A stretch of DNA of 63,442 nt, the filler included, from Babesia bigemina (taxonomy: Eukaryota): the NCBI RefSeq assembly GCF_000981445.1. It is 6 parts of 6 records of this genome, joined end to end, with 100 filler letters (N's around TTAATTAATTAA, not from the genome) between each part and the next. Parts side by side here need not be neighbours in the genome. Positions count along the whole stretch, not along the records: positions 1 to 15,769 come from NW_012237310.1; 5 more parts are not named here. The stretch is one strand, 5' to 3'. Below the pieces are notes generated by a model. That model saw nothing but the letters and a program-made list of their open reading frames with translations. It had not been told where the DNA came from and searched no databases. This document shows, piece after piece, positions 1-63,442 of the stretch. A program made the translations under genes and the position numbers. Each line of letters opens with the position of its first letter. Positions within the stretch are counted from its first letter, which is position 1.

Positions 1-275
1 GCTGCCGAGACCATGTCATCGCTGCCGTAACCATGTCATCGCTGCCGTGACCGTGACATCGCTGCCGTGTTGATGTCATCGCTGCCGTGTTGATGTCATC
101 GCTGCTGTAACCATGTCACCGCTGCCGTAACTATGTCATCGCTGCCGTGACCATGTCATCGCTGCCGTGACCATGTCATTGCTGCCGTGACCGTGTCATC
201 GCTGCCGTAACCATGTCATCGCTGCCGTGACCGTGTCATCGCTGCCGTGACCATGTCATCGCTGCCGTGACCATC
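1..275. repeat. 20-bp tandem minisatellite (GCTGCCGTGACCATGTCATC)n
   Basis: Direct 20-bp periodicity from window start; same unit recurs at 8433, 22579, 29389 and 36494. Confidence 0.95.
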
Positions 276-605
276 AACTTGGTCAGGTGCTTGGTCACCA
301 CGTTGGTCGTGGCATTGGTCATGGCATTGGTCAGCTGTTAGGTCATGGCATTGGTCAGCACATAGGTCACCACGTTGGTCAGCACATAGGTCAGCACTTT
401 GGTCACCACTTTGGTCACCACGTTGGTCAACACGTTGGTCAACACATTGGTCATCACATTGGTCATCACATTGGTCATGTGCTAGGTCACCACTTTGGTC
501 ATGGCATTGGTCAGCACATAGGTCGGCACATTGGTCATGGCATTGGTCAGCACTTTGGTCACCACGTTGGTCAGCGCTTTGGTCATGGCATTGGTCAACA
601 CTTTA
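276..605. repeat. 12-bp tandem minisatellite (TTGGTCAGCACN-type)
   Basis: TTGGTCA core every 12 bp with variant units; gives the spurious (GQHV)n ORF. Confidence 0.95.
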
Positions 606-728
606 GTTAAATATTTCACAATCACACACAACAATTAATGAGTGATACAACACATTAAAGCACAATTCATAAGTTAGGTGAGTAGGTGATATGCTAGGTG
701 AGTGTAGATAGTAAACACGTGAGTACGA
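606..728 (-). other. Conserved ~120-bp 3' tail/UTR of ves cassette 1
   Basis: Near-identical block directly after the stop codon of all five complete repeat-flanked ves ORFs. Confidence 0.8.
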
Positions 729-3700
729 TTATGGTTGCAGATAAAACACCCTCCCCAGTTTGTTAACACGTGCAGCGGCGAGTAGTGATTGAGCAGCTAT
801 GCGATGACTCGAGGGACTATGCAAATGCGATTTGATGTGTAGGAGATCGAGGCGGATGACCATGATGTGGAGGAGGTAGAGGAAAGAGAGGAGCCAGAGG
901 GCGACGGTGGTCCAGAAGAATTTGTCTCGAATATCAAAAAGGAACTCATCGATAGCCTTGATTAGTGCGATAAGTACGGAATCTTTGTGAAGCACTCGTT
1001 CCAATGCACTGCAAAAATCAGCGCACGTCCGTATTTTAGCATCTCCCTTCTTGCCACTCAGTTCATGAGGGCTGCCAAAAGTGAAACCGTATTTGTACAG
1101 AGTAGGATGCGTGTCGGGGCACTTGACGATGGAGTTGCAGTCTTCAGAGTGTTTCTTACTTCTAAGCTCCTTGTTAACTGGTTTTGCGGGATACTTAACA
1201 GGACATGTTTTGATGCAGCTCTTATCGCAGCATCTGGTTCCAGGAGTAGCGCACTTTTTGCAGCACTCCTTGTACAGCTTGTCAAGCAAGGTGTAGAATG
1301 TCTCAGTGAGATAGACAATCCACGAGAGATAATTTCCGGCGTGCTTGTTGGAGAACATGGAACGCGTTTGCAAAGTAAGCGACTGCAGGTAAGGACCACA
1401 CGGATACGCTGGATTGCTTGTCCTATTGCAACGCACAAGAGTGTATAGATCACCCTTGAGATGACCAGAGTCGTCGACGGAGGAAGTTGACGTAACGTGA
1501 TCACTGGTTACTTGAATGGAAACAACTTGCAGCTTTTCGTAGTGTTCACCGAAATAGGCTGCATCGACAGCGGCATCAAAAGCACTCTTCTTATGCTTAG
1601 TCTGCTCGAAGTTCTCAAGCAACCCATGGTAGAAGGCAAACAGGTCACCCAGAGTCTGAGGCGTTTGACGTGTTAAGCAAGTAAGCATACCACACAGCTG
1701 CGTGAGGGCGGAGGACGTACCGCAGAAGTCGGCAAGTGCCTTTCTCAGATGCGCGCCTGTTTGAACATGTGAAGCTACTTGACTAAGGTATCTGAAACCC
1801 ATTGGCGTTTTGCATGGTATTCCTCTATGATTTGAGACTGTGCATTCCCATTTACAACCTGGCTTTGTAAACGAATGCGGCAGGAACCCGGGCAATCCAT
1901 CTTCCAAAAATGATTGAAGTGGCGATTTTACTCCGCACTTAGGGTGTTGCTTGCAGTTTTGGTTACATGTTTGGTCACCCGTTTGGTCGGTGTTTTGGTT
2001 GGCACATTGCTTTGTGTTGCAAGTCCATGCCGAACCGCCAATTCGCTGGCCGTAGAGACAGTCCGACCAACCGCTGCTATATTGGCTGTTGCGGCACTGG
2101 CTGTATATGAAGACGCATTGGTGATAAACTCTTGCCAATATGTCAGACAGCATGTCCAGGCAAGCACCGGCAGTGCTAGGATACAAAAGGTGATCTGGGT
2201 TGGTGTTGAAGTCAACGGCGTAGATACCGCTTTCGTGGCCATGTCCAAGGATGGCGATCAACACTTGCTCGGCATAGGCACAAACTTCTCCGAGGGTAGC
2301 GGATAGGTTCCCAGCAGATATCGGTCGCGGGTAGGCATCCAAGGTTTCGGAACTGTCGTCTCCGAATGATACACTTTCTCCGTCATCTTGCAACTTCGGT
2401 GCATCGCGTTTTTCGAACAGGTCGCTAAATCCGCTGACCGTCAGTTCCGAGTAGACAGCAGTGTGAGTGAGGCCGGTAAGCCACATGAGCATCTGGTATA
2501 CATTTGACGGCGTGGTAGGCTTGGGAACGTGCTTCAGGTGGCAAACGTCATAATACTGGTGGAGGCTGTCGTAGAGGTATTCGAGAAGTTTGTGCAGTTT
2601 TAACGTTTCACCGCCACTTTCCATATATCCGTCCAATAGCTTTTTCGTTGTCGCGTCTAAGCTGCCAAACTGATGGTAGCATAAGTCGCGAATATTGGAC
2701 CCTATCATTCCATCCGACCTCTGTAACTCACCATCTTGCTTAGTTTCACTGGTCGCCACTGTATAGCCACGTTCGACGAAGAACGTTCCGAGAGGATTAG
2801 CGATATATTCCGTTTTGATAACTTTGCTGCCCTTTTTCGTATGTTGTACAACTTTGCCTAGATGGATCTGCTCGCCGTTCCAAGCACTGTAGTCATTCCT
2901 CAATTTATAGAAATCAGCAAACAGAATCTGTAGAGACGTTAGAAACACTTTAGCACAGTTCCGTCCGTCGTCGGTCAGCGTCTGATTTTTCTCAGACGTC
3001 TTTTCACTCCCCCCCTTCGGAGCATCGGCCAGCCACTGACGTATCGGCTCAGCGCCGAGGTACTTGGGAATGTAGACCTTATTCAGCTCGCCAGCAAATG
3101 CGCCAAGACCTGCTACAATGCAGTCTAAGAGCGGGCTGTTCGGGTTTGAGAAGCCGTCTGGCTTGAGCATGGAGAGAGCAGAGGTGAGGTCGTCGAGCAT
3201 CAGAGGGATCTCGTGGTCGAAGCGCTTCTCATTCTTTAAGTGACTACAAACAGCGCTGAATCTGTGATGTATGTATTTAAGAGTAGGAGCGTATGATGCT
3301 TCGCTGCCTTGACGAACGGGACCCTTGTTATTGTTTTTGGTGTTCACCCTATCGATTTCTGTAATCATGTAGTTCTTTATCGGTGTAAAGCAGTTCATTA
3401 AAGCAAGTGACATACCGGCAAAATGTTGCGGAATATACTCAGTTGACTGATATATTGTGCCTGCAAGTTCTTTGAACCGCTTAATAATGTCTCCATTTCT
3501 ATGATCAGCGTCCGTATGTCCATCCGCGGACGTTTTCACAAAGCCCTTAAAGCCAACGGTCAGGTCTCTGTTGATATCTTCAGGTATTCCATCCAGCTCA
3601 GCGGTAGCTTTTTGGATGAATTCGGTCAGCTGCGATTTCATGAATGAGATGTACTTGGTTCTGATGGAATCAATGACGGTGTCTTTGGCGTCATCAAGTT

Positions 3701-6617
3701 GTTGAGTGACGTGTTGTTGCAGTTGTTCAACGATGAGTTCACTCGAAGAAGTGGATTGTATGATGATATCCTGGACTTGCTGCATTAATGGGTTCAGCTT
3801 GTCCGTTTGCAGTCTGTTGATGTCTTCTTTGAATTTCTGTAGAGTGCCGTCGGCGTGTGGCTTCTCTCTTGATATCCATTCTTTCAACTTTTCTAATTTG
3901 TTCTTCGCACATTCATTACTAGCAGTTGCTGCCTGTAAAATAGCATTGCAAAAAACCTGCATATGACTGTGAAAGTTGCTGAGATCTCGCCTGATAAGCT
4001 TGTCATCTACTGTGGTATTTAATTTGCTGAAAGCCATCAGAGCGTTCGTTCGAATTGCTTCAATCGAATTACCAAGAACACCACCTTTGCTAACATAACT
4101 TTTGTAAGCTGTCATTTTGTCTCTAATGCCGTGATCACCACTATAGAAATAGTTTGACATCGCAATGTCTATATCTGCTCCAAGTTCCTTGGAGGTCAAA
4201 ATGGTACCAAGTTGCTCAATCTTATCCTTGACAAGGTCCAACGCTCCTTGGATTTTATCGCCGGCTGTTCCGGTGTTATTTATTACATTTCTTATTGAGT
4301 TCGTTTTTGTGATAGCGTCATGCACGTTTTTGTGCAGGTTGGAAGTAGTGATGAGTTTTGCAACTTGTGCGGAAACATTCTTGGCAGCTGAGGTAAGAGC
4401 AGATACAGTTGCATCCATAGCATATTTTAAAATTGTTCTGTTATTGTGAAGACCTTTATCTTTTAAAACGTCAGCAGCAACTCCCTCAACGATGTCTGAG
4501 ATAAGCGCATGAATATCCCCTTTAGCAACTTTTGTATCAAGTTGAGCAGCGAATTCCGCGGACCCTGTCTCCAACCTCTTGTAACTTTTCACAATATCAT
4601 TATCTGAGGCGTCTTTCGAGCCTTTCGTTGCAAAAGATTGACCTGCTGTTTCAATTTGAGATTTAAGTGCCGTCCTAATTGAAGTTGCAATTTTGCTGAT
4701 GTGATTCTTTGTTATCTCACTTCGATAGTCACTATATTTGGAACTCAAATTGTTGCTGTTCGCATCAAAATAGGCTTTCATTTTGCTCTTCACGGGTTCA
4801 CTCCCCAAAATATCTTTCAACCACTCCTCCACTGTATTCCCAAAATTACTATCGGCGTAGGTTTCTGTAACATACTCCGTAAATCCACGAACAATACCTC
4901 TCAATCCGTCATAATTACGGGAACGTTCATCACCTTCAATTTTCTCTACAAAAGAATTAATAACGAATTTAAGAACATCCCAATTATAATCAATACTATC
5001 CCCGTTTTCATTTTTGCCTGCCTTATTCTTATTACCAACTTCTGTTTGAATTTCGCTAAGCATAACTGCAGCTTCTTCAACGTATTCTTCCACTTGCTTC
5101 TTTATTTCACTACTCAATGTCTTTAATCCCTTAATAATCTCTGCATCCAATCCCGTTACCGCATCACTCACCGCTGTTATCAATTTAGGTAGAGCATCTT
5201 TTGACGCATAATACGCTTTATACAAATCCAAGCCTTTCTTCTCCAACGCTTTAACAGACTCTATAAGTTTGTCCTTATGTGAAGTTTTGCTTCCACCAAC
5301 CTCACAAGCAATACTTTCCACGTTCCTTATGGTTAATTCGACAGCTTTGTGCGACTTTTCTATCCAATCATGAAGCCTTTCAACATGCTGCGACAATGTG
5401 TCATTAATTTCTGACATTTTTTGTATAAGCGCTCTAACGATGGCTGTTAACTCGTCGATGAATGAATTTATCTTCTGCGTTACCGTCGTCGTAATTGACT
5501 CCTTGGCATCATTCAGCTGAACGCCGACCAACTTAGTCACCTCCTCAAAGTCTGATTTTTGGCGTTCATATAGTTGACTCAGCCTTTTACGTTGATATTT
5601 AACGATTTCCGTTTTGCTTTTTAGTTTGTTCATTAAATCACCTTGAAGGTCATTAACATGGTCATTAGCATCTTTGATAGCACCCACGTACCGTTCGGCA
5701 TGATGCAGACATGTCTCAATTTGCTTATTAATTTTCTCAACGGAGTTACTAGCTGAATCATTTTGAAGTTCTTTTTTAATCGGTTCAACGTTTGAAGATA
5801 ACGTAGTTATTGCATTTTTAACATTCTCATTACTCTCCCTCACCCTATCATTATACCTCCCCACCCCTGCGACCACCTCTCCAATCGCATCATTAAAACC
5901 TTTTTTACCGGCGTGTTTATTGGCCTCAAGTGACGTAATTGCACTAGTAATTGTCTCTTTATGCTGCCCTAAATGCTTGTAGATGTTACTGAGAACACCA
6001 CTCAAAAATCCCATCACCCCGTCACACAGCCTGTCAAGGTCAGAGTACACAATCCCCTGGCCGTCGTAGCCTTTGGAAGTCTTATCGTAACCAAGAAAAG
6101 TCTGAAGGCCGTCACATAAATTATCTAAGAGGTTTTTAGGATTATTTGATGCATTTTTAAGATTCTTATAATTTTCACAAAGCTCCTCCACTTTCCTCAA
6201 AGCGTCCAACTTGGAGTGCAATTTGGCTAGCTCAGCAGAGGGAGAGGGGGAAGAAGGAAGATTATAAAGGTTATTAGGCTGTTTAAGTTGTTCTTCAAGA
6301 AGCTTAATTTGCTGAGTAACTCGCTGACTAAGCTTCTCAATTACATCGGTGCCAACAGCCTGGCCAGCAGAGTTGACAGACTCAGAAAGCTTAGTAACAA
6401 GAGAAATGTAAACATCATTTAGGTCATTTTTAAGCTCTTCATTACTGTTAATTACAACGATAATAGCATTCTTAACGGCTTTCTTAACAATCTCACTTTG
6501 ACCAACAAATCCTCCAAGCTGTCCAGCCAGGTGACCAAGGCTAATGAGCTTGGAGTCAATGTCCTTTATGGCTCTTCTAGTAGCATCGTCAGTGAGAGAA
6601 TGGTCAGTATCAACAAG
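729..6617 (-). CDS. ves1: Variant erythrocyte surface antigen (VESA1/ves1-like), cassette 1; frame open from 6617 but no 5' ATG (first in-frame ATG at 6014)
   Basis: GIVYSDLDRLCDGVM motif, long helical middle, Cys-rich C-terminal domain, TM segment and the tail RLDLLHIKSHLHSPSSHRIAAQSLLAAARVNKL.RVFYLQP typical of Babesia ves proteins. The ORF-track start at 6221 is TTG and the frame is bounded upstream by TAA TAA. Confidence 0.85.
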   Translation of the reverse strand, partial: LVDTDHSLTDDATRRAIKDIDSKLISLGHLAGQLGGFVGQSEIVKKAVKNAIIVVINSNEELKNDLNDVYISLVTKLSESVNSAGQAVGTDVIEKLSQRVTQQIKLLEEQLKQPNNLYNLPSSPSPSAELAKLHSKLDALRKVEELCENYKNLKNASNNPKNLLDNLCDGLQTFLGYDKTSKGYDGQGIVYSDLDRLCDGVMGFLSGVLSNIYKHLGQHKETITSAITSLEANKHAGKKGFNDAIGEVVAGVGRYNDRVRESNENVKNAITTLSSNVEPIKKELQNDSASNSVEKINKQIETCLHHAERYVGAIKDANDHVNDLQGDLMNKLKSKTEIVKYQRKRLSQLYERQKSDFEEVTKLVGVQLNDAKESITTTVTQKINSFIDELTAIVRALIQKMSEINDTLSQHVERLHDWIEKSHKAVELTIRNVESIACEVGGSKTSHKDKLIESVKALEKKGLDLYKAYYASKDALPKLITAVSDAVTGLDAEIIKGLKTLSSEIKKQVEEYVEEAAVMLSEIQTEVGNKNKAGKNENGDSIDYNWDVLKFVINSFVEKIEGDERSRNYDGLRGIVRGFTEYVTETYADSNFGNTVEEWLKDILGSEPVKSKMKAYFDANSNNLSSKYSDYRSEITKNHISKIATSIRTALKSQIETAGQSFATKGSKDASDNDIVKSYKRLETGSAEFAAQLDTKVAKGDIHALISDIVEGVAADVLKDKGLHNNRTILKYAMDATVSALTSAAKNVSAQVAKLITTSNLHKNVHDAITKTNSIRNVINNTGTAGDKIQGALDLVKDKIEQLGTILTSKELGADIDIAMSNYFYSGDHGIRDKMTAYKSYVSKGGVLGNSIEAIRTNALMAFSKLNTTVDDKLIRRDLSNFHSHMQVFCNAILQAATASNECAKNKLEKLKEWISREKPHADGTLQKFKEDINRLQTDKLNPLMQQVQDIIIQSTSSSELIVEQLQQHVTQQLDDAKDTVIDSIRTKYISFMKSQLTEFIQKATAELDGIPEDINRDLTVGFKGFVKTSADGHTDADHRNGDIIKRFKELAGTIYQSTEYIPQHFAGMSLALMNCFTPIKNYMITEIDRVNTKNNNKGPVRQGSEASYAPTLKYIHHRFSAVCSHLKNEKRFDHEIPLMLDDLTSALSMLKPDGFSNPNSPLLDCIVAGLGAFAGELNKVYIPKYLGAEPIRQWLADAPKGGSEKTSEKNQTLTDDGRNCAKVFLTSLQILFADFYKLRNDYSAWNGEQIHLGKVVQHTKKGSKVIKTEYIANPLGTFFVERGYTVATSETKQDGELQRSDGMIGSNIRDLCYHQFGSLDATTKKLLDGYMESGGETLKLHKLLEYLYDSLHQYYDVCHLKHVPKPTTPSNVYQMLMWLTGLTHTAVYSELTVSGFSDLFEKRDAPKLQDDGESVSFGDDSSETLDAYPRPISAGNLSATLGEVCAYAEQVLIAILGHGHESGIYAVDFNTNPDHLLYPSTAGACLDMLSDILARVYHQCVFIYSQCRNSQYSSGWSDCLYGQRIGGSAWTCNTKQCANQNTDQTGDQTCNQNCKQHPKCGVKSPLQSFLEDGLPGFLPHSFTKPGCKWECTVSNHRGIPCKTPMGFRYLSQVASHVQTGAHLRKALADFCGTSSALTQLCGMLTCLTRQTPQTLGDLFAFYHGLLENFEQTKHKKSAFDAAVDAAYFGEHYEKLQVVSIQVTSDHVTSTSSVDDSGHLKGDLYTLVRCNRTSNPAYPCGPYLQSLTLQTRSMFSNKHAGNYLSWIVYLTETFYTLLDKLYKECCKKCATPGTRCCDKSCIKTCPVKYPAKPVNKELRSKKHSEDCNSIVKCPDTHPTLYKYGFTFGSPHELSGKKGDAKIRTCADFCSALERVLHKDSVLIALIKAIDEFLFDIRDKFFWTTVALWLLSFLYLLHIMVIRLDLLHIKSHLHSPSSHRIAAQSLLAAARVNKLGRVFYLQP

Positions 6618-6806
6618 TTATTATAATGGTTTATGGAGGTCATAGCGTTAATAAGACGAAGTAATTCGAGAGATTTGAAGATAGGGTGAACATGATGGGA
6701 CATGGCAGTGGCAAGAGGTGGATGGAGGGAAGTGAAGGGTGACAAGGCACAAGTTATTGCTATGGTTTAAAGAGGTCATAGCGGTGTTATGGCGAAGTAA
6801 TTCGAA
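6618..6806 (-). other. Conserved cassette leader (long type) with out-of-frame uORF
   Basis: Closely matches 16175-16361 and 29787-29973; begins exactly at the edge of the 22-bp array. Confidence 0.75.
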
Positions 6807-8398
6807 GGATGTAGAGTGGGTTAAGGGGCGATGTGGAGTGGATAGAGGGGCGATGTAAGGTGGGTTAGGGAGCGATTAGAGGAGGTTAAGGGGCGATGTA
6901 GAGTGGATTAGGGAGCGATGCAGAGTGGGTTAAGGGGCGATGTAGAGTGGATAAAGGAGCGATGTAGAGTGGATAAGGGAGGGATGTAGAGTGGGTAAAG
7001 GGCGATGTGGAATGCGTTAGGGAGCGATGTAGAGTGGATAAGGAGCGATGTGGAGTGGATAAAGGGGCGATGTAGAGTGGGTAAAGGAGCGATGTGGAGT
7101 GGATAAAGGAGCGATGTAGAGTGGGTTAGGGAGCGATGTAGAGTGGATAAAGGGGCGATGTAGAGTGGGTAAAGGAGCGATGTAGAGTGGGTAAAGGAGC
7201 GATGTAGAGTGGATAAAGGGGCGATGTAGAGTGGGTAAAGGAGCGATGTAGAGTGGGTAAAGGAGCGATGAAGGGTGGATAGAGGAGCGATGTAAGGTGG
7301 GTTAGGGAGCAATGTGGAGTGGGTTAGGGAGCGATGTGGAGTGGATAAAGGGGCGATGTATAGTGGGTTAAGGAGCGATGTAGAGTGGTTTAGGGGCGAT
7401 GTGGAGTGGATAGAGGGGCGATGTAAGGTGGGTTAGGGAGCGATTAGAGGAGGTTAAGGGGCGATGTGGAGTGGACAAAGGGGCGATGTAGAGTGGATAG
7501 AGGAGCGATGTGGAGTGGATTAGGGAGCGATGTAGAGTGGGTAAAGGGGCGATGTGGAGTGGGTAAAGGAGCGATGTAGAGTGGATTAGGGAGCGATGCA
7601 GAGTGGGTTAAGGGGCGATGTAGAGTGGATTAGGGAGCGATGCAGAGTGGGTTAAGGGGCGATGTAGAGTGGATAAAGGAGCGATGTAGAGTGGATAAGG
7701 GAGGGATGTAGAGTGGGTTAAGGGGCGATGTAGAGTGACTAAAGGGGCGATGTAGAGTGGGTAAAGGGGCGATGTAGAGTGGATAAAAGGGCGATGTAGA
7801 GTGGGTTAGGGAGCGATGTGGAGTGGGTTAAGGGGCGATGTAGAGTGGATTAGGGAGCGATGTAGAGTGGGTAAAGGGGCGATGTAGAGTGGATAAAGGC
7901 GCGATGTAGAGTGGATAAAGGGGCGATGTAGAGTGGGTTAAGGAGCGATGAGGAGTGGGTTAGGGAGCGATGAAGAGTGGGTAAAGGGCGATGTAGAGTG
8001 GGTAAAGGGGCGATGTAGAGTGGGTTAAGGGGCGATGTAGAGTGGGTTAAGGGGCGATGTAGAGTGGATTAGGGAGCGATGAAGAGTGGGTAAAGGGGCG
8101 ATGTAGAGTGGGTTAGGGAGCGATGTGGAGTGGGTAAAGGGGCGATGTAGAGTGGGTAAAAGGGCGATGTGGAGTGGATAAGGAGCGATGTGGAGTGGGT
8201 TAGGGAGCGATGTAGAGTGGATAGAGGAGCGATGTGGAGTGGATAAGGGGCGATGTAGAGTGGGTTAAGGAGCGATGTAGAGTGGATAAAGAAGCGATGT
8301 GGAGTGGGTTAGGGAGCGATGTAGAGTGGATAAAGGAGCGATGTAGAGTGGATAAAGGAGCGATGTAGGGTGGGTTAAGGGGCGATGTAGAGTGGATA
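6807..8398. repeat. 22-bp G-rich tandem array (GCGATGTAGAGTGGGTTAAGGG/GGGTTAGGGA variants)
   Basis: GCGATGT(A/G)GAGTGG every 21-22 bp; strong G skew. Confidence 0.95.
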
Positions 8399-8432
8399 AC
8401 AATCACCACTTTGGTCAGCTGCTTGGTCACCA

Positions 8433-8657
8433 CTGTCATCGCTGCTGTGTCCATGTCATCGCTGCCGTGTTGATGTCATCGCTGCCGTGACCATGTCATC
8501 GCTGCCGTGTCCATGTCATCGCTGCCGTGTCTATGTCATCGCTGCCGTAACCATGTCATCGCTGCCGTAACCATGTCATCTGCTTTGTCACCACTGTCAT
8601 CGCTGCCCTGACCATGTCATCGCTGCCGTAATCATTTACTGTCATCGCTGCCGTGAC
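8433..8657. repeat. 20-bp tandem minisatellite
   Basis: (GCTGCCGTGACCATGTCATC)n variants. Confidence 0.92.
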
Positions 8658-9097
8658 CACTAACTTGGTCAACACTTTGGTCAACACCTTGGTCATGGCA
8701 TTGGTCAGCACCTTGGTCAGCACCTTGGTCATGGCATTGGTCACCACTCAGGTCAGCACCTTGGTCAGCACTTTGGTCACCACTTTGGTCATGGCATTGG
8801 TCACCACCTTGGTCACCACGTTGGTCAGCACCTTGGTCAACACTTTGGTCAACACCTTGGTCATGGCATTGGTCAGCACTTTGGTCACCACTTTGGTCAT
8901 GGCATTGGTCACCACCTTGGTCAACACGTTGGTCAGCACCTTGGTCAGCACCTTGGTCATGGCATTGGTCACCACTCAGGTCAGCACCTTGGTCAGCACT
9001 TTGGTCACCACTTTGGTCAACACATTGGTCAGGTGCTTGGTCAGCACATTGGTCATCACGTTGGTCACCACGTTGGTCAGCACATTGGTCAACACTT
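8658..9097. repeat. 12-bp tandem minisatellite
   Basis: TTGGTCA core every 12 bp. Confidence 0.95.
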
Positions 9098-9223
9098 CAG
9101 TTAACTACTACACAATCACATATTACAACAATTAATGAGTGATAGAACAGATTAAAGCACAATTCATAAGTTAGGTGAGTAGGTGATGCTAGGTGAGTGT
9201 AGATAGTAAACACGTGAGTGAGA
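9098..9223 (-). other. Conserved 3' tail/UTR of ves cassette 2
   Basis: Nearly identical to 606-728. Confidence 0.8.
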
Positions 9224-12200
9224 TTATGGTTGCAGATAAAACACCCTGTTAAGCTTGTTAACACGTGCGGCGGCAAGTAGTGATTGAGCAGCGATACGAT
9301 GACTCGAGGGACTATTCAAATGCGATTTGATGTGGAGGAGGTCTAGGCGGATGACCATGATGTGTATGAGGTAGAGGAGAGAGAGGAGCCAGAGGGCTAC
9401 ATTGAGCCAGAAGAATTTTTCTCTAATTTTCCAAAGGAAGTTCGGAATGGTGATATATGTCAAATCGCCAAGAACATTACCCTTTTTCAAAACCTTATTT
9501 AATGCGTTGCAGAAGTCTTGGCACGTTCGTTTCGTTTCCGGGCCATAGGTTCCGCTGAGGTTTGATTCGCTCTGAAATACAAATCCGTATTTGCATAATG
9601 TCGGACGTGTGAATGGGCACTGAGCAATTGACCTACAGTTTTTAGAATGAGTGGAGGTATGGGAAACTAAACAGTTCTGGTGACACGTCTTACCATGACA
9701 CCGTGATCCTGGGGTTTTGCAGTTTTTGCAACACTCTTCGTACAGCTTCTTGAGTAAATCGTAAAATGCTTCCGTGAGATAGACAATCCAAGTGAGATAT
9801 TTGTCGGCATTGACTTCGGAGAAAACTGTCCATATATTGTGGCCAAATGGCTGCATATACCGGCCGCATTCCATTTCAGTTTTGTTACCGTAATCGCACG
9901 TAAATAAACTATGCAGCTCACCGTTAACGTGATTACCGGTCTTGTGATCGCTGCCCTTAAATATCGTGGTTATATCCAAATCTGGATATGCTTCACCGAA
10001 ATGGGCCTTGCTGACGGCATCGTTAAAAGCATTGCTTTTATGCATATTGCGTTTGCTGTTATTACCATTCCAACCTTTAAGTAGATGGTAGTAGAATGAG
10101 AACATGTCGTCCAAGGTCCGCGGAGCTCGCTGTAACAAGCACGTAAGTGAGGCGCAGATTGCAGCCAAGGGTGTATTAGGTGTACCGCAGAAGGCTGCTA
10201 AAGCATCTGCGAGATGCGATCCTTTTTTTGTATGTGACGCCGTTACACTGATATCTGCAAAGCCCATTGGAGTTTTGCATGGTATGCCACGATGGTTTGG
10301 CGCTTCGCAAGTTAGTTTGCAATTGGGTGTTTTGAAGGGGTGAGGGAGAAACCCAGGCAGACCATCCTCCAAGAATGACTGCAGAGGCGACTTTATGCCA
10401 CACTTCGGGTGTTGCTCACACGTTTGGTCAGCGTTTTGGTTACACTTTTGGGCACCTCTTTGGTTGGCAATTAGGTCAGCGCATTGTATCTCATTGCACT
10501 CCCATGACGAACCGCCCACGTGCCGACCATAATAACAATCACGCCACGATACAGCGTTTGATGCACGATGACACTGAACGTATATGAAGTAGAGTTGATT
10601 ATATAGTCTAATCAGTATTTCTATGCATAGGTCTAGACACTTTGACGGATTACTTGGATATGACAACTTGTCCGGGTTCGTATTGAAATCACAGGCGTAA
10701 CGACCACCTGCGTGTCCGTGGCCTAGTATTGCACACAATACCTCATACGAATGATGGCATACCTCCATAAGTGTGGTCGAGAGATTTGCAACGCTGACTT
10801 CATGTGGATAAGCTGGCAATGCGTCGGCGGTGTCGTCATCGAAGGATACGTCCTCACTGTCAGCTGGCGCAGAGTGTTCAGGCTTTTCGAAAAAATCGCT
10901 AAATGCGTTAAGCGATAGTTGCGGGTACACCGGATTATACGTAAGCCCGCAGAGCCATGAGAGCATCTGGTAGATGTTGCATGGCAGCTTAGATGACTGT
11001 ACAGTTGGTAGGTGACAGACCATATAATATTGGTTGACGTGTTGGATGATGCAAGTAATAATGCCAACTATATTGAATCTATTTTGCGATTCTTTGCCTC
11101 GGCAATCCTTGAGATGCACATTATAGTGGGCGTCTTGAATATTCGTATTAAGGTTACGAAGTATGTGCCTGCCCATCATGCCAACAGAGCATTGCAACTC
11201 ACCGTCCTGATTGCTGTTGGCGGATGGTATCTTATAGCCGCGTGACAGAAAGAAGTCCCCCAGAGGGTTACCTCTCGCATCAGAGGTTTCGTATATTTTT
11301 CGTCCTTTCCACTCTGCTTGCTCCGTGCACTGCTTATGCAACTCGGTCAAATCATCGCAAATCACTTTAAAAATAGACATACAAACTTTCGCAGCATGAC
11401 GGCTCTCTTCCGTTTCTTTGTTAGCAAACAGTTCGTCCCAACTAATTTGTTTCGCACCGTCATACGTAGAGATGTATGTCTTTCTCAGTTCGCCAATCAA
11501 GCCGCCCAGCCCGCTGGTGATTCCGTCGAGAATGGCGCTGTTCGGGTTAGAGAACCCCTGTGGAGTTAGGTCACTAACCGCCGATTCCAGTGAGTCAAGC
11601 AGGCCGGGGATTTGGCAGTCGTACTTGTTTTTGTCGGTGACGTGAGTGAGTAGCGCGTTGAGCGATTCGGTGATTTTAGATAGACCAGTTAAGTATGGTT
11701 GCGGATCCTCACTTTTAGGGTTTCTCTTATTGTTTTCGTTTGTTACTCTTTTGATCTCCTTGTTGAGATAATCGTGCATTGGTTGCCAAGAAGCGTTGAA
11801 TGCGTACGATAAATCTTGCAGTCTCTTTGCATCATTTTGGCCCTCAAGCAACTTAATGTTCCTATCATTGTCACCAGCGAATGCCTCCATGAACCCTTTA
11901 AATCCGATATGCATATCCTTTTCAATGGCCTCGGGTAGGTTGGTGAGTTCGGCGGTAACCTTGGCGGCAAAGGCGTCGAGTAGCAATCGCATGGTAGTAA
12001 CATAATGTTTTCGCGTCTGAGTTGTAAGTGCTCTACTTACGTTGTCGACTTGATTCTCAACTACATTCTTTATCACAGTGATAGCACCCTCGCCGGCATC
12101 GTCGGCCTCTCTACTAACAAAGGTGTGAGACAACTCAATTGCTAATGGCAAATTAACGCTTTGCAAAGTGTTGATCTGCTTTTTAATTTTTTTGAGCTGT

Positions 12201-14788
12201 ACTCCGATATTCGTATTTCTCAAATCTTGTAAAATACCCATGGCATTGCCGCCTGCATTCGTTATATTTGCACTCAGTTCTGCGAATCTACCGAGCACAT
12301 CAGCGGCATGATCTCTTATCGCGTTTTTGGACTCTTCGGCTTGTTGAATAATACTACTGATTTCGTCTTTAAGAGGTTTAAGTTTGTCTTGAACGATTGC
12401 AGTGACTGCCTCCTGAAGATTTCCCATACCGTTAATTACAGCGCCATTAACTAGATCTAAAAGTTTTTCGTTGAAATCACCTGCAATAGATCTATCTTTC
12501 ATTGATGATGTAACGTTGGTGCCGATGAGTTGAACAAATCTTTCCCATCCCACAGCGTTATCTTTTTTTACGGAATTAAGATAGTACAATAAAATTTCAA
12601 AGCAATAACCCAGACCCCCCTTCTCTGTGTCAGATTTTGCCGTTGTGAACAACAATCCGAATGTGCCAAGTTTACCTTTTATATCCTCTCCCAAATGATC
12701 AATCATAGCGTTGAGCCCGGGTGTCGTCGTGCGACTGAAATTATCCGCCTTCTGGATCCCTGCCTCCAAAGCCTCCTTCACATACTTCAGATAATTCTCA
12801 ACGTTTGTATGTATTGCTTTGGTGAGCCCTTCTATTTCATTTTTCAATCCCCATTCATCCGTTTTCTTAAATCCTTCCAAGCTCTTCGGCTCATTAACCT
12901 TATTTTCCGCATCATCTAGCATATGTATCACGCATTCCTCATCATTTCCATCTCCACTCTTCCCTTTAATTAGCTTAAATAGCTTTTCGTATTCAGACTT
13001 AGCAGATTCAAAGTGCCTATGTAGCAATCCGGCTTCCGTCTGAATCAAGTCAGCAGTTGTTTTAATCCTTTCAGCGCTCATGCTTCCAGTGCCATCAATG
13101 TCTCCTAATATGACTGCAACCTTACGTAGAGCTTCATCCAAGATTCTCTGCGCATCTTCCATCCACGTTGCTAAATTGTACACGTACTGCTGCATATTAT
13201 GTTCAACTTCAATGAGCTTATCCCTAATTTTAGTAACCAGCGATTTCAAATGCTTCACCAACGATCTTACTTGCATCTCAATTTCCTCATTTATCTGTTT
13301 TTTTAGCTCGCTTAACATTTTCTTTACCAAAGCGCTCATCTCCTCCAACTCCTTTTTTTCTTTGGTTGACAACTCACTGAGGCGCTTAATTTCATGCTCA
13401 ATACAGTCTTTCACATCATATACTTTTAACATTAGAGTATGATTTAGGTCATTTACGTTATCCTTGTTTTCATTTATGGCTCCGCAAAAATCTTTTGCTT
13501 TCCCAAGACATGCCTCCGCCAGATCGGTCGCCGCCTTGACCTGATTATCCTCATTATCAGGGTCGGCAGATACACTTTTGACTTCAATCGTCTCAAACGT
13601 GTTATTAAATTCACTTTCAATATAATCATGAAATATTTTTATAGGCGTACTTACATTTTCATTTGACCTCTTCACCTTCTCATTATACCTCCCCACCCCT
13701 TCGACCACACTTCCAATCGCAACATTAAAACCTTTTTTACCAAGGTGTTTATTGGTGTTAAGAGTGTTAATTGCATCTGTAATTGTCTCTTTATGCTGCC
13801 CTAAATGCTTGTAGATGTTACTGAGAACACCACTCAAAAATCCCATCACCCCGTCACACAGCCTGTCAAGGTCAGAGTACACAATCCCCTGGCCGTCGTA
13901 GCCTTTGGAAGTCTTATCGTAACCAAGAAAAGTCTGAAGGCCGTCACATAAATTATCTAAGAGATTTTTAGGCTCATTTGAAGGCTTACTAACATTAACA
14001 TAAAATCCACAAAGCTTCTCCACTTCCTTCAAAGCCTGCAACTTGGACTGCAATTTGGCTGACTCAGCAGAGGGAGAGGGGGAAGAAAGAAGATTATTAG
14101 GAAGGTTATTTGGCTTATTAAGGCTATTAATATGCTGTTCAGTTTCAGTAATTTCTTGGTTAACTCGCTCACTAAGCTTCTCAATTTCACCGGTGTCATC
14201 AGCCTGGTCAGCAGAGTTGACAGACTCAGAAAGGTTAGTAACATAAGAAGAGTAAAGATGTTTTAGGTCATTTTTAAGGTCTTTATTAGTGTCAAAAACA
14301 ACGATAATAGCATTCTCAACGGCTTTCTTAACACTCTCACTCTCACCAACAAAAGCGCCAAGCTGTCCAGCCAGGTGACCAAGCTGGACAATCTTCTCTT
14401 CAACAGACTTCAAGGCAGGAGATGGAGGATGTTTTTTGTGAGCATTTATACAATCTTCTAGACATGTTTTATAGAAGTTAATACTATGATTATCTGGGAT
14501 ATTTTCAACGGTTTTTTTGGATTCTTTGAATTTTTTCTCAGCCTCGTCATGCAGTCTCTGGTAGTACTGACAGTAAGTCTCCTTATCAGAGTATTTGAAG
14601 GGGCATTCAAGTTTATCTTTTTCGGCTTTAAGGGACTTTTCAGCCTTCTCAATAGCCTCCTCAATCAACTTTTTCAAAGCTTGAGACAACTGGTCAAGAC
14701 CATCACCACCATCACCATTCCCATACCTAACCTGGATCAACCAGTCGATGGACTCAGTCAGAAGGGGAGGTGAAGGGGGACAAGGCAC
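9224..14788 (-). CDS. ves1: VESA1/ves1-like cassette 2; lacks the MAPKKLTDCPENLR-type start (ORF-track start is GTG; first in-frame ATG at 13846)
   Basis: ESIDWLIQVR N-terminal motif, GIVYSDLDRLCDGVM, SPLQSFLEDGLPGFLPH, TM segment and conserved tail. Confidence 0.87.
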   Translation of the reverse strand: MPCPPSPPLLTESIDWLIQVRYGNGDGGDGLDQLSQALKKLIEEAIEKAEKSLKAEKDKLECPFKYSDKETYCQYYQRLHDEAEKKFKESKKTVENIPDNHSINFYKTCLEDCINAHKKHPPSPALKSVEEKIVQLGHLAGQLGAFVGESESVKKAVENAIIVVFDTNKDLKNDLKHLYSSYVTNLSESVNSADQADDTGEIEKLSERVNQEITETEQHINSLNKPNNLPNNLLSSPSPSAESAKLQSKLQALKEVEKLCGFYVNVSKPSNEPKNLLDNLCDGLQTFLGYDKTSKGYDGQGIVYSDLDRLCDGVMGFLSGVLSNIYKHLGQHKETITDAINTLNTNKHLGKKGFNVAIGSVVEGVGRYNEKVKRSNENVSTPIKIFHDYIESEFNNTFETIEVKSVSADPDNEDNQVKAATDLAEACLGKAKDFCGAINENKDNVNDLNHTLMLKVYDVKDCIEHEIKRLSELSTKEKKELEEMSALVKKMLSELKKQINEEIEMQVRSLVKHLKSLVTKIRDKLIEVEHNMQQYVYNLATWMEDAQRILDEALRKVAVILGDIDGTGSMSAERIKTTADLIQTEAGLLHRHFESAKSEYEKLFKLIKGKSGDGNDEECVIHMLDDAENKVNEPKSLEGFKKTDEWGLKNEIEGLTKAIHTNVENYLKYVKEALEAGIQKADNFSRTTTPGLNAMIDHLGEDIKGKLGTFGLLFTTAKSDTEKGGLGYCFEILLYYLNSVKKDNAVGWERFVQLIGTNVTSSMKDRSIAGDFNEKLLDLVNGAVINGMGNLQEAVTAIVQDKLKPLKDEISSIIQQAEESKNAIRDHAADVLGRFAELSANITNAGGNAMGILQDLRNTNIGVQLKKIKKQINTLQSVNLPLAIELSHTFVSREADDAGEGAITVIKNVVENQVDNVSRALTTQTRKHYVTTMRLLLDAFAAKVTAELTNLPEAIEKDMHIGFKGFMEAFAGDNDRNIKLLEGQNDAKRLQDLSYAFNASWQPMHDYLNKEIKRVTNENNKRNPKSEDPQPYLTGLSKITESLNALLTHVTDKNKYDCQIPGLLDSLESAVSDLTPQGFSNPNSAILDGITSGLGGLIGELRKTYISTYDGAKQISWDELFANKETEESRHAAKVCMSIFKVICDDLTELHKQCTEQAEWKGRKIYETSDARGNPLGDFFLSRGYKIPSANSNQDGELQCSVGMMGRHILRNLNTNIQDAHYNVHLKDCRGKESQNRFNIVGIITCIIQHVNQYYMVCHLPTVQSSKLPCNIYQMLSWLCGLTYNPVYPQLSLNAFSDFFEKPEHSAPADSEDVSFDDDTADALPAYPHEVSVANLSTTLMEVCHHSYEVLCAILGHGHAGGRYACDFNTNPDKLSYPSNPSKCLDLCIEILIRLYNQLYFIYVQCHRASNAVSWRDCYYGRHVGGSSWECNEIQCADLIANQRGAQKCNQNADQTCEQHPKCGIKSPLQSFLEDGLPGFLPHPFKTPNCKLTCEAPNHRGIPCKTPMGFADISVTASHTKKGSHLADALAAFCGTPNTPLAAICASLTCLLQRAPRTLDDMFSFYYHLLKGWNGNNSKRNMHKSNAFNDAVSKAHFGEAYPDLDITTIFKGSDHKTGNHVNGELHSLFTCDYGNKTEMECGRYMQPFGHNIWTVFSEVNADKYLTWIVYLTEAFYDLLKKLYEECCKNCKTPGSRCHGKTCHQNCLVSHTSTHSKNCRSIAQCPFTRPTLCKYGFVFQSESNLSGTYGPETKRTCQDFCNALNKVLKKGNVLGDLTYITIPNFLWKIREKFFWLNVALWLLSLLYLIHIMVIRLDLLHIKSHLNSPSSHRIAAQSLLAAARVNKLNRVFYLQP

Positions 14789-14844
14789 AAGTTTTTATTG
14801 TGGTTTAAAGAGGTCATAGCGGTAATATGGCGAGGTGATTCGAG
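14789..14844 (-). other. Conserved cassette leader (short type)
   Basis: CGAATCACCTCGCCATATTACCGCTATGACCTCTTTAAACCAC... joins the array to the ves frame; the leader ATG is out of frame and stops. Confidence 0.75.
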
Positions 14845-15769
14845 GGATGTAGAGTGGGTTAAGGGGCGATGTAGAGTGGGTAAGGGAGCGATGTGGAGTG
14901 GGTTAAGGGGCGATGTAGAGTGGGTTAAGGGGCGATGTAGAGTGGTTTAAGGGGCGATGTAGAGTGGGTTAGGGAGCGATGTAGAGTGGGTTAGGGAGCG
15001 ATGTAGAGTGGGTTAGGGAGCGATGTAGAGTGGATAAGGGAGCGATGTAGAGTGGGTTAAGGGGCGATGTAGAGTGGGTTAAGGGGCGATGTAGAGTGGG
15101 TTAAGGAGCGATGTAGAGTGGATAAAGGAGCGATGTAGAGTGGGTTAAGGGGCGATGTGGAGTGGGTTAGGGAGCGATGTAGAGTGGGTTAGGCAGCGAT
15201 GTGGAGTGGATAAGGGGCGATGTAGAGTGGGTTAGGGAGCGATGTAGAGTGGGTTAAGGGGCGATGTAGAGTGGGTTAGGGAGCGATGTAGAGTGGGTTA
15301 GGGAGCGATGTAGAGTGGATAAGGGGCGATGTAGAGTGGGTTAGGGAGCGATGTAAGGTGGGTTAGGGAGCGATGTAGAGTGGATTAGGGAGCGATGTAG
15401 AGTGGATTAGGGAGCGATGTAAGGTGGGTTAGGGAGCGATGTAGGGAGGGTAAAGGAGCGATGTAGGGAGGGTAAATAGGCGATGTAGAGTGGGTTAGGG
15501 AGCGATGTGGAGTGGGTTAAGGGGCGATGTAGAGTGGATAAAGGGGCGATGTGGAGTGGATAAAGGGGCGATGTAGTGTGGGTAAAGGGGCGATTAGAGG
15601 AGGTTAAGGAGCGATGTAGAGTGGATAAAGGAGCGACGTAGAGTGGGTAAAGGGGCGATGTGGAGTGGATAAAGGAGCGATGTGGAGTGGATAAAGGGGC
15701 GATGTAGAGTGGATAAAGGGGCGATGTAGAGTGGGTTAGGGAGCGACGTAGAGTGGGTAAAGGGGCGAT
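14845..15769. repeat. 22-bp G-rich tandem array running into a gap
   Basis: Same unit as 6807-8398, rich in GGGTTAGGG variants. Confidence 0.95.
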
Positions 15770-15869
15770 NNNNNNNNNNNNNNNNNNNNNNNNNNNNNNN
15801 NNNNNNNNNNNNNTTAATTAATTAANNNNNNNNNNNNNNNNNNNNNNNNNNNNNNNNNNNNNNNNNNNN
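15770..15869. other. Artificial contig linker N44-TTAATTAATTAA-N44
   Basis: Exactly 100 bp with a six-frame stop core; occurs five times. Confidence 0.98.
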
Positions 15870-16174
15870 CTTTATCCACAATACATCGATCCTTTACCCA
15901 CCTTACATCGCTCCCTAACCCACTCTACATCGCTCCTTAACCCACCTTACATCGCCCCTTTATCCACTCTACATCGCTCCTTTATCCACTCTACATCGCC
16001 CCTTTATCCACTCTACACCGCCCCTTAACCCACTCTACATCGCCTTTTAACCCACTCTACATCGCCCCTTAACCCACTCCACATCGCTCCCTAACCCACT
16101 CTACATCGCTCCCTAACCCACTCTACATCGCTCCTCTATTCACTCCACATCGCTCCTTTATCCACTCCACATCC
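15870..16174. repeat. 22-bp array (C-rich on + strand)
   Basis: (CATCGCYCCTTAACCCACTCTA)n. Confidence 0.93.
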
Positions 16175-16361
16175 CTCGAATTACCTCGCCATAATACCGC
16201 TATGACTTCTATAAACCATGCCCATAACTTGTGCCTTGTCACCCTTCACTTCCCTCTTTCACCTCGTCCACTGCCATGTCCCATCGTGTTCACCCTAAGT
16301 CCAAATCACTCGAATTAACTCGTCTTATTAACGCTATGACCTCCATAAATCATTATAATAA
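16175..16361 (+). other. Conserved cassette leader (long type)
   Basis: CTCGAATTACCTCGCCATAATACCGCTATGAC... ending in TAA TAA in the ves frame. Confidence 0.75.
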
Positions 16362-19300
16362 CTTGCTGATACTGACCATTCTCCTAGTGAGGATGCTACT
16401 AAGAAAGCCTTGCAGGACATTGACTCCAAGCTCATTAGCCTTGGTGAACTGGCTGGTCAACTTGGAGGATTTGTTGGTGACAGTGAGAGTGTTAAGAAAG
16501 CCGTTGTGAATGCTATTATCGCTGTTTTTGACACTAATCCGCACCTTAAAAATGACCTTAAACATCTTTACTCTCCTTATGTTACTAACCTTTCTGTGTC
16601 TGTCAACTCTGCTGGCCAGGCTGATGACACCAAGATAATTAGTGAGCTTAAAGATAAAGTTACTAGTCAAATTACTGAAACTAAAAGACTAATTGATAAC
16701 CTTAATAACCATCTTAATCCCTCTCTCTCTTCCCCCTCTCCCTCTGCTGACCCAGCCAAATTGCAGTCCAAGTTGGAGGCTTTGAGGAAAGTGGAGGAGC
16801 TTTGTGGATTTTTGACTAATCCTAAAAATGCGTCAAATGATCCTAAAAAGCTCTTAGATAATTTATGTGACGGCCTCGAAACCTTTCTCGGCTTCAACTC
16901 TGCTTCCAAAGGCTACGATGGCGCTGGCATTGTGTACTCCGACTTGGATAGGCTGTGTGACGGGGTGATGGGATTTTTGAGTGGTGTTCTCAGTAACATC
17001 AAAGAGCATTTAGGGCAGCATAAAGAGCAAATTACAGAAGCTATTAAGTCACTTGAGACCAATAAACACCTTGGTAAAAAAGGTTTTAATGATGCGATTG
17101 GAAAGGTGGTCGCAGGGGTGCGGGGGTATAATAAGGAAGTTAAAAAGTCTAATAATAACGTTAGATATCCTATAGATAAACTACTAAAAGATCTCGAAAA
17201 TGACGGTACGTTTGATAAAGCTTACAAAAAAATTTATGCTGAGTCGGTTACTGGCAATCCTGAGGACGGCCAGGTGAAGGCTGCTGACAACCTGGCCGAG
17301 CAGTCACTAAAATTAGCCCGTGATTTCTTAGGCGCTTTGCACGAATCAGAAGAACGTGACAAGGCAGTGAGTGATCTTAATCATGATTGCAGAAACAACG
17401 TTAATAATGCGCGCAAAATCATTAAGCACGAACATGATAGGCTTCAAATGAACTTTGGAAATGAGAGTAATGCATCGAGAAATATGGTAGAAGCAGTTAT
17501 TAAAGAAATTACCGGTATGAATGCAAATGTTAATAAGCAGATAGACGAGAAGGTAGCACCATTGATTAACGAGTTAAAGAAGAAGATGCAAGAATTCTTA
17601 GAGCAGGTGGAAAATGGTCCAAAGAAAGATCTAGGTCGGTGGCTTAAAGAAGAAACAGAGACGACGGATCAAGGTAAAAAGTCAAAGAAAGACGCTTTTG
17701 CAGCATCTAGGGATAAAGTGTATGCAGGGGTTGAAAATTTCGAAACGAACTATCACGACATTCATCCACAACTTGAAGCTATTAAAGGGATTGTTCAGAA
17801 AAGTAACAGCACCGAAAAACTTGAGGAATCAGTTGCGAAGATTACCTCGGCAGTGAAAGACGTCGGTGAGCAGCTTGGACTCCAAGTCAAGAGTCTGGAA
17901 CACTGGAGGACTACGGCGCTAGAAGTTGTTAAAGTAGCATTGAAAAGAGTTGATGAAATTGTTAATAAGCTGGATGGTAAGAAGGCAGATCAAGAAGCAG
18001 AGAATAGTGAGAGAGATGAGGTTACTAAGGCAGCTGGCGAATTGAAGGACCAAGCATTGAAGCTTATGACGGCTATAACGGAGGCAACAGGTAAGTTGAG
18101 TACCGGCATTGCAACAGCTGGCCGAGCAGTTACTGATCTGGATGATGCGTTAAAAAAATCTCTGCATTCGCTGAAAACTAGAATAAAGACAACGATTTCG
18201 CAGTATATTGGGAAGTTGTCTGGTGCTCTCGATGCGGGTATGCAGAGTACTAGAGGTTATAGCGGCACAGCAGGTTTCAGTGCTTTCATGAGTAATTTCA
18301 ACAGTGAGCATCCGATAAGTCCAAAAACCGAGTTTGGAAAACGGCTTCAGGAGGTTGGGCGTAATAACATCAAACTTGCAAGAGGCATTCATACAGCTCT
18401 AATAGAACTAAATAACGAGAAATCTCAGTGGAGCAGGATCACTCCCGGATCGAATGAACTTCAGTCTGCAATTAGCAAAGATCTTCAGGATAGTGTCGAC
18501 AAAGAGTTGCCAGATGCTGAGGACGACGAGAAAGTTCTACTTACCAGTCTTGTTAGTTACAGCGCAACGGGCGCCACGGGTTCTAAGCAATGGCTTGAGA
18601 AATCTATCAGCAGTATGCAGGAAAGTGTAAAAGGTAAGCTTGACAACATAGTATATCCCGAAAAAACAGGCAAAATGATAACCGCACATATGATCACAAC
18701 GACCCATCATGAACTGAATATTAAGTTCAAAAGCTTCATTCGTGCCGTCACAAATATTATCAAGAAGGATCCTCATATGGGAAGCAATGAGCATCTCAAT
18801 TACGACTTGAGAAAACTTAATGCTATGCTAGATGGTAAAGAATCTATATACGGCATTAACAACCATTTGAATACGATTCATACTGCACTAAGTGCTATAC
18901 ATAAAAAGGAGTTTGGTGAACAATTATCGAACAGCAGTGTGTATGGCGCCATTTCTGTCGTCACGGATAAAGTTATAATGCTTGAGAAAGCGTCAACTGC
19001 CACTGATACACCGGATGGGAATCTCATGAAGCTTGTTGGCAGTTTACCGAAAGACATGAGGTCCCTTAACAACTGCATTAATACGGTGATCGAAGTTGTT
19101 GAAAATGCAGATAAGCAATTACAGCAATGGATTACAAACGTAGGTGTATATATAGCTACAATGGACAAGACAGGCCACGATTTCGCCGATGGTCTCAAAG
19201 AATTCGTTGATGTATCAATGTCTTATGCCAAGAACATTATTACAACTGACATCCAAAAAGGCTACGTGCGTTCCGTCAAAAGACAACTTAAATATTTCGC

Positions 19301-22127
19301 CATCGTCGCCCATGACGTATTAACACCTCTGCCCGCCTTGGTAGAACAAGACAAACATATCGGCTTCAAGGGGTTCATGGAGGAATTCGCTGGTAAGACG
19401 CCCGAAAACGAGAATATTCAAAAGCTCGTCGAACAAAAGGAAAATAGTAACGTTGAAAAATTATCCGCCGCGTTCCAGCAATTCTGGAAGCCACTGAAAA
19501 ATTATCTCATCACTGAAATTAAGAGAGTAAATACGGAAAATAATGAGAAGAAAAATCCAGTTGGAACAGATCAACAATATTATTCGCACACGCTTCTGAA
19601 AATTAACGACTCACTTGCTGACCTACTTGACCATTTGGGTAAGCAAAACCGCTACGACCATAACCTCCATGGGCTTCTTCAAAAACTTATCTCCGCAAAC
19701 AACGAACTTAAACCGGACAACTTTGCAAAGCCAAATACGCCGGTCTTAGATGGTATTGGAAGCGGGATTAGTAAATTTGTGGACGAGTTGAGGAAGGTCT
19801 ACATATCTACTTACGATAGTGTATCGTTTGATGGCGTGTTGTTTGATAATCATAGATACGAAGTCACGCCGCGAGGAGCTGTAAGCACATATTACTTGAG
19901 TGGGTACGGTAAGAAATGCGCTAAAGTATTTATCACCACCTTGGAAATGCTGAGTAACGATTTCTATACGTTGATCAAAGAATCTATGAAATCGTGGAAA
20001 GCAAGGCAGATTAATACGTATAACGATAATTTATTTGGCAAATGGTTAGAGGATCGTGGCTACAAAGTGGATCGCGAAAAAGGCAAGCAGACCGGTGAGC
20101 TGCAGAACAAAAGTGACATGACCGTGACGACCATCTATGATATTCTCAGCAAAAACATTCGAAGCGTTGTTGAAGTCGATACGCAGACGTCATGGATGAA
20201 AGATATCGTTCAACGCAAGAAAGCGAGAAACGAAAATGCAAACCAAATCAACGTCGTTGACATACTCCTCTTCCTCTACGAACAGGTTCAGATTTACTAC
20301 AAGGTTTCCCACTACAACGTACCTTCGAAGCCTAAAGCGCCAAGCAGCGTGAAAGACATGCTACAGTGGCTTATCGGTCTCCCTCATACCACGGTGTACA
20401 ACGAATTGACAGTTGGCGGTTTTGGTGAGCTGTTTGACAGACCGGAGGAGGAAAAGCTCACTGACGAAAGCGGTCCAACTCTCAAATTGGAAGATGATGA
20501 CAAGTTGGATGCTTACCCTGCAACTATCACAGCCGTAAATCTGAGAGACACACTCACCGAAGTATGCCATTATTCGTACGACGTCCTCGTCAGCCTGCTT
20601 GGTCACGGCCATGCAGGTGGCCGCTATGCCTGTGAGTTCAACACTAATGAAGATAAGTTCTCGTACCCCAATGACATGAACGCGTTAATCTGTAGTATGC
20701 TTGATATCTTAACACGTCTTCACGAGCAACTCTATTTCCTATGTCGCCAATGCCATTACACCACTGATCTCAGCGGATGGGCTAACTGCTGGTATGGTCG
20801 AGATGTCGGTGGCGCATCGTGGAAGTGTAATGCCCTTCAATGTCCTGATCAAAGCGCTGACCAAATACACAACCAAACGTGTAACCAAAAGTGCAACCAA
20901 ATTAGTGACTGCGGCCTTAAATCACCACTTCAGTCATTCCTCGAAGATGGTCTCCAGGGCTTCCTACCGCATCAACTCAAAGTTGAAAGGGGGGCACTTG
21001 TATGTACGGTTAAACACTCCGGTTTGCCGTGTAAAACACCCATGGGTTTCGGAGATATCAGTCAACTAGCATCACACAGGCAACAGGGTAAGCATATCTT
21101 CACTACGCTGTATAAATTCTGTGGTAGCAAATCGTCGCCTCTCACTAGGCTGCGCAGCCAACTCAAATGCATCCTCCCTAATGCACCGAAAACGCTAAAC
21201 GATATGTTTGCATTCTACTTTACTCTACTCAATGACTGGAACGAGGCAGCAGGAACACGCCAGATGCACAGGGAAAACGCATTCAAAAAAGCCGTCATCG
21301 AAGCAAACTTCGAGAATCACAACACAGAGTTGGACATTACTGCCATGTTCAAGAACAGGGATCATGGTCTCAATGCTGCTACCCAGAAAAGCGAGCATAT
21401 TACCGGTGACTTATACGCTCTTGTCGATTGCCATACCAATTCGTCATCCGTTTCATCTCATCCTTGCGGTCCATACTTGAGGCCGATTTGTCAAGACGGG
21501 TTCAGCACATTCACAGCAAAGAACGCGGAAAAATATGTGTCTTGGATCATCTACTCGACAGGGTCATTCCTCCATTTGTTGAAACAGCTGTACGAGGAAT
21601 GTAACAGTAACTGCGCCGGTGACAGACCAAAATGCCGTGTCAGTAGATGTAAGAAGGGTTGTAAAGCATTAGACTCACCGATGTCTCCTGGCTCGACTCA
21701 TGAGAAATCCTGTGGATCTATAGTAGATTGCAAGTTAATGCGTCCTACAATCTACAAATACGGTTTTGTACTTGGCGATTGTGAGAGTCTATCCGCCGAG
21801 TCTAGTAAGCGCACGTGCAAAGATTTGTGTATGGTATTGCAAAGCGTGACTAACGAGAAAGAATCGGCTCATCACCCGCTTGCCGAATTGGTATATCGAA
21901 CTATCCCCGATTTCCTCTTCACAATCCGCGCTCCCTTCATCTGGCTCAACGTCGCCCTCTGGCTCCTCTCCTTCCTGTACCTCCTCCACATCATGGTCAT
22001 CCGCCTCGACCTCCTCCACATCAAATCGCATCTACATAGTCCCTCGAGTCATAGGATTGCTGCTCAATCATTGTTGGCTGCTGGACGTGTTAACAAACTG
22101 GGGAGGGTGTTTTACCTGCAACCATAA
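16362..22127 (+). CDS. ves1: VESA1/ves1-like cassette 3; no 5' ATG (ORF-track start 16410 is TTG; first in-frame ATG at 16968)
   Basis: Same family motifs and C-terminal tail; uninterrupted frame of about 1900 codons. Confidence 0.87.
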   Translation, partial: LADTDHSPSEDATKKALQDIDSKLISLGELAGQLGGFVGDSESVKKAVVNAIIAVFDTNPHLKNDLKHLYSPYVTNLSVSVNSAGQADDTKIISELKDKVTSQITETKRLIDNLNNHLNPSLSSPSPSADPAKLQSKLEALRKVEELCGFLTNPKNASNDPKKLLDNLCDGLETFLGFNSASKGYDGAGIVYSDLDRLCDGVMGFLSGVLSNIKEHLGQHKEQITEAIKSLETNKHLGKKGFNDAIGKVVAGVRGYNKEVKKSNNNVRYPIDKLLKDLENDGTFDKAYKKIYAESVTGNPEDGQVKAADNLAEQSLKLARDFLGALHESEERDKAVSDLNHDCRNNVNNARKIIKHEHDRLQMNFGNESNASRNMVEAVIKEITGMNANVNKQIDEKVAPLINELKKKMQEFLEQVENGPKKDLGRWLKEETETTDQGKKSKKDAFAASRDKVYAGVENFETNYHDIHPQLEAIKGIVQKSNSTEKLEESVAKITSAVKDVGEQLGLQVKSLEHWRTTALEVVKVALKRVDEIVNKLDGKKADQEAENSERDEVTKAAGELKDQALKLMTAITEATGKLSTGIATAGRAVTDLDDALKKSLHSLKTRIKTTISQYIGKLSGALDAGMQSTRGYSGTAGFSAFMSNFNSEHPISPKTEFGKRLQEVGRNNIKLARGIHTALIELNNEKSQWSRITPGSNELQSAISKDLQDSVDKELPDAEDDEKVLLTSLVSYSATGATGSKQWLEKSISSMQESVKGKLDNIVYPEKTGKMITAHMITTTHHELNIKFKSFIRAVTNIIKKDPHMGSNEHLNYDLRKLNAMLDGKESIYGINNHLNTIHTALSAIHKKEFGEQLSNSSVYGAISVVTDKVIMLEKASTATDTPDGNLMKLVGSLPKDMRSLNNCINTVIEVVENADKQLQQWITNVGVYIATMDKTGHDFADGLKEFVDVSMSYAKNIITTDIQKGYVRSVKRQLKYFAIVAHDVLTPLPALVEQDKHIGFKGFMEEFAGKTPENENIQKLVEQKENSNVEKLSAAFQQFWKPLKNYLITEIKRVNTENNEKKNPVGTDQQYYSHTLLKINDSLADLLDHLGKQNRYDHNLHGLLQKLISANNELKPDNFAKPNTPVLDGIGSGISKFVDELRKVYISTYDSVSFDGVLFDNHRYEVTPRGAVSTYYLSGYGKKCAKVFITTLEMLSNDFYTLIKESMKSWKARQINTYNDNLFGKWLEDRGYKVDREKGKQTGELQNKSDMTVTTIYDILSKNIRSVVEVDTQTSWMKDIVQRKKARNENANQINVVDILLFLYEQVQIYYKVSHYNVPSKPKAPSSVKDMLQWLIGLPHTTVYNELTVGGFGELFDRPEEEKLTDESGPTLKLEDDDKLDAYPATITAVNLRDTLTEVCHYSYDVLVSLLGHGHAGGRYACEFNTNEDKFSYPNDMNALICSMLDILTRLHEQLYFLCRQCHYTTDLSGWANCWYGRDVGGASWKCNALQCPDQSADQIHNQTCNQKCNQISDCGLKSPLQSFLEDGLQGFLPHQLKVERGALVCTVKHSGLPCKTPMGFGDISQLASHRQQGKHIFTTLYKFCGSKSSPLTRLRSQLKCILPNAPKTLNDMFAFYFTLLNDWNEAAGTRQMHRENAFKKAVIEANFENHNTELDITAMFKNRDHGLNAATQKSEHITGDLYALVDCHTNSSSVSSHPCGPYLRPICQDGFSTFTAKNAEKYVSWIIYSTGSFLHLLKQLYEECNSNCAGDRPKCRVSRCKKGCKALDSPMSPGSTHEKSCGSIVDCKLMRPTIYKYGFVLGDCESLSAESSKRTCKDLCMVLQSVTNEKESAHHPLAELVYRTIPDFLFTIRAPFIWLNVALWLLSFLYLLHIMVIRLDLLHIKSHLHSPSSHRIAAQSLLAAGRVNKLGRVFYLQP

Positions 22128-22250
22128 TCGTACTCACGTGTTCACTATCTACACTCACCTAACATCACCTACTCACCTAACTTATGAATTGTAGTTTAAT
22201 CTGTTGTATCACTCATTAGTCGTTGTATGTGATTGTGTAATAGTTAACTA
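22128..22250 (+). other. Conserved 3' tail/UTR of cassette 3
   Basis: TCGTACTCACGTG...CTCACCTAAC...GTTAACT block. Confidence 0.8.
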
Positions 22251-22578
22251 AAGTGCTGACCAATGCCATGACCAAAGTGCTGACCACAGTGTTGACCAAG
22301 GTGTTGACCAAGGTGCTGACCAAGGTGTTGACCAAGGTGCAGACCTATGTGCTGACCAATGCGATGACCACAGTGGTGACCAATGTGCTGACCAATGCCA
22401 TGACCAACGTGATGACCAACGTGATGACCAACGTGATGACCAATGCTCTGACCAAAGTGCTGACCAATGTGCTGACCAAGGTGTTGACCAAGGTGCTGAC
22501 CAAGGTGTTGACCAAGGTGCAGACCTATGTGCTGACCAATGCGATGACCACAGTGGTGACCAATGTGCTGACCAAGGT
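22251..22578. repeat. 12-bp minisatellite (GTGCTGACCAAN)n
   Basis: TGACCAA every 12 bp; internal 180-bp higher-order duplication. Confidence 0.95.
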
Positions 22579-22682
22579 GATGGTCACGGCAGCGATGACA
22601 TGGTCACGGCAGCGATGACATGGACAAAGCAGCGATGACATGGTTACGGCAGCGGTGACATGGTCGCGGCAGCGATGACAGT
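22579..22682. repeat. 20-bp minisatellite (GGTCACGGCAGCGATGACAT)n
   Basis: About five units. Confidence 0.9.
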
Positions 22683-22703
22683 GGTGACCAAAGTGATGAT
22701 GAT

Positions 22704-23728
22704 TATCCACTCCACATCGCCCCTTTACCCACTCCACATCGCCCCTTAACCCACTCTACATCGCTCCTTATCCACTCTACATCGCTCCTGAATCCACTCC
22801 ACATCGCCCCTTTATCCACTCCACATCGCTCCTTTATCCACTCTACATCGCTCCTTAACCCACTCTACATCGCCCCTTTATCCACTCTACATCGCCCCTT
22901 ATCCACTCTACATCGCCCCTTTATCCACTCTACATCGCTCCTTAATCCACTCTACATCGCTCCCTAACCCACTCCACATCGCCCCTTTATCCACTCCACA
23001 TCGCTCCTCTATCCACCCTACATCGCCCCTTTACCCACTCCACATCGCTCCCTAACCCACCCTACATCGCTCCCTAACCCACCCTACATCGCTCCCTAAC
23101 CCACCCTACATCGCTCCCTAACCCACCCTACATCGCCCCTTAACCCACTCTACATCGCCCCTTAACCCACTCTACATCGCTCCCTTATCCACTCTACATC
23201 GCCCCTTAACCCACTCTACATCGCTCCCTTACCCACTCTACATCGCCCCTTAACCCACTCTACATCGCTCCTTTACCCACTCTACATCGCTCCCTAACCC
23301 ACTCCTCATAGCTCCTTAACCGACTCCACATCGCCCCTTAACCCACTCTACATCGCCCCTTAACCCACTCTACATCGCCCCTTAACCCACTCTACATCGC
23401 TCCCTTATCCACTCTACATCGCTCCCTTATCCACTCTACATCGCCCCTTAACCCACTCCACATCGCCCCTTTACCCACTCTACATCGCCCCTTACCCACT
23501 CTACATCGCTCCTTTACCCTCTCTACATCGCTCCTTTACCCACTCTACATCGCTCCCTAACCCACTCTACATCGCTCCCTAACCCACTCCACATCGCCCC
23601 TTAACCCACTCCACATCGCCCCTTTATCCACTCTACATCGCTCCCTAATCCACTCTACATCGCTCCTTTACCCACTCTACATCGCCCCTTAATCCACTCT
23701 ACATCGCTCCCTAACCCACTCTACATCC
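22704..23728. repeat. 22-bp array (C-rich on + strand)
   Basis: CATCGC core every 21-22 bp. Confidence 0.95.
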
Positions 23729-23755
23729 CTCGAATTACCTCGCCATAATACCGCT

Positions 23756-26700
23756 ATGACCTCTTTAGACCATTATAATAACTTGTGCCTTGTCACCCTT
23801 CACTTCCCCTCTTCCACCTCTTGCCACTGCCCTGACCATGTGTCGCCTAGGGAGCTTGACAAGAAATTTGACTAAATTTTGAACCTTAAAATTACCTCAA
23901 ATAATAACCCTACTAACATCCTTAATAACCTCTGCACTGGCCTCGAAAAGTTTCTCGGCTTCAACTCTGAGTCCAAAGGCTACACTGGCAGCGGTATTGT
24001 GTACTCCGACTTGGACAGGCTGTGTGACGGGGTGATGGGATTTTTGTATGGTGTTCTCAGTGAAGTAAAAAATGAAGATGCAGTTAAAACGTATGATAAT
24101 AATCCACAACTTAAGCTTGAAAAGGTACTAAATGACTTACAATCTCAAATTGGCTCCGGCCGTACGGGGCTTGTGGCGTCTGTCACGCAGGTGAAGGGGT
24201 GGTTGGAGGGGTATGAGAGGGAGGTGAATGAAAAAACAGGAAAAGTAATCGATGCATTAGTTAATTATATGAAAATAATAGGTGTGCAAGCTGCTCAGTT
24301 AGACAGTCTTCCCGATAAAAGTTTTGATAACGTTGACAAGTATTTTACTGCCTATGCTGCTGAGGCCAAACAGCTTGTTGGCAAGCTGACTGAGAATGGA
24401 GAAAAAATAAGAGAATTGGATGCGGAGTTAAAAAATAAATTATCGAATCCAATAGTTATGATTAGTCAGGCCGTTGATTCTCTTGAAAAATCATGTCAAA
24501 ATAAAGACCTTCAAGACTTGAATCAGTATGCGGAAGGTGAACTAATTGACTTGGAAAAGAGAGTGGCAAACAAGGTTACTGGTCGTATGATAGAGTTTCG
24601 AAATACGTTGCAGGATGAATTTAACAAACAAATTTGGGATCGTATCAAGAAAGTCAAGGGCAAGCTAACGATAGTTGACAACGATTTGAAAAATTGGATT
24701 AAGGCGGCGAGAGAGTTACTTCAACGGACTCATGATGAGGCGCTTAATAAAGTTCATGAAAAGTTGAATCCTGACGGCACGGAGAGCAATAAGGTGATTG
24801 GACAGAAGATTGATGCCCTTAAGAAGGCTCATGGAAAAGATGCACCTAACAGCGCAACGGACCCAGAGAGCATGGAATATGTTTTGAAAAAGGTGGTGGA
24901 ACCGGCATTAGGTGAAGCTGCAACGCTAGTGGATACGAAGATTGGCATCACCGGTAAAAACGACTCCGAGTTCACGAAACTTGACAATGAAGCCGGAGGG
25001 ATTTATGGCGCCGCTAGCGGAATACGTCAAACGCTCGAAGCTACAGTCGGTAGAATTATGTCAACACTTGGGAAGATTTCAGAAGCGATTAATTATTCCG
25101 AGTTTGTTACAACCGAAGCTAGCAGTGATACGGGATTGGGACCGACCATTACGCAGCTCGATGCGGCGCTTCGCGGAGATATTGTGGCTCTTGAGAAGCT
25201 CGATGATCGTTTAGAAAAATACGGAGATGACAAGTTTAGTCAGGCTCTTATCAAAGCCGTAACAGCGGTGCGTAAGCAAATAGAAGGTCTTACAGATTTG
25301 AAGCATAGTTCGACAAATAAAGCTGCAGAAATCCATAGGCAAAGCGTTACGAATCTGTTTCAGATTAAAAATGAGTTGCAGGATGCAGTGACGGAATTCT
25401 TGAGCAGAATAGGAGATCTGAAATCCACAGGCGCCACAAAATATATGCAGCCCATACGAGACGCCTACACTGCCATGAGAAGGATAAACGATATCTCAAA
25501 ATCTGTCGGTTCAACAAACTCCATTGTCATCAAAATGCTAAGCACAGCGCAGAGTACTATAAAACGAAATACTACAGCGATATGGAGTAATCCAACTGCC
25601 TCAACCGGTCCAACCTATGAAGGAGCTAGGGGTGAAATGAAAGAGGTACATAAACAACTCGCTCCATTTAAAGAAAAAATTATGGATAAAATAGGTAGCA
25701 GCAAAGATGTGGTGAATTCACTTAGGAAACAGATCGAATCAGCCAGGTCAACGCTTCATACTGCCGCTAAGAGTATACAAACCCAGTTAAAAGATCATAT
25801 TCAAACGAAGCTAAAGATTATCCAGAGAAATATTCAGTCACAAGTTGACACCATCATATCTCAGCTTAGAACACTCAGAGAGACGTTGCGAAATAATGTC
25901 ATTAATGAGATTAATAAGTTAAAGGAGCAGGGACTTGGTGGTCAAGATTCGAATTGGGCGGGAAGCAGTCAAACTGCCAAGGGCCTCGCACATATCCAGA
26001 CTACACTCAGCGGTATCATTGGCACTTCAGACGCCACGCACCTCGACACCTTGGAGGGAATCATTAAGATAGCCGGTGAGTTCTACCAGAAAATCAACGA
26101 TGAGGCTGACAAAGCATTTAAAGAGATAGATGTATCAATTCACAAAGAAGTGGAAGCAACGACCACAGATATGAGAGACGAAGCGCAACGCCTCTACAGT
26201 AACCGCAAACAAGCGGAACTTGAAAGCTTAAAAACACTTTTAGAAACCCAAAAAGCTGCAATGCAACAATTAATAGACGAAGACAAGATATCCGGCGTGA
26301 AAGGTATACTAAACAAAATTGAAACTTGGTTCCCACACAATGGACCAGCCGCCATTTTCAAGACTCTACACTCCTTCGAATCAGTCACTACGGATTTCAA
26401 ATACTTCTCGGACTCACTTTGTGACTTCATTAAGGAGCAAGTTAAAACTCCAGTCAAGCCGTCCGTTGCTCCCAATGAAAATGACAATTCCACTAAAGTG
26501 CATTACATTAAGAAATCCATAGACACTTTGCTCAGCGAACTCAGCAATTCAAACCACTTCGATCGTACATTTAACGACAATCTCGCCGCACTCAGACAGC
26601 TACTCGCCACCTTCCCTCCTTCCTCGTTCTCCGGCATTTTCAACGGCGTGCTGCTCGATGGCTTACGTGCCGGGTTGGACGGGCTGTGCGCGCAGTTGTG

Positions 26701-28912
26701 CTATGCATACGTTAATACATATGACGGTCGAAGGGTTCGCGAGCTGATAAAGAATCTTAAACATGAAGCCGGCGGAAATAAAGTTGACGCGATCTATGAC
26801 CTGACTGATGACGGTCGAAAGGCGGCTAAGGTGTGCCTCACTGCACTTAAGACAGTGTGCCACGACTTGATAAAAGTGAGAGACGATTTTATGTCGCGTG
26901 CTATGCATAAATACAAACTCAACAAATCCACAGAACTCGGGAAATTCATCAACGATTGTGGTTTTGTTCTATCCGATCAACATCAGCAGAACGGCGAACT
27001 GCGCAACAGCGACGACATGAAGGGAACTCAAATCATCGAGCTTCTCAAAAAAGACGGCAAGCTATTCCACAAAGCTCGCAGCCATATTTTTGCTGGCAGG
27101 ATCACTGAAGTGAACGACTATCTCTGCGATTACTACGCTGTTTGTAATCTTACCAACTCCTCATCCAGACAGCCATGCAATGTATACGAAATGCTTTGCT
27201 GGCTCACGTCGCTACAATATAATGCGGTGTATACAGATATGCTACGCGACGGTATCGGTAACTTACTTGAGACTCCGGAGAGGGCACTTGGTAGCGACGA
27301 TGAAGGCCTTGTGTCGTTTGACATGAAGGCCACGTACCTAAACGCTTATCCAAAAAGGGTCACGTATGGCAATTACGAAGCTATACTTGAACACATTTGC
27401 GCTCAATCGTACATATTGTTGACCAAAATTCGTGGCACTGGTGATGCGGCGACGTATTACGCGGTTGACTGCTGTACCAACGCTCTTAAGCTAAAATATC
27501 CCGCGACAGGTGAGGAATGTCTCGATATGCTGTTGGACATCCTACGCAGATTGTTCCCGCCACTTAAATATTTGTTGACGCAATGCAGTATCGATGCTAG
27601 CAATTTCGGCTGGCGCGATTGCCCCTACGGCAAGGATGTTCCGACGGTCAAATGGCCATGCAATGAACACTCAAAGGAGAAACCAAAAGACCAACCAAAA
27701 TGCCAACCAAATTGTCAACCAAATTGCCAAGCAAAGTGCCAAGTAAATTGTCGATCAAATTCGCCATTAATGTCTTACCTATATGATTGCTTACCCGGGC
27801 ACCTGCCACATCAGCTAAGCTCTATCGGCTGCAAGTACACATGCTCTACTTGCGCCACTGGTAAGACAGGAATGCCGTGTTTAACACCGCTCGGATTCAG
27901 AGGTTTCTCAGGTGAACCGAAAACCGGCAAGGACCTGTGTGACGTTCTAACTAAATTCTTTGAACATGAGCATTTGTCATCGTTGCTCTCCCTGGCGCCC
28001 AAAGCGCCGAGCACATTGCCGGAGCATCTCAGTTTCACGTTATCGCTTGTTAAACACTGGAATAATGGCGGTAGACATCTGATTCAGGATGCGTTTACCA
28101 AGGCAATCAATGACCAATCCATTGGCTTGTACGAACAACCGGAAACCCTTATTAATACACTTTGCAACGTCTACGGTAATACTAAAAAGCATCATAACAT
28201 GAATGATGACGGTAAGGAAGCTAGCTTGCCGTTTACATCGTTGACTGCGTCTTGCACAACGCAGGATCATTGTGCTCCATACCTGCGATCCCTGTGCGAC
28301 GACACTTACGCATACTTAGTCAGCAAACAGGCTGGCACTTATTTCTCATGGGCAATATACTCACCATGGACGTTGTGGAAATATGTGCAGTGCTTACTGA
28401 CAGACTTCCAGAACATATCCTGTAAGGACTGGGGGTGCCGTGGATGTACCCGTGGTGATCAATGTAAGCGTGGCCAGCACGGACTCAGCGATGATAAAAA
28501 TAGAAAAGCTCACTGCCAATGCCGTTCAATAGTCGGATGCAGAGGAACATCTTCGACGTTCTACAGGTATGGTTTCACTTACGCCTCCTCTGAAAATTTG
28601 ATTATTAATGGCACTAAGTGTTCTTCATTCTTCGACCACCTGACCAGAGTACTTAAATCGCAGTATATGAAAGACTTGTTGACCGAGTGCGACAACTTCC
28701 TCTGGACCATCCGGTCACCCTTCTCCTACCTCGTCCTTTCCCTCTGGCTACTCTCCTTCCTCTACCTCCTCCACATCATGGTCATCCGCCTCGACGTGCT
28801 CCACATCAAATCTCACTTGCACTCACCATCATCACATCGCATCGCCGCCCAGTCACTGCTCGCCGCCGCACGTGTTAACAAGCTTAACAGAGTGTTTTAC
28901 CTGCAACCTTAA
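23756..28912 (+). pseudogene. ves1: VESA1/ves1-like cassette 4; the leader ATG (23756) is in frame but followed by a single TAA at 23873-23875; long ORF 23879-28912
   Basis: Reads MTSLDHYNNLCLVTLHFPSSTSCHCPDHVSPRELDKKFD*ILNLK...GIVYSDLDRLCDGVM; SPLMSYLYDCLPGHLPH subtype; TM segment and conserved tail. Confidence 0.8.
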
Positions 28913-29035
28913 TCGTACTCACGTGTTTACTGTCTACACTCATCTAGCATCACCTACTCACCTATACAACTAATTGTTCTCTAATGTTTTGTATCACTCA
29001 TTAATCGTTGTATGTGATTGCGTAGTAGTTAACTG
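28913..29035 (+). other. Conserved 3' tail/UTR of cassette 4
   Basis: Homologous to the other four tails. Confidence 0.8.
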
Positions 29036-29388
29036 ATGTGGTGACCAATGTGCTGACCAAAGTGCTGACCAATGCCATGACCAACGTGCTGACCAAGGTG
29101 CTGACCAAAGTGCTGACCAATGTGCTGACCAATGCCATGACCAAAGTGCTGACCAAAGTGCTGACCAATGTGCAGACCAATGCCATGACCAAGGTGCTGA
29201 CCAACGTGGTGAACAATGCCACGACCAACGTGGTGACCAATGCCATGACCAGAGTGCTGACCAAAGTGCTGACCAATGTGCAGACCAATGCCATGACCAA
29301 GGTGCTGACCAACGTGGTGAACAATGCCACGACCAACGTGGTGACCAATGCCATGACCAGAGTGCTGACCAAGCACCTGACCAAGTTG
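29036..29388. repeat. 12-bp minisatellite
   Basis: TGACCAA periodicity; 108-bp higher-order duplication. Confidence 0.95.
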
Positions 29389-29531
29389 ATGGTCACGGCA
29401 GCGATGACATGGTCACGGCAGCGATGACTTGGTTAAGGCAGCCATGTCTTGGTCACGGCAGCGATGACTTGGTTAAGGCAGCCATGACATGGTCACGGCA
29501 GCGATGACACGGTCACGGCAGCGATGACATG
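29389..29531. repeat. 20-bp minisatellite
   Basis: GGTCACGGCAGCGATGACAT variants. Confidence 0.9.
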
Positions 29532-29550
29532 GTGAGCAGAGTGGTGATTA

Positions 29551-29786
29551 TCATCCACTCTACATCGCTCCCTAACCCACTCTACATCGCCCTTTTACCC
29601 ACTCTACATCGCTCCTCTATCCACTCTACATCGCCCCTTTATCCACTCTACATCGCCCCTTTACCCACTCTACATCGCCCCTTTATCCACTCCACATCGC
29701 TCCCTAACCCACTCTACATCGCCCCTTTACCCACTCTACATCGCCCCTTACCCACTCTACATCGCCCCTTACCCACTCTACATCGC
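29551..29786. repeat. Short 22-bp array
   Basis: About 11 units of CATCGCYCCTTTACCCACTCTA. Confidence 0.93.
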
Positions 29787-29973
29787 TCGAATTACCTCGC
29801 CATATTACCGCTATGACCTTTATAAACCATCACAATAACTTGTGCCTTGTCACCCTTCACTTCCCTCTTCCACCTCTTGCCACTGCCATGTCCCATCATG
29901 TTCACCCTAACTCCAAATCTCTCGAATTACTTCGTCTTATTAACGCTATGACCTCCATAAATCCTTATAATAA
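29787..29973 (+). other. Conserved cassette leader (long type) with ATG uORF 29813-30025
   Basis: Matches the leaders of cassettes 1 and 3. Confidence 0.75.
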
Positions 29974-32900
29974 CTTGCTGATACTGACCATTCCATTACT
30001 GACGATGCTACTAGAAGAGCCTTGAAGGACATTGAGTCCAAGCTCATTAGCCTTGGTCACCTTGCTGGTCAACTTGGAGGATTTGTTGGTGAGAGTGAGA
30101 GTGTTAAGAAAGCCGTTGTGAATGCTATTATCGCTAAAATTAACAGTAATGAAGAGCTTAAACATCTTTACTCTTCTCTTGTTACTAACCTTTCTGAGTC
30201 TGTCAAGCCTGCTGACCAGGCTGATGACACCGATGAAATTAGTGAGCTTAGTAAGTTAGTTACTGCAGAAATTCAGCGTCTTGAACAGCAACTTAAACAG
30301 CCTAATAAACATCCTAATAATCTTCCTTCTTGCCCCTCTCCCTCTGCTGACTCAGACAAATTGCAGTCCAAGTTGGAGGCTTTGAAGAAAGTGAATGAGC
30401 TTTGTGGATTTTTGACTAATCTTAATAATCATCCAAATGAGCCTAAAAAGCTTTTAGAAAACCTCTGCACTGGCCTCGAAAAATTCCTCGGCTTCAACTC
30501 TGACTCCAAAGGCTACGACGGCACTGGGATAGTGTACTCCGACTTGGATAGGCTGTGTGACGGGGTGATGGCGTTTTTGTATCAGGTGCTTAAAGACGTC
30601 AGCGAGAAACAGCCTTACAGTGTGGGTAAAACAATACTAAATGACATTGTTAATGAGCTTAAAAAGAATTTATCCACCGGGCGTAAGGGTTTTGAGGTTA
30701 TTGCGCAGGTGGCGCAGAGGGTGCGGGGGTATAATGAGAGAGTTAAGGAGGGGAATGAGAGGGTGAAAACCGTAATCGGAAAATTGTTTGACAAGATAAA
30801 TGAGACAGGTATGTGGCGTAAGAGCATTAATGCTATGCAGGCATCTGATAATTTAAATCAAGCGGAAGAGGACGTGAAGTCGGCAGCGTTCATGGTGAAG
30901 GAGTGTCTTGAGACCACTGAAGTATTCACTAACGCATTAGATATTGTTCATCCTGATAACCGTGACATGAAAAATTCCATTAATGACTTAAACACTAACT
31001 TACGTGATAACGTTCTTAATGCACGAATGACGATTGAGCATGAGAGTGAGAGGCTCGCTGCCCTTTCCGCCAAGGCGTGGAACGACCTAGCTGGCATGAC
31101 GAACAAAACGCGTGATGCATTGAATGAGCTGAAAACAAACGTTACTAATGAAATCAGCGATAAAGTATTAAAGCTGGTCGTGCTGTTGAACCAAAAGGTT
31201 CTGGCAATTAGGAATCAGCTTATAGAGATTGAAAGAGATTTGGGGCACTACATTCATCAGTTGGAAAATTGGATGGACAAGGCGAAGAAATTGATTGATG
31301 ACGTGACCAATACGCACATTAACGCTATTATTAACCACGGTGTCGGTTACGTTAATCATAAGAAACTGGAAGATATTGCGGATGAAATTAGGAGAGGATT
31401 AAACGCGGCAAGGAACCATCTCAATGATATGGTAACGAAAGCGTTGGAGCAAGTGAAAGCGATGGACGCGGCGCTTAAAGGGGATTTGTATAAGGTGAAG
31501 CAGGCAATAGGGGAGCAGGTTAAAAAAATCCAACAGGAGATTAGGTCGCTTGGAAATCAGTTCAATGGGGGTAGCGGAACAACGCCGGATAGCATTGAGA
31601 AGATAATGAAGCATATAAAAGAAAAGATAGACGATATTGAGGGGCACGTTGGTGAATCCAGAAAGCCAGGATCCGCCAGCGGGGCGGATGCAAGTGTACA
31701 ACAGAATTGGGATGCGTTGAAAGCAAAGATGACGGAGCTTCTTGGGGATATATATGAAAGATCATCTGCGGCAAAAATGAATTATCTCGGCAAAATCGAG
31801 AAAGGCGTGACGGAGTATGCTGCATTGTTCAAGGATACGACAGGAGGTAATGGGTTTAACAAAAGAGTTGATGAGTGGGTGGCGGAAATAATTACGAAAG
31901 AACCAGTTAAAGGATTGCTTACAGAGTATGTTAAACAGAATAGGAGCATTGGGTTTTTTAACGGTTACATGAGTGATAAGGGTCCTGATAGATTACGTAA
32001 TCATGTCACACCTATACTGAAATTGCAAATCACGGAAAAGCTTCAAGAGATTAAGCCAAAAATTACTTTTGGCACCAAACCTAACGTGGAGGGGTACTTG
32101 TCATATGTAACGGACTATCTTTCCGAGTTTTCAAAAAACGCTATGAGTAAAGAAGATGGTATAGTTACAGCAATCTCTAGCGTAGTGCAACTTGATGTTC
32201 AGTTGGTAGCGTCTGCTGACCACAGGGGGCACCGAAAGTTCTATCTCGAGCTCGCTGTGCGTGCCACTCTATCCGCTCTAACATTCATTGCCAAGCATAT
32301 TGCCTACCAATTGGAATCATTTGCTAGCACAAACACAGATCTTGGCACCAAGTTGCCGGCAGCTATTAAGCAAGTTAAATTGATTAGCCAACAATTTGAT
32401 CCGGGTAATTCTTTCGGCGCTAAGATTGATAGAGCGTTGAGCAGCGTACAATTAGAAGTTAAGACCCTGCACAGGCAGCTGAACTCGGCGCTTGAACCCG
32501 GCGTCTCTAGCGCTAGCAACGCTAAATTCGTCGACACCGCTATCTCGGACATGAACAACGTGGCTAATGATCACATCGGTACGACTCCGCTGCCAGGTGG
32601 AGGCACGTCAAACGAGAGAATTTCCGAGCTCGGTAGAAATGGTTTTGAAAAATATAAACAGCAAGTTAATCAAGATAGCCTTATTCAAGGGAACCCAGAA
32701 AAGTTTAGCGGCGTCCTACCCGCGGCCATCGGTGAGATTAGGGATCATGGTTTCAAAGTATTCGAAAAAATGTTAACCGGCACAAAACCTGATGAACAGC
32801 ATTCTATCGGACATCTCGAGCAAATGAAAAGCAATCTTACCAATTTGATAGCGGCGTTTTCGGCTGCAGGTAAAGCTATCGAAGCTAATTTAGGAAATCT

Positions 32901-35900
32901 AAAAGAAGGTAATATTACAAACGATCTGAAAATAATTAGAAATCAAATCGACACCCTTCGTACAGTCGATTTGGGAAGAATCATCAAGGATGCCACAAAA
33001 TTTCACAGTTTCGCCACGACACAATGTGAGGAAACCGTCCAAACCCTTACGCGACACGTCGACAATGAAGTGGAGTCCGCCCTCTCCACCCTCACCACCG
33101 CCGCCCGCCGCAACTACGTCACCTCCGTCAAGGCGCTCCTCACCGCGTTCGCGGACAAGGTCGAAAAGGAGTTGGAGGGGTTGCCGGGGGAGATTGACAA
33201 GGATTTGACGATCGGGTACAAGGGGTTTATGAAGACGTTGGGAGACGGATATACCAAAGGAACTATAACAAGTAATAATATTAACTTGCTTAAAAGTCTA
33301 GCAACACTTTTTAAATCAAATGAATATAATGCGAGAGATTTTTCCGATTTGGCGGAGGCATTCTATGACTTCTTCACGCCAGTCAAAAAGTATGTTCTGC
33401 GAGAGATAAGCAGCGTGCATGGCAAAGAAAATGAGAAACGAAATCGGAATCCTTCATCAAAAGAGACCTTATACACCAATAAGTTTAATGATATCTGCGC
33501 GGCACTTGAATCCTTGCTCACTCATATTAAGGACAAAAATAAATATGATAGTGAAGTGCCTAAAATGCTTGTAAAACTTACTTCTAAGATCACTGAGCTT
33601 AAGCCAGAAAACTTCGATATGCAAAATACTCCAACGATGGACAGCGTTTCCCTAGGACTTAACGACTTTGTCAGTGAGCTGGAAAAGGTCTACATATCGG
33701 CGTATGACGGTCAGAAATATGAGAAGGACGTGTACATATATAAACAGCGCGTTGACACGAGAGGAAAGGTTGAGATACATGAGGTGACTGAGTATGGTAT
33801 GAACTGCGCGAAGGTGTTCCTTACCGCCCTGTCGACACTGAGTTATGACTTTCAGACTTTGGGAGAGAAATGTAAAGGTTCGCAGTTCCAAACTATTTAC
33901 GCATCCAACGAGAACATAACGAATGTCTTAGGTGACTATCTTATCAGTCGCGGGTACAAGGTTTCTATGTCTCGTGAGTCACATGAGGGACAGTTGAGGA
34001 ATGAGCCAAAGTGCGCCGGTCAAGCCATATATCTGAGTAAGCTGAACGAACAAATCAAAACCGCTGTAAATCTGAAACAGGTCGAAGCGTGGAAAGAAGA
34101 ACAGAAGAAAGAAAATAAGTTCACTCATCCCCGCGATGCTGATAGTAATAAGATTAATCTCCTCGACATTCTCGATTACCTGCAGTATTGCCTTGAAACC
34201 TACTACCAAGTCCGCCACTATGCTACCTTTTTCTCTAAGAAGCAGCCGTGCTCAGTTTATGAAATGCTCTGTTGGCTGTCCGGGATGCCATGCAATAACG
34301 CCTACGAGGAGCTGTTAGGTGACGGCCTCAGTGATCCGTTCAAGGATCCAAGAAAGCAGACAAAAGAAGTGGCAGGCGAGAGTGAATTCACTGTGGAAAC
34401 GCCGGAATCTTTGTACCTGGATGCATCCCCCAAAACGATGAAATATGCAAATACTGTGCGAGTTGTGCGACATCTTTGTCCAATCTCTCACGACCTGCTG
34501 ACGATCCTCCTCGGTCACGGTGACGCAGAGACCACGTACGCGGTTGACTTCTCCAGCAACGCGATGAACTTACACTATCCTCAGAAGGGCGAAGATTGCC
34601 TCCAGATGCTGCTCGATATATTGTGCCGTTTGCTACCGCAGCTGAGATACTTACATGAAAAATGTAAGCTAGGCACTGAGCACGGTGGTTGGTACAGCTG
34701 CAAGTACGGCAAAGTTATCAAGACAAGCAAGTGGCCATGTTCCGATCACTCAAGCGACGAAGCAAAAGACAAAGCAACGTGCCAACCAAAATCACCACTT
34801 CAATCATACCTAAACGACTGCTTACCAGGTCACCTACCTCATCGAGTGGAATCAATCGGATGTAACGCCGTATGTAAGACGTGTCCTGGTAGTAAGCCCG
34901 GAATGCCCTGTTTGACGCCTCTTGGATTCAGAGGATTCTCCGGCAGTACCAAGAGAGGCAAAGACATATGCACCGTGCTAACCAAGTTCTTTGACGAGGT
35001 GGACATCTCATGCCTCTTCGCCCTTTCTGTCAAACCGCCACGCACGTTGCCGGAACACTTCGGATTTACGTTGTCATTAGTTAATGGGTGGCATACATCC
35101 AACAAATCGGGTTTCCGTAATGTGTTGCAAGATACCTTCGATAATGCCATCTACAATTTATCTATTCAACTAGCAGACAAACAGGGCACACTACCAGATG
35201 CGTTGCGTAAAGCGTATGGCAGCGATCAGGAAAGTCATTCTAGACATGAAACAGATTCTGCTGACCTGGTCAGTTTGTCATTAAGAATGCCATGTACCGG
35301 TGCGGATAACCACTGCGCTCCTTACGTATCCACTTCATGCGTCGACATATATAATTATCTCCCATACAAACACGCCAACCTCTACCTCTCCTGGGCCATC
35401 TACCTCCCGTGGACATTCTGGGACCTGCTCAACAATCTCTACAATTCTTTCTGCTCCATCAACTGCCAGGACTGGGGATGCCGTGGATGTCTGAGGGGGG
35501 ATAAGTGCAAGAAGGGATCGCATGGTGTTGTTGATAAAGAGAAGCCATCTGCTGATTGCCAATGCCCTTCTATCGTCGACTGCAAAGGTGTCGCACCAAC
35601 GCTCTACCAGTATGGTTTCGTCTTCGGTGAAGCGTCGACGCTGAATGACAGTCAATCGCCGAAGAAGTGTTCCGATTTCTGTAGTCAGTTGAAGAATGTG
35701 CTTAAATCGCAGTATTTCAAGAAGCTGTTTGAAGAATGCGACAACTTCTTATGGATCATCAGACAACCGTTCACCTACCTTGTCCTTGCCCTCTGGCTCC
35801 TCTCTTTATTGTACCTCCTCCACATCATGGTCATCCGCCTCGACCTGCTCCACATCAAATCGCATCTACATAGTCCCTCGACTCATCGCATAGCTGCTCA

Positions 35901-35961
35901 ATCATTGCTCGCCGCGGCACGTGTTAACAAGCTTAACAGAGTGTTTTACCTGCAACCGTAA
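29974..35961 (+). CDS. ves1: VESA1/ves1-like cassette 5; no 5' ATG (ORF-track start 30022 is TTG; first in-frame ATG at 30568)
   Basis: GIVYSDLDRLCDGVM, SPLQSYLNDCLPGHLPH, CQDWGCRGC Cys domain, TM segment and conserved tail. Confidence 0.87.
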   Translation, partial: LADTDHSITDDATRRALKDIESKLISLGHLAGQLGGFVGESESVKKAVVNAIIAKINSNEELKHLYSSLVTNLSESVKPADQADDTDEISELSKLVTAEIQRLEQQLKQPNKHPNNLPSCPSPSADSDKLQSKLEALKKVNELCGFLTNLNNHPNEPKKLLENLCTGLEKFLGFNSDSKGYDGTGIVYSDLDRLCDGVMAFLYQVLKDVSEKQPYSVGKTILNDIVNELKKNLSTGRKGFEVIAQVAQRVRGYNERVKEGNERVKTVIGKLFDKINETGMWRKSINAMQASDNLNQAEEDVKSAAFMVKECLETTEVFTNALDIVHPDNRDMKNSINDLNTNLRDNVLNARMTIEHESERLAALSAKAWNDLAGMTNKTRDALNELKTNVTNEISDKVLKLVVLLNQKVLAIRNQLIEIERDLGHYIHQLENWMDKAKKLIDDVTNTHINAIINHGVGYVNHKKLEDIADEIRRGLNAARNHLNDMVTKALEQVKAMDAALKGDLYKVKQAIGEQVKKIQQEIRSLGNQFNGGSGTTPDSIEKIMKHIKEKIDDIEGHVGESRKPGSASGADASVQQNWDALKAKMTELLGDIYERSSAAKMNYLGKIEKGVTEYAALFKDTTGGNGFNKRVDEWVAEIITKEPVKGLLTEYVKQNRSIGFFNGYMSDKGPDRLRNHVTPILKLQITEKLQEIKPKITFGTKPNVEGYLSYVTDYLSEFSKNAMSKEDGIVTAISSVVQLDVQLVASADHRGHRKFYLELAVRATLSALTFIAKHIAYQLESFASTNTDLGTKLPAAIKQVKLISQQFDPGNSFGAKIDRALSSVQLEVKTLHRQLNSALEPGVSSASNAKFVDTAISDMNNVANDHIGTTPLPGGGTSNERISELGRNGFEKYKQQVNQDSLIQGNPEKFSGVLPAAIGEIRDHGFKVFEKMLTGTKPDEQHSIGHLEQMKSNLTNLIAAFSAAGKAIEANLGNLKEGNITNDLKIIRNQIDTLRTVDLGRIIKDATKFHSFATTQCEETVQTLTRHVDNEVESALSTLTTAARRNYVTSVKALLTAFADKVEKELEGLPGEIDKDLTIGYKGFMKTLGDGYTKGTITSNNINLLKSLATLFKSNEYNARDFSDLAEAFYDFFTPVKKYVLREISSVHGKENEKRNRNPSSKETLYTNKFNDICAALESLLTHIKDKNKYDSEVPKMLVKLTSKITELKPENFDMQNTPTMDSVSLGLNDFVSELEKVYISAYDGQKYEKDVYIYKQRVDTRGKVEIHEVTEYGMNCAKVFLTALSTLSYDFQTLGEKCKGSQFQTIYASNENITNVLGDYLISRGYKVSMSRESHEGQLRNEPKCAGQAIYLSKLNEQIKTAVNLKQVEAWKEEQKKENKFTHPRDADSNKINLLDILDYLQYCLETYYQVRHYATFFSKKQPCSVYEMLCWLSGMPCNNAYEELLGDGLSDPFKDPRKQTKEVAGESEFTVETPESLYLDASPKTMKYANTVRVVRHLCPISHDLLTILLGHGDAETTYAVDFSSNAMNLHYPQKGEDCLQMLLDILCRLLPQLRYLHEKCKLGTEHGGWYSCKYGKVIKTSKWPCSDHSSDEAKDKATCQPKSPLQSYLNDCLPGHLPHRVESIGCNAVCKTCPGSKPGMPCLTPLGFRGFSGSTKRGKDICTVLTKFFDEVDISCLFALSVKPPRTLPEHFGFTLSLVNGWHTSNKSGFRNVLQDTFDNAIYNLSIQLADKQGTLPDALRKAYGSDQESHSRHETDSADLVSLSLRMPCTGADNHCAPYVSTSCVDIYNYLPYKHANLYLSWAIYLPWTFWDLLNNLYNSFCSINCQDWGCRGCLRGDKCKKGSHGVVDKEKPSADCQCPSIVDCKGVAPTLYQYGFVFGEASTLNDSQSPKKCSDFCSQLKNVLKSQYFKKLFEECDNFLWIIRQPFTYLVLALWLLSLLYLLHIMVIRLDLLHIKSHLHSPSTHRIAAQSLLAAARVNKLNRVFYLQP

Positions 35962-36086
35962 TCGTACTCACGTTGTTACTGTCTACACTCACCTAACATA
36001 TCACCTACTCACCTAACAAATGAATTGTGCTTTAATCTGTTGCATCACTCACTCATCGTTGTATGCGATTGTGTAGTAGTTAACTT
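35962..36086 (+). other. Conserved 3' tail/UTR of cassette 5
   Basis: Homologous to the other tails. Confidence 0.8.
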
Positions 36087-36485
36087 ATGTGGTGACCAAT
36101 GTGTTGACCAACGTGTTGACCAAGATGCTGCCCAAAGTGTTGACCAAGGTGGTGACCAATGTGCTGACCAATGTGCTGACCAAAGTGTTGACCAAAGTGG
36201 TGACCAAGCACCTGACCAATGCCATGACCAAAGTGCTGACCAATGCCATGACCAATGTGCTAACCAATGTGCTGACCTAACGGCTGACCAATCTGCTGAC
36301 CAAAGTGGTGACCAAAGTGCTGACCAAAGTGCTGACCAATGCCACGACCAAAGTGGTGACCTAAGTGCTGACCAACGTGCTGACCAACGTGCTGACCAAA
36401 GTGGTGACCTATGTGCTGACCAAAGTGGTGACCTATGTGCTGACCAATGCCATGACCAAAGTGCTGACCAACGTGTTGACCAAGG
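36087..36485. repeat. 12-bp minisatellite
   Basis: TGACCAA periodicity. Confidence 0.95.
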
Positions 36486-36493
36486 TAATAATT

Positions 36494-36989
36494 ACGGCAG
36501 CGATGACATGGTCACGGCAGCGATGACATGCTTAGGGCAGCGATGACATGGCTACGGCAGCGATGACATGGTCACGGCAGCGATGAGATGGTCACGGCAG
36601 CGGTGACATGGTTAAGGCAGCGATGACATGGTTACGGCAGCGATGACATGGTCACGGCAGCGATGAAATGGTCACGGCAGCGATGACATGGCTACGGCAG
36701 CGATGACATGGTCACGGCAGCGATGACAAGGTCACGGCAGCGGTGACATGGTCACGGCAGCGATGACATGGTCACGGCAGCGATGACATGGCTACGGCAG
36801 CGATGACATGGTCACGGCAGCGATGACAAGGTCACGGCAGCGGTGACATGGTCACGGCAGCGATGACATGGTCACGGCAGCGATGACATGGTTACGGCAG
36901 CGATGAAATGGTCACGGCAGCGATGACATGGACTCAGCAGCGATGACATGGACACGGCAGCGATGACATCGTCACGGCAGCGATGACAG
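36494..36989. repeat. 20-bp minisatellite (longest copy)
   Basis: About 25 units of CGATGACATGGTCACGGCAG. Confidence 0.95.
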
Positions 36990-37022
36990 TGGTGACCAAC
37001 CACCTGACCAAAGTGGTGATTA

Positions 37023-37086
37023 TCATCCACTCTACATCGCCCCTTTACCCACTCTACATCGCCCCTTATCCACTCCACATCGCCCC
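37023..37086. repeat. Start of next 22-bp array, cut by gap
   Basis: About three units following the same short linker seen at 8399-8432 and 22683-22703. Confidence 0.85.
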
Positions 37087-37186
37087 NNNNNNNNNNNNNN
37101 NNNNNNNNNNNNNNNNNNNNNNNNNNNNNNTTAATTAATTAANNNNNNNNNNNNNNNNNNNNNNNNNNNNNNNNNNNNNNNNNNNN
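37087..37186. other. Artificial contig linker
   Basis: N44-TTAATTAATTAA-N44. Confidence 0.98.
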
Positions 37187-38255
37187 TGAAACCAAATATG
37201 AATCCGTAGGCGAAGACATTTTTCGTAAAATGTTCTCCAAGTTTACGGGTGTTTCTACCGTCTATATCACCGATGCTTATCACACAATTTTGCAAATGGT
37301 TTTTCACGTTTTTCAAATTCTCTCTTAACCACTGCGCTGTTCTTTCTGCGAATTCCTTCGTCTTAAGCATTGAAACCTTTGGCGACTGCCCGGTCTGCGA
37401 AAAGGCGCCATCAGCGAACAATTTGTCTAATTGGGACTGAAGGCCGGCGCAATGTTCTTTTAAGTATTGCCAATATATAGGTGTGTTGGAATGTTTCGTA
37501 GTTTTACGTAAATCCTCGTTCAATGTTTCTATTAACTCTCCACCATCGTTTTTCTTTGCCTCTTCAGCTACAATATGACAAAATACATCCACCAAGTGAA
37601 GCGCGTTTGCAATATTCACCTTATCCTTGCCGGAGTCGGATACAACTGTAGTAGAAAAGATGTCGCGGAAAAAATTGTGGCCATTTTTGCTCAAAATACT
37701 TCCTAGGTCATACGCCATATTTGAACCCTGGGGATACGCAGAAGAATCATATCTCACCTCCATCGGATTAAACCCCCCAGGTATAATCCCACCGTAGTAG
37801 TCGGATGTCTTTTTCGCATGGAGGTACTTATCGAGATCATCGCCATATCCACCACCCCACCCAAGTATGCTGGTTGCCCAGCTCCCGCCGCCCAATGTAC
37901 CAAAACCATGATTCACACGATAATAAAGATGATAGATCGCGGCAAGGAACTTGGGAAGGCAATCTAGCAAAGCATCCACAATTGCTGGTGGATCGGTGCC
38001 TTTATATTTCCTGTAGGCTCTCCCAAGGGCGCCATCATTAACGTATGGCTGCACTAATTGTGTGTAAAAATGGTTGACTTGAACAATGAATCTGGACAAT
38101 TCCGTTTTGCTTTGATCAGGCTGTATATAGTACTCTTTAAGACGTGTCGCCAGTTCTCTAGCAACATAGTCTTGCATAGTGCCATCACTGCTCAACAACT
38201 TTAGAAACTCAAAGCACTGCTTAAGAGTCTCGATCTTCAGGTCATGCTTAGCCAT
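37187..38255 (-). CDS. Babesia multigene-family protein (TLKxCFxFL...LLDCLPKFLAAIY...GIIPGGF domain, reminiscent of the secreted-antigen-1-like fold); 3' end truncated by gap
   Basis: ATG at 38255 (MAKHDLKIETLKQCFEFL); clear paralogue of 49758-52335 (CLPKFLAAIY, IPGGF, FRDxF, EFAxxTAxWLRxNL, HFTKNxFxYGF). Family name is from memory and uncertain. Confidence 0.75.
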
Positions 38256-40629
38256 CTTTCCCCAATGGATCACGTACTAACCCTTCAGTTAGAAGACGAG
38301 GTATCAAGAGCGTTCACGGCCGTGAACCTCCAGCGCTAAAGTGATTGAACCTTTGAGTGCCGATTTTCTGGAACGCCGCCTACAAGACGGCAGGGTCAAA
38401 TCGCCCACTGGTATACGTGAACAGCGTACAAATTGCAAGGCTATGTAACAAAATAATCATCAAACAACAATTGAAAACAAGGGGTGATAAGCAACAACAA
38501 GCCCTCTCCACCCGTCAACTACATTTATCAATACTTTGATCATATAGCACGCTCACCTGTGGAGTGAGAAAGGTCTAAAGCCCAAGAGGCCGACAAGCCC
38601 AGAGGCCGACCGGCCTGGAAAAAATGGAACCCGGCCGGAAAGTGGCATACCCCACGAGATTTCCGTGTATATCGCACATCATATATACCATATCTAAACC
38701 TTGAATTCACCAGGCCGTCTCCCTTAGGCGTTCCCGGAGCGTCCAGGCGACCGCTGCTCGCCTCACCGCCAGTACCACTACAGTCACGCGATGGCAGCGG
38801 CGGTATACGACGCCTACAACTACGCCTATTCGTAATTTTGTGGGCGTGCATTTATGTTAAACTAGAATCAAAGCGGATTAGTTCCAACTCATCCCCGGAT
38901 ATGCCACTCCACTGTCACCGCAGCCGCCATGTTCCACCCTATTGGCAACTTCCGCGTTATTAATTTAGTGAATGGGTCTGATTAATGTTTAAGTATCAAC
39001 CACGGTCGTCTAAATAGAGCTTACTTAGTTGCGCTCAACCGTGGCAATCACGCCGCATGATATCAGGGCTTCCTGCAGATGGGCACGCCTCCACCAATGA
39101 GATGGTTCCTCATGTCAATATAAACGTTGTACCACCTCGCCTAATAACTGATTTGGCACCTCGTATCTCATGATGCTTCACCTCGTCAGCTTTGATGGTC
39201 CCGAATATGCAGTCCCTGCTGATTCGGTATGAAATGACGTCGATGACTTAGAGCACTTGGCTTCTGCAACGTGCTTAGACCGACAACGTTCACTAGTATT
39301 GTGTGCTGGGTTGCTATTGGGACGCATAAGGTTATTATGTTTTAGCGGATAGTGCCTGAAGTGGAGTAGCGTGGAGGCCCACACTACCGGTGTTCACGAA
39401 ACCGGAAGCAGGCGGGAGACATCTGTTCAAATATTAAGATGTATTGGGGACACACTGGGAAGCGATGTAACTAAGCATTTTACAGAACCAGTGAGCTTAT
39501 GATTAGTGCCCAGCATTCGATTATCCGGTCTTCTAACTACTATTACAATCACCGGCATCCATACAACGCCATTCCACCGCTCATATCACAGTACTGGCGT
39601 ACAAGTGACGACCTATAAATGCTTACTCTTGATGGTGTTCTACAGGAAGATACATTGCAGTCATCACAAATTCCAAACGACGTTATCACAAGTCAGCAAA
39701 ACCATTGGGAAGTTTTTGCCGGTTTATAAACCGAATTACATTGAGTTATAGCACCACGTTCCTCTACTTCTTGCAACCAGCGCAGACTGCATGAGCAGTG
39801 GACAGCGACGGTCGTAGCAATTGATGGGCGGAGCGTTGTTTGTATTAGCAAATGTTATAAAAGATTAATTTCATAGGCCCTTAGTTGATCCAATTAATAA
39901 CTGGTACACGGCGATAAAAGTCACAACTTGTTTGCCACACCTATTGTATTCGATAGTGAGTGTTAACTGGCAATACACTGGCGACAGACGAAGGGTTACC
40001 ATAAAGCCGGTAGTGGGGGTTTACCGACAGATGAGTACGAATTACCCATTGTGGACGATTGCGATCATCCGTTGTATGTAACCATGGACAGCAGCGAAGT
40101 TGTGACGTGCCATCATTAAGAGGAAATGTTGAATTGGCACGCACGAATGCCGCGCATCTCCTCATACGTTTGAAGTACAAGTGGCTTCTACCTAAAAATA
40201 TGTGTAAACGGGAACGGAAGTTAGCGATATATCTGTAGATGTCGCGGCAAGTTTGATGAATTAAAGGGTCGGTGCAATTAGATGCGTTGCCACATGCTGA
40301 GTTGGTTATGCCAAAGCAGAGGTGGTAGTGCTCTGACTTGACATGAGATGGATAAGTTGGCGTATACGTTATTGAACAACGAACAGTTGAATGTCACATC
40401 GTCATCACTATCTGCACAACTCGCCTCATCAATACATGTAGTGGGTCCGGCTGCTCATGGTGTCACTGCTCTGGGATTGCGATTGAGGTTTGCATGTGCA
40501 GCAGGATGCGCAACGCCTTGCATGTGAGAACCTAAGCTATGTATGCCTTGGATTTATAAAATATGGCGTAGCCTTCGAAATTTGTAGTCCGTTGCCCTGG
40601 GTGGCGTGTGAGTGAAGGCAGCGGAGAGG

Positions 40630-41529
40630 ATGGCAGCGGCGCCGGAGGGGGCTGGGAACAAGTGTGGATGCAAACCGATTTCATGTCAAAAACAAGGAGA
40701 AGGTCCATGCGCTAGCCCGCAATGTACCCAGTGCAAGACGTGCTGTGACGCCGAATGTAATGGTTGCAAGGTAAAATGCAAGGCGAATGAACCATGTAAA
40801 TGTTATATTACCCGCTGTGGTTGTAAGGATGATTGTTATGCAAATGGTAGCGATGGACATTGTCGAGGATTAAAAAGCAGCTGTGAACGATGTAAAATAA
40901 GATGCCAAGGATCCCCTAAATGTATATGTCATTATTGTAGCTGCGGAACGAAATGTAACGGTGTAATTTGTAGCTGCTGTAGCTGGTGTGATCCGAGGAA
41001 TTGTTCTGGAGTTCCTTGCAACGGCTACGTAATCGGCAAATGCCCAGAGCCTGGCCCATGCAAAGGTCACGTCAAATACGACATATACGACAAAAACGAC
41101 AAAGACGGCAAATACGGTGCTGTATACAATCGCAATGATACAAATAGAATCCCGTGCGATAAAAAACCCCACCAAGGCAAGGACTGTACCAACAACAACT
41201 GCAATTGGCTCCGTGGAGAGCGAAACGAGAATGGGTGTTGCATAATTAAATGCACATACTGCGGTACACTATGCGGCCAAGACAAATTTAGGCGCTGCTG
41301 TTACATAGCGATCCCCGTAGTTATCATTGTGTTATTATTCCTTATTTTCCGGTTTATGCTTCCCGAGAAGTTCCACGCGATTACGACTAAAATACGCGCC
41401 GCATTTCCCACCTCGCCCAGGCATCATGGCAGATCCTTTACTAATCTCGTCGGTGACAGAATTCCCGAGGAGGTGAACATTGACCGCTACCCCGCCTTCC
41501 GCCCAAGGGCATACGCTGGATTGGCGTAG
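40630..41529 (+). CDS. Cys/Lys-rich protein with one C-terminal TM helix (about 299 aa)
   Basis: ATG at 40630; dense CxC/CxxC/CC motifs over about 220 aa, hydrophobic IAIPVVIIVLLFLIFRFML, then a short basic tail. Confidence 0.8.
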   Translation: MAAAPEGAGNKCGCKPISCQKQGEGPCASPQCTQCKTCCDAECNGCKVKCKANEPCKCYITRCGCKDDCYANGSDGHCRGLKSSCERCKIRCQGSPKCICHYCSCGTKCNGVICSCCSWCDPRNCSGVPCNGYVIGKCPEPGPCKGHVKYDIYDKNDKDGKYGAVYNRNDTNRIPCDKKPHQGKDCTNNNCNWLRGERNENGCCIIKCTYCGTLCGQDKFRRCCYIAIPVVIIVLLFLIFRFMLPEKFHAITTKIRAAFPTSPRHHGRSFTNLVGDRIPEEVNIDRYPAFRPRAYAGLA

Positions 41530-43616
41530 AGTGTTGGTATCGCAACAGCGGTCACTTTATCACAACTCAGTAGCTGTATCACGGCAATGTAGCATCAACA
41601 CACGATAATGCTATCTTGTCTCTGCGTTATCCCTACTAAAGGTGCTTGCGTTTGAGGCAGTAGGGGCCTAAGGTTACGTGCCTATTGCCGATGTACCAAA
41701 TGGCGCCGTCATAGCCGTTCTTTTGCTCGCCACGTTCATGGGTGCATACATGCTTTGACACGATCAACGTATGTCAATGTGCTACAATCGGCTCAGCAGT
41801 AGTTCGGTCGGCATTGTTTTGTACCTTAACATTCTCACCCACACCCGGCCCACATAGCCTCTTGTAGCAACGTCGAAACCCATGCCATCACACTAGTGTT
41901 CACCGCTTTACGTGTTATATTAACGTGTATGCAATGGGTGTTTACGTTAATTTAAATTTCCATTTTATTTTTATCGCCCTGTGCACCCAGCCCGTCCACA
42001 CACATCATCTTGTCCTTGTAAACAGACAACGACAACAGGCCTATTGTATGTGTACGAGACCATCATTACCTCACCAATTTATATAGTGACTTAAGTCCGC
42101 TGATGGTGTGTTATGCACGTGCTACGTAACAGTCCTCATTACCGCGGTAGACAGCTTTCCCTGAAATGATACCGTTTCCAAGTCTCACAAACGACGGCGA
42201 GGACGTTGTTCACCTGGCAAGTAACACGGCTTTGAGACACTTAAATGATGGTTGTTGGACGTGTTTGGTTTTTCAAAAGCGTGCTGTGCCATGTCCAGAC
42301 AAAACAATCCTAATAGGGAGTGGAACACGCAATTAATCAGCTGGGGGCGCCATGCTAGTGGCATTAAACGAGCAAAGGAAAGCAGGGCTTAGGGGTCGTG
42401 TTTAACATATTTGGAGGGTAGAGGGACTTACAGGGATAGCGATGGAGAGTGGGCTGAAGGGCATAATGGACAAGGTGAACGAGGAGCAATATTGATGACA
42501 CTTGTTTTATGGTTAAATGGTATGATGTGAAGCCGCGTCTGTAATGGGTTGATTTCAGCGTTGAGGAGACATCGGATTGCGCTTCGGATGTTGTCTGCGG
42601 GTTCCACGTCGTGTTGTTACGATCTTATCTGGTGTCATCCGTCCTGTTTGGGCACGAGTAGCACTGACAGGGTCGTGCTATTCCCTGGGTTTCATGTCAC
42701 TAAACACGTGTGGTACCATCATAGGTCTTGTCTACAAGCTGAATGCTCTTCCGTGGAGCTACTCCACCGAATCCTCATGCTTACTTATCTTGGACATGCC
42801 CGTCTGCCAAGTTTGCTTGGCTGGCGATCCGGGTATCGAGGCGATGCTTCTGCTTTTCCGACGATCTTGGATGAGTATATTATCTTCATTAGGCGGTCTT
42901 GTCACCTCTGTCTTCGCTTATGCTCTACATCGTTACCATGGTAATCTGCCCAAGCCTTACCACCCTTGTCTCATACAATTGTTTATCGTCCGCACTAATC
43001 TTCGGTCATACTGCGAGTTAGATTCCGTATACGCCATGTTAACATTGCGTCTTCATCTATCACATCGACAATCGCACTACTTGTGGAGGCGTAAGGGGGA
43101 GTAGCATTTCCGTTACCACGCCTGCCACTGATATGCGCTAGGCGATTATCTACATTCCGCCCAACTTATGCCTCCCTTAAAGTGTCGGGAAGACGCACTT
43201 TGTCAGATTAGTGGTCTGTGAAAGTAATGGGGTCGAGCAGTAATTTTATGAGATCTGGAGATGATTCGATGTGAATATTATCTCCAGGATTTCGTAAGTC
43301 GCAGCTATTCCTCTCTGCCTCTAAGCATCTGAATGTAGTTGAGAAGCTTCAGCCCAGACCTAAAGTGGATTGCAATTCTGGGTGTATAGGCGCTGAAGGC
43401 TGGGAATCGGTGAGCGAGGCGGATGCCGGGTTAGCCATTATATAGAAATACATCGTCATCCGACACAAGCGTAGCTAATGTAGTTGGAGGCATAATAAAA
43501 TTGTATGCCGAGGATCTGGCGCTAATCGCATTTTTGAAGGAGTCGGGGTCTGCAGCCTCGGATTGCATATGTAATTCCATAGGATCAACCACACGTTTGC
43601 CTTTCGCTTCGAAACG

Positions 43617-46600
43617 ATGGCGCCGAAGAAGCTGACGGATTGCCCAGAAAACCTCCGGGAATCAATTGACTGGCTCATACAGGTGAGGCATGGGAATGAC
43701 AATGGGCTTGAGCATTTGTCCAATGCTGTAAAAAAGTTGATTGATGAGGCTATTGAGAAGGCGTATACCACTAATTTCGATGCGCTCCTCAAGGCTCTTG
43801 ATTCTGCCAAGTCGTACAATTGTTGTAAGGACAAAGTGGCTGCAATTGAGAAGCTTAAAGACCTTAAAAATATTGAAAACAACCTTTTTAATGACTTTAA
43901 AACTAAGTGTGCTGATATTAGAAATTGCAATAAAAATCACCTTGACGATGCCCAGCAGAGAGCCTATGATGACGTTAAGTCCAAGTTGGAGCAGGTTAAA
44001 AAGCTCGGAGATAGTCTTAAAGGATTGATTGACCAAAACAGTTGTGAAACGCTTTTAACAAATCTTTGCGATGGTCTTCAGAATTTCCTAGGATTCGATC
44101 CATCTTGCAAGGGCTACACCGGCCAGGGCATTGTCTACTCCGACTTGGATAGGCTGTGTGACGCGGTGATGGGATTTTTGAAGGGGGTGTTGGAGGGGGT
44201 GAAAGATGATGATGCAGTGACAACTTATGATAAGTACATCAGTGAACCTAATAAAAGGCTTAACGAAGTTATTAAGTTGTTGGAAGAAAAAATACGCTCC
44301 GGGCGCGATGGGCTTGCGGCGTCTGTCGAGCAGGTGAAGAGGTGGTTGGAGGGGTATGGGAGGGAGGTGAACAGTAAGACTGGAAAAGTTACGGGGTTAA
44401 TTAGTGCAATAAAGAATCATGTAGCAACAATTTTAAAGAAAATTTCTGAACGCAATACTAGCACAAACAAATATGTGGATCTTGACACGGTTGATAGTTG
44501 TCTCCAGCAGTGCCTTGGCACATCTAAAAAATGCATTGCGGAGATTTTGGAAGGTGATAATTGCGCACTTATTGCCTTGGATACTGAGCTACGCAAGAAG
44601 CTTCGAGAGTCATTAATGAAAATTAAGCATGAAGTTCAACGCTTTGGAAAATCGTGGGATAGAGACTTTTTGCAGTTGGATAGCATGAATACTACGATTG
44701 AAAAGCAGATGGCAGATTTAAAAACAGAAGTGAATAAGGATGTGGAAAAAAAATTTTTAGAGCTTCAGGACCAGTTGACGAGTGAGTTTACGACCAACAT
44801 TCAGAAGCCAATTACACAAGTTAATAATGATTTGCAAAATGTTTTTAATGACTTAGGAAAATGGATTGATCGTGCTAAGCAGATTGCGGAGTACGGGATT
44901 GCGCAAGCCGAAGCTATATTGAAGGAGGTTGATGACAACCCGTCGATAGGTAAAAAGAGAAACGAGGTTAAAAATGCTGCAGATGCTTTGAAAAACAAAG
45001 CAGATACACTATACGTTGCGGCAAGCAAAGCGAAGACGCATGCCAAGTTATTGCTAGCTACGGTACCTGGTTATATTGAAGCCGCAGTACGCGTGGCTCT
45101 ATTGAAGGATTTAGGCCAGTTGAAAAATGATTGTAAGGAGTGCATCAAAACGTATTTTAATGAATTGGTGAAGGCTAAGTTTGGTGAAGCGGCTAGACGT
45201 GGGGTCGGTACAGTGGAGAACCTCCAAAGTCCTGAGTTACAGGAATGGCTGAAAATTGTGAAAAACGAAAGTGACGAGGGCACTTTGGTGACATCTCTAA
45301 GTAATACTAGAGGTGGCTTCGTGGACGTACTGAATGCTTTAGAAGGTCTAAAAAACGTGTTTCTAACAAAATCAAAAGAATCCTTCTTCGGCTCGATGTC
45401 ACTCGATGCCCAAGACAAGATTGAGAAGATGTATGGGCCTCTTAACACTCAGCCACATACATCAGGCAACCCACTTATCAAGCAATTTGACGCAGCAAAA
45501 GAAAGTGCCATCAACGAAAATATTGCACAAGTAAAAAAAACAGTGGTCGATGAAGATTTGGCAATTGTAAATGGCAGTAACAAAGAAACACAAATTGATC
45601 AACATACCTTCCAAAACTTGCTTGAAAAGGTTGAAGCAAATCTATTCACTCTCATGTCCACAATCCAAGGATTTGCTGGGAGCGCCGGAGTGGGCGGTGT
45701 CGACCCAAAAGGTGTTAGAAATTATTTCGAGGAGTTGGATAAGATGCTTACCAAGAATGGGCCTAATGATGATAGCGATAGCAATACAAAATCTCTTGAT
45801 GGTATTAAAAAACGTATTGACGACATTCTTAAAACGACTGCGGAAGGCAACTTGAAAAACATATTAGATAATGCCGCGGCATTCCTCCGGACCATCGAGC
45901 AACAGTCTAAACAAACAATACGAGACATTCAGAATAAACTCGCTGCCCAGGTCAAAGAAAAAATCAAGAACATCACCGATCAGGCGGAAGCGCAGTACGT
46001 AGACTCCCGGATCCACGAAATGAGCATATTTAACAATGTGGTTCAGAAGCAACATGCGCTAGTAGAGGCAGCTGTAAAGGCTGACAAGGCAACAGGAATT
46101 AAAGGTTTGATGAAGGCTATGTACGGCGGGAAGCATCCACGTGCTCAGACACGTGATACAACATTGCTTGAGCAGCTCAAAGCAGCGACAAATTTGCAAA
46201 GTGCAGGCACGTTGTCGATACCATCAAAGAAGTATTTGGATGAAATTGTTGTTTACGTGTGGAGTGAAATCAATAGAACTCTCGAGTCTCCGGATTCACG
46301 CAACCACGCATATATTGGGGGCATCAATAAGATTAAAGACGCGCTTGACTTCTTACTCAAGTTCATTGGCAACGCTGAGAACAAATACAATTTTGATAAT
46401 GAATTTCTGAGGTTGCTTGATGCACTCACGACATCACTTACCTCGTTCAATCCTTCGATGTTCGGTGCCACATCCTGTCCCCCGCTCGACGCCCTGAAGA
46501 AGGGGCTGCTGTCATTTACTAAACAACTATCTAAAGCGTATGTCAACACGTACTCCGGCGGCAAATGGAAAGAGAATTATAAACACAACTATGCAAGAAT

Positions 46601-48557
46601 ATGTTTCAGCATATTTCCTCTTATGTTGAGCGATTTAAGTGAGCTTAAGCGAGAGATTAGTGACCCTAAAGGCAAATGGAAAAAATATGTAATATACAAC
46701 CCTAATGAAGCTGAGAGTCTCAATGCTGTATTCTTCTCGAAACGTGGTTACGATGCGGGTCGCCACCCTGCAAGTCTACATGGCGAGTTGAATCACAAGG
46801 AGGGATTCAATGCTGAGGAAATTGTTGGCTTATTAAAGTCGGAACATCAAACCAAATATGATATTCTTGCGTCTCTTCTACAGCAATGCACTCATATATC
46901 CACATATCACAAGGTTCGCCACCTTAGGGTAATTAAAAATGCCACCCATCCCTGTAGCATCTTCGACATGCTTTGTTGGTTTGGCGGTTTGCAATATAAC
47001 TCCGTCTATGAGGCACTTATTAAACATTGTTATATGTTGCACAACAATGAAAAAGATGCACTGCTCAAAACAAAACTATGGGAAGTTTTGTCGATTCATT
47101 TACCTCGCTTATCCTGGTATTCGCAGACACTTCTAACTACGTTCGTCGGAACGGGAGATGCTAGCACATTCTATTGCTGCCAATATATTGGCAATTGTCT
47201 AGGGTTGTATTACCCTTCTACTGCCGCCGAGTGCTTCGACATGTTGCTGGACATTCTTCGCAGATTGTTCCCGGTCCTCCGATTCGTGCAATCGCAGTGC
47301 AGCATCCCCTCTAAGCTCTACGGATGGCGTGAGTGTAGATATGGCAAGGACATACCGACAACCAAATCGCAATATATAAGCCAGTCAACAGAGCGAGCAA
47401 CATGCCAACAAACATCGCCACTAATGAGGTATCTTAACGATTGTTTACCTGGTCACTTGCCGCATCACTTAACTAGTGTTGGATGTAAATCGGAATGCGA
47501 AACATGTCTTAAGGGCGCGCCTGGTATGCCCTGCCTTACTCCTCTAGGGTTTAGGGCGTTCTCTGGATCTACCAAGACGGGTAAGGACCTGTGTTCAACA
47601 CTTGACAAAATATGCGGTAACAATGGGATGCTCGTTGCACTATATTCCTCTCTAACATGCTATGCTGCCCGTCCACCTGTCGCGTTTCCGGACATCTTTT
47701 CCTTTTACTGTCAGGTTACGCAGCAGTGGACGTGGATGGCAAATGAGGAGGCTGCTCTCAACACGACCAACATACAAAAAGCCATTAGCGATAAAATAAT
47801 AGCAACCGTGGCGTGCGACTACAATGCTGCCAAGCATTTGCTAAGGCCCTGTAGAGAATTAAATCGTTCGACGGCTCATGACAATCATAACATGAATGAT
47901 GACCTTGACCTGGAATATCTCATTGGTTGTAAAAATGACCAATGTGGAAATTATATCAACATGCTTAACCGTCCTGCATATTCCATGTTCGCGCCAAAAC
48001 ACGCCGACAAGTATCTGTCGTGGTTGTTATACTTATGTCCTCGTATTGTCGTATTCCTCAAACGCGTGAAAGAAGCTTACTCTGGTATTTCGTGTTACGA
48101 CACCGGATGCGGCGGATGCCTCAATTATGACTTCTGTAAGCGAGGCAAACACGGCTGCAAACCATGTGGATGTATGTCAATGGTGCAGTGTAAAGGTGTA
48201 GCATCGGTATTCTATCAATATGGTTTAACGTTCCGTGATGCGTCTGACAAAAGCAAGAAACAATGCTTTTATTTCCGTGAATCCGTCGATCGCATCTTAA
48301 AATCCAAATTGCTTGTAGACTTTCTAAGCGCAATAGATACATTTATGTTCACTATACGCGCACCATTCATATGGACAGTCGTTGCCCTATGGTCACTATC
48401 GCTCCTCTACCTTTTGTACGTCTCGATCGGACGCCTTGACACTCTACACATCCGCTCCCACCTTAGATCACTTTCAAGTCACAAGATAGCCGCGCAGTCG
48501 CTACTCGCCGCTGCACGTGTCGGCAAGCTCAGCAAGATATCGTACCTGCAAGCCTAA
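43617..48557 (+). CDS. ves1: Complete VESA1/ves1-like gene with native start MAPKKLTDCPENLRESIDWLIQVR (1646 aa)
   Basis: True ATG; all family motifs; divergent tail RLDTLHIRSHLRSLSSHKIAAQSLLAAARVGKLSKISYLQA; no flanking minisatellites. Confidence 0.92.
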   Translation: MAPKKLTDCPENLRESIDWLIQVRHGNDNGLEHLSNAVKKLIDEAIEKAYTTNFDALLKALDSAKSYNCCKDKVAAIEKLKDLKNIENNLFNDFKTKCADIRNCNKNHLDDAQQRAYDDVKSKLEQVKKLGDSLKGLIDQNSCETLLTNLCDGLQNFLGFDPSCKGYTGQGIVYSDLDRLCDAVMGFLKGVLEGVKDDDAVTTYDKYISEPNKRLNEVIKLLEEKIRSGRDGLAASVEQVKRWLEGYGREVNSKTGKVTGLISAIKNHVATILKKISERNTSTNKYVDLDTVDSCLQQCLGTSKKCIAEILEGDNCALIALDTELRKKLRESLMKIKHEVQRFGKSWDRDFLQLDSMNTTIEKQMADLKTEVNKDVEKKFLELQDQLTSEFTTNIQKPITQVNNDLQNVFNDLGKWIDRAKQIAEYGIAQAEAILKEVDDNPSIGKKRNEVKNAADALKNKADTLYVAASKAKTHAKLLLATVPGYIEAAVRVALLKDLGQLKNDCKECIKTYFNELVKAKFGEAARRGVGTVENLQSPELQEWLKIVKNESDEGTLVTSLSNTRGGFVDVLNALEGLKNVFLTKSKESFFGSMSLDAQDKIEKMYGPLNTQPHTSGNPLIKQFDAAKESAINENIAQVKKTVVDEDLAIVNGSNKETQIDQHTFQNLLEKVEANLFTLMSTIQGFAGSAGVGGVDPKGVRNYFEELDKMLTKNGPNDDSDSNTKSLDGIKKRIDDILKTTAEGNLKNILDNAAAFLRTIEQQSKQTIRDIQNKLAAQVKEKIKNITDQAEAQYVDSRIHEMSIFNNVVQKQHALVEAAVKADKATGIKGLMKAMYGGKHPRAQTRDTTLLEQLKAATNLQSAGTLSIPSKKYLDEIVVYVWSEINRTLESPDSRNHAYIGGINKIKDALDFLLKFIGNAENKYNFDNEFLRLLDALTTSLTSFNPSMFGATSCPPLDALKKGLLSFTKQLSKAYVNTYSGGKWKENYKHNYARICFSIFPLMLSDLSELKREISDPKGKWKKYVIYNPNEAESLNAVFFSKRGYDAGRHPASLHGELNHKEGFNAEEIVGLLKSEHQTKYDILASLLQQCTHISTYHKVRHLRVIKNATHPCSIFDMLCWFGGLQYNSVYEALIKHCYMLHNNEKDALLKTKLWEVLSIHLPRLSWYSQTLLTTFVGTGDASTFYCCQYIGNCLGLYYPSTAAECFDMLLDILRRLFPVLRFVQSQCSIPSKLYGWRECRYGKDIPTTKSQYISQSTERATCQQTSPLMRYLNDCLPGHLPHHLTSVGCKSECETCLKGAPGMPCLTPLGFRAFSGSTKTGKDLCSTLDKICGNNGMLVALYSSLTCYAARPPVAFPDIFSFYCQVTQQWTWMANEEAALNTTNIQKAISDKIIATVACDYNAAKHLLRPCRELNRSTAHDNHNMNDDLDLEYLIGCKNDQCGNYINMLNRPAYSMFAPKHADKYLSWLLYLCPRIVVFLKRVKEAYSGISCYDTGCGGCLNYDFCKRGKHGCKPCGCMSMVQCKGVASVFYQYGLTFRDASDKSKKQCFYFRESVDRILKSKLLVDFLSAIDTFMFTIRAPFIWTVVALWSLSLLYLLYVSIGRLDTLHIRSHLRSLSSHKIAAQSLLAAARVGKLSKISYLQA

Positions 48558-49757
48558 TCGCATCCGCGTGTGATTTTCACAGATGCCTTATACCGCAACC
48601 TGCTCACTAGTAATCACGTTAATGTTACACTTAACTACAAATATGCCACTGGCCAGTTCACTCAGCCACCTAACCAAAAACCCACCGCCTAACCTAATGT
48701 CTAGCGTAATACCTAATCAGCGGTTTGGTGGACAGAGTAGTTGGTGCATTACAGTCTTCGTCGCTTAATTTGTTTGCGTGATCCCATCCTGTCTGCGGGC
48801 TGAATCTGGGTGAGAGGACATCCGTGTAACCCATTAATGAGTGCCTCCAGCCAAGGCTCTTATTCACAGGTTAGATAGATGGCTATAATGTTTGTGAGAA
48901 TGTGGATTGTGTTGACATCGTAAAAAGCTATATCCTAGGTTACATGGCATTTTTCGACGTCATGTTCTAGGGATGACATATATGCCTGGCATCACAGGCG
49001 GCCTCGTGGCAATGAATAGCATCGCAATGCCGTGATGTATATCACCTGGGCGGGTAATATAGAACCTGCACCGTGGCCAATGGTGGCAAGTGGTTGGGCG
49101 ATGCGGCTCAGGGTGGGTGGAGTTGCGGCCGGGCAACCCTAATGCTAGTTGACCGAACACTCCGACTAAAATAATATTTTAATTCTTACTCAAAAAGCGT
49201 TTCTTCTGTGGTGCCGGGCGCGTGGTTGTCGTGATAATGACAATACGTTTCTTGCCTGCTGCCCGAAAAGTGACGGCACGCTGAGGGGCGGGTGCTTGGC
49301 GGGGTCGTGATGCCGGGTTGGGGGACTTGCCCTCGCTTCTACCCTAAATTTGGATATGCTTTACGTTATCATACGGTTGAATGTACTGTAACACTGTTTG
49401 GGATTTTGCTGTTCTGGATTACTGGGCTGGGTGCCTGACTGACTCCGGGTAGGTGGGAAGTTTGTCAGAATTCACTGCTCGTCCATGTCATTTTCAGGGG
49501 TGAGTAGACACGCAGATGTATTTGTTTACGGCGTTTATAGTGGTTGGTTTTAGTCTGACGATGGAGGAGCTAACCATGTCACTCGGCCCACATTGCGGTT
49601 CGGATACGCTGTCTACCTGAGTGCACGGCATGAGTTTCGTGGAAAGTCAATATAGCTGCTATCTCTTAGAGGGTACGATATGGACGCTTTAAGAGTTGGT
49701 TTGTAAGTGTGGCGTAGCGCGACTGGTTGAATTTTGTTAACTCCTGTAGAAGTAACG

Positions 49758-52335
49758 ATGGCGGCGCGAAAAGGCGGGATCATCCTCACTAGTCTCAACG
49801 ACTGTTTTAGGTTCCTGTATTGGTTGAACAAGGACGGAAAAGGGAAGGAGATGCACAGGGAATTAGCTGGGAGACTTCATGATCGTCTTGCAAAATATTA
49901 TAATAATCCTGATCAAAGTAAAATCGAATCGTCATTGTCTACCTTCCTCGGTCACGTAGATACATTTTATAAGAAATTGGTGAATGATCACATTCCTGAA
50001 GAGACACTTCAATCTGGAGCCTCGATGTCCCGTGATTCGGAAATAAGAGACGCAGATTTACTGGTCGATGCTTTGTTGGAATGCCTCCCCAAGTTCTTAG
50101 CTGCCATATACTTTTTGTGGTACAATGTATCTTACAGGTTCAAAAAAGTGGGCGGATCAAAGTGGGCGGATTTGTGTCCAGGGGCAATATCTGCTAGTTG
50201 GTTTTACAAGAGTTCTGGTGGCGATCTTGATCAGTATTTAATATCGAATAGACTTGACGACTACGGTGGCCTTATACCCGGAGGGTTCGGTTCATATGAG
50301 TTGAGGTATGGCTGGTATTACAGTGGCTATGAACAGGGTTATAAAATGTCCAGTGACCTTGCTAAGATTTTTGGAAAAGACGGTGGGCTGTTGTTTCGTG
50401 ACGTTTTCGCCACTTCCGTGTTGTACGAAACATATGGAATCGCTAAGCAGAACACTGCAAATGCTCTTGCATTGGTAAACAAGTTTTGCGAGATTGTGGG
50501 AAAAGAGGCAAAGAACAATAATGGCGGAACGTTGAAAGCAAAATTGGACGAAGAAATTATAAAAAAAAGAAAGTGTTCCATAAATTGGGAATCTTTAAAA
50601 CTTCATTGTGAACATCTTCAACAACAATTAGGCAAAATTTTCAACGAGGGAGCCTTTTCTTTCACGGGCTATGGAAGGGGTATTGAAGAGCTTAAAACGA
50701 CTGAATTTGCTCAGCAAACTGCGGAGTGGTTGAGAAATAATTTACATGAAGTGATGAGGAAATTGGATAACATCGAAGTTTTTAGGAGCAAATATGATAA
50801 TTTCGATATGTCCGCTTATAGCAAAAACAGCTATCTGCTCACGCAATATTACGACGACCTCGGACCGCATTTCACCAAAAATCTCTTTCCCTACGGTTTC
50901 ACATTTTATAGCACCACATTTGGAGCATCGGCCGCGCCGTATTATAATTTGAGACACGACTGGGAAAGTGTAATCAAGACGCTTAGTGGCAGCGATGAAA
51001 ATGGTGGGCTAAAAAAGCTTAAAACGATTTTGGATGGTGAGAAATGTACTCCAGCTCCGCCTCCAAAACCACGACCTAGGCCGGCGCCTGCGCCTAGGCC
51101 CCCGAGACCTGCCAGACCTGCGCCACCACCCAAGCCCACAACAGGTAACTCATCCGGAGCTCAAGGTTTCAGAGGAGCCGGAGGGAATCGAAATAGCGGA
51201 AATGGCGGCCAGATGGAGTCTGGTGCGAGACGGGTAAAAGGAAGTGGAGGGGCAGGGTATCGCAGGGGAAGTGGCGCCCAACGTAGCGCCACTCAAGTGA
51301 AATCAGTGGCTCAGAGTCGTACAGCTTCCAGGCTTTCCCATGTTCAAGCTTCATCAGCTCAAAAAGCTGCTCAACCTCAAAATGCTGATAACTCTTCCAG
51401 TCAACAAGTGGCGGGACCTCAACAGCTCGTAGAAATTAAAGCGCCTCCAGCGCCAAGTGTTTCAGTGAGTCGAAATCATGCTACATCGTCGACAACAACA
51501 GTTCAAGAGCCTGACATTCCATCTGTCAGTCCCCAAGAAAAACCAGGCCATATCGCCTCATCTCATACTCCCGCTACTCCTGGGCGCAGCGGCACCTCCG
51601 GTGATTCAAATGACCAGGCGCGTAGTTCAAATCCTTTTGTTCAACCAGGTGTGTCGGTGTCTTCTTCTGTATCGAACCCCCCGAATGGTCAAACCTTGCC
51701 GACCGATAGAGTTGTCTCGAGTGCCGCTGCTATACATCCCACAACTCATCGAGCTGCTTCGGATGGCGGTGATGGCATAGGAGGGAATGGTACGGCAGGG
51801 GAGATGGGTAGTACTGGGGGATCAGATTCTACAGGTAGTTCTACGTCCCTACCGCACCCTCCTCCCCCAGCACAGCTAGAACCCTTACCTGCTAGCCACG
51901 ATGTTACTGCAGTTCCTGAACTACCCAAGGAAGTGGTTCCGGAGAAGAAAGTTACCGTTATTAAAGCGCCAGAGCCTATTACGCCTAAAATAGCTGAAGG
52001 AACTAATAAACTTGAGGGTACACCCATCCACGGCGGCACACTTGGAGTAAATCCGATGCAGGACAATAATCAAAATACGGAAAAGTCTCCCAGCCCGGTA
52101 GTTGTAACCTCTGTTCAAGTTGTGTCTCCTGGTAGCGATCATCAGAACCCGCAAGGGTCTGAAGCTGATCAAAGCCCTCATGCAGTTGGTGGTAACGATT
52201 CTGTTGCATCTTCTGACTCATCAGTTCAAGATCCTGTTCTGACGCAACAGCATGTTACTCAATCGACGTATATGTCTCAATCCCCGAGCTCTCCCTCCAG
52301 TGCTGCACACCGAAGTACTGCGCAGGCTCACTTTT
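49758..52335 (+). CDS. Babesia multigene-family protein (paralogue of 37187-38255) with Pro-rich hinge and long Ser/Gly/Pro low-complexity region; 3' end truncated by gap
   Basis: ATG at 49758 (MAARKGGIILTSLNDCFRFL); conserved domain of about 430 aa, then PAPPPKPRPRPAPAPRPP and a disordered region. Confidence 0.8.
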
Positions 52336-52435
52336 NNNNNNNNNNNNNNNNNNNNNNNNNNNNNNNNNNNNNNNNNNNNTTAATTAATTAANNNNNNNNN
52401 NNNNNNNNNNNNNNNNNNNNNNNNNNNNNNNNNNN
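52336..52435. other. Artificial contig linker
   Basis: N44-TTAATTAATTAA-N44. Confidence 0.98.
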
Positions 52436-52591
52436 CGATAATAGTCGAATGCCGAAGTATGTGCGCTCAAACGTATACGATCAGCTCGGTTGTCAACCGG
52501 GTGCCAACACTTGCAGTCACCAGACAGCAGTAGATGCCACTATGGGTGTGCCATTGCTGACTGCATAAACGCTTGCAGTAACAAACGAACC

Positions 52592-54717
52592 ATGTCTATG
52601 TTCCGGTACTCTCAGGGGTCTGGACTGATGGCCTGCAAATACCGAGTCCAGACGATAATATGCAGGGATGGGAGCATATACGGAGGATATACACCGCATA
52701 TCCAACACATTGGCAAGTTTGTCATTTGTGGCGCTGTACAAACGCGGTGTATTCATCATGGCTTCCAGTTTGATCGCATATCGCCGTATAAGCCAAACAA
52801 TACCATCCCATCAAATGAGCTTGATGATGTCAGCCGAATCTCTATCAAAACCCTCCCGTTCCCTCCCTTAATCAAAGACAAGCTCTTTCAGCTTATCAAG
52901 GCTGCGGGAAAGAAGAAGGACATCGATGCCTCGGGATCATACATCGCCAAAAGGCTGGCCGCCAGGAGGTGCGTGGAGGTCCCGCGGGTGCTGCCCTCGA
53001 GTACGTTGCCAGCTTTTATTGCGTTTCACCCACAAATCAGTACTGTTGGACTCGGACTCTGCGAATACGGAGTACTTTGAGGGGATAAAACAGCTTTCCG
53101 ACGAACCAGAGTTCTTCCACCTCAAAACGCTGTTCCAACAAAATAAACTAGGGGTGAATGAGCAGGCGCAAATCGAACTTGCCGAAGCGGAGGATGCTAG
53201 GCACAAAGTAAGTTTGCACGCCACATATCTCATCACCGTTGTAGAATTCGACCATACACTTCTCACCCAACATCGCAGTTGCGCATACGGCGCACACTTT
53301 GCTTGAGCACTACGCACAGTGTCTACGCATATTCAGGAGGTAGGTACCATCTCAACCATCATTAACACACGTGTACATATGAAGCTGAGAGCGCGGCAAT
53401 TAAGCCGACGCGAATTATGTTTTACATGCAGGAGCTGGGGCCTCGGTGGCGTAGGTTGTGACCGGCACGTAATGTTAACACGATCAGGGCGGCGCATACG
53501 ATATGGGATCTGAATACATTTGAAGACATACTGGTCGTTGAACCCTCAAGAAACCTCGCCAAAATATGCGAGTATCTCATACCAGGTAGGCCTTTTTTTC
53601 TGGTGAAAAGGCATTGCTCACAGGGTTCAAAAACATGCGCTTCCAAAGCGACGTGTATGAAAGCACCGACTTTTTTGATTGCGTCGTCATCCCATATAGT
53701 TTGACGGATATTCGAGGTTTTGAGGTAGATAAATTAGTGATGGCATCATAGCGCTTGTTCAGGCAAGAACACTGCTGGTCAAGAACCTGTGGAATAGGAT
53801 CAAAGTTGGAGGATATATGGTATGTATTGTTTTTACAACCAGTGAACAACGCATTTGTAGGTTATGGTTGAGGCTGGGACGCCAACAGGGTTCAGAATAC
53901 TCCACTCCATTCGTGAGGTGTTCATATCGCAACTGGAGAAGGGTCGCTTCCACTTTCTGGCTCCTGTGAGTCAGCAGATGCATTTTGCTTGCTTTAAAGT
54001 AATTCAGTGTCCACATGAGGGATTCTGCCCACTGGCATTGACGGGAAAGGACTGGTGCCACTTCTCCCAACGTATTTACAGAATTCCCCACTATTTATAC
54101 CAAAAGGTACATTCTATATCACACTTGCTAATTTTTACAGGGTTCAATCGCTAGATCCATAGACAATGAAAAGTATTCGTACTTGGTGGTTGGAAAATCT
54201 GCAGGACCACGGTAAGGCACCTACCAGCCTTCGAGATGGGGTGCAGGCAAAAATTGAGCAATGAGGCGGACGCCAAAAATGCTCAAGAAAAGTCATTCTT
54301 TTGGCCACGTATCGTCATGGTAAATTGACGATTCTGTTCCAAAAAATCATGTGTAGCCACCACTGAAGCTTGGTAGAAGAGTCATAATGGATTTATGTTC
54401 AGCTCCAAATAATTTCAAAAGGATAGTAAGTAATGGAATTACATAATAACGCACATGCAAAACACCAACCAATTATATTGTCAGGTTGTGCCAAAGAATA
54501 CACCAGAGAGCAGCGGATACAAGTAAACATTATGTCACCCTGTATAATGCGATTCAGATGCGCACGGGACGCCATGTGGGGGGACCTCTGGAGGTTCCCG
54601 CATCGGGACCAGCGGCCGATAGCTAGAGCATACATGCCAGACACGGTGAGGCAACGGCTTATTGGGAAGCCTAAAACGGGGTATAAGAATGATAGAGCAC
54701 ACAAGGGTAACGAGTAA
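52592..54717 (+). CDS. RSM22: Rsm22/METTL17-family mitochondrial small-subunit assembly factor (methyltransferase fold), many short GT-AG introns
   Basis: Manual splicing gives HAGAGASVAAAHTIW...ILVVEPS...FDCVVIPYSL...LVKNLWNRIKVGGYMVMVEAGTPTGF...FHFLAPCPHEGFCPL...DWCHFSQR...EKYSYLV...WPRIVMPPLK...MDLCS...GYKCARDAMWGDLW, the characteristic Rsm22 motif series. Start, end and the 53337-53425 junction are uncertain. Confidence 0.85.
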
Positions 54718-57700
54718 AGCCCACTTATTCAAAGTGGCCGCCAAATCAGCAATGTATCGTTTCAATAATCCATATAGTTGGCACTTATCGGGTATACACG
54801 TGCAACGTGTTTTGTGTGGTCTACGACGCTTTTGCCTCACCTTTAGATGTTTTTTTCCACACGTTCTGAAAGGAGCTCGTCTGTTATGTAGTGCGATTAA
54901 TAAAGGTTTATCTAAATTGTACGCAAATAGCAGTATGTCGTGCGTAACATAGAATAATAGATTCTATGGGTTTTTTGGTTTGATATCTTGTACTATAACG
55001 TAATTAAGTTGCCGTCGCTTGCTTTACGCCGGTGAGGTGGGAATCGAAACGGTAAACGCTGTAAAAAACTTATAGAAAACTAGATACATGCTTACCATTT
55101 CACACTTTTACAAATGATATTATTACATAGGTAAATCGTGCAACGTCATGAGCCTGTGCGGGTCCATGGCGTTCGCTGATATTGATGGAAGAGTGTATTG
55201 CAGGATATATATTTTGTCAACTCTGACAAACATAACTCCCAAGTGAAACGTGTGAAACCTGCTAAACAATGGCAAGGTATATTTGTAGCGTAATCGGTCT
55301 TATTGAGGCTTGCAGCCTATTTATATCGAGTAACCGTCGATGTATAGATCCTTTATGGTTGGCGCAATGTCTCTCGTAATAGATCTTTACATTAAGGTTT
55401 GAAGGCTGTGTTAGGTATTAAATGCGTATATCGTCACCGAAGTGTTACTGCACGCATCCAATATGGCACTATCAGGTGAATCTAAGTTTCGGCAGTGTAA
55501 ACCGATTTGCACATAGCATGACGCCATCTAGGTGTATGTGTATGCTGTGAATGTATAGTATATTATGTTACTATAAATGCCAGCACATTGGCGCTGGATG
55601 TGACATGACTACATGGGGAAGCAAGGTTGTCGGAGTTTGTGGCGGTATAATATGGCGGGTTATAACCACCAGAGGCAACTAAACAGCCCTTTTAAAAAGC
55701 GAATGGGGTGCCGTCATATCCAATATGTTAGGCCGATGAGCATTGCTATGAGGATAGAGACAACGTACACGAAAGCGTATGAGCATCCCACGCTATCTCC
55801 ATGACGACAAAGTCCACGTTACTTTAGTGTCAGAACATTCACAATCGTCGTCCAAATATCATCCTCTGTACCCTTTCCTACACAACGATGAACAACTTAA
55901 TGGAAGTCGAATATCCCACCCGCGTGAAGTCCCGGTGAAGTGACGAGACTCCACTAAAGAAATATCAAACACTAATGCAATACGTACGTGGCATCTCTGC
56001 CATGCTCATAGATCAGGGTCATAAGTAACCTGTTTACCTATTCACAAGGCGTCGTACATTTCACAGCATGTAGGGAGTTGCCGTAGATCAGGTAACGGAC
56101 ACTACTGCATCAACCGTCCATTCAACTGCAGACGTAGTGACGACAAAAGCGCGCTCTGTCAGATTTAATTCAGTAATACAGGCCCACCTCCACTCATGTA
56201 ATAGCAGCTCACTTTGGCATCTACTGTTGCACGACCATGTTAATACATAACCTCGTGTCGTAACATAATCAGTTATAAAAAACTAACTTCAGTGTCAAAT
56301 GCTATATGCATATATGGCTAAAACCAACGTTGCCGTAGTGTTTTTATAGGCAACTGTTCTTTGTATTATTTGACGTATGATATGAGACGATGTGAGACCT
56401 TCGCAGGTGTTAGTTCGATGTCTGCACGGCTATCACGCTGCTTCATAGCGTAAACCAATTACACATATCTGCCTTTCTATTCGCCACCTTTTTTATCGGC
56501 GTAAGTCTCTTATACACGGATGATTCCCAACTCAACCTACGTGACATGCACTATTTGAGCGTGACTTAAAACATATTTTATATACACTTCTACTCGCAAA
56601 TTTCGTTCATATCGTGCTCTTGTTTTTCGTTGGATATCGTAGGGTGAATTGCCGTGCTTCATGCAATTCTAAAATACATATATGCTACCTCATCCATTTG
56701 TCCAGCAAAAAACATTTTAAAATATGTATTCGCGCTGATCGGATTCAACCGACTTTGGGATTCCACCTGCCATCACAAAGTCACAGATGACAGGCTTAAC
56801 GTTGTAGTTAAGTTTATTATTGTACAAAACAGATACTATGTTTTATTGAACATTGCTTCAAGTATTGGTTCCGCCTTGCGGCGAGATCCGTACTCAGAAG
56901 TGAGAGGAATTAGAAGGTATTACGCTAACAGTGATTGTAAACCTTCAACTTATGTAAATGGCGAGTTGCCAGAAAATTTTGTATCTCTGAAATTGTCGAT
57001 ACAAGGGAAAGCCTCACACTGAAGAAGGTAATTGTTTACAGGGTTTAAGACTAATACCTTAAGCACTTTTTAAACGTCATAAACATAAGTATGCTCGCCT
57101 TAGCATATTACATGATCCCGAGTTCAATCGCTCAACTGAACCGTGGTTGTTGCTGCAGACCACATGATGGAAATGCTAAAGGAATTATTGATAGAAAATG
57201 GACAGCCTGTAACTGCGAACTTCTAAGAGCCAAACGAATTAGAACTAGATGGAAGCATACATCATTAAACGACAAACGCTATTTCGGAACGAATCTTCCC
57301 AACGTGTCAGAGCTTGATTCCTGCTGGAGCTCTTGTATTGGTAGGGGTGCGAATAGGACTACACATCGCTCCAACTCAACATAACCAAGCAAACATAACT
57401 AATTCTTGATCCCATCCTGTTTTGATAACATGCTTTAACCCAGTAACGCCGTCGGTATCTCAAGCATGCACACGGCGCTTGCAATACTTCGTACGCCGAC
57501 CAGAACGTTGCAAGACTGAAACAACAAATTCGGGTTATTAGTGGAACACCATATAAGTTCAACAACTTTGTGAGGCAAAGTGCTGTGTTAGACATCAAAT
57601 GTAACCGTGTGTGGTGGACCTGTGGTTGATCAGCTTACAATGCGTCAAAACAGACAATGGGAAGCATTATGGATTTTGCATATGCTCAGGCAGTAGAATC

Positions 57701-58386
57701 CATAAGAAACGTAATTACTCCATGTGTGCGTTACGGTCACTAGGGCATCGCAAATCACAAGTTCCATCACATTCCGAGTAGGTTGTCCATTGTTGTGCAG
57801 GGATGGTTGACGAGCAACGCATTTTAAGAACTCTGGCAGGTGGTTGGTCGTTGCTTTCGGAGACACTAAAATCGTATGGAGAGAGAGTTTGGCATATTCT
57901 AATTCTGAAGAGCTGCCCTTTGTGTAAGGTTGGTTCATATGGTAACGGTGATAGAACGAGCAAAACATGTGAACTCGGTTGTGTATATTTTGTCTCTCTC
58001 TTTCTTTCAATGATGATAGGTTTAATATATTACGTGGCAAAACACCCGATATTCTTTCTAAAAGGCATTTTTTGTTGCTTCTTCTGATCCAAGCCTGTAA
58101 TCGCATACCCCTATGAACTGCAAGAATCTCACGTAGCCATTCTGTACCACGCTACATCCAGCCCCAAGTTGTTAGCGTTTCTACGAATGATAATCGTTCG
58201 TGTAACACATGAACGGTAGGAGTTTTTTTGAGACACTCCGAAATAGTGACGCCCATGGTTGCCATACAGTTCGTGTTTTACTTTAATGACAGACGCAGTG
58301 CGTTTCACGAATTGACAGGCCGTTTATGATCTTGTACATACCTGTGATAGGTGTAAATGCTGCGGAAAGGCAGGTTCATCGCATTA

Positions 58387-58486
58387 NNNNNNNNNNNNNN
58401 NNNNNNNNNNNNNNNNNNNNNNNNNNNNNNTTAATTAATTAANNNNNNNNNNNNNNNNNNNNNNNNNNNNNNNNNNNNNNNNNNNN
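58387..58486. other. Artificial contig linker
   Basis: N44-TTAATTAATTAA-N44. Confidence 0.98.
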
Positions 58487-60803
58487 ACCCTGCCACAGCA
58501 ACGATTTCTTTTTCCACGTTCGTTTTAATTTGTTGCATCGCTGCCGTGACAACCTCTGCAGAGTGCAAGGACACTGCCTCAGCGATGGCGCCGAGGGCGG
58601 TGAAGAGAGATTTCGCTTCGTCTTGCGTTACTTCGCTACCCGACGGGAGCCCTTTCAGCTTACGAGTTACTGTATCAATAGCGGAAACATATGGCGATAA
58701 CTTGCTCTTTAAATCAAACTTCCTCGCGTCACTAAAATCAAGGCCGTCAATCTTGACATCTTGAATTTTCTGAAAACTGATGCTGACAGCACTGTTAAGT
58801 GAATTAACTTCGTTGAACAGGATCTGTCTATCAAAAAGGGTTTCTAAGCCACCTGAGTCAACAAACACGCCACGTTTGGCTAATCCCTCGCCAATTTTCT
58901 CCATAACTTTTTTTACCCATTGCATGACCTTTTTGTCCAGGTCGTCGAAATATTGAGTAAGCTTCTGAAATGGCTTCGATTTACCAATCGTTGTGAGCAG
59001 TGGCGCTCGGATTTTCGCGCCTCCATATGGATGTTCAATCTCATCAAAACCACCAAGTATTTCAAACTTAGACATGTCCTCATGCACTTTTGCGATGAAT
59101 TGCTCAAGCGTCACTTTTGTCGCTTGAAATTTATCAAAAAACGGTGTCACATATCCCACAATATTCTCAATCTGCCCGCGAATAGACTCCTCAATTTTCC
59201 ACAATCCCTCCTTCACATTCTTATCCAACGTCTCCCCTAATGCCATAACCGCCGCCTTTATCTTACCTTTCACTGTGAACAAATCCGTTTTAAGCGCATC
59301 ATTCATCGTTATCACCTGCTGAAGCGCCAATCTAACTTTCTCCTGAACTTTTCGTTTTGCCGCCTCTCCAGCCTTATAAAGCTCCTCCGCTTTCTTTCTC
59401 AACTCTGTCGCAGCGTTTTCGATCTGATTCCATCTTTTCTTATTTCCACCAGACTCATCCCACGCGACCTCATTTTTTACTGCTTCAACCTGTTTCTCCA
59501 TTACACCGTCGATAAACTTTTTCGCTTCTTTCATCCATCCCTCCAGCTCCACAACATAGCTAGTCAACAGTTTGCTAATACGGACGATTTCATTTTTAAT
59601 TTTCTGGACCGCATTTTTCAACTTATCAACCAACTCTGTCACGTTACAAGAAATTTGTTTTTTCACCTCCTTTCCGAGCTCTTGAAGCTTTTCACGTATT
59701 CTTTTCTCCATCTCCTTAAATTCGTTGTCTTCGTTCTTCTGCACTCTGCCAAGACGCTGACCTTCACGCTCCACATTGTCTCTGGCTTTATTAATTTGTT
59801 CGTTTGCTTCATGACCTAAATCTTTAATTTTATCTTTTAAATTAAATAAGTCTGTTCTAAATGTTTTGGCAAGTAGTTGACATTTTTTTACCATCTCAGT
59901 CACTTTGCTCTGGGAGGCAGTGATTTTGTCTGCATTAGGCTCTTCATCATTATCATTTTTTGTTGGATATGTTTCATTTACGCTTTTTAAAGCAGTTGTC
60001 ATTTCATCATCTAACTTTGTTATTTTGTCTTTAATCTCTTTGCTTCTTTCACTTACTAAATTATTATACTCCCGCACCCTCTGCGCCATCCGCTCAATGA
60101 CCTTAAAACCCTCACGCCCGGTGGATAATTTAGTTTTAAGCATTTCAAGTGCATTATTTAACTCTGTTTTTCCCACATTGTAAGGCTGTTTCTCGCTGAC
60201 ATCCTTAAGCACACCATACAAAAATCCCATCACCCCGTCACACAGCCTGTCCAGGTCGGAGTACACAATCCCAGAGCCGTCGTAGCCTTTGGATTCTGGA
60301 TTGAAGCCTAGGAAGGTTTCGAGGCCAGTGCAGAGATTTTCTAGAAGTTTTTTACATTCTTCTGAGTTATTTTTTTCAGTAAAAATGCTAAGCTGACTTT
60401 TAAGTTTTTCAAGTTGATTCTCACGCTCTTTAATGCCATCCAAGGCTTTTTTAGTAGCATCGTCATAAAGACGGGAGTGGGAAGATTGGCAGTCATCAAT
60501 GAATTTCTGATAGTACTTTTCATCATTATTTGAGTTATTTTGGGAGGACTTCAAATTTTTAACTTCATCAACTTTCTTCTGAAAATACTGGCAAGTGGAC
60601 TCATCTCCCTTATACTTAACAGGGCATTCAAGTTTATTTTTTTCGGCTTCAAGACTCTTTTTAGCCTTCTCAATAGCCTCCTCAATCAACTTTTTCAAAG
60701 CTTGAGACAACTGGTCAAGACCATCACCACCATCACCATTACCATACCTAACCTGGATCAACCAGTCGATGGAGTCAGTCAGAAGGGTAGTGAAGGGTGA
60801 CAA
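58487..60803 (-). CDS. ves1: VESA1/ves1-like cassette 6, 5' part only (3' cut by gap); no 5' ATG (first in-frame ATG at 60230)
   Basis: DSIDWLIQVRYGNGDGGDG N-terminus nearly identical to cassette 2; GIVYSDLDRLCDGVM. Confidence 0.82.
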
Positions 60804-60864
60804 GGCACAAGTTAGTATTGTGGTTTAAAGAGGTCATAGCGGTATTATGGCGAGGTATTTCTAG
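60804..60864 (-). other. Conserved cassette leader (short type)
   Basis: Matches 14789-14844; its ATG is out of frame and stops. Confidence 0.75.
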
Positions 60865-61286
60865 GGATGTAGAGTGGATAAGGGAGCGATGTAGAGTGGG
60901 TAAAGGGGCGATGTGGAGTGGGTTAGGGAGCGATGTAGAGTGGGTTAAGGAGCGATGGAGAGTGGAAAAAGGGGCGATGTAGAGTGGATAAGGAGCGATG
61001 TAGAGTGGATAAGGGGCGATGTAGAGTGGGTTAGGGAGCGATGTAGAGTGGGTAAAGGAGCGATGTGGAGTGGATAAAGGAGCGATGTAGATTGGGTAAA
61101 GGGGCGATGTAGAGTGGGTTAGGGAGCGATGTAGAGTGGGTTAAGGGGCGATGTAGAGTGGGTAAGGGGCGATGTGGAGTGGGTTAAGGAGCGATGTAGA
61201 GTGGGTAAAGGAGCGATGTAGAGTGGATTAAGGGGCGATGTAGAGTGGGTTAAGGGGCGATGTAGAGTGGGTTAAGGGGCGATGTG
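60865..61286. repeat. 22-bp G-rich array running into a gap
   Basis: Same unit as the other 22-bp arrays. Confidence 0.95.
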
Positions 61287-61386
61287 NNNNNNNNNNNNNN
61301 NNNNNNNNNNNNNNNNNNNNNNNNNNNNNNTTAATTAATTAANNNNNNNNNNNNNNNNNNNNNNNNNNNNNNNNNNNNNNNNNNNN
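61287..61386. other. Artificial contig linker
   Basis: N44-TTAATTAATTAA-N44. Confidence 0.98.
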
Positions 61387-63442
61387 AGTATCGTCTCATG
61401 ACGCCTGGTGCCACCGCCAGTGCCCATGACCCGCCTGCCTCAGAGCCCGTCCGCAGCGGTGTAGGCGTGGCGGCGGTGGCGGCAGGGTGACGGGTGTTGG
61501 GAGCCAGGCCATCACAGCCACATCAAAGTGCGTACGATACTACGTCTTATAGCTATTAGGTGCCGGTAGCGCATTGAGTTGTGGTATCTGCTACGCCCCG
61601 TATCCGCTGACACGGCGGCTGCGCGGCGCCGGGGGTCGTGGAGCGAGGCAGACAGACACGGCCTACAACACGCAGCACTGCGCCAAACCTGGTCCAATAT
61701 GTCATCCGCCAGCACTGCTTCACTGCCGTGCCCTAGCTGCCATCCGTCTGGTGCCTCGACTGCCAAGCCCCCAGTCCGGGCACCCCGCCCGCAGACCTCA
61801 CGCACCGGAGCCCGGCACAACGGGCGGATGTGGGCCAGGGTAGGGAAGCAAGGCAGGCACGTAACCACACCAATGTGGCACCGGCGCGACACTGGCGGGT
61901 TCTGGCGTGCCGTACAGCCGCAGCCGCAGTTGGCCGTGGCGGCTCCCCAGGCGTGCCGGCGGCGGTGGATGCCCGGGTAGCAGCTGGTCGAGTGCCAGCG
62001 AGTGTTATTTCAACGAGTGTGGTGCCAAACAGCTCCGATGACAGGTATCGTCGTCTCATGACGCCTGGTGCCACCGCCAGTGCCCGCGACCCGCCTGCCT
62101 CAGAGGCCGTTTGCCCAGCGGTGTAGGCGTAACGACGGTGGCGGCAGGGTGACGGGTGTTGGGAGCCAGGCCATCACGGCCACATAGAAGTGCGTACCAT
62201 ACTACATCAGTGCCTGCCTGGTGCCGGCAGCGCAATGAGTTGTGGTATCTGCTACTCTCCGTATCCGCTGACACGGCGGCTGCGCGGCGCCGGGGGTCGT
62301 GGAGCGAGGCAGTTAGACAAGGCCTACAACACGCAGCACTGCGCCAAACCTGGTCCAATCTGTCATCTGCCAGCACTGCTTCACTGCCGTGCCCTAGCTG
62401 CCATCCCTCCGGTGCCTCGACTGCCACGCCCCCAGTCCGGGCACCCCGCCCGCAGGCCTCACGCACCGGAGCCCGGCACAACGGGCGGATGTGGGCTGGG
62501 GCAGGGAGGCAACACAGGCACGTAACCACACCAATGTGGCACCAGCGCGACACTGGCGCCGTCTGGCGTGCCGTACAGCCGCAGCTGCAGTTGGCCGTGG
62601 CGGCTCCGCAGGCGTGCCGGCAGCGCCGCTCCCGGACTGCCCGGATGCGTGTCGGTGGATGGTACATATAGAGCAGCTATACCGCGACACCAGGTCACAT
62701 CGTGTGCTGCGCTGCGCCTGCCGCGGTCTGGCGATGTCACACCCAGCGACTCCACCCAGCGACTCCACCCGGCGCCACAGACCCTCCCCAGGCGTGTTGG
62801 CGGCAGTGGATGCCCGGGTAGCAGCTGGACGAGTGCCAGCAAGTGTTATTTCAGCAAGTGTGGTGCCAGGCAGCTCCGATGACAGTATCGTCTCATGACG
62901 CCTGGTGCCACCGCCAGTGCCCACGACCCGCCTGCCTCAGAGCCCGTCCGCAGCGGTGTAGGCGTGGCGGCGGTGGCGGCAGGGTGACGGGTGTTGGGAG
63001 CCAGGCCATCACAGCCACATCAAAGTGCGTACGATACTACGTCTTATAGCTATTAGGTGCCGGTAGCGCATTGAGTTGTGGTATCTGCTACGCCCCGTAT
63101 CCGCTGACACGGCGGCTGCGCGGCGCCGGGGGTCGTGGAGCGAGGCAGACAGACACGGCCTACAACACGCAGCACTGCGCCAAACCTGGTCCAATATGTC
63201 ATCCGCCAGCACTGCTTCACTGCCGTGCCCTAGCTGCCATCCGTCTGGTGCCTCGACTGCCACGCCCCCAGTCCGGGCACCCCGCCCGCAGGCCTCACGC
63301 ACCGGAGCCCGGCACAACGGGCGGATGTGGGCTGGGGCAGGGAGGCAACACAGGCACGTAACCACACCAATGTGGCACCAGCGCGACACTGGCGCCGTCT
63401 GGCGTGCCGTACAGCCGCAGCTGCAGTTGGCCGTGGCGGCTC
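61387..63442. repeat. GC-rich large tandem repeat; units start about 61387, 62047 and 62884 (about 660 bp, about 840 bp, partial)
   Basis: GTCTCATGACGCCTGGTGCCACCGCCAGTGCCC recurs three times; the ORF track shows duplicated ORFs 1497 bp apart. Confidence 0.9.

What the first reader, a model, noticed from the sequence alone, without database searches (positions are those of the whole stretch)
1..37086. Head-to-tail array of start-less ves cassettes, each framed by a fixed three-minisatellite module: candidate silent donor archive for antigenic variation
Seen: the five complete ves ORFs here follow one grammar, 22-bp array > fixed leader > ves frame without a usable 5' ATG > ~120-bp conserved tail > 12-bp array > 20-bp array (> next 22-bp array wherever the sequence continues). 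The sixth, at 58487-61286, shows the same 5' half before a gap. Spacers are almost entirely repeats, with no unique promoter-like DNA, yet the 5-6 kb frames remain intact. Known: B. bovis ves1 varies by segmental gene conversion into an active locus. Trypanosome VSG cassettes (70-bp repeats upstream, conserved 3' end) and Borrelia vls cassettes use repeat-bounded silent donors. Inference: this is a repeat-delimited cassette library whose shared flanks supply homology for whole-cassette or segmental conversion into an expression site. I know of no description of this three-repeat architecture in Babesia, but cannot exclude one.
Basis: partly seen in the sequence, partly recalled or inferred. 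Interest (0 to 1): 0.92.

Follow-up and report, generated by a model that had tools for sequence, protein, structure and literature searches.

The report
Repeat-framed headless Babesia antigen cassettes
In the cattle parasite Babesia bigemina, surface-antigen genes that lack their normal start sit head-to-tail between three fixed DNA repeats, and such headless copies share long segments with complete copies, so they likely serve as a reserve library for immune evasion.

Summary
The architecture is real. Five full and one partial Babesia bigemina ves1b frames each follow: 22-bp array, 74-bp leader, 5'-truncated frame, 125-bp tail, 12-bp and 20-bp arrays. Corrections: 1-37086 is two unjoined contigs (2 + 3 cassettes); the leader carries a conserved ATG, not usable in 6 of 6 window cassettes but open into the frame in 14 homologous models. 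Public gene models show two tiers: 16 of 16 headless models on chromosome-scale contigs lie in chromosome-end clusters, while 23 of 23 complete ones lie inside them (22 on chromosome 3). Complete genes share 120-690-residue tracts at about 90-93% identity with headless models, against 15-33% elsewhere, and the frames stay open despite dS above 1.2. A donor archive is the best reading (0.6). The flanks are absent from the complete gene in the window, so conversion there would use blocks inside the coding sequence, not the repeats. Silence is unproven: a published proteome assigns peptides to 30 chromosome-end models. No description of this architecture turned up in the Babesia literature searches.

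The parts
1..274 (-). 20-bp array after c1 (cut by contig start)
291..601 (-). 12-bp array after c1
602..728 (-). conserved tail of c1
729..6617 (-). c1: 5'-truncated ves1b frame, 1962 codons plus stop; first in-frame Met at 6014
6618..6808 (-). doubled leader of c1 (ATGs at 6779 and 6643, neither open into the frame)
6808..8395 (-). 22-bp array before c1, about 72 copies
8429..8659 (-). 20-bp array after c2
8664..9097 (-). 12-bp array after c2
9098..9223 (-). conserved tail of c2
9224..14794 (-). c2: 5'-truncated ves1b frame, 1856 codons plus stop; first in-frame Met at 13846
14773..14846 (-). leader of c2 (ATG at 14817, out of frame)
14842..15769 (-). 22-bp array before c2 (cut by contig end)
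15770..15869 (.). artificial N-linker between two contigs
15870..16177 (+). 22-bp array before c3 (cut by contig start)
16173..16361 (+). doubled leader of c3
16362..22127 (+). c3: 5'-truncated ves1b frame, 1921 codons plus stop; first in-frame Met at 16968
22128..22252 (+). conserved tail of c3
22253..22685 (+). 12-bp array (22253-22579) then 20-bp array (22580-22685)
22707..23731 (+). 22-bp array before c4, about 47 copies
23727..23875 (+). leader of c4; ATG at 23756 is in frame, reading ends at a stop at 23873-23875
23876..28912 (+). c4: 5'-truncated ves1b frame, 1678 codons plus stop; first in-frame Met at 24035
28913..29035 (+). conserved tail of c4
29036..29533 (+). 12-bp array (29036-29388) then 20-bp array (29389-29533)
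29553..29788 (+). 22-bp array before c5
29784..29973 (+). doubled leader of c5
29974..35961 (+). c5: 5'-truncated ves1b frame, 1995 codons plus stop; first in-frame Met at 30568
35962..36086 (+). conserved tail of c5
36087..36993 (+). 12-bp array (36087-36483) then 20-bp array (36494-36993)
37025..37086 (+). start of the next 22-bp array (cut by contig end)
43617..48557 (+). v7: complete ves1b gene with the normal N-terminus, no arrays, leader or tail; the in-window control
58487..60824 (-). c6: 5' part of a sixth cassette, cut by contig end
60793..61286 (-). leader (60793-60866) and 22-bp array (60866-61286) of c6

Best explanation
These are 5'-truncated B. bigemina ves1b cassettes framed by a fixed minisatellite module, likely pieces of chromosome-end arrays that likely act as a mostly unexpressed sequence archive, from which segments would be copied by gene conversion into the complete ves1b genes. 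Shown: the grammar, the loss of the conserved N-terminus, open frames, the two-tier placing of named public models, and tracts shared between the tiers. Inferred: that the window's contigs are subtelomeric, that cassettes are mostly not translated in place, and that flow runs from cassette to complete gene. Conversion into complete genes would pair on conserved blocks inside the coding sequence (the IDWLIQVR, DLDRLCD and C-terminal blocks); the repeats would more likely drive cassette-to-cassette exchange and array growth, and possibly silencing.
For: Two tiers: of 154 B. bigemina models retrieved, 25 keep the KLTDCPENL-type N-terminus and 129 do not. On chromosome-scale contigs, 16 of 16 headless models fall in terminal gene clusters (13 by locus name, 3 by accession order) and 23 of 23 complete ones lie inside those clusters, 22 on chromosome 3. 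30 of 30 large terminal-cluster models listed with coordinates point away from the assembly end, head to tail; the chromosome 3 right-end run spans 147 kb. Selection: C-terminal 450 residues have dN/dS 0.22-0.42 and dS 1.3-2.3 in the 8 of 10 cassette pairs not saturated, yet no stops; 0 of 200 neutral simulations of c5 stay open at 2% divergence. Exchange: 5 of 26 complete proteins share an exact tract of 48-78 residues with a headless model outside the conserved blocks, while the longest match to 64 B. ovata models is 29. Examples: 689 aa at 90% against 15% elsewhere; 226 and 304 aa at 93% against 31%; c2 itself shares 147 aa at 90%, 55 of them identical in a row, with complete model P0041. 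Complete and headless C-terminal domains interleave in the tree (11 label changes, at least 7 forced). The leader ATG sits in three different frames in the three homologous cassettes c1, c3, c5. Leader junctions recur in contigs of four other runs.
Against: Direction of transfer is not shown; tracts are also shared among cassettes. The leader ATG is kept in 9 of 9 leader copies and opens into the frame in 14 homologous models. The proteome table of PMC4066756 assigns 1-7 quantifying peptides each to 30 terminal-cluster models, and the leader-type model BBBOND_0300010 has a higher iBAQ (11090) than the top labelled VESA1b (8525); this fits expression in place as well as conversion. dN/dS in the stretch before the first Met is 0.7-1.3 among c1, c2, c3, c5, so purifying selection there is not shown. 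21 of 26 complete proteins have no long exact tract with the cassettes retrieved. Headless status of most public models rests on gene predictions, not DNA; only 41 are verified by leader-derived N-termini or window DNA.
Confidence: 0.6

Rival explanations
1. The cassettes are a second, expressed class: transcribed from the 22-bp array or leader and translated from the leader ATG, a spliced leader exon or the CDG(V)M Met into N-terminally shortened VESA1b.
For: Leader ATG kept in 9 of 9 copies; 14 models open from it at the same spacing as c4; peptides assigned to 30 terminal models; bodies under purifying selection.
Against: 0 of 6 window cassettes read through from the leader ATG, and its frame differs among c1, c3, c5. 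The public models of those three homologous cassettes begin with three different leader-derived peptides (P0176, P0172, P0028), the mark of gene-finder rescue (inference). Frames stay open for 198-316 codons before the first Met in 5 of 6, which a start at that Met would not require (about 0.23 per 200-codon copy at 10% neutral divergence). The N-terminal motif of every labelled, detected VESA1b whose sequence I hold (11 of 18) is missing. The proteome came from another strain than the searched reference and gives no peptide positions.
Confidence: 0.25
2. The cassettes are passive by-products: complete genes broken at their telomere-facing end, capped by a repeat module and multiplied by unequal exchange, with flow only from complete genes to cassettes and no donor role.
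For: Leader joined at several different points of the frame; near-identical tracts between cassettes, such as 612 aa at 99% for c2; pre-Met dN/dS near 1; one stop in the 5' part of c4.
Against: Five 5-6 kb frames with dS above 1.2 between them carry no stop. Headless models outnumber complete ones among those retrieved, 129 to 25 (biased by cassette queries). Two complete models carry C-terminal ends otherwise typical of cassettes and are patchworks of several of them, which favours cassette-to-complete flow (inference).
Confidence: 0.1
3. One reading: the shared leader, tail and arrays are the homology arms for whole-cassette conversion into a dedicated expression site that carries the same flanks.
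For: Complete models P0051 and P0041 match cassettes up to the stop codon; P0041 and P0163 share an N-terminus but have unrelated, cassette-like bodies, as variants of one site would.
Against: v7 has none of the flanks. Tracts in P0054 and P0136 end inside coding sequence; P0054 keeps its own last residues. The flanking DNA of P0041, P0051 and P0163 could not be read.
Confidence: 0.05

Closest known systems
BbigVes1b family (Jackson 2014, PMC4066756; read sections 4 part 1, 13, 20-24 and 26, passages, supplement 2 text, parts of supplement 3)
   Same: Same proteins; 80 ves1b, 28 on internal chromosome 3, 37-44% of loci not comparable for gaps said to be mostly subtelomeric, strong recombination.
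   Different: What I read reports no 5' truncation, leader, minisatellite module or two-tier split; 'truncat' and 'start codon' occur 0 times in the main text. Figures could not be seen.
B. bovis LAT and segmental gene conversion (PMC2034396, PMC6630957; passages)
   Same: Conversion from non-transcribed donors; truncated ves1 genes were proposed as functional pseudogenes.
   Different: There 75% of ves1 genes are away from telomeres and over half are head-to-head pairs; no ordered repeat-framed cassette arrays in the passages read.
Trypanosoma brucei VSG archive (PMC6152948; passages)
   Same: Subtelomeric donor genes with an upstream repeat and conserved 3' part.
   Different: The 70-bp repeat is shared with the expression site; here the complete gene lacks the repeats. 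About 70% of VSGs are frameshifted or fragmentary; here bodies are intact and only the 5' end is lost.
Pneumocystis msg-I genes (PMC5676039; passages)
   Same: Subtelomeric copies without own promoter or start, each beginning with a conserved element.
   Different: One fixed junction shared with a single expression site, genes pointing to the telomere; here several junctions, leader absent from v7, at least 25 complete genes, and genes pointing away from the assembly end.
Borrelia vls cassettes (PMC2632889; passages)
   Same: Contiguous silent cassettes donating segments; flanking direct repeats are not required for use as donor.
   Different: 15 short cassettes 90-96% identical to one expression site; here 5-6 kb frames only 15-35% identical outside shared tracts.

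Membership tests
BbigVes1b | Homology to labelled VESA1b, with the conserved C-terminal membrane domain | tested here: met
   c4 C-terminal region hits BBBOND_0303890 at 52%, labelled BbigVes1b. No Pfam family passed its cut-off.
BbigVes1b | Conserved N-terminus of complete genes (Met then KLTDCPENLRE.IDW) | tested here: not met
   Absent or cut in 6 of 6 cassettes, present in v7: truncated members.
BbigVes2 | Short genes lacking the C-terminal domain | tested here: not met
   5 of 5 whole frames keep the C-terminal end and are 1678-1995 codons; definition.
T. brucei-type VSG archive | Donor arrays at subtelomeres | tested here: inconclusive
   16 of 16 headless models on chromosome-scale contigs are terminal; the window's contigs are unplaced and no telomere repeat tract was seen.
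T. brucei-type VSG archive | Upstream repeat shared by donors and expression site | tested here: not met
   No array or leader around v7; only one complete locus could be read as DNA.
T. brucei-type VSG archive | Donors are not transcribed in place | tested here: inconclusive
   No run on record as RNA of this parasite was laid as raw reads; proteome ambiguous.
T. brucei-type VSG archive | Observed conversion into the expressed gene during infection | not testable with these tools
   Only historical shared tracts.
Pneumocystis msg-I | Donors lack a usable start | tested here: inconclusive
   Met in 6 of 6 window cassettes; 14 homologous models open from the leader ATG.
Pneumocystis msg-I | One fixed junction shared with a single expression site | tested here: not met
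   Three junctions in the window, more in homologues; leader absent from v7; 25 complete models.
B. bovis LAT system | Head-to-head ves1 pairs around a short shared promoter | tested here: not met
   Cassettes are head to tail within each contig.
B. bovis LAT system | Segmental mosaics between paralogues | tested here: met
   120-690 aa tracts at about 90-93% in a 15-33% background.

The most novel reading that the evidence does not exclude
B. bigemina has evolved a trypanosome-style two-tier antigenic variation system not described in an apicomplexan: more than 100 headless, intact ves1b cassettes stored in polarised chromosome-end arrays, each framed by a dedicated three-minisatellite module that silences and reshuffles the archive, feeding about 25 expression-competent genes concentrated on one chromosome; B. 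ovata has a parallel layout with its own spacer.
Probability: 0.45. Interest if true: 0.82.

Novelty: new variant of a known kind. Interest (0 to 1): 0.66.

Why it matters
B. bigemina mostly lacks the paired loci that explain switching in B. bovis (35% paired), so how it varies its surface antigen is open. A repeat-marked headless class separates candidate donors from candidate expression loci by sequence alone and makes the question testable with long reads. The ves1b repertoire also looks larger than the 80 reported: 154 B. bigemina models came from two capped searches, nearly all named hypothetical. The module gives concrete targets for chromatin and recombination studies.

Tried and rejected
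No whole genome was held, so the arrays could not be mapped genome-wide; the only control for 'repeats beside other genes' is the 23 kb of non-cassette contigs in the window. No RNA holder on record was listed. Runs X5, X14, X17, only guessed to be RNA, give contigs over the 22-bp array/leader junction and no splice-like joint, and almost nothing on the v7 region (with X8); contigs cannot show level or strand and may be DNA, so this was not used for or against expression. The tree kept 105 rows: a motif filter dropped 49 (6 complete, including P0051), and P0146, P0163, c6, four window-duplicate models and all B. ovata rows were left out; it cannot give direction. Leader as degenerate ves coding or v7-flank sequence: no local similarity above shuffles. 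The 12-bp array frame finds no Babesia protein (2 weak unnamed hits). Rfam: 0 matches. Pfam: only sub-threshold coiled-coil hits. Earlier scan findings: none. A search on repetitive DNA terms returned unrelated papers; a VSG-array search returned 0. PMC10975891 has no ves1 passage (supplements not read). My first reading of the proteome, that only complete genes were detected, was overturned. Assembly artefact rejected: the array/leader junction and tail appear in other runs' contigs, although 99-100% tracts between small contigs could still be haplotypes or chimeras.
Full report
What is in the window. The window is six contigs joined by N-linkers. The finding spans two of them: 1-15769 with cassettes c1 and c2 on the minus strand, and 15870-37086 with c3, c4 and c5 on the plus strand. 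A sixth, partial cassette c6 fills 58487-61286. Within each contig the cassettes are head to tail; the back-to-back pose at 15770-15869 is artificial. The C-terminal region of c4 finds 386 proteins; of the 120 listed, all but the window's own are named B. bigemina or B. ovata, and they include BBBOND_0303890, labelled BbigVes1b in the supplement of PMC4066756. A complete ves1b gene, v7 (43617-48557), on another contig serves as control.

The grammar. Each cassette reads 22-bp array, leader, frame, tail, 12-bp array, 20-bp array, one to three 12-bp-like units, next 22-bp array. Leaders are 85-92% identical over 74 bp and tails 83-91% over 123-127 bp; the v7 tail is 48-50% alike, within shuffles (mean 48%, maximum 54%). 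187 of 188 22-bp motif hits and all 20-bp, paired 12-bp, leader and tail hits are on cassette contigs. The three whole spacers are 69-86% tandem repeat, the remainder shared tail and leader. Contigs of runs X1, X5, X14 and X17 carry leader junctions, three of them with 22-bp units beside the leader, so the module is not peculiar to one assembly.

Start-less, with a caveat. All six frames lack or cut the N-terminus of complete genes, and the first in-frame Met is the CDG(V)M Met, 53-316 codons in. The leader joins the frame at three points: near IDWLIQVR (c2, c6), before DTDHS after a second leader copy (c1, c3, c5), and at SCHC (c4); homologues show further joints. Every leader holds an ATG (9 of 9). 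It reads through in 0 of 6 window cassettes and lies in three different frames in c1, c3, c5. But 14 public models of the c4 type run from it to DLDRL at the same spacing as c4, so some cassettes have a usable start for a shortened protein.

Two tiers. Two capped protein searches (best 120 of 386 and 120 of 126) plus one cluster member gave 154 B. bigemina models: 25 complete, 129 not. The queries were cassettes, and some headless models may be partial or mis-predicted. On chromosome-scale contigs, 16 of 16 headless models are in terminal gene clusters (13 by locus name, 3 by accession order) and 23 of 23 complete ones lie inside, 22 on chromosome 3, matching the 28 internal chromosome 3 loci noted in PMC4066756. 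Coordinates in that paper's supplement put 30 of 30 large terminal models pointing away from the assembly end, four of the outermost 756-1286 bp from it, with a 147-kb run at the right end of chromosome 3. I hold sequences for 12 of these 30; the rest are taken as ves1b from size and place. That the window's contigs belong to such arrays is inferred, and assembly ends are not proven telomeres.

Selection and exchange. Over the last 450 residues, cassette pairs have dS 1.3-2.3 and dN/dS 0.22-0.42 (8 of 10 pairs; 2 saturated), with no stops; neutral simulation leaves c5 open in 0 of 200 runs at 2% divergence. Before the first Met, dN/dS is 0.7-1.3 among c1, c2, c3, c5, but the frame is open in 5 of 6. 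Outside the DLDRL block and last 120 residues, 5 of 26 complete proteins share an exact 48-78-residue tract with a headless model; the B. ovata maximum is 29; the other 21 reach 13-30. BBBOND_0305380 matches P0010 over 689 aa at 90% (15% elsewhere) yet keeps its own last residues; BBBOND_0312580 matches P0097 over 226 and 304 aa at 93%, separated by unrelated sequence; BBBOND_0312140 is a patchwork of several headless models to its stop; P0041 shares 147 aa at 90% with c2. The C-terminal tree interleaves the tiers (105 rows, 49 dropped by a motif filter). Cassettes also exchange with each other: c2 has 612 aa at 99% with P0196, c6 has 189 aa at 96% with P0218 from near the leader joint. Exchange is thus shown at protein level; its direction is inferred only from two complete models that carry cassette-type ends.

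Mechanism. Most likely the cassettes are a store. Losing the 5' end and any unique upstream DNA would stop normal expression, while repeated use of their segments in expressed genes would keep the bodies open. Because v7 has no array, leader or tail, and clear tracts end inside coding sequence, pairing with complete genes would rely on conserved coding blocks. The repeats would instead favour exchange among cassettes and array expansion, and may nucleate silencing; neither role was tested. In Borrelia, flanking repeats are likewise not needed for donor use.

Against. The proteome table lists 18 labelled VESA1b, and the 11 whose sequence I hold are all complete, but it also assigns 1-7 quantifying peptides each to 30 terminal 'hypothetical' models, the leader-type BBBOND_0300010 ranking above the top labelled VESA1b. 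The proteome was from another strain than the searched reference, orthology of ves1b at shared positions is 0-3%, no unplaced-contig identifier appears in the table, and peptide positions are not given. It therefore shows that cassette-type sequence reaches protein, not where from. Expression in place keeps 0.25.

Known and new. Silent donor archives are known from T. brucei, Pneumocystis and Borrelia (passages), and truncated ves1 donors were proposed for B. bovis (passages). This system fails defining features of each (shared upstream repeat, single junction, head-to-head pairs) but works like them. Literature searches, with sections, passages and supplements of PMC4066756 and passages of PMC5660447, PMC10463595 and PMC6630957, showed no description of the truncation, the module or the two tiers; subscription papers, figures and unread supplements may hold one. 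Verdict: new variant of a known kind, interest 0.66.

Noticed in passing
window 16886-16962, 23953-24029, 30486-30562, 44140-44163, 60236-60259: Two primers of the widely used B. bigemina SpeI-AvaI diagnostic PCR (BiIB, BiIBN; sequences from PMC3979951 and PMC12025327) match the conserved LGFN...DLDRLCD block of ves1b with 2-3 mismatches (3 and 5 sites; 0 expected). The anonymous target is likely a ves1b gene, which would explain its sensitivity and its cross-reaction with B. ovata. No paper held both terms.
   Followed up: partly
proteins P0160-P0214 and other B. ovata models: B. ovata shows a parallel split: 10 of 10 complete models lie on one 3.70-Mb contig, against 1 of 54 headless ones; P0180, P0187 and P0212 share a different leader-like peptide.
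   Followed up: partly
proteins P0041 and P0163: Two complete models on separate small contigs share the start MRHVPKKLTDC but have unrelated cassette-like bodies; candidates for variants of one active locus.
   Followed up: partly
window 22-bp arrays: 23 of 31 G-quadruplex-like motifs (loops up to 12) lie in the 22-bp arrays, on the strand antisense to ves. The unit contains CCCTAA/CCCTTTA-like words; if cassettes point away from the telomere, its G-rich strand has telomeric polarity (inference; Babesia telomere repeats).
   Followed up: partly
window 20870-20901, 10418-10465, 27681-27766: The 12-bp spacer unit reads like the C-x-x-Q tetrapeptide repeat inside the ves1b frames (for example SADQ in c3), so the array may derive from coding sequence.
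   Followed up: partly
window 37187-52335: A likely ves1a-type frame (38255 to the contig edge, -) diverges from a cysteine-rich frame with a hydrophobic stretch (40630-41526, +), v7 and a second likely ves1a-type frame (49758 on, +). Run X2 has several 85-90% identical contigs across the v7 upstream region, so this block is itself likely multicopy.
   Followed up: no
window 33080 and 36017 (loose ends): Single contigs suggest further layouts: a leader end joined about 1035 codons into the frame (X1) and a tail followed directly by a leader core without arrays (X17).
   Followed up: no
window 61387-63442: GC-rich (56-66%) contig with a longer repeated unit giving near-identical reading frames at 61699 and 63196; not examined.
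   Followed up: no

What the first reader, a model, noticed from the sequence alone, without database searches (positions are those of the whole stretch)
6618..6810. All six cassettes are cut at the same array/leader junction but join the ves frame at different points
Seen: the 22-bp array ends in ...ACATC(C/G)CTCGAATTACCTCGCC-like sequence at about 6807, 14845, 16175, 23729, 29787 and 60865. The leader then enters ves at ESIDWLIQVR (cassettes 2 and 6, replacing the 14 residues MAPKKLTDCPENLR seen in the intact gene), at ..DATRRAL.DI(D/E)SK (cassettes 1, 3 and 5) or at ..LNLKITSN (cassette 4). Inference: one ancestral, homogenised 5' boundary has been grafted onto different genes and removed their start, as expected of a recombination boundary rather than random decay.
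Basis: seen in the sequence. Interest (0 to 1): 0.75.

Follow-up and report, generated by a model that had tools for sequence, protein, structure and literature searches.

The report
Start-less ves1b cassette archive in Babesia
In the cattle parasite Babesia bigemina, tandem copies of a red-cell surface-antigen gene have lost their normal start yet keep long open reading frames behind a shared repeat spacer, and they likely serve as a silent library that is copied into intact genes to vary the antigen.

Summary
A 32-nt motif follows a 22-bp array in the same register at all six sites (0 expected by chance). The window holds Babesia bigemina ves1b-type genes on several contigs joined by artificial linkers. 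The shared junction shows no sign of being a cut site. It is one point inside a conserved spacer (3' flank, 12-, 20- and 22-bp arrays, ~78-bp leader) whose other edge is also in register (4 of 4). The variable breakpoints lie downstream, in three entry classes here and at least five in database models. All six lie upstream of a conserved 40-codon block. No cassette has an in-frame ATG before that block, yet the five complete frames are open (1678-1995 codons) and carry protein-level selection. Among named database models, 140 of 173 B. bigemina and 80 of 106 B. ovata relatives lack the normal start; the B. bigemina ones lie on short contigs or chromosome ends. Five of 33 intact genes share near-identical patches with them. 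Best reading (0.55): a start-less donor archive converted into ATG-bearing loci. Main rival (0.22): expression in place from the leader's own ATG. No RNA data could be obtained.

The parts
6731..6806 (-). c1 leader, first copy (array/leader junction at 6806; leader ATG at 6779)
6613..6670 (-). c1 second, diverged leader copy; holds the last in-frame stops before the ves frame
729..6617 (-). cassette 1 ves1b-type frame, 1962 codons stop to stop, class B entry, first Met at codon 202
5947..6131 (-). 185-bp tract identical to c2 13779-13963, covering the conserved NLC..GIVYSDLDRLCD..GVMGFL block
6807..8400 (-). 22-bp array upstream of c1 (about 72 units; C-rich on the sense strand)
8429..9223 (-). 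3' part of the spacer after c2: about 125-bp conserved flank, 12-bp array, 20-bp array
9224..14794 (-). cassette 2 frame, 1856 codons, class A entry (LTESIDW at about 14752); N-part 77% identical to ATG-intact P0007
14767..15769 (-). c2 leader (junction 14844) and 22-bp array, cut by the contig end
15770..15869 (.). artificial contig linker (also 37087-37186, 52336-52435, 58387-58486, 61287-61386)
15870..16361 (+). 22-bp array, leader (junction 16175) and second leader copy (16309) of c3
16362..22127 (+). cassette 3 frame, 1921 codons, class B
22128..23875 (+). full spacer c3 to c4: 3' flank, 12-, 20- and 22-bp arrays, junction 23729, leader ATG 23756 in the ves frame, in-frame stop 23873-23875
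23876..28912 (+). cassette 4 frame, 1678 codons, class C
28913..29973 (+). full spacer c4 to c5, junction 29786, second leader copy 29921
29974..35961 (+). cassette 5 frame, 1995 codons, class B
35962..37086 (+). spacer after c5, ending in the start of a further 22-bp array at the contig end
43617..48557 (+). ATG-intact ves1b-type gene (MAPKKLTDCPENLRESIDW); no spacer motif anywhere on its contig
58487..60824 (-). cassette 6 frame (class A, LTDSIDW), 3' end cut by the contig end
60788..61286 (-). c6 leader (junction 60864) and 22-bp array, cut by the contig end

Best explanation
These are head-to-tail arrays of Babesia bigemina ves1b genes that lack the normal start but keep open frames, and they likely act as a silent donor archive whose sequence would be copied by homologous recombination into ATG-bearing ves1b genes. 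Shown: each unit is [22-bp array][leader][5'-truncated frame][3' flank][12-bp array][20-bp array]; two coding blocks (40 codons near the front, about 58 at the end) are conserved around a variable middle of 4-5 kb; all six joins lie upstream of the front block. Inferred: a few ancestral 5' deletions fused the leader to different points of the gene, and these 5' modules then spread by recombination between cassettes, which also keeps the spacer homogeneous. Inferred: the two blocks serve as homology arms for conversion into intact genes. Candidates for receiving loci are the inner-chromosome genes and two short-contig genes beginning MRHVPKK (P0007, P0128), whose N-parts are the closest intact relatives of the class A and B fragments. 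The array/leader junction itself is probably a passive landmark.
For: (1) No in-frame ATG before the block in 6 of 6; the leader ATG opens the frame unspliced in 0 of 6. (2) Five complete frames are open; at 2% random substitution about 4 stops each are expected and at most 6 of 200 trials stay open. (3) Block dN/dS is 0.14-0.34 (c1/c2 identical, undefined) and the last 58 codons 0.06-0.19 among cassettes. The Met-free fragments before the block (c1, c2, c3, c5; 139-144 codons) have dN/dS 1.07-2.71, no stops and gaps in multiples of three (one pair also shows a compensating +1/-1), whereas leader gaps are 1 bp. (4) c2's N-part is 77% identical to intact P0007 with a run of about 55 identical residues; c1/c3/c5 are 62-66% identical to P0007 against at most 46% to other intact genes. 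(5) 5 of 33 intact genes have 4 or more 50-aa windows at 90% or more to a start-less gene; P0088 is 91-96% identical to P0193 over about 500 aa and 19-34% over the N-terminal part. The intact/start-less label changes 22 times on a 226-row C-terminal tree (shuffled mean 40), so the classes interleave. (6) c1 and c2 share a 185-bp identical tract exactly on the block. (7) 140 of 173 B. bigemina models lack the normal start (122 on short contigs, 14 at chromosome ends); 29 of 33 intact ones are inner-chromosome; B. ovata has 80 start-less of 106. (8) c4's only stop falls in the short stretch before the block, where a donor would not need an open frame. (9) PMC4066756: ves1b loci are 0-3.3% orthologous between strains, and its proteomics table assigns peptides to 28 chromosome-end 'hypothetical' rows.
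Against: No RNA or clone series was available, so neither silence nor direction of transfer is shown. Identical runs of 50 aa or more are about ten times commoner within a class (105 of 9730 start-less pairs; 7 of 465 intact pairs) than between classes (4 of 4340), and 18 of 33 intact genes, including the window's own, have no high-identity window. pN exceeds pS firmly in only 2 of 6 pairs, and four fragments stay open by chance in 14-117 of 2000 trials; the signal could be inherited from expressed copies. The peptide evidence comes from a different, non-clonal strain and fits expression in place equally well. 16 database models have the leader ATG in frame, and one candidate intron could open 5 of 6 cassettes. 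'Start-less' in the database rests on automatic gene models without DNA.
Confidence: 0.55

Rival explanations
1. The cassettes are real genes expressed in place: the leader supplies a new ATG and a short N-terminus, read straight through in classes C, D and E and joined by a short intron in classes A and B.
For: The leader ATG is present in 9 of 9 copies. An invariant GT at +56 is followed in 6 of 6 by a first TAG in the matching phase, which opens the frame in 5 of 6. AG is scarce in class B leaders (P 0.003-0.024). 16 database models are colinear from the leader ATG and two use this intron. Chromosome-end rows carry about twice the summed iBAQ of the 18 labelled VESA1b rows (30,876 against 14,119). 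Selection on the N-fragments fits.
Against: 55% of TAGs in these frames are in that phase anyway (156 of 283), so four independent sites agree by chance about 9% of the time. The donor reads GTGCCT, which lacks the usual purine at +3 and G at +5 (recalled consensus; no Babesia model tested). Other AGs come first in c2, c3 and c6. That intron does not open c4, whose stop lies behind the acceptor (6 other GT-AG pairs would skip it). The KLTDCPENLRE motif that defines all 59 intact models would be lost. 54 B. bigemina models start only at the block Met, and database models choose inconsistent introns.
Confidence: 0.22
2. One reading: the 22-bp array or its junction is itself the upstream recombination boundary, like the 70-bp repeats of trypanosome VSG, and an unseen expression site carrying the same array swaps whole cassettes there.
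For: The array precedes 6 of 6 cassettes, varies 10-72 units in length, and has 4.9-6.9 G3 tracts per 100 bp on one strand with G4-like motifs in 5 of 6. The nested second leader in class B suggests the module was added twice. Chromosome-end genes all have their 5' end towards the record end (31 of 31 rows seen).
Against: A swap at the array would bring in a gene without a usable start and in varying frames. Both array edges are equally in register. The longest identical tract across a junction-proximal leader is 32-35 bp against 185 bp on the block. The intact gene here has no array.
Confidence: 0.12
3. Non-functional pseudogene arrays: recent duplicates that lost their start and are homogenised by unequal crossing-over in unstable chromosome ends.
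For: Most exchange is within the start-less class; leaders pick up 1-bp indels and c4 has a stop.
Against: The middles are 27-41% identical, so these are not recent duplicates, yet five frames of about 5-6 kb have no stop. There is purifying selection on both blocks. The same split is seen in B. ovata models, and peptides map to chromosome-end genes.
Confidence: 0.06

Closest known systems
BbigVes1b family (PMC4066756)
   Same: Same protein family: 14 of the 18 table rows labelled BbigVes1b are among my hits, and cassette C-termini are 92-93% identical to their best intact match. Frequent replacement between strains is reported.
   Different: The parts I read do not describe start-less copies, the 12/20/22-bp spacer or the leader. 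The paper counts about 80 ves1b, and its table lists chromosome-end copies as 'hypothetical protein' or 'undefined product'.
Babesia bovis ves1 segmental gene conversion into the LAT (PMC6630957, PMC2034396)
   Same: Silent donors give patches to an expressed gene; truncated ves1 were suggested to be functional pseudogenes.
   Different: B. bovis genes are mostly interstitial head-to-head alpha/beta pairs. Here the donors are head-to-tail, near full length, share a repeat spacer and fall into discrete truncation classes.
Anaplasma msp2/p44 functional pseudogenes (PMC11946796)
   Same: A variable centre between conserved 5' and 3' blocks; silent copies that also recombine with each other.
   Different: Bacterial, short cassettes and one expression site; here 5-6 kb eukaryotic frames, about 30 intact genes and no expression site identified.
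Pneumocystis msg-I with CRJE and UCS (PMC10622565)
   Same: Subtelomeric promoter-less genes with mostly open frames and homogenised flanks.
   Different: The CRJE is one in-frame junction at the start of every gene. Here the shared leader is mostly out of frame and joins at five or more points.
Trypanosoma brucei VSG archive with 70-bp repeats (PMC4528486, PMC3708902)
   Same: Repeats upstream of most archive genes, conserved 3' ends, mosaics built from pseudogenes.
   Different: 70-bp repeats also lie in expression sites and bound conversion of intact genes; here the genes behind the repeats lack a start and no array-bearing expression site is known.

Membership tests
BbigVes1b (B. bigemina VESA1b) | Homology along the length to genes labelled BbigVes1b | tested here: met
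   Best intact matches over the middle are 32-39% identical and over the last 60 aa 92-93%; 14 of 18 labelled rows are among my hits
BbigVes1b (B. bigemina VESA1b) | Conserved C-terminal domain with a hydrophobic anchor | tested here: met
   Seen in 5 of 5 complete frames; dN/dS 0.06-0.19; no transmembrane predictor was run
BbigVes1b (B. bigemina VESA1b) | Own start with the KLTDCPENLRE(S/A)IDW N-terminus | tested here: not met
   Absent in 6 of 6 cassettes, present in the gene at 43617; the cassettes are truncated copies of the family
B. bovis LAT-type locus | Head-to-head ves1 pair with a shared promoter | tested here: not met
   Three real neighbours are head-to-tail; the one head-to-head pair spans an artificial linker
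Functional-pseudogene archive (msp2-like) | Conserved 5' and 3' blocks around a variable centre | tested here: met
   Blocks 78-100% and 90-98% amino-acid identity among cassettes, middle 27-41%
Functional-pseudogene archive (msp2-like) | Donors are transcriptionally silent | not testable with these tools
   No RNA could be examined
Functional-pseudogene archive (msp2-like) | Donor sequence appears in expression-competent genes | tested here: inconclusive
   Patches in 5 of 33 intact genes, none in 18; direction unknown
Pneumocystis msg-I/CRJE | One in-frame junction element at the start of every gene | tested here: not met
   Three entry classes here, five or more in database models; leader frame varies
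Pneumocystis msg-I/CRJE | Single-copy promoter and leader locus | not testable with these tools
   No genome held; P0007 and P0128 are candidates only
T. brucei VSG/70-bp repeat cassettes | Repeat array upstream of most archive genes | tested here: met
   6 of 6 cassettes
T. brucei VSG/70-bp repeat cassettes | Same repeats in the expression site, bounding conversion of intact genes | tested here: inconclusive

The most novel reading that the evidence does not exclude
B. bigemina and B. ovata run a two-tier VESA1b system. Well over a hundred start-less cassettes sit in chromosome-end arrays, all with their 5' ends towards the chromosome end and spaced by G-rich minisatellites. They feed one or a few end-proximal expression copies of the MRHVPKK type by crossover or conversion at conserved coding blocks. 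This would be a dedicated silent-cassette archive in an apicomplexan, convergent with trypanosome VSG and Pneumocystis msg, and it would supply most of the VESA1b actually made.
Probability: 0.3. Interest if true: 0.85.

Novelty: new variant of a known kind. Interest (0 to 1): 0.62.

Why it matters
How B. bigemina switches its red-cell antigen, and from which locus, is open; the reference study found LAT-like pairs in only 35% of cases and almost no ves1b orthology between strains. If most ves1b copies are start-less donors, the repertoire is larger than the roughly 80 counted, many 'hypothetical' gene models with invented first exons are wrong, and the expression locus becomes a concrete search: an ATG-intact gene near the arrays that turns into a mosaic over time. 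If instead the leader ATG is used, the parasite makes a large class of VESA1b without its conserved N-terminus. One long-read cDNA experiment separates the two.

Tried and rejected
Whole genome: none held, so the genome-wide junction table could not be made. RNA: no RNA holder was listed for window 29786-36050, so no reads were laid. Metagenome scan for the leader: 1 match, L001, which shares only the 20-mer and was dropped as chance. Earlier findings: three look-ups returned nothing. Pfam gave no family above its cut-off for 10 proteins. Idea that the leader's tail is a decayed 22-bp unit: not above shuffles (p 0.19-0.87), rejected. Idea of a splice acceptor right before SIDW: c2 has AG there, c6 does not, rejected. 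Idea that the array is telomere repeat: units contain GGGTTAGGG-like words but no tandem telomere repeat was found (search motifs recalled), left open. Head-to-head c2/c3 as an LAT: linker artefact. Assembly artefact as the cause of the pattern: unlikely, since it recurs on three contigs, in 39 leader-bearing database models and, as missing starts, in a second species. Whether LT(D/E) before SIDW is a remnant of the intact LTD could not be decided.

Full report
What the window is. The long frames are ves1b-type genes of Babesia bigemina: the best hit of cassette 1 is 100% identical and named for that species, and 14 of the 18 rows labelled BbigVes1b in the proteomics table of PMC4066756 are among my hits. 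The window is six contigs joined by identical 100-bp linkers, so only neighbours within a contig count: c2-c1, c3-c4-c5, and c6 alone. No whole genome was held.

Checking the observation. Each array ends on the same partial unit, and about 78 nt of leader are shared. The three entry classes are real, with small wording errors for c1, c3 and c6. Three additions matter. c1, c3 and c5 carry a second leader copy about 135 bp on, 93-95% identical among themselves and 72-83% to the first copies. The leader has an ATG at +27. The other edge of the 22-bp array is in register in all 4 visible cases.

The junction is part of a spacer. Between real neighbours the sequence runs: stop codon, about 125 bp of flank (84-93% identical), a 12-bp array, a 20-bp array, the 22-bp array (10-72 units), then the leader. 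None of five spacer motifs occurs on the contig with the intact gene. An identical array/leader junction is what a shared spacer gives; it needs no cutting. The joins that differ are leader-to-gene. Identical tracts near the junction reach 32-35 bp, whereas the longest tract, 185 bp between neighbours c1 and c2, covers the conserved coding block.

The frames are start-less but not decayed. No cassette has an in-frame ATG between its last upstream stop and the block; the first Met is at the end of the block. Read unspliced, the leader ATG stops early in all six; in c4 it is in the ves frame and meets one stop at 23873-23875. The five complete frames are open for 1678-1995 codons; 2% random substitution would give about 4 stops each. 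The 40-codon block has dN/dS 0.14-0.34 (15 pairs among cassettes plus 6 with the intact gene; c1/c2 identical), the last 58 codons 0.06-0.19 among cassettes, and the middles are 27-41% identical with saturated synonymous sites. The Met-free fragments before the block in c1, c2, c3 and c5 have dN/dS 1.07-2.71 and gaps in multiples of three, while leader gaps are 1 bp. The excess of pN is firm in 2 of 6 pairs, borderline in 1 and weak in 3; all four fragments stay open in 117 or 14 of 2000 neutral trials at 5% or 9% substitution. So this sequence is, or recently was, made into protein somewhere.

Family-wide picture, from protein models only. Three searches (best 120 of 125, 150 and 340 hits) gave 279 proteins. 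In B. bigemina, 33 have the normal start (29 inner-chromosome tags, 2 other chromosomal, 2 on short contigs) and 140 do not (122 short contigs, 14 chromosome-end tags, 4 other; five are the window's own). In B. ovata, 26 are intact and 80 start-less. The C-terminal query alone gave 83 start-less to 7 intact in B. bigemina, but it favours cassette-type tails. Leaving out the window's five, 39 models begin with leader-derived residues: 4 of class A, 19 of class B or unclear, 13 of class C colinear from the leader ATG, and two further classes entering at SPSPS (2) and TPPPSS (1); 54 begin at the block Met. 37 of the 39 keep the block, though two of the three queries contained it. Four B. ovata models also enter at SIDW behind a different pyrimidine-rich stretch, and none carries the B. 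bigemina leader peptide. These are automatic models; some may be cut by contig ends or mis-spliced.

Exchange with intact genes. The N-parts of c1, c2, c3 and c5 are closest to P0007 (62-77%; next best at most 46%) and c6 to P0128 (58%); both begin MRHVPKK and lie on short contigs. c2 shares a run of about 55 identical residues with P0007. Of 33 intact genes, 5 have four or more 50-aa windows at 90% or more to a start-less gene (P0088, P0089, P0172, P0007, P0128), 10 have one to three, and 18 have none. On a C-terminal tree of 226 rows (those with a complete tail, of 281) the intact/start-less label changes 22 times against a shuffled mean of 40, so the classes cluster but interleave. Against a heavy flow, identical runs of 50 aa or more occur in 105 of 9730 start-less pairs, 7 of 465 intact pairs and only 4 of 4340 mixed pairs. 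Direction is not shown.

Published data. In PMC4066756 ves1b loci are 0-3.3% orthologous between strains and about 40% lie in unassembled, mostly subtelomeric regions. Its proteomics table, searched by tag prefix, assigns peptides to many chromosome-end rows called hypothetical or undefined: 28 rows sum to iBAQ 30,876 against 14,119 for the 18 labelled VESA1b rows. I left out one shared nine-accession row, one row of unchecked family and one row found on one sheet only. I hold proteins for 9 of the 28, all start-less; the other 19 are assumed family members by size and place. Reading the table's coordinates as concatenated records (my inference from record lengths), all 31 end rows seen have their 5' end towards the nearer record end; the intact gene 0300080 at the inner edge points the other way. 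Record ends are not shown to be telomeres. The peptides come from another, non-clonal strain, so they show that cassette-type sequence is expressed, not where from. In B. caballi the dominant ves1c transcript comes from near a telomere (PMC10463595).

Mechanism. I favour a start-less donor archive (0.55): 5' deletions fused the leader to several points upstream of the block, recombination spread these modules and homogenised the spacer, and the two blocks let cassette bodies be copied into ATG-bearing genes. The strongest rival is expression in place (0.22). An invariant GT at +56 is followed in all six by a first TAG in the matching phase, opening five frames. However, 55% of TAGs in these frames have that phase, the donor looks poor by recalled consensus, and c4's stop lies behind that acceptor.

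What I read. PMC4066756: passages, sections 22 (part 1 of 2), 23, 24 and 26, the text legends of supplement 2, and searches in supplement 3; its figures, including gene models and RNA-seq ranks, were not visible and may bear on the intron question. Passages only: PMC5660447, PMC10463595, PMC2034396, PMC6630957, PMC10622565, PMC11946796, PMC3708902, PMC4528486, PMC11033541. Five Babesia-directed searches showed no paper describing this spacer or start-less ves1b arrays; subscription journals are not covered. PMC2034396 already suggests that truncated B. bovis ves1 may be functional pseudogenes, so the kind is known and the architecture appears new.

Verdict. A real feature, partly misread: the fixed junction is a landmark in a homogenised spacer, and the telling boundary is the conserved coding block. 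New variant of a known kind; interest 0.62.

Noticed in passing
window 16886-16911, 23953-23978, 30486-30511 (+): One primer of the B. bigemina SpeI-AvaI diagnostic PCR (from PMC11033541) matches the conserved ves1b block with 2-3 mismatches in c3, c4 and c5 (0 expected by chance); the other primer has no match. The assay target may be a ves1b segment, which would fit its reported variability.
   Followed up: partly
window 43617-48557 (+): The intact gene is 91% identical overall to P0122, with a 435-aa identical run, but only 62-71% over the first 300 aa: a replaced N-terminal part.
   Followed up: partly
window 49758-52335 (+) and 37187-38276 (-): Two related-looking frames (..GGIILTSLNDCFRFL....DLKIETLKQCFEFL..), the first with a long Pro/Ser/Thr-rich tract, both cut by contig ends; possibly ves1a or ves2 (guess from the paper's description; no Pfam hit).
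   Followed up: no
window 40612-41529 (+): 305-codon cysteine-rich frame ending in a hydrophobic stretch; possibly the last exon of a surface protein; no Pfam hit.
   Followed up: no
window 9224-10250 (-) and 23876-28912 (+): Cassettes are mosaics of other start-less genes: c2 shares 527 identical aa with P0057; c4's last 299 aa are 88% identical to P0190 and P0191.
   Followed up: partly
database proteins P0001-P0279: Start-less B. bigemina models have two homogenised tail types (74 of type ..RVNKL(N/G)RVFYLQP, 48 of type ..AAQVGRLAKISYLQP, of 140); all five complete cassettes here are the first type; P0007 has the second.
   Followed up: partly
window 61387-63442: GC-rich contig with what appear to be internally repeated segments, judged from near-duplicate translations around 61.5-62.2 kb and 62.1-62.9 kb; no spacer motifs.
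   Followed up: no
22-bp arrays, e.g. window 6807-8400: One strand carries 4.9-6.9 G3 tracts per 100 bp with G4-like motifs in 5 of 6 arrays; the C-rich strand is the sense strand.
   Followed up: partly

What the first reader, a model, noticed from the sequence alone, without database searches (positions are those of the whole stretch)
14845..15769. 22-bp array carries telomere-like GGGTTAGGG / GGGTTAAGGG / GGGTAAAGGG tracts with G-quadruplex potential, always directly upstream of ves
Seen: consecutive units give G3-N3-G3-N13-G3-N3-G3 runs. The G-rich strand is always the ves template strand and the array always abuts the cassette 5' end. Known: a G4 initiates Neisseria pilE conversion, G4 motifs are associated with Plasmodium var recombination, and TTAGGG-like tracts can recruit telomere or silencing proteins. 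Inference: a break-initiation or silencing element.
Basis: partly seen in the sequence, partly recalled or inferred. Interest (0 to 1): 0.7.

Follow-up and report, generated by a model that had tools for sequence, protein, structure and literature searches.

The report
Repeat spacer before Babesia antigen genes
In the cattle parasite Babesia bigemina, a 22-bp repeat array is the last of three repeat blocks placed in front of each gene of a tandem set of variant surface-antigen-like genes; it likely serves as shared pairing sequence for gene shuffling rather than as a telomere or a dedicated G-quadruplex switch.

Summary
The array is real: about 42 degenerate 22-bp units at 14846-15769, cut off by a contig end. 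The window is Babesia bigemina. Seven such arrays occur. In 6 of 7 the G-rich strand is the template of a ves1b-like gene and the array ends 28 nt before a conserved leader ATG; the seventh is cut off. G4 potential is modest. This array has 0 canonical motifs, 6 with loops up to 12 nt, and a mean G4Hunter score of 1.04. Only 95 of 200 units keep both G3 runs, and the bases that make the third G are among the most variable. TTAGGG is never tandem and TTTAGGG is absent here, so it is not telomeric. It precedes copies lacking the normal N-terminus, while the one intact-start gene has no array. Same-subfamily genes form a tandem run at a chromosome-scaffold end, with published peptide evidence. 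Best reading (0.45): a homology block like trypanosome 70-bp repeats or Plasmodium TARE5/6. G4 break initiation: about 0.12.

The parts
14846..15769 (+). 22-bp degenerate minisatellite (the finding; array A2), G-rich on +, cut by a contig end
14767..14845 (-). Conserved ~80-bp leader: 28 nt, then ATG (14817) of a short ORF that does not run into the main ORF
9224..14794 (-). G2: ves1b-like ORF, 1856 codons stop to stop, lacking the MAPKKLTDCPENL N-terminus
9096..9223 (-). Conserved ~130-bp 3' flank after the ves stop codon
8664..9095 (-). 12-bp repeat block of the G2-to-G1 spacer
8429..8659 (-). 20-bp repeat block; inverted relative of the 22-bp unit
6808..8395 (+). 22-bp array A1 (72 units), complete
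729..6617 (-). G1: ves1b-like ORF behind array A1 and a doubled leader
15770..15869 (.). Artificial contig linker (N44-TTAATTAATTAA-N44)
15870..16173 (-). 22-bp array A3 (G-rich on -), start of the next contig
16362..22127 (+). G3: ves1b-like ORF
22253..23727 (+). Complete spacer G3-to-G4: 12-bp block 22253-22579, 20-bp block 22580-22685, 22-bp array A4 22707-23727
23876..28912 (+). G4: ves1b-like ORF; leader ATG (23756) in frame but followed by a stop
29036..29784 (+). Complete spacer G4-to-G5: 12-bp block 29036-29372, 20-bp block 29389-29533, 22-bp array A5 29553-29784
29974..35961 (+). G5: ves1b-like ORF
36087..37086 (+). Spacer after G5: 12-bp, 20-bp and the start of 22-bp array A6, cut by a contig end
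43575..48557 (+). G8: ves1b gene with the intact MAPKKLTDCPENLRESIDW start; no array, no leader, different 3' flank (control)
58487..60824 (-). G7: 5' part of a ves1b-like ORF (contig-truncated)
60866..61285 (+). 22-bp array A7, cut by a contig end

Best explanation
The 22-bp array is the gene-proximal block of a 12/20/22-bp repeat spacer that sits in front of each copy in Babesia bigemina's tandem, likely subtelomeric, arrays of ves1b-like genes, and it likely works as shared pairing sequence for recombination between otherwise divergent copies. Shown: fixed block order (stop, 130-bp flank, 12-bp, 20-bp, 22-bp, 80-bp leader, gene); variable block length; a shared pool of unit variants; copies without the normal N-terminus; mosaic patches between copies. 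Inferred: array plus leader give an upstream homology anchor and the conserved C-terminus plus 3' flank give a downstream one, so gene conversion and unequal crossover can copy or amplify whole or partial cassettes. The near-invariant GCGATGT/GTGG core, not the G3 runs, is the likely constrained feature and may bind a chromatin protein. A weak long-loop G4 would be a by-product of the G skew.
For: Order and length: 3 of 3 complete spacers have the same order, with 22-bp blocks of 1588, 1025 and 236 b. The leader matches 6 times, always at an array end (0 in 100 shuffles). It is multi-copy and conserved in two laid DNA runs from two studies: 80 and 125 contig pieces, variants listed at only 8 places, none at the ATG or upstream of it. 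Copies share nucleotide similarity mainly in the first ~1 kb and the last ~200 b. Mosaics: G1 and G2 share an exact 185-b tract; G2 shares 55 identical residues with the intact-start P0009, which is 43% identical over its best alignment. 23 of 67 unit variants occur in two or more arrays. Of the 120 homologues listed (of 154 found), 27 begin with leader-derived peptides; all 27 are B. bigemina and 24 lie on contigs under 50 kb. Of 14 intact-start B. bigemina homologues, 13 lie on one 3.52-Mb record. Fourteen reverse-strand 4-6-kb 'hypothetical' genes run to within 0.9 kb of the computed end of chromosome 3, and 5 of the 14 are among my homologues with non-standard starts (PMC4066756 supplement 3; arithmetic). 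Unit columns: GCGATGT and GTGG are 96-100% fixed; the G3-making columns are 33-64% G. Analogy: 70-bp repeats upstream of VSG genes provide homology for conversion (PMC8612549 passages).
Against: No conversion breakpoint was mapped to an array. The order of units is no more shared between arrays than in shuffles (longest common run 1-3 units in 15 of 15 pairs), so no recent long exchange inside arrays is seen. The one intact-start gene in the window has no array, so an array-bearing recipient locus is not shown; the mosaic patches found lie inside coding sequence and need no array. The subfamily is not simply silent: peptides were assigned to the chromosome-end genes (one with 12 peptides at 394,377 against 988,927 for the top VESA1b), and 9 of 120 homologues read through from the leader ATG. 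That the chromosome-end genes carry the array is inferred from protein subfamily, not seen in DNA. A scaffold end need not be a telomere.
Confidence: 0.45

Rival explanations
1. Neutral minisatellite: the blocks arose by slippage and inversion of a short motif and were carried along when the gene array expanded; they have no selected role.
For: Lengths vary about 7-fold. The 20-bp unit is an inverted relative of the 22-bp unit (p=0.0015) and of the 12-bp unit (p=0.0095) (arms). A short imperfect palindrome lies at the 20/22 junction, as a fold-back origin would give. Unit order is scrambled.
Against: Block order, polarity and the 28-nt distance to the ATG are constant (6 of 6). Seventeen of the 22 columns are at least 90% fixed across arrays while five vary. 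The attached ORFs stay open for 1678-1995 codons despite strong divergence.
Confidence: 0.2
2. Promoter or silencer array: the copies are expressed in place from the leader ATG (read through or spliced), and the array just upstream is a multi-site platform for an ApiAP2-type factor, like SPE2 arrays before upsB var genes.
For: Only 28 nt separate array and ATG, so any promoter for that ATG must lie in the array. The ATG and the sequence upstream show no listed variant in two other runs. 9 of 120 homologues read through. Peptides are reported for the subfamily. SPE2 arrays bind PfSIP2 (PMC2829057 passages).
Against: The leader ATG reaches the main ORF in 0 of 6 window copies. A hypothetical intron can open the frame in all six, but only at the 1st to 7th AG, which chance easily allows. 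It would also discard sequence that still encodes the conserved SIDWLIQV motif in G2 and G7. One contig in run X2 joins 22-bp units at 14766, without the leader. The proteome came from a non-clonal isolate mapped to a reference, so the peptides may come from converted loci.
Confidence: 0.18
3. One reading: an antisense transcript running away from the gene frees the G-rich strand, which folds into long-loop G-quadruplexes, stalls forks or collects oxidative damage, and starts conversion.
For: G3N1-12 motifs: 28 in 4,564 b of arrays against 8 in 58,878 b elsewhere. The orientation matches the pilE sRNA model. The TTA/T12/TTA model oligo folds. G4 motifs are reported enriched near B. bovis ves loci (PMC9047050 passage) and associated with var recombination (PMC5093961 abstract).
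Against: 0 canonical motifs in this array and 1 in all seven; G4Hunter windows at 1.5 or more are rarer than in shuffles. 105 of 200 units lack one or both G3 runs, the two runs are not significantly linked (Fisher p=0.08), and 2-run units do not cluster in any of six arrays (p 0.07-0.83). The RNA-parameter model gives -2.0 and -1.3 kcal/mol for typical pairs against -8.4 and -22.8 for canonical motifs elsewhere in the window; 9 of 40 three-unit windows fold a G4. The array marks the 5'-altered copies, not the intact gene.
Confidence: 0.12
4. Degenerate interstitial telomeric DNA that recruits telomere proteins and spreads silencing.
For: TTAGGG occurs 14x in this array. If the chromosome-end homologues carry the array, its G-strand would run towards the end, as a telomere G-strand does (inferred).
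Against: No tandem TTAGGG; TTTAGGG occurs 0x here and 1x in all seven arrays, TTCAGGG 0x. Related Babesia use TTTAGGG (B. microti probe). The TTAGGG-making columns are the variable ones.
Confidence: 0.05

Closest known systems
Trypanosoma brucei 70-bp repeats upstream of VSG genes (PMC8612549, passages)
   Same: Degenerate tandem repeats of variable length directly upstream of variant-antigen genes in an archive; proposed homology for gene conversion.
   Different: Three blocks of unrelated period (12/20/22 bp), GC 52-58%, strong strand skew, only 28 nt from a leader ATG. Presence at an expression site and use in switching are not shown.
Plasmodium falciparum TARE-5 (12-bp) and TARE-6/Rep20 (21-bp) before var genes (PMC7374410, passages)
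   Same: Distinct degenerate repeat blocks in fixed order and of polymorphic size, a 12-bp block then a ~21-bp block, then the variant gene.
   Different: TAREs occur once per chromosome end and span 20-40 kb; here a 0.9-2.4-kb spacer repeats with every gene. No sequence homology is claimed.
SPE2 arrays bound by PfSIP2 upstream of upsB var (PMC2829057, passages)
   Same: Arrayed short invariant motifs upstream of variant genes.
   Different: Different motif; no binding protein known here.
Neisseria gonorrhoeae pilE G4 with cis-acting sRNA (PMC3547852, passages)
   Same: G-rich strand upstream of a variant gene, oriented as the non-template strand for a transcript running away from the gene.
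   Different: pilE has one G4 whose bases are individually required, at the expressed locus. Here there are many long-loop, polymorphic motifs in front of every 5'-altered tandem copy.
BbigVes1b family (PMC4066756, sections 13, 21, 22 part 1, 23, 26 and supplement 3)
   Same: 28% identity over 1850 columns to BBBOND_0303890, a dominant expressed VESA1b; same C-terminal domain.
   Different: Array-linked copies lack the LTDCPENL N-terminus, and their chromosome-end relatives are labelled 'hypothetical protein' rather than ves1b in that supplement.

Membership tests
Canonical G-quadruplex motif | Four G3 runs with loops of 1-7 nt | tested here: not met
   0 in this array, 1 in 4,564 b of arrays
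Long-loop G-quadruplex motif | Four G3 runs, loops up to 12-13 nt | tested here: met
   6 (loops up to 12) and 11 (central loop up to 13) non-overlapping matches; 14 and 0 of 300 shuffles reach them
G-quadruplex-forming DNA | G4Hunter mean of at least 1.2 (threshold recalled) | tested here: not met
   mean 1.04; 26% of 25-nt windows reach 1.2 against 31% in shuffles
G-quadruplex-forming DNA | Folds in K+ (CD, melting, footprint) | not testable with these tools
   A model oligo of like loop pattern melts near 48 C; the energy model is marginal
pilE-type G4 recombination initiator | G-tract bases individually conserved | tested here: not met
   third-G columns are 64/33/43% G; 95 of 200 units have two runs
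pilE-type G4 recombination initiator | Located at the expressed recipient locus | tested here: inconclusive
   present before 6 of 6 5'-altered copies, absent before the intact G8; the expression site is unknown
pilE-type G4 recombination initiator | Cis antisense RNA through the G4 | not testable with these tools
   orientation is compatible; needs stranded RNA data
Telomeric or interstitial telomeric repeat | Head-to-tail copies of the genus telomere unit (TTTAGGG in B. bovis and B. caballi) | tested here: not met
   0 TTTAGGG here and no tandem TTAGGG; the B. bigemina unit itself was not seen in any paper I read
70-bp-repeat-like homology block | Tandem degenerate repeat directly upstream of archived variant genes | tested here: met
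   6 of 7 arrays abut a leader and gene
70-bp-repeat-like homology block | Also present at the expression site and used as the 5' limit of conversion | not testable with these tools
TARE/Rep20-like subtelomeric blocks | Distinct repeat blocks in fixed order before the variant gene | tested here: met
   12-20-22 order in 3 of 3 complete spacers and 1 cut spacer
TARE/Rep20-like subtelomeric blocks | One set per chromosome end, next to the telomere | tested here: not met
   the spacer recurs between successive genes within one contig
BbigVes1b | Homology to annotated VESA1b, including the conserved C-terminal domain | tested here: met
   E 3e-149 to BBBOND_0303890; shared C-terminus
BbigVes1b | N-terminal LTDCPENL..IDW start seen in the labelled, expressed members | tested here: not met
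   absent in 6 of 6 array-linked copies, present in G8 and in the 7 labelled ves1b proteins that are both in my hit list and in the proteome table. No Pfam VESA family hit for any of 12 ORFs, G8 included.

The most novel reading that the evidence does not exclude
B. bigemina keeps a second, overlooked tier of VESA1b variation: chromosome-end tandem arrays of 5'-capped cassettes (27 leader-type proteins among the 120 listed hits), each fronted by the same inverted-block 12/20/22-bp repeat and 80-bp leader. The cap acts as the common entry point for conversion or activation, a Babesia counterpart of the VSG 70-bp repeat, perhaps helped by weak G4s on the telomere-polarity strand.
Probability: 0.3. 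Interest if true: 0.65.

Novelty: new member of a known kind. Interest (0 to 1): 0.38.

Why it matters
How ves genes are targeted for conversion is open, and published work asked whether flanking motifs like those of other parasites exist in Babesia (PMC4066756 Discussion). This spacer is a concrete candidate in B. bigemina. It marks a subfamily that is mostly on small contigs and labelled 'hypothetical', yet has peptide evidence. It gives fixed landmarks (array, leader, 3' flank) for mapping breakpoints and chromatin. The G4 idea itself is not new for Babesia (PMC9047050) and is weakly supported here.

Tried and rejected
No whole genome was held, so genome-wide counts of arrays were not possible. 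Sequencing-run search: no RNA holder listed; runs X3 and X4 gave only 1-2 laid pieces and were not used. Summed contig depth was not used as copy number. Pfam found no VESA family, only weak coiled-coil hits. Rfam found nothing at gathering scores. Earlier scan notes: nothing in three look-ups. Literature: five array, spacer and leader motifs were not found two-at-a-time in any held paper (papers with only one motif were not listed). Searches listed no paper on this spacer by title or abstract; I checked text passages only in PMC4066756, PMC5660447, PMC10463595 and PMC9047050. Supplement file 1 of PMC4066756 could not be searched, and figures are not held, so a mention there is not excluded. 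Rejected: a coding role for the 22-bp block (stops in the sense frames; the 154-194-codon frames over the 12-bp blocks were not supported by any search); a bidirectional locus at 15769/15870 (contig linker); the leader as a decayed repeat unit (p 0.33-0.90); shared long unit strings between arrays; a strong cruciform of the 20+22 blocks (DNA fold z -2.9, but the MFE structure is rare and the centroid keeps only a junction hairpin); resemblance of the 22-bp unit to the G4 in the last contig's long repeat (score 33, no better than hits inside ves coding sequence). No structure prediction or prokaryote/virus collection scan was run, as these do not bear on a eukaryotic non-coding repeat.

Full report
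Setting. The long ORFs of the window match Babesia bigemina and B. ovata proteins only, among the 120 listed of 154 hits. The window is a chain of small contigs joined by N44-TTAATTAATTAA-N44 linkers at 15770, 37087, 52336, 58387 and 61287. Records of 15,769 and 21,217 b hold proteins identical to window genes, matching the first two contigs. The finding's right edge is therefore a contig end, and its facing neighbour at 15870 belongs to another contig.

Observation. The array is real: TRF gives 42.3 copies of a 22-bp unit with 87% matches. It holds GGGTTAGGG 12 times, GGGTTAAGGG 8 times and GGGTAAAGGG 3 times. Seven arrays occur in the window. Six end 28 nt before the ATG of a conserved leader and have the G-rich strand as template of the adjacent gene; the seventh is cut off. 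The converse fails: G8 (43575-48557), the only gene with the normal MAPKKLTDCPENLRESIDW start, has no array, no leader and a different 3' flank.

G-quadruplex potential. This array has no canonical G3N1-7 motif, 6 motifs with loops up to 12 nt (shuffle mean 3.0; 14 of 300 shuffles reach it) and 11 with a central loop up to 13 nt (mean 1.8; 0 of 300). Over all arrays the 12-nt-loop motif is about 45-fold denser than in the rest of the window (28 in 4,564 b; 8 in 58,878 b). Mean G4Hunter is 1.04, the maximum 1.6, and windows at 1.5 or more are rarer than in shuffles (1.3% against 12%). Of 200 full units in six arrays, 95 have two G3 runs, 77 one and 28 none (A6 gave no full unit). In the 181 units of exactly 22 nt, GCGATGT and GTGG are 96-100% fixed, while the columns that make a third G are 64%, 33% and 43% G. 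The two runs are not significantly linked (p=0.08), and two-run units do not cluster. An RNA-parameter energy model gives -2.0 and -1.3 kcal/mol for typical pairs, -7.2 for one rare variant, and -8.4 and -22.8 for canonical motifs elsewhere in the window. A published model oligo with TTA/T12/TTA loops melts at 46.8 and 48.0 C against 56.6 and 65.3 C with a 3-nt central loop (PMC2995061, abstract and passages; I read the second column as K+). A naked oligo may therefore fold weakly, but the G4 does not look like the conserved feature.

Telomere likeness. B. bovis and B. caballi telomeres are TTTAGGG tandems (PMC10463595, passages); a B. microti probe alternates CCCTGAA and CCCTAAA (PMC3762879, passages). 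This array has no TTTAGGG and no tandem TTAGGG. I saw no paper giving the B. bigemina unit.

Each complete spacer runs: ves stop, ~130-bp conserved flank, 12-bp block, 20-bp block, 22-bp block, ~80-bp leader, next gene (3 of 3 complete spacers). Block lengths vary: 432/231/1588, 327/106/1025 and 337/145/236 b. The 20-bp unit is an inverted relative of the 22-bp unit (p=0.0015; shared AGCGATG) and of the 12-bp unit (p=0.0095). The leader is joined to three kinds of downstream sequence, and its ATG reaches the main ORF in 0 of 6 copies. The ORFs behind it stay open for 1678-1995 codons. A hypothetical intron could open the frame in all six, but chance allows that easily. In two DNA runs from two studies (X1, X2; coded organism A), 80 and 125 contig pieces lie on the leader, with variants listed at 8 places inside the short ORF and none at or before the ATG. 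Loose ends there read as 22-bp units, once joined at 14766 without the leader.

Family and place. G2 is 28% identical over 1850 columns to BBBOND_0303890, a dominant expressed VESA1b (PMC4066756 section 23 and supplement 3). Of 120 listed homologues, 30 have the intact start (14 B. bigemina, 13 of them on one 3.52-Mb record). Twenty-seven start with leader-derived peptides: all are B. bigemina, 24 lie on contigs under 50 kb, 3 are the window's own genes, and 9 read through from the leader ATG. Supplement 3 lists 14 reverse-strand 'hypothetical' genes of 4-6 kb from 8,735,996 to 8,883,084. Adding record lengths 2,541,256 (taken as chromosome 1), 2,823,968 and 3,518,759 puts the chromosome 3 end at 8,883,983. 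Five of the 14 are among my homologues and have non-standard starts. The subfamily therefore likely forms chromosome-end tandem arrays pointing away from the end, and the array's G-strand would have telomere polarity; that these genes carry the array is inferred. All 14 have peptides assigned, one with 12 peptides at about 40% of the top VESA1b, in a non-clonal isolate. This speaks against pure silence.

Exchange. Window copies are alike mainly in the first ~1 kb and the last ~200 b. G1 and G2 share an exact 185-b tract, and G2 shares 55 identical residues with the intact-start P0009. 23 of 67 unit variants recur in several arrays, but unit order is no more shared than in shuffles (15 of 15 pairs). 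Recombination among copies is evident; a role of the array in it is inferred.

Mechanism. I commit to a homology-block role (0.45): array plus leader upstream and C-terminus plus 3' flank downstream bracket a divergent middle, as 70-bp repeats do for VSG genes (PMC8612549, passages). The layout recalls TARE-5 (12 bp) and TARE-6 (21 bp) before var genes (PMC7374410, passages). Rivals: neutral minisatellite (0.2); promoter or silencer platform like SPE2 arrays (0.18; PMC2829057, passages); pilE-like G4 initiator (0.12; PMC3547852, passages; PMC9047050, passages; PMC5093961, abstract only); telomere mimic (0.05).

Novelty. G4 enrichment near ves genes is already in print for B. bovis. I found no description of this spacer in searches or in the passages and sections read of PMC4066756 and PMC5660447; one supplement file and all figures were out of reach. 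It is a new member of a known kind: a repeat block in front of variant-antigen genes. Interest 0.38.

Noticed in passing
window 61387-63442: A GC-rich tandem repeat with 661- and 836-b spacing. Each copy carries a canonical G3N1-7 motif (61822, 62483, 63319), a better G4 candidate than the 22-bp array; possibly a subtelomeric long repeat.
   Followed up: partly
window 6642-6700, 16309-16367, 29921-29979 (approximate): G1, G3 and G5 carry a second, diverged copy of the leader about 135 b downstream of the first, followed by the same frame break.
   Followed up: partly
window 29520-29575 and the matching junctions at 8395-8430, 22685-22715, 36995-37035: A short imperfect palindrome sits at the junction of the 20-bp and 22-bp blocks, as expected if one block arose by fold-back inversion of the other.
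   Followed up: partly
window 23824-23841: An inverted copy of the 20-bp unit lies downstream of the G4 leader, suggesting that this N-terminal extension is of non-coding origin.
   Followed up: no
G2 (9224-14794) versus P0002: The last 598 residues are identical to a protein on a 6,560-b contig: a very recent conversion or duplication, or an assembly duplicate.
   Followed up: no
window 37131-38276 (-) and 49731-52391 (+): Two related ORFs without a Pfam hit flank G8 on the third contig; they look like ves2-type genes (label from recall, not tested).
   Followed up: no
window 40612-41529 (+): A cysteine-rich ORF with a C-terminal hydrophobic stretch and no Pfam hit; possibly part of a ves1a-type gene (untested).
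   Followed up: no
homologues P0026 and P0076 (B. ovata): Annotated N-termini also join a low-complexity leader directly to SIDWLIQV, the junction used in G2 and G7; B. ovata may have similar capped copies with a different leader.
   Followed up: no
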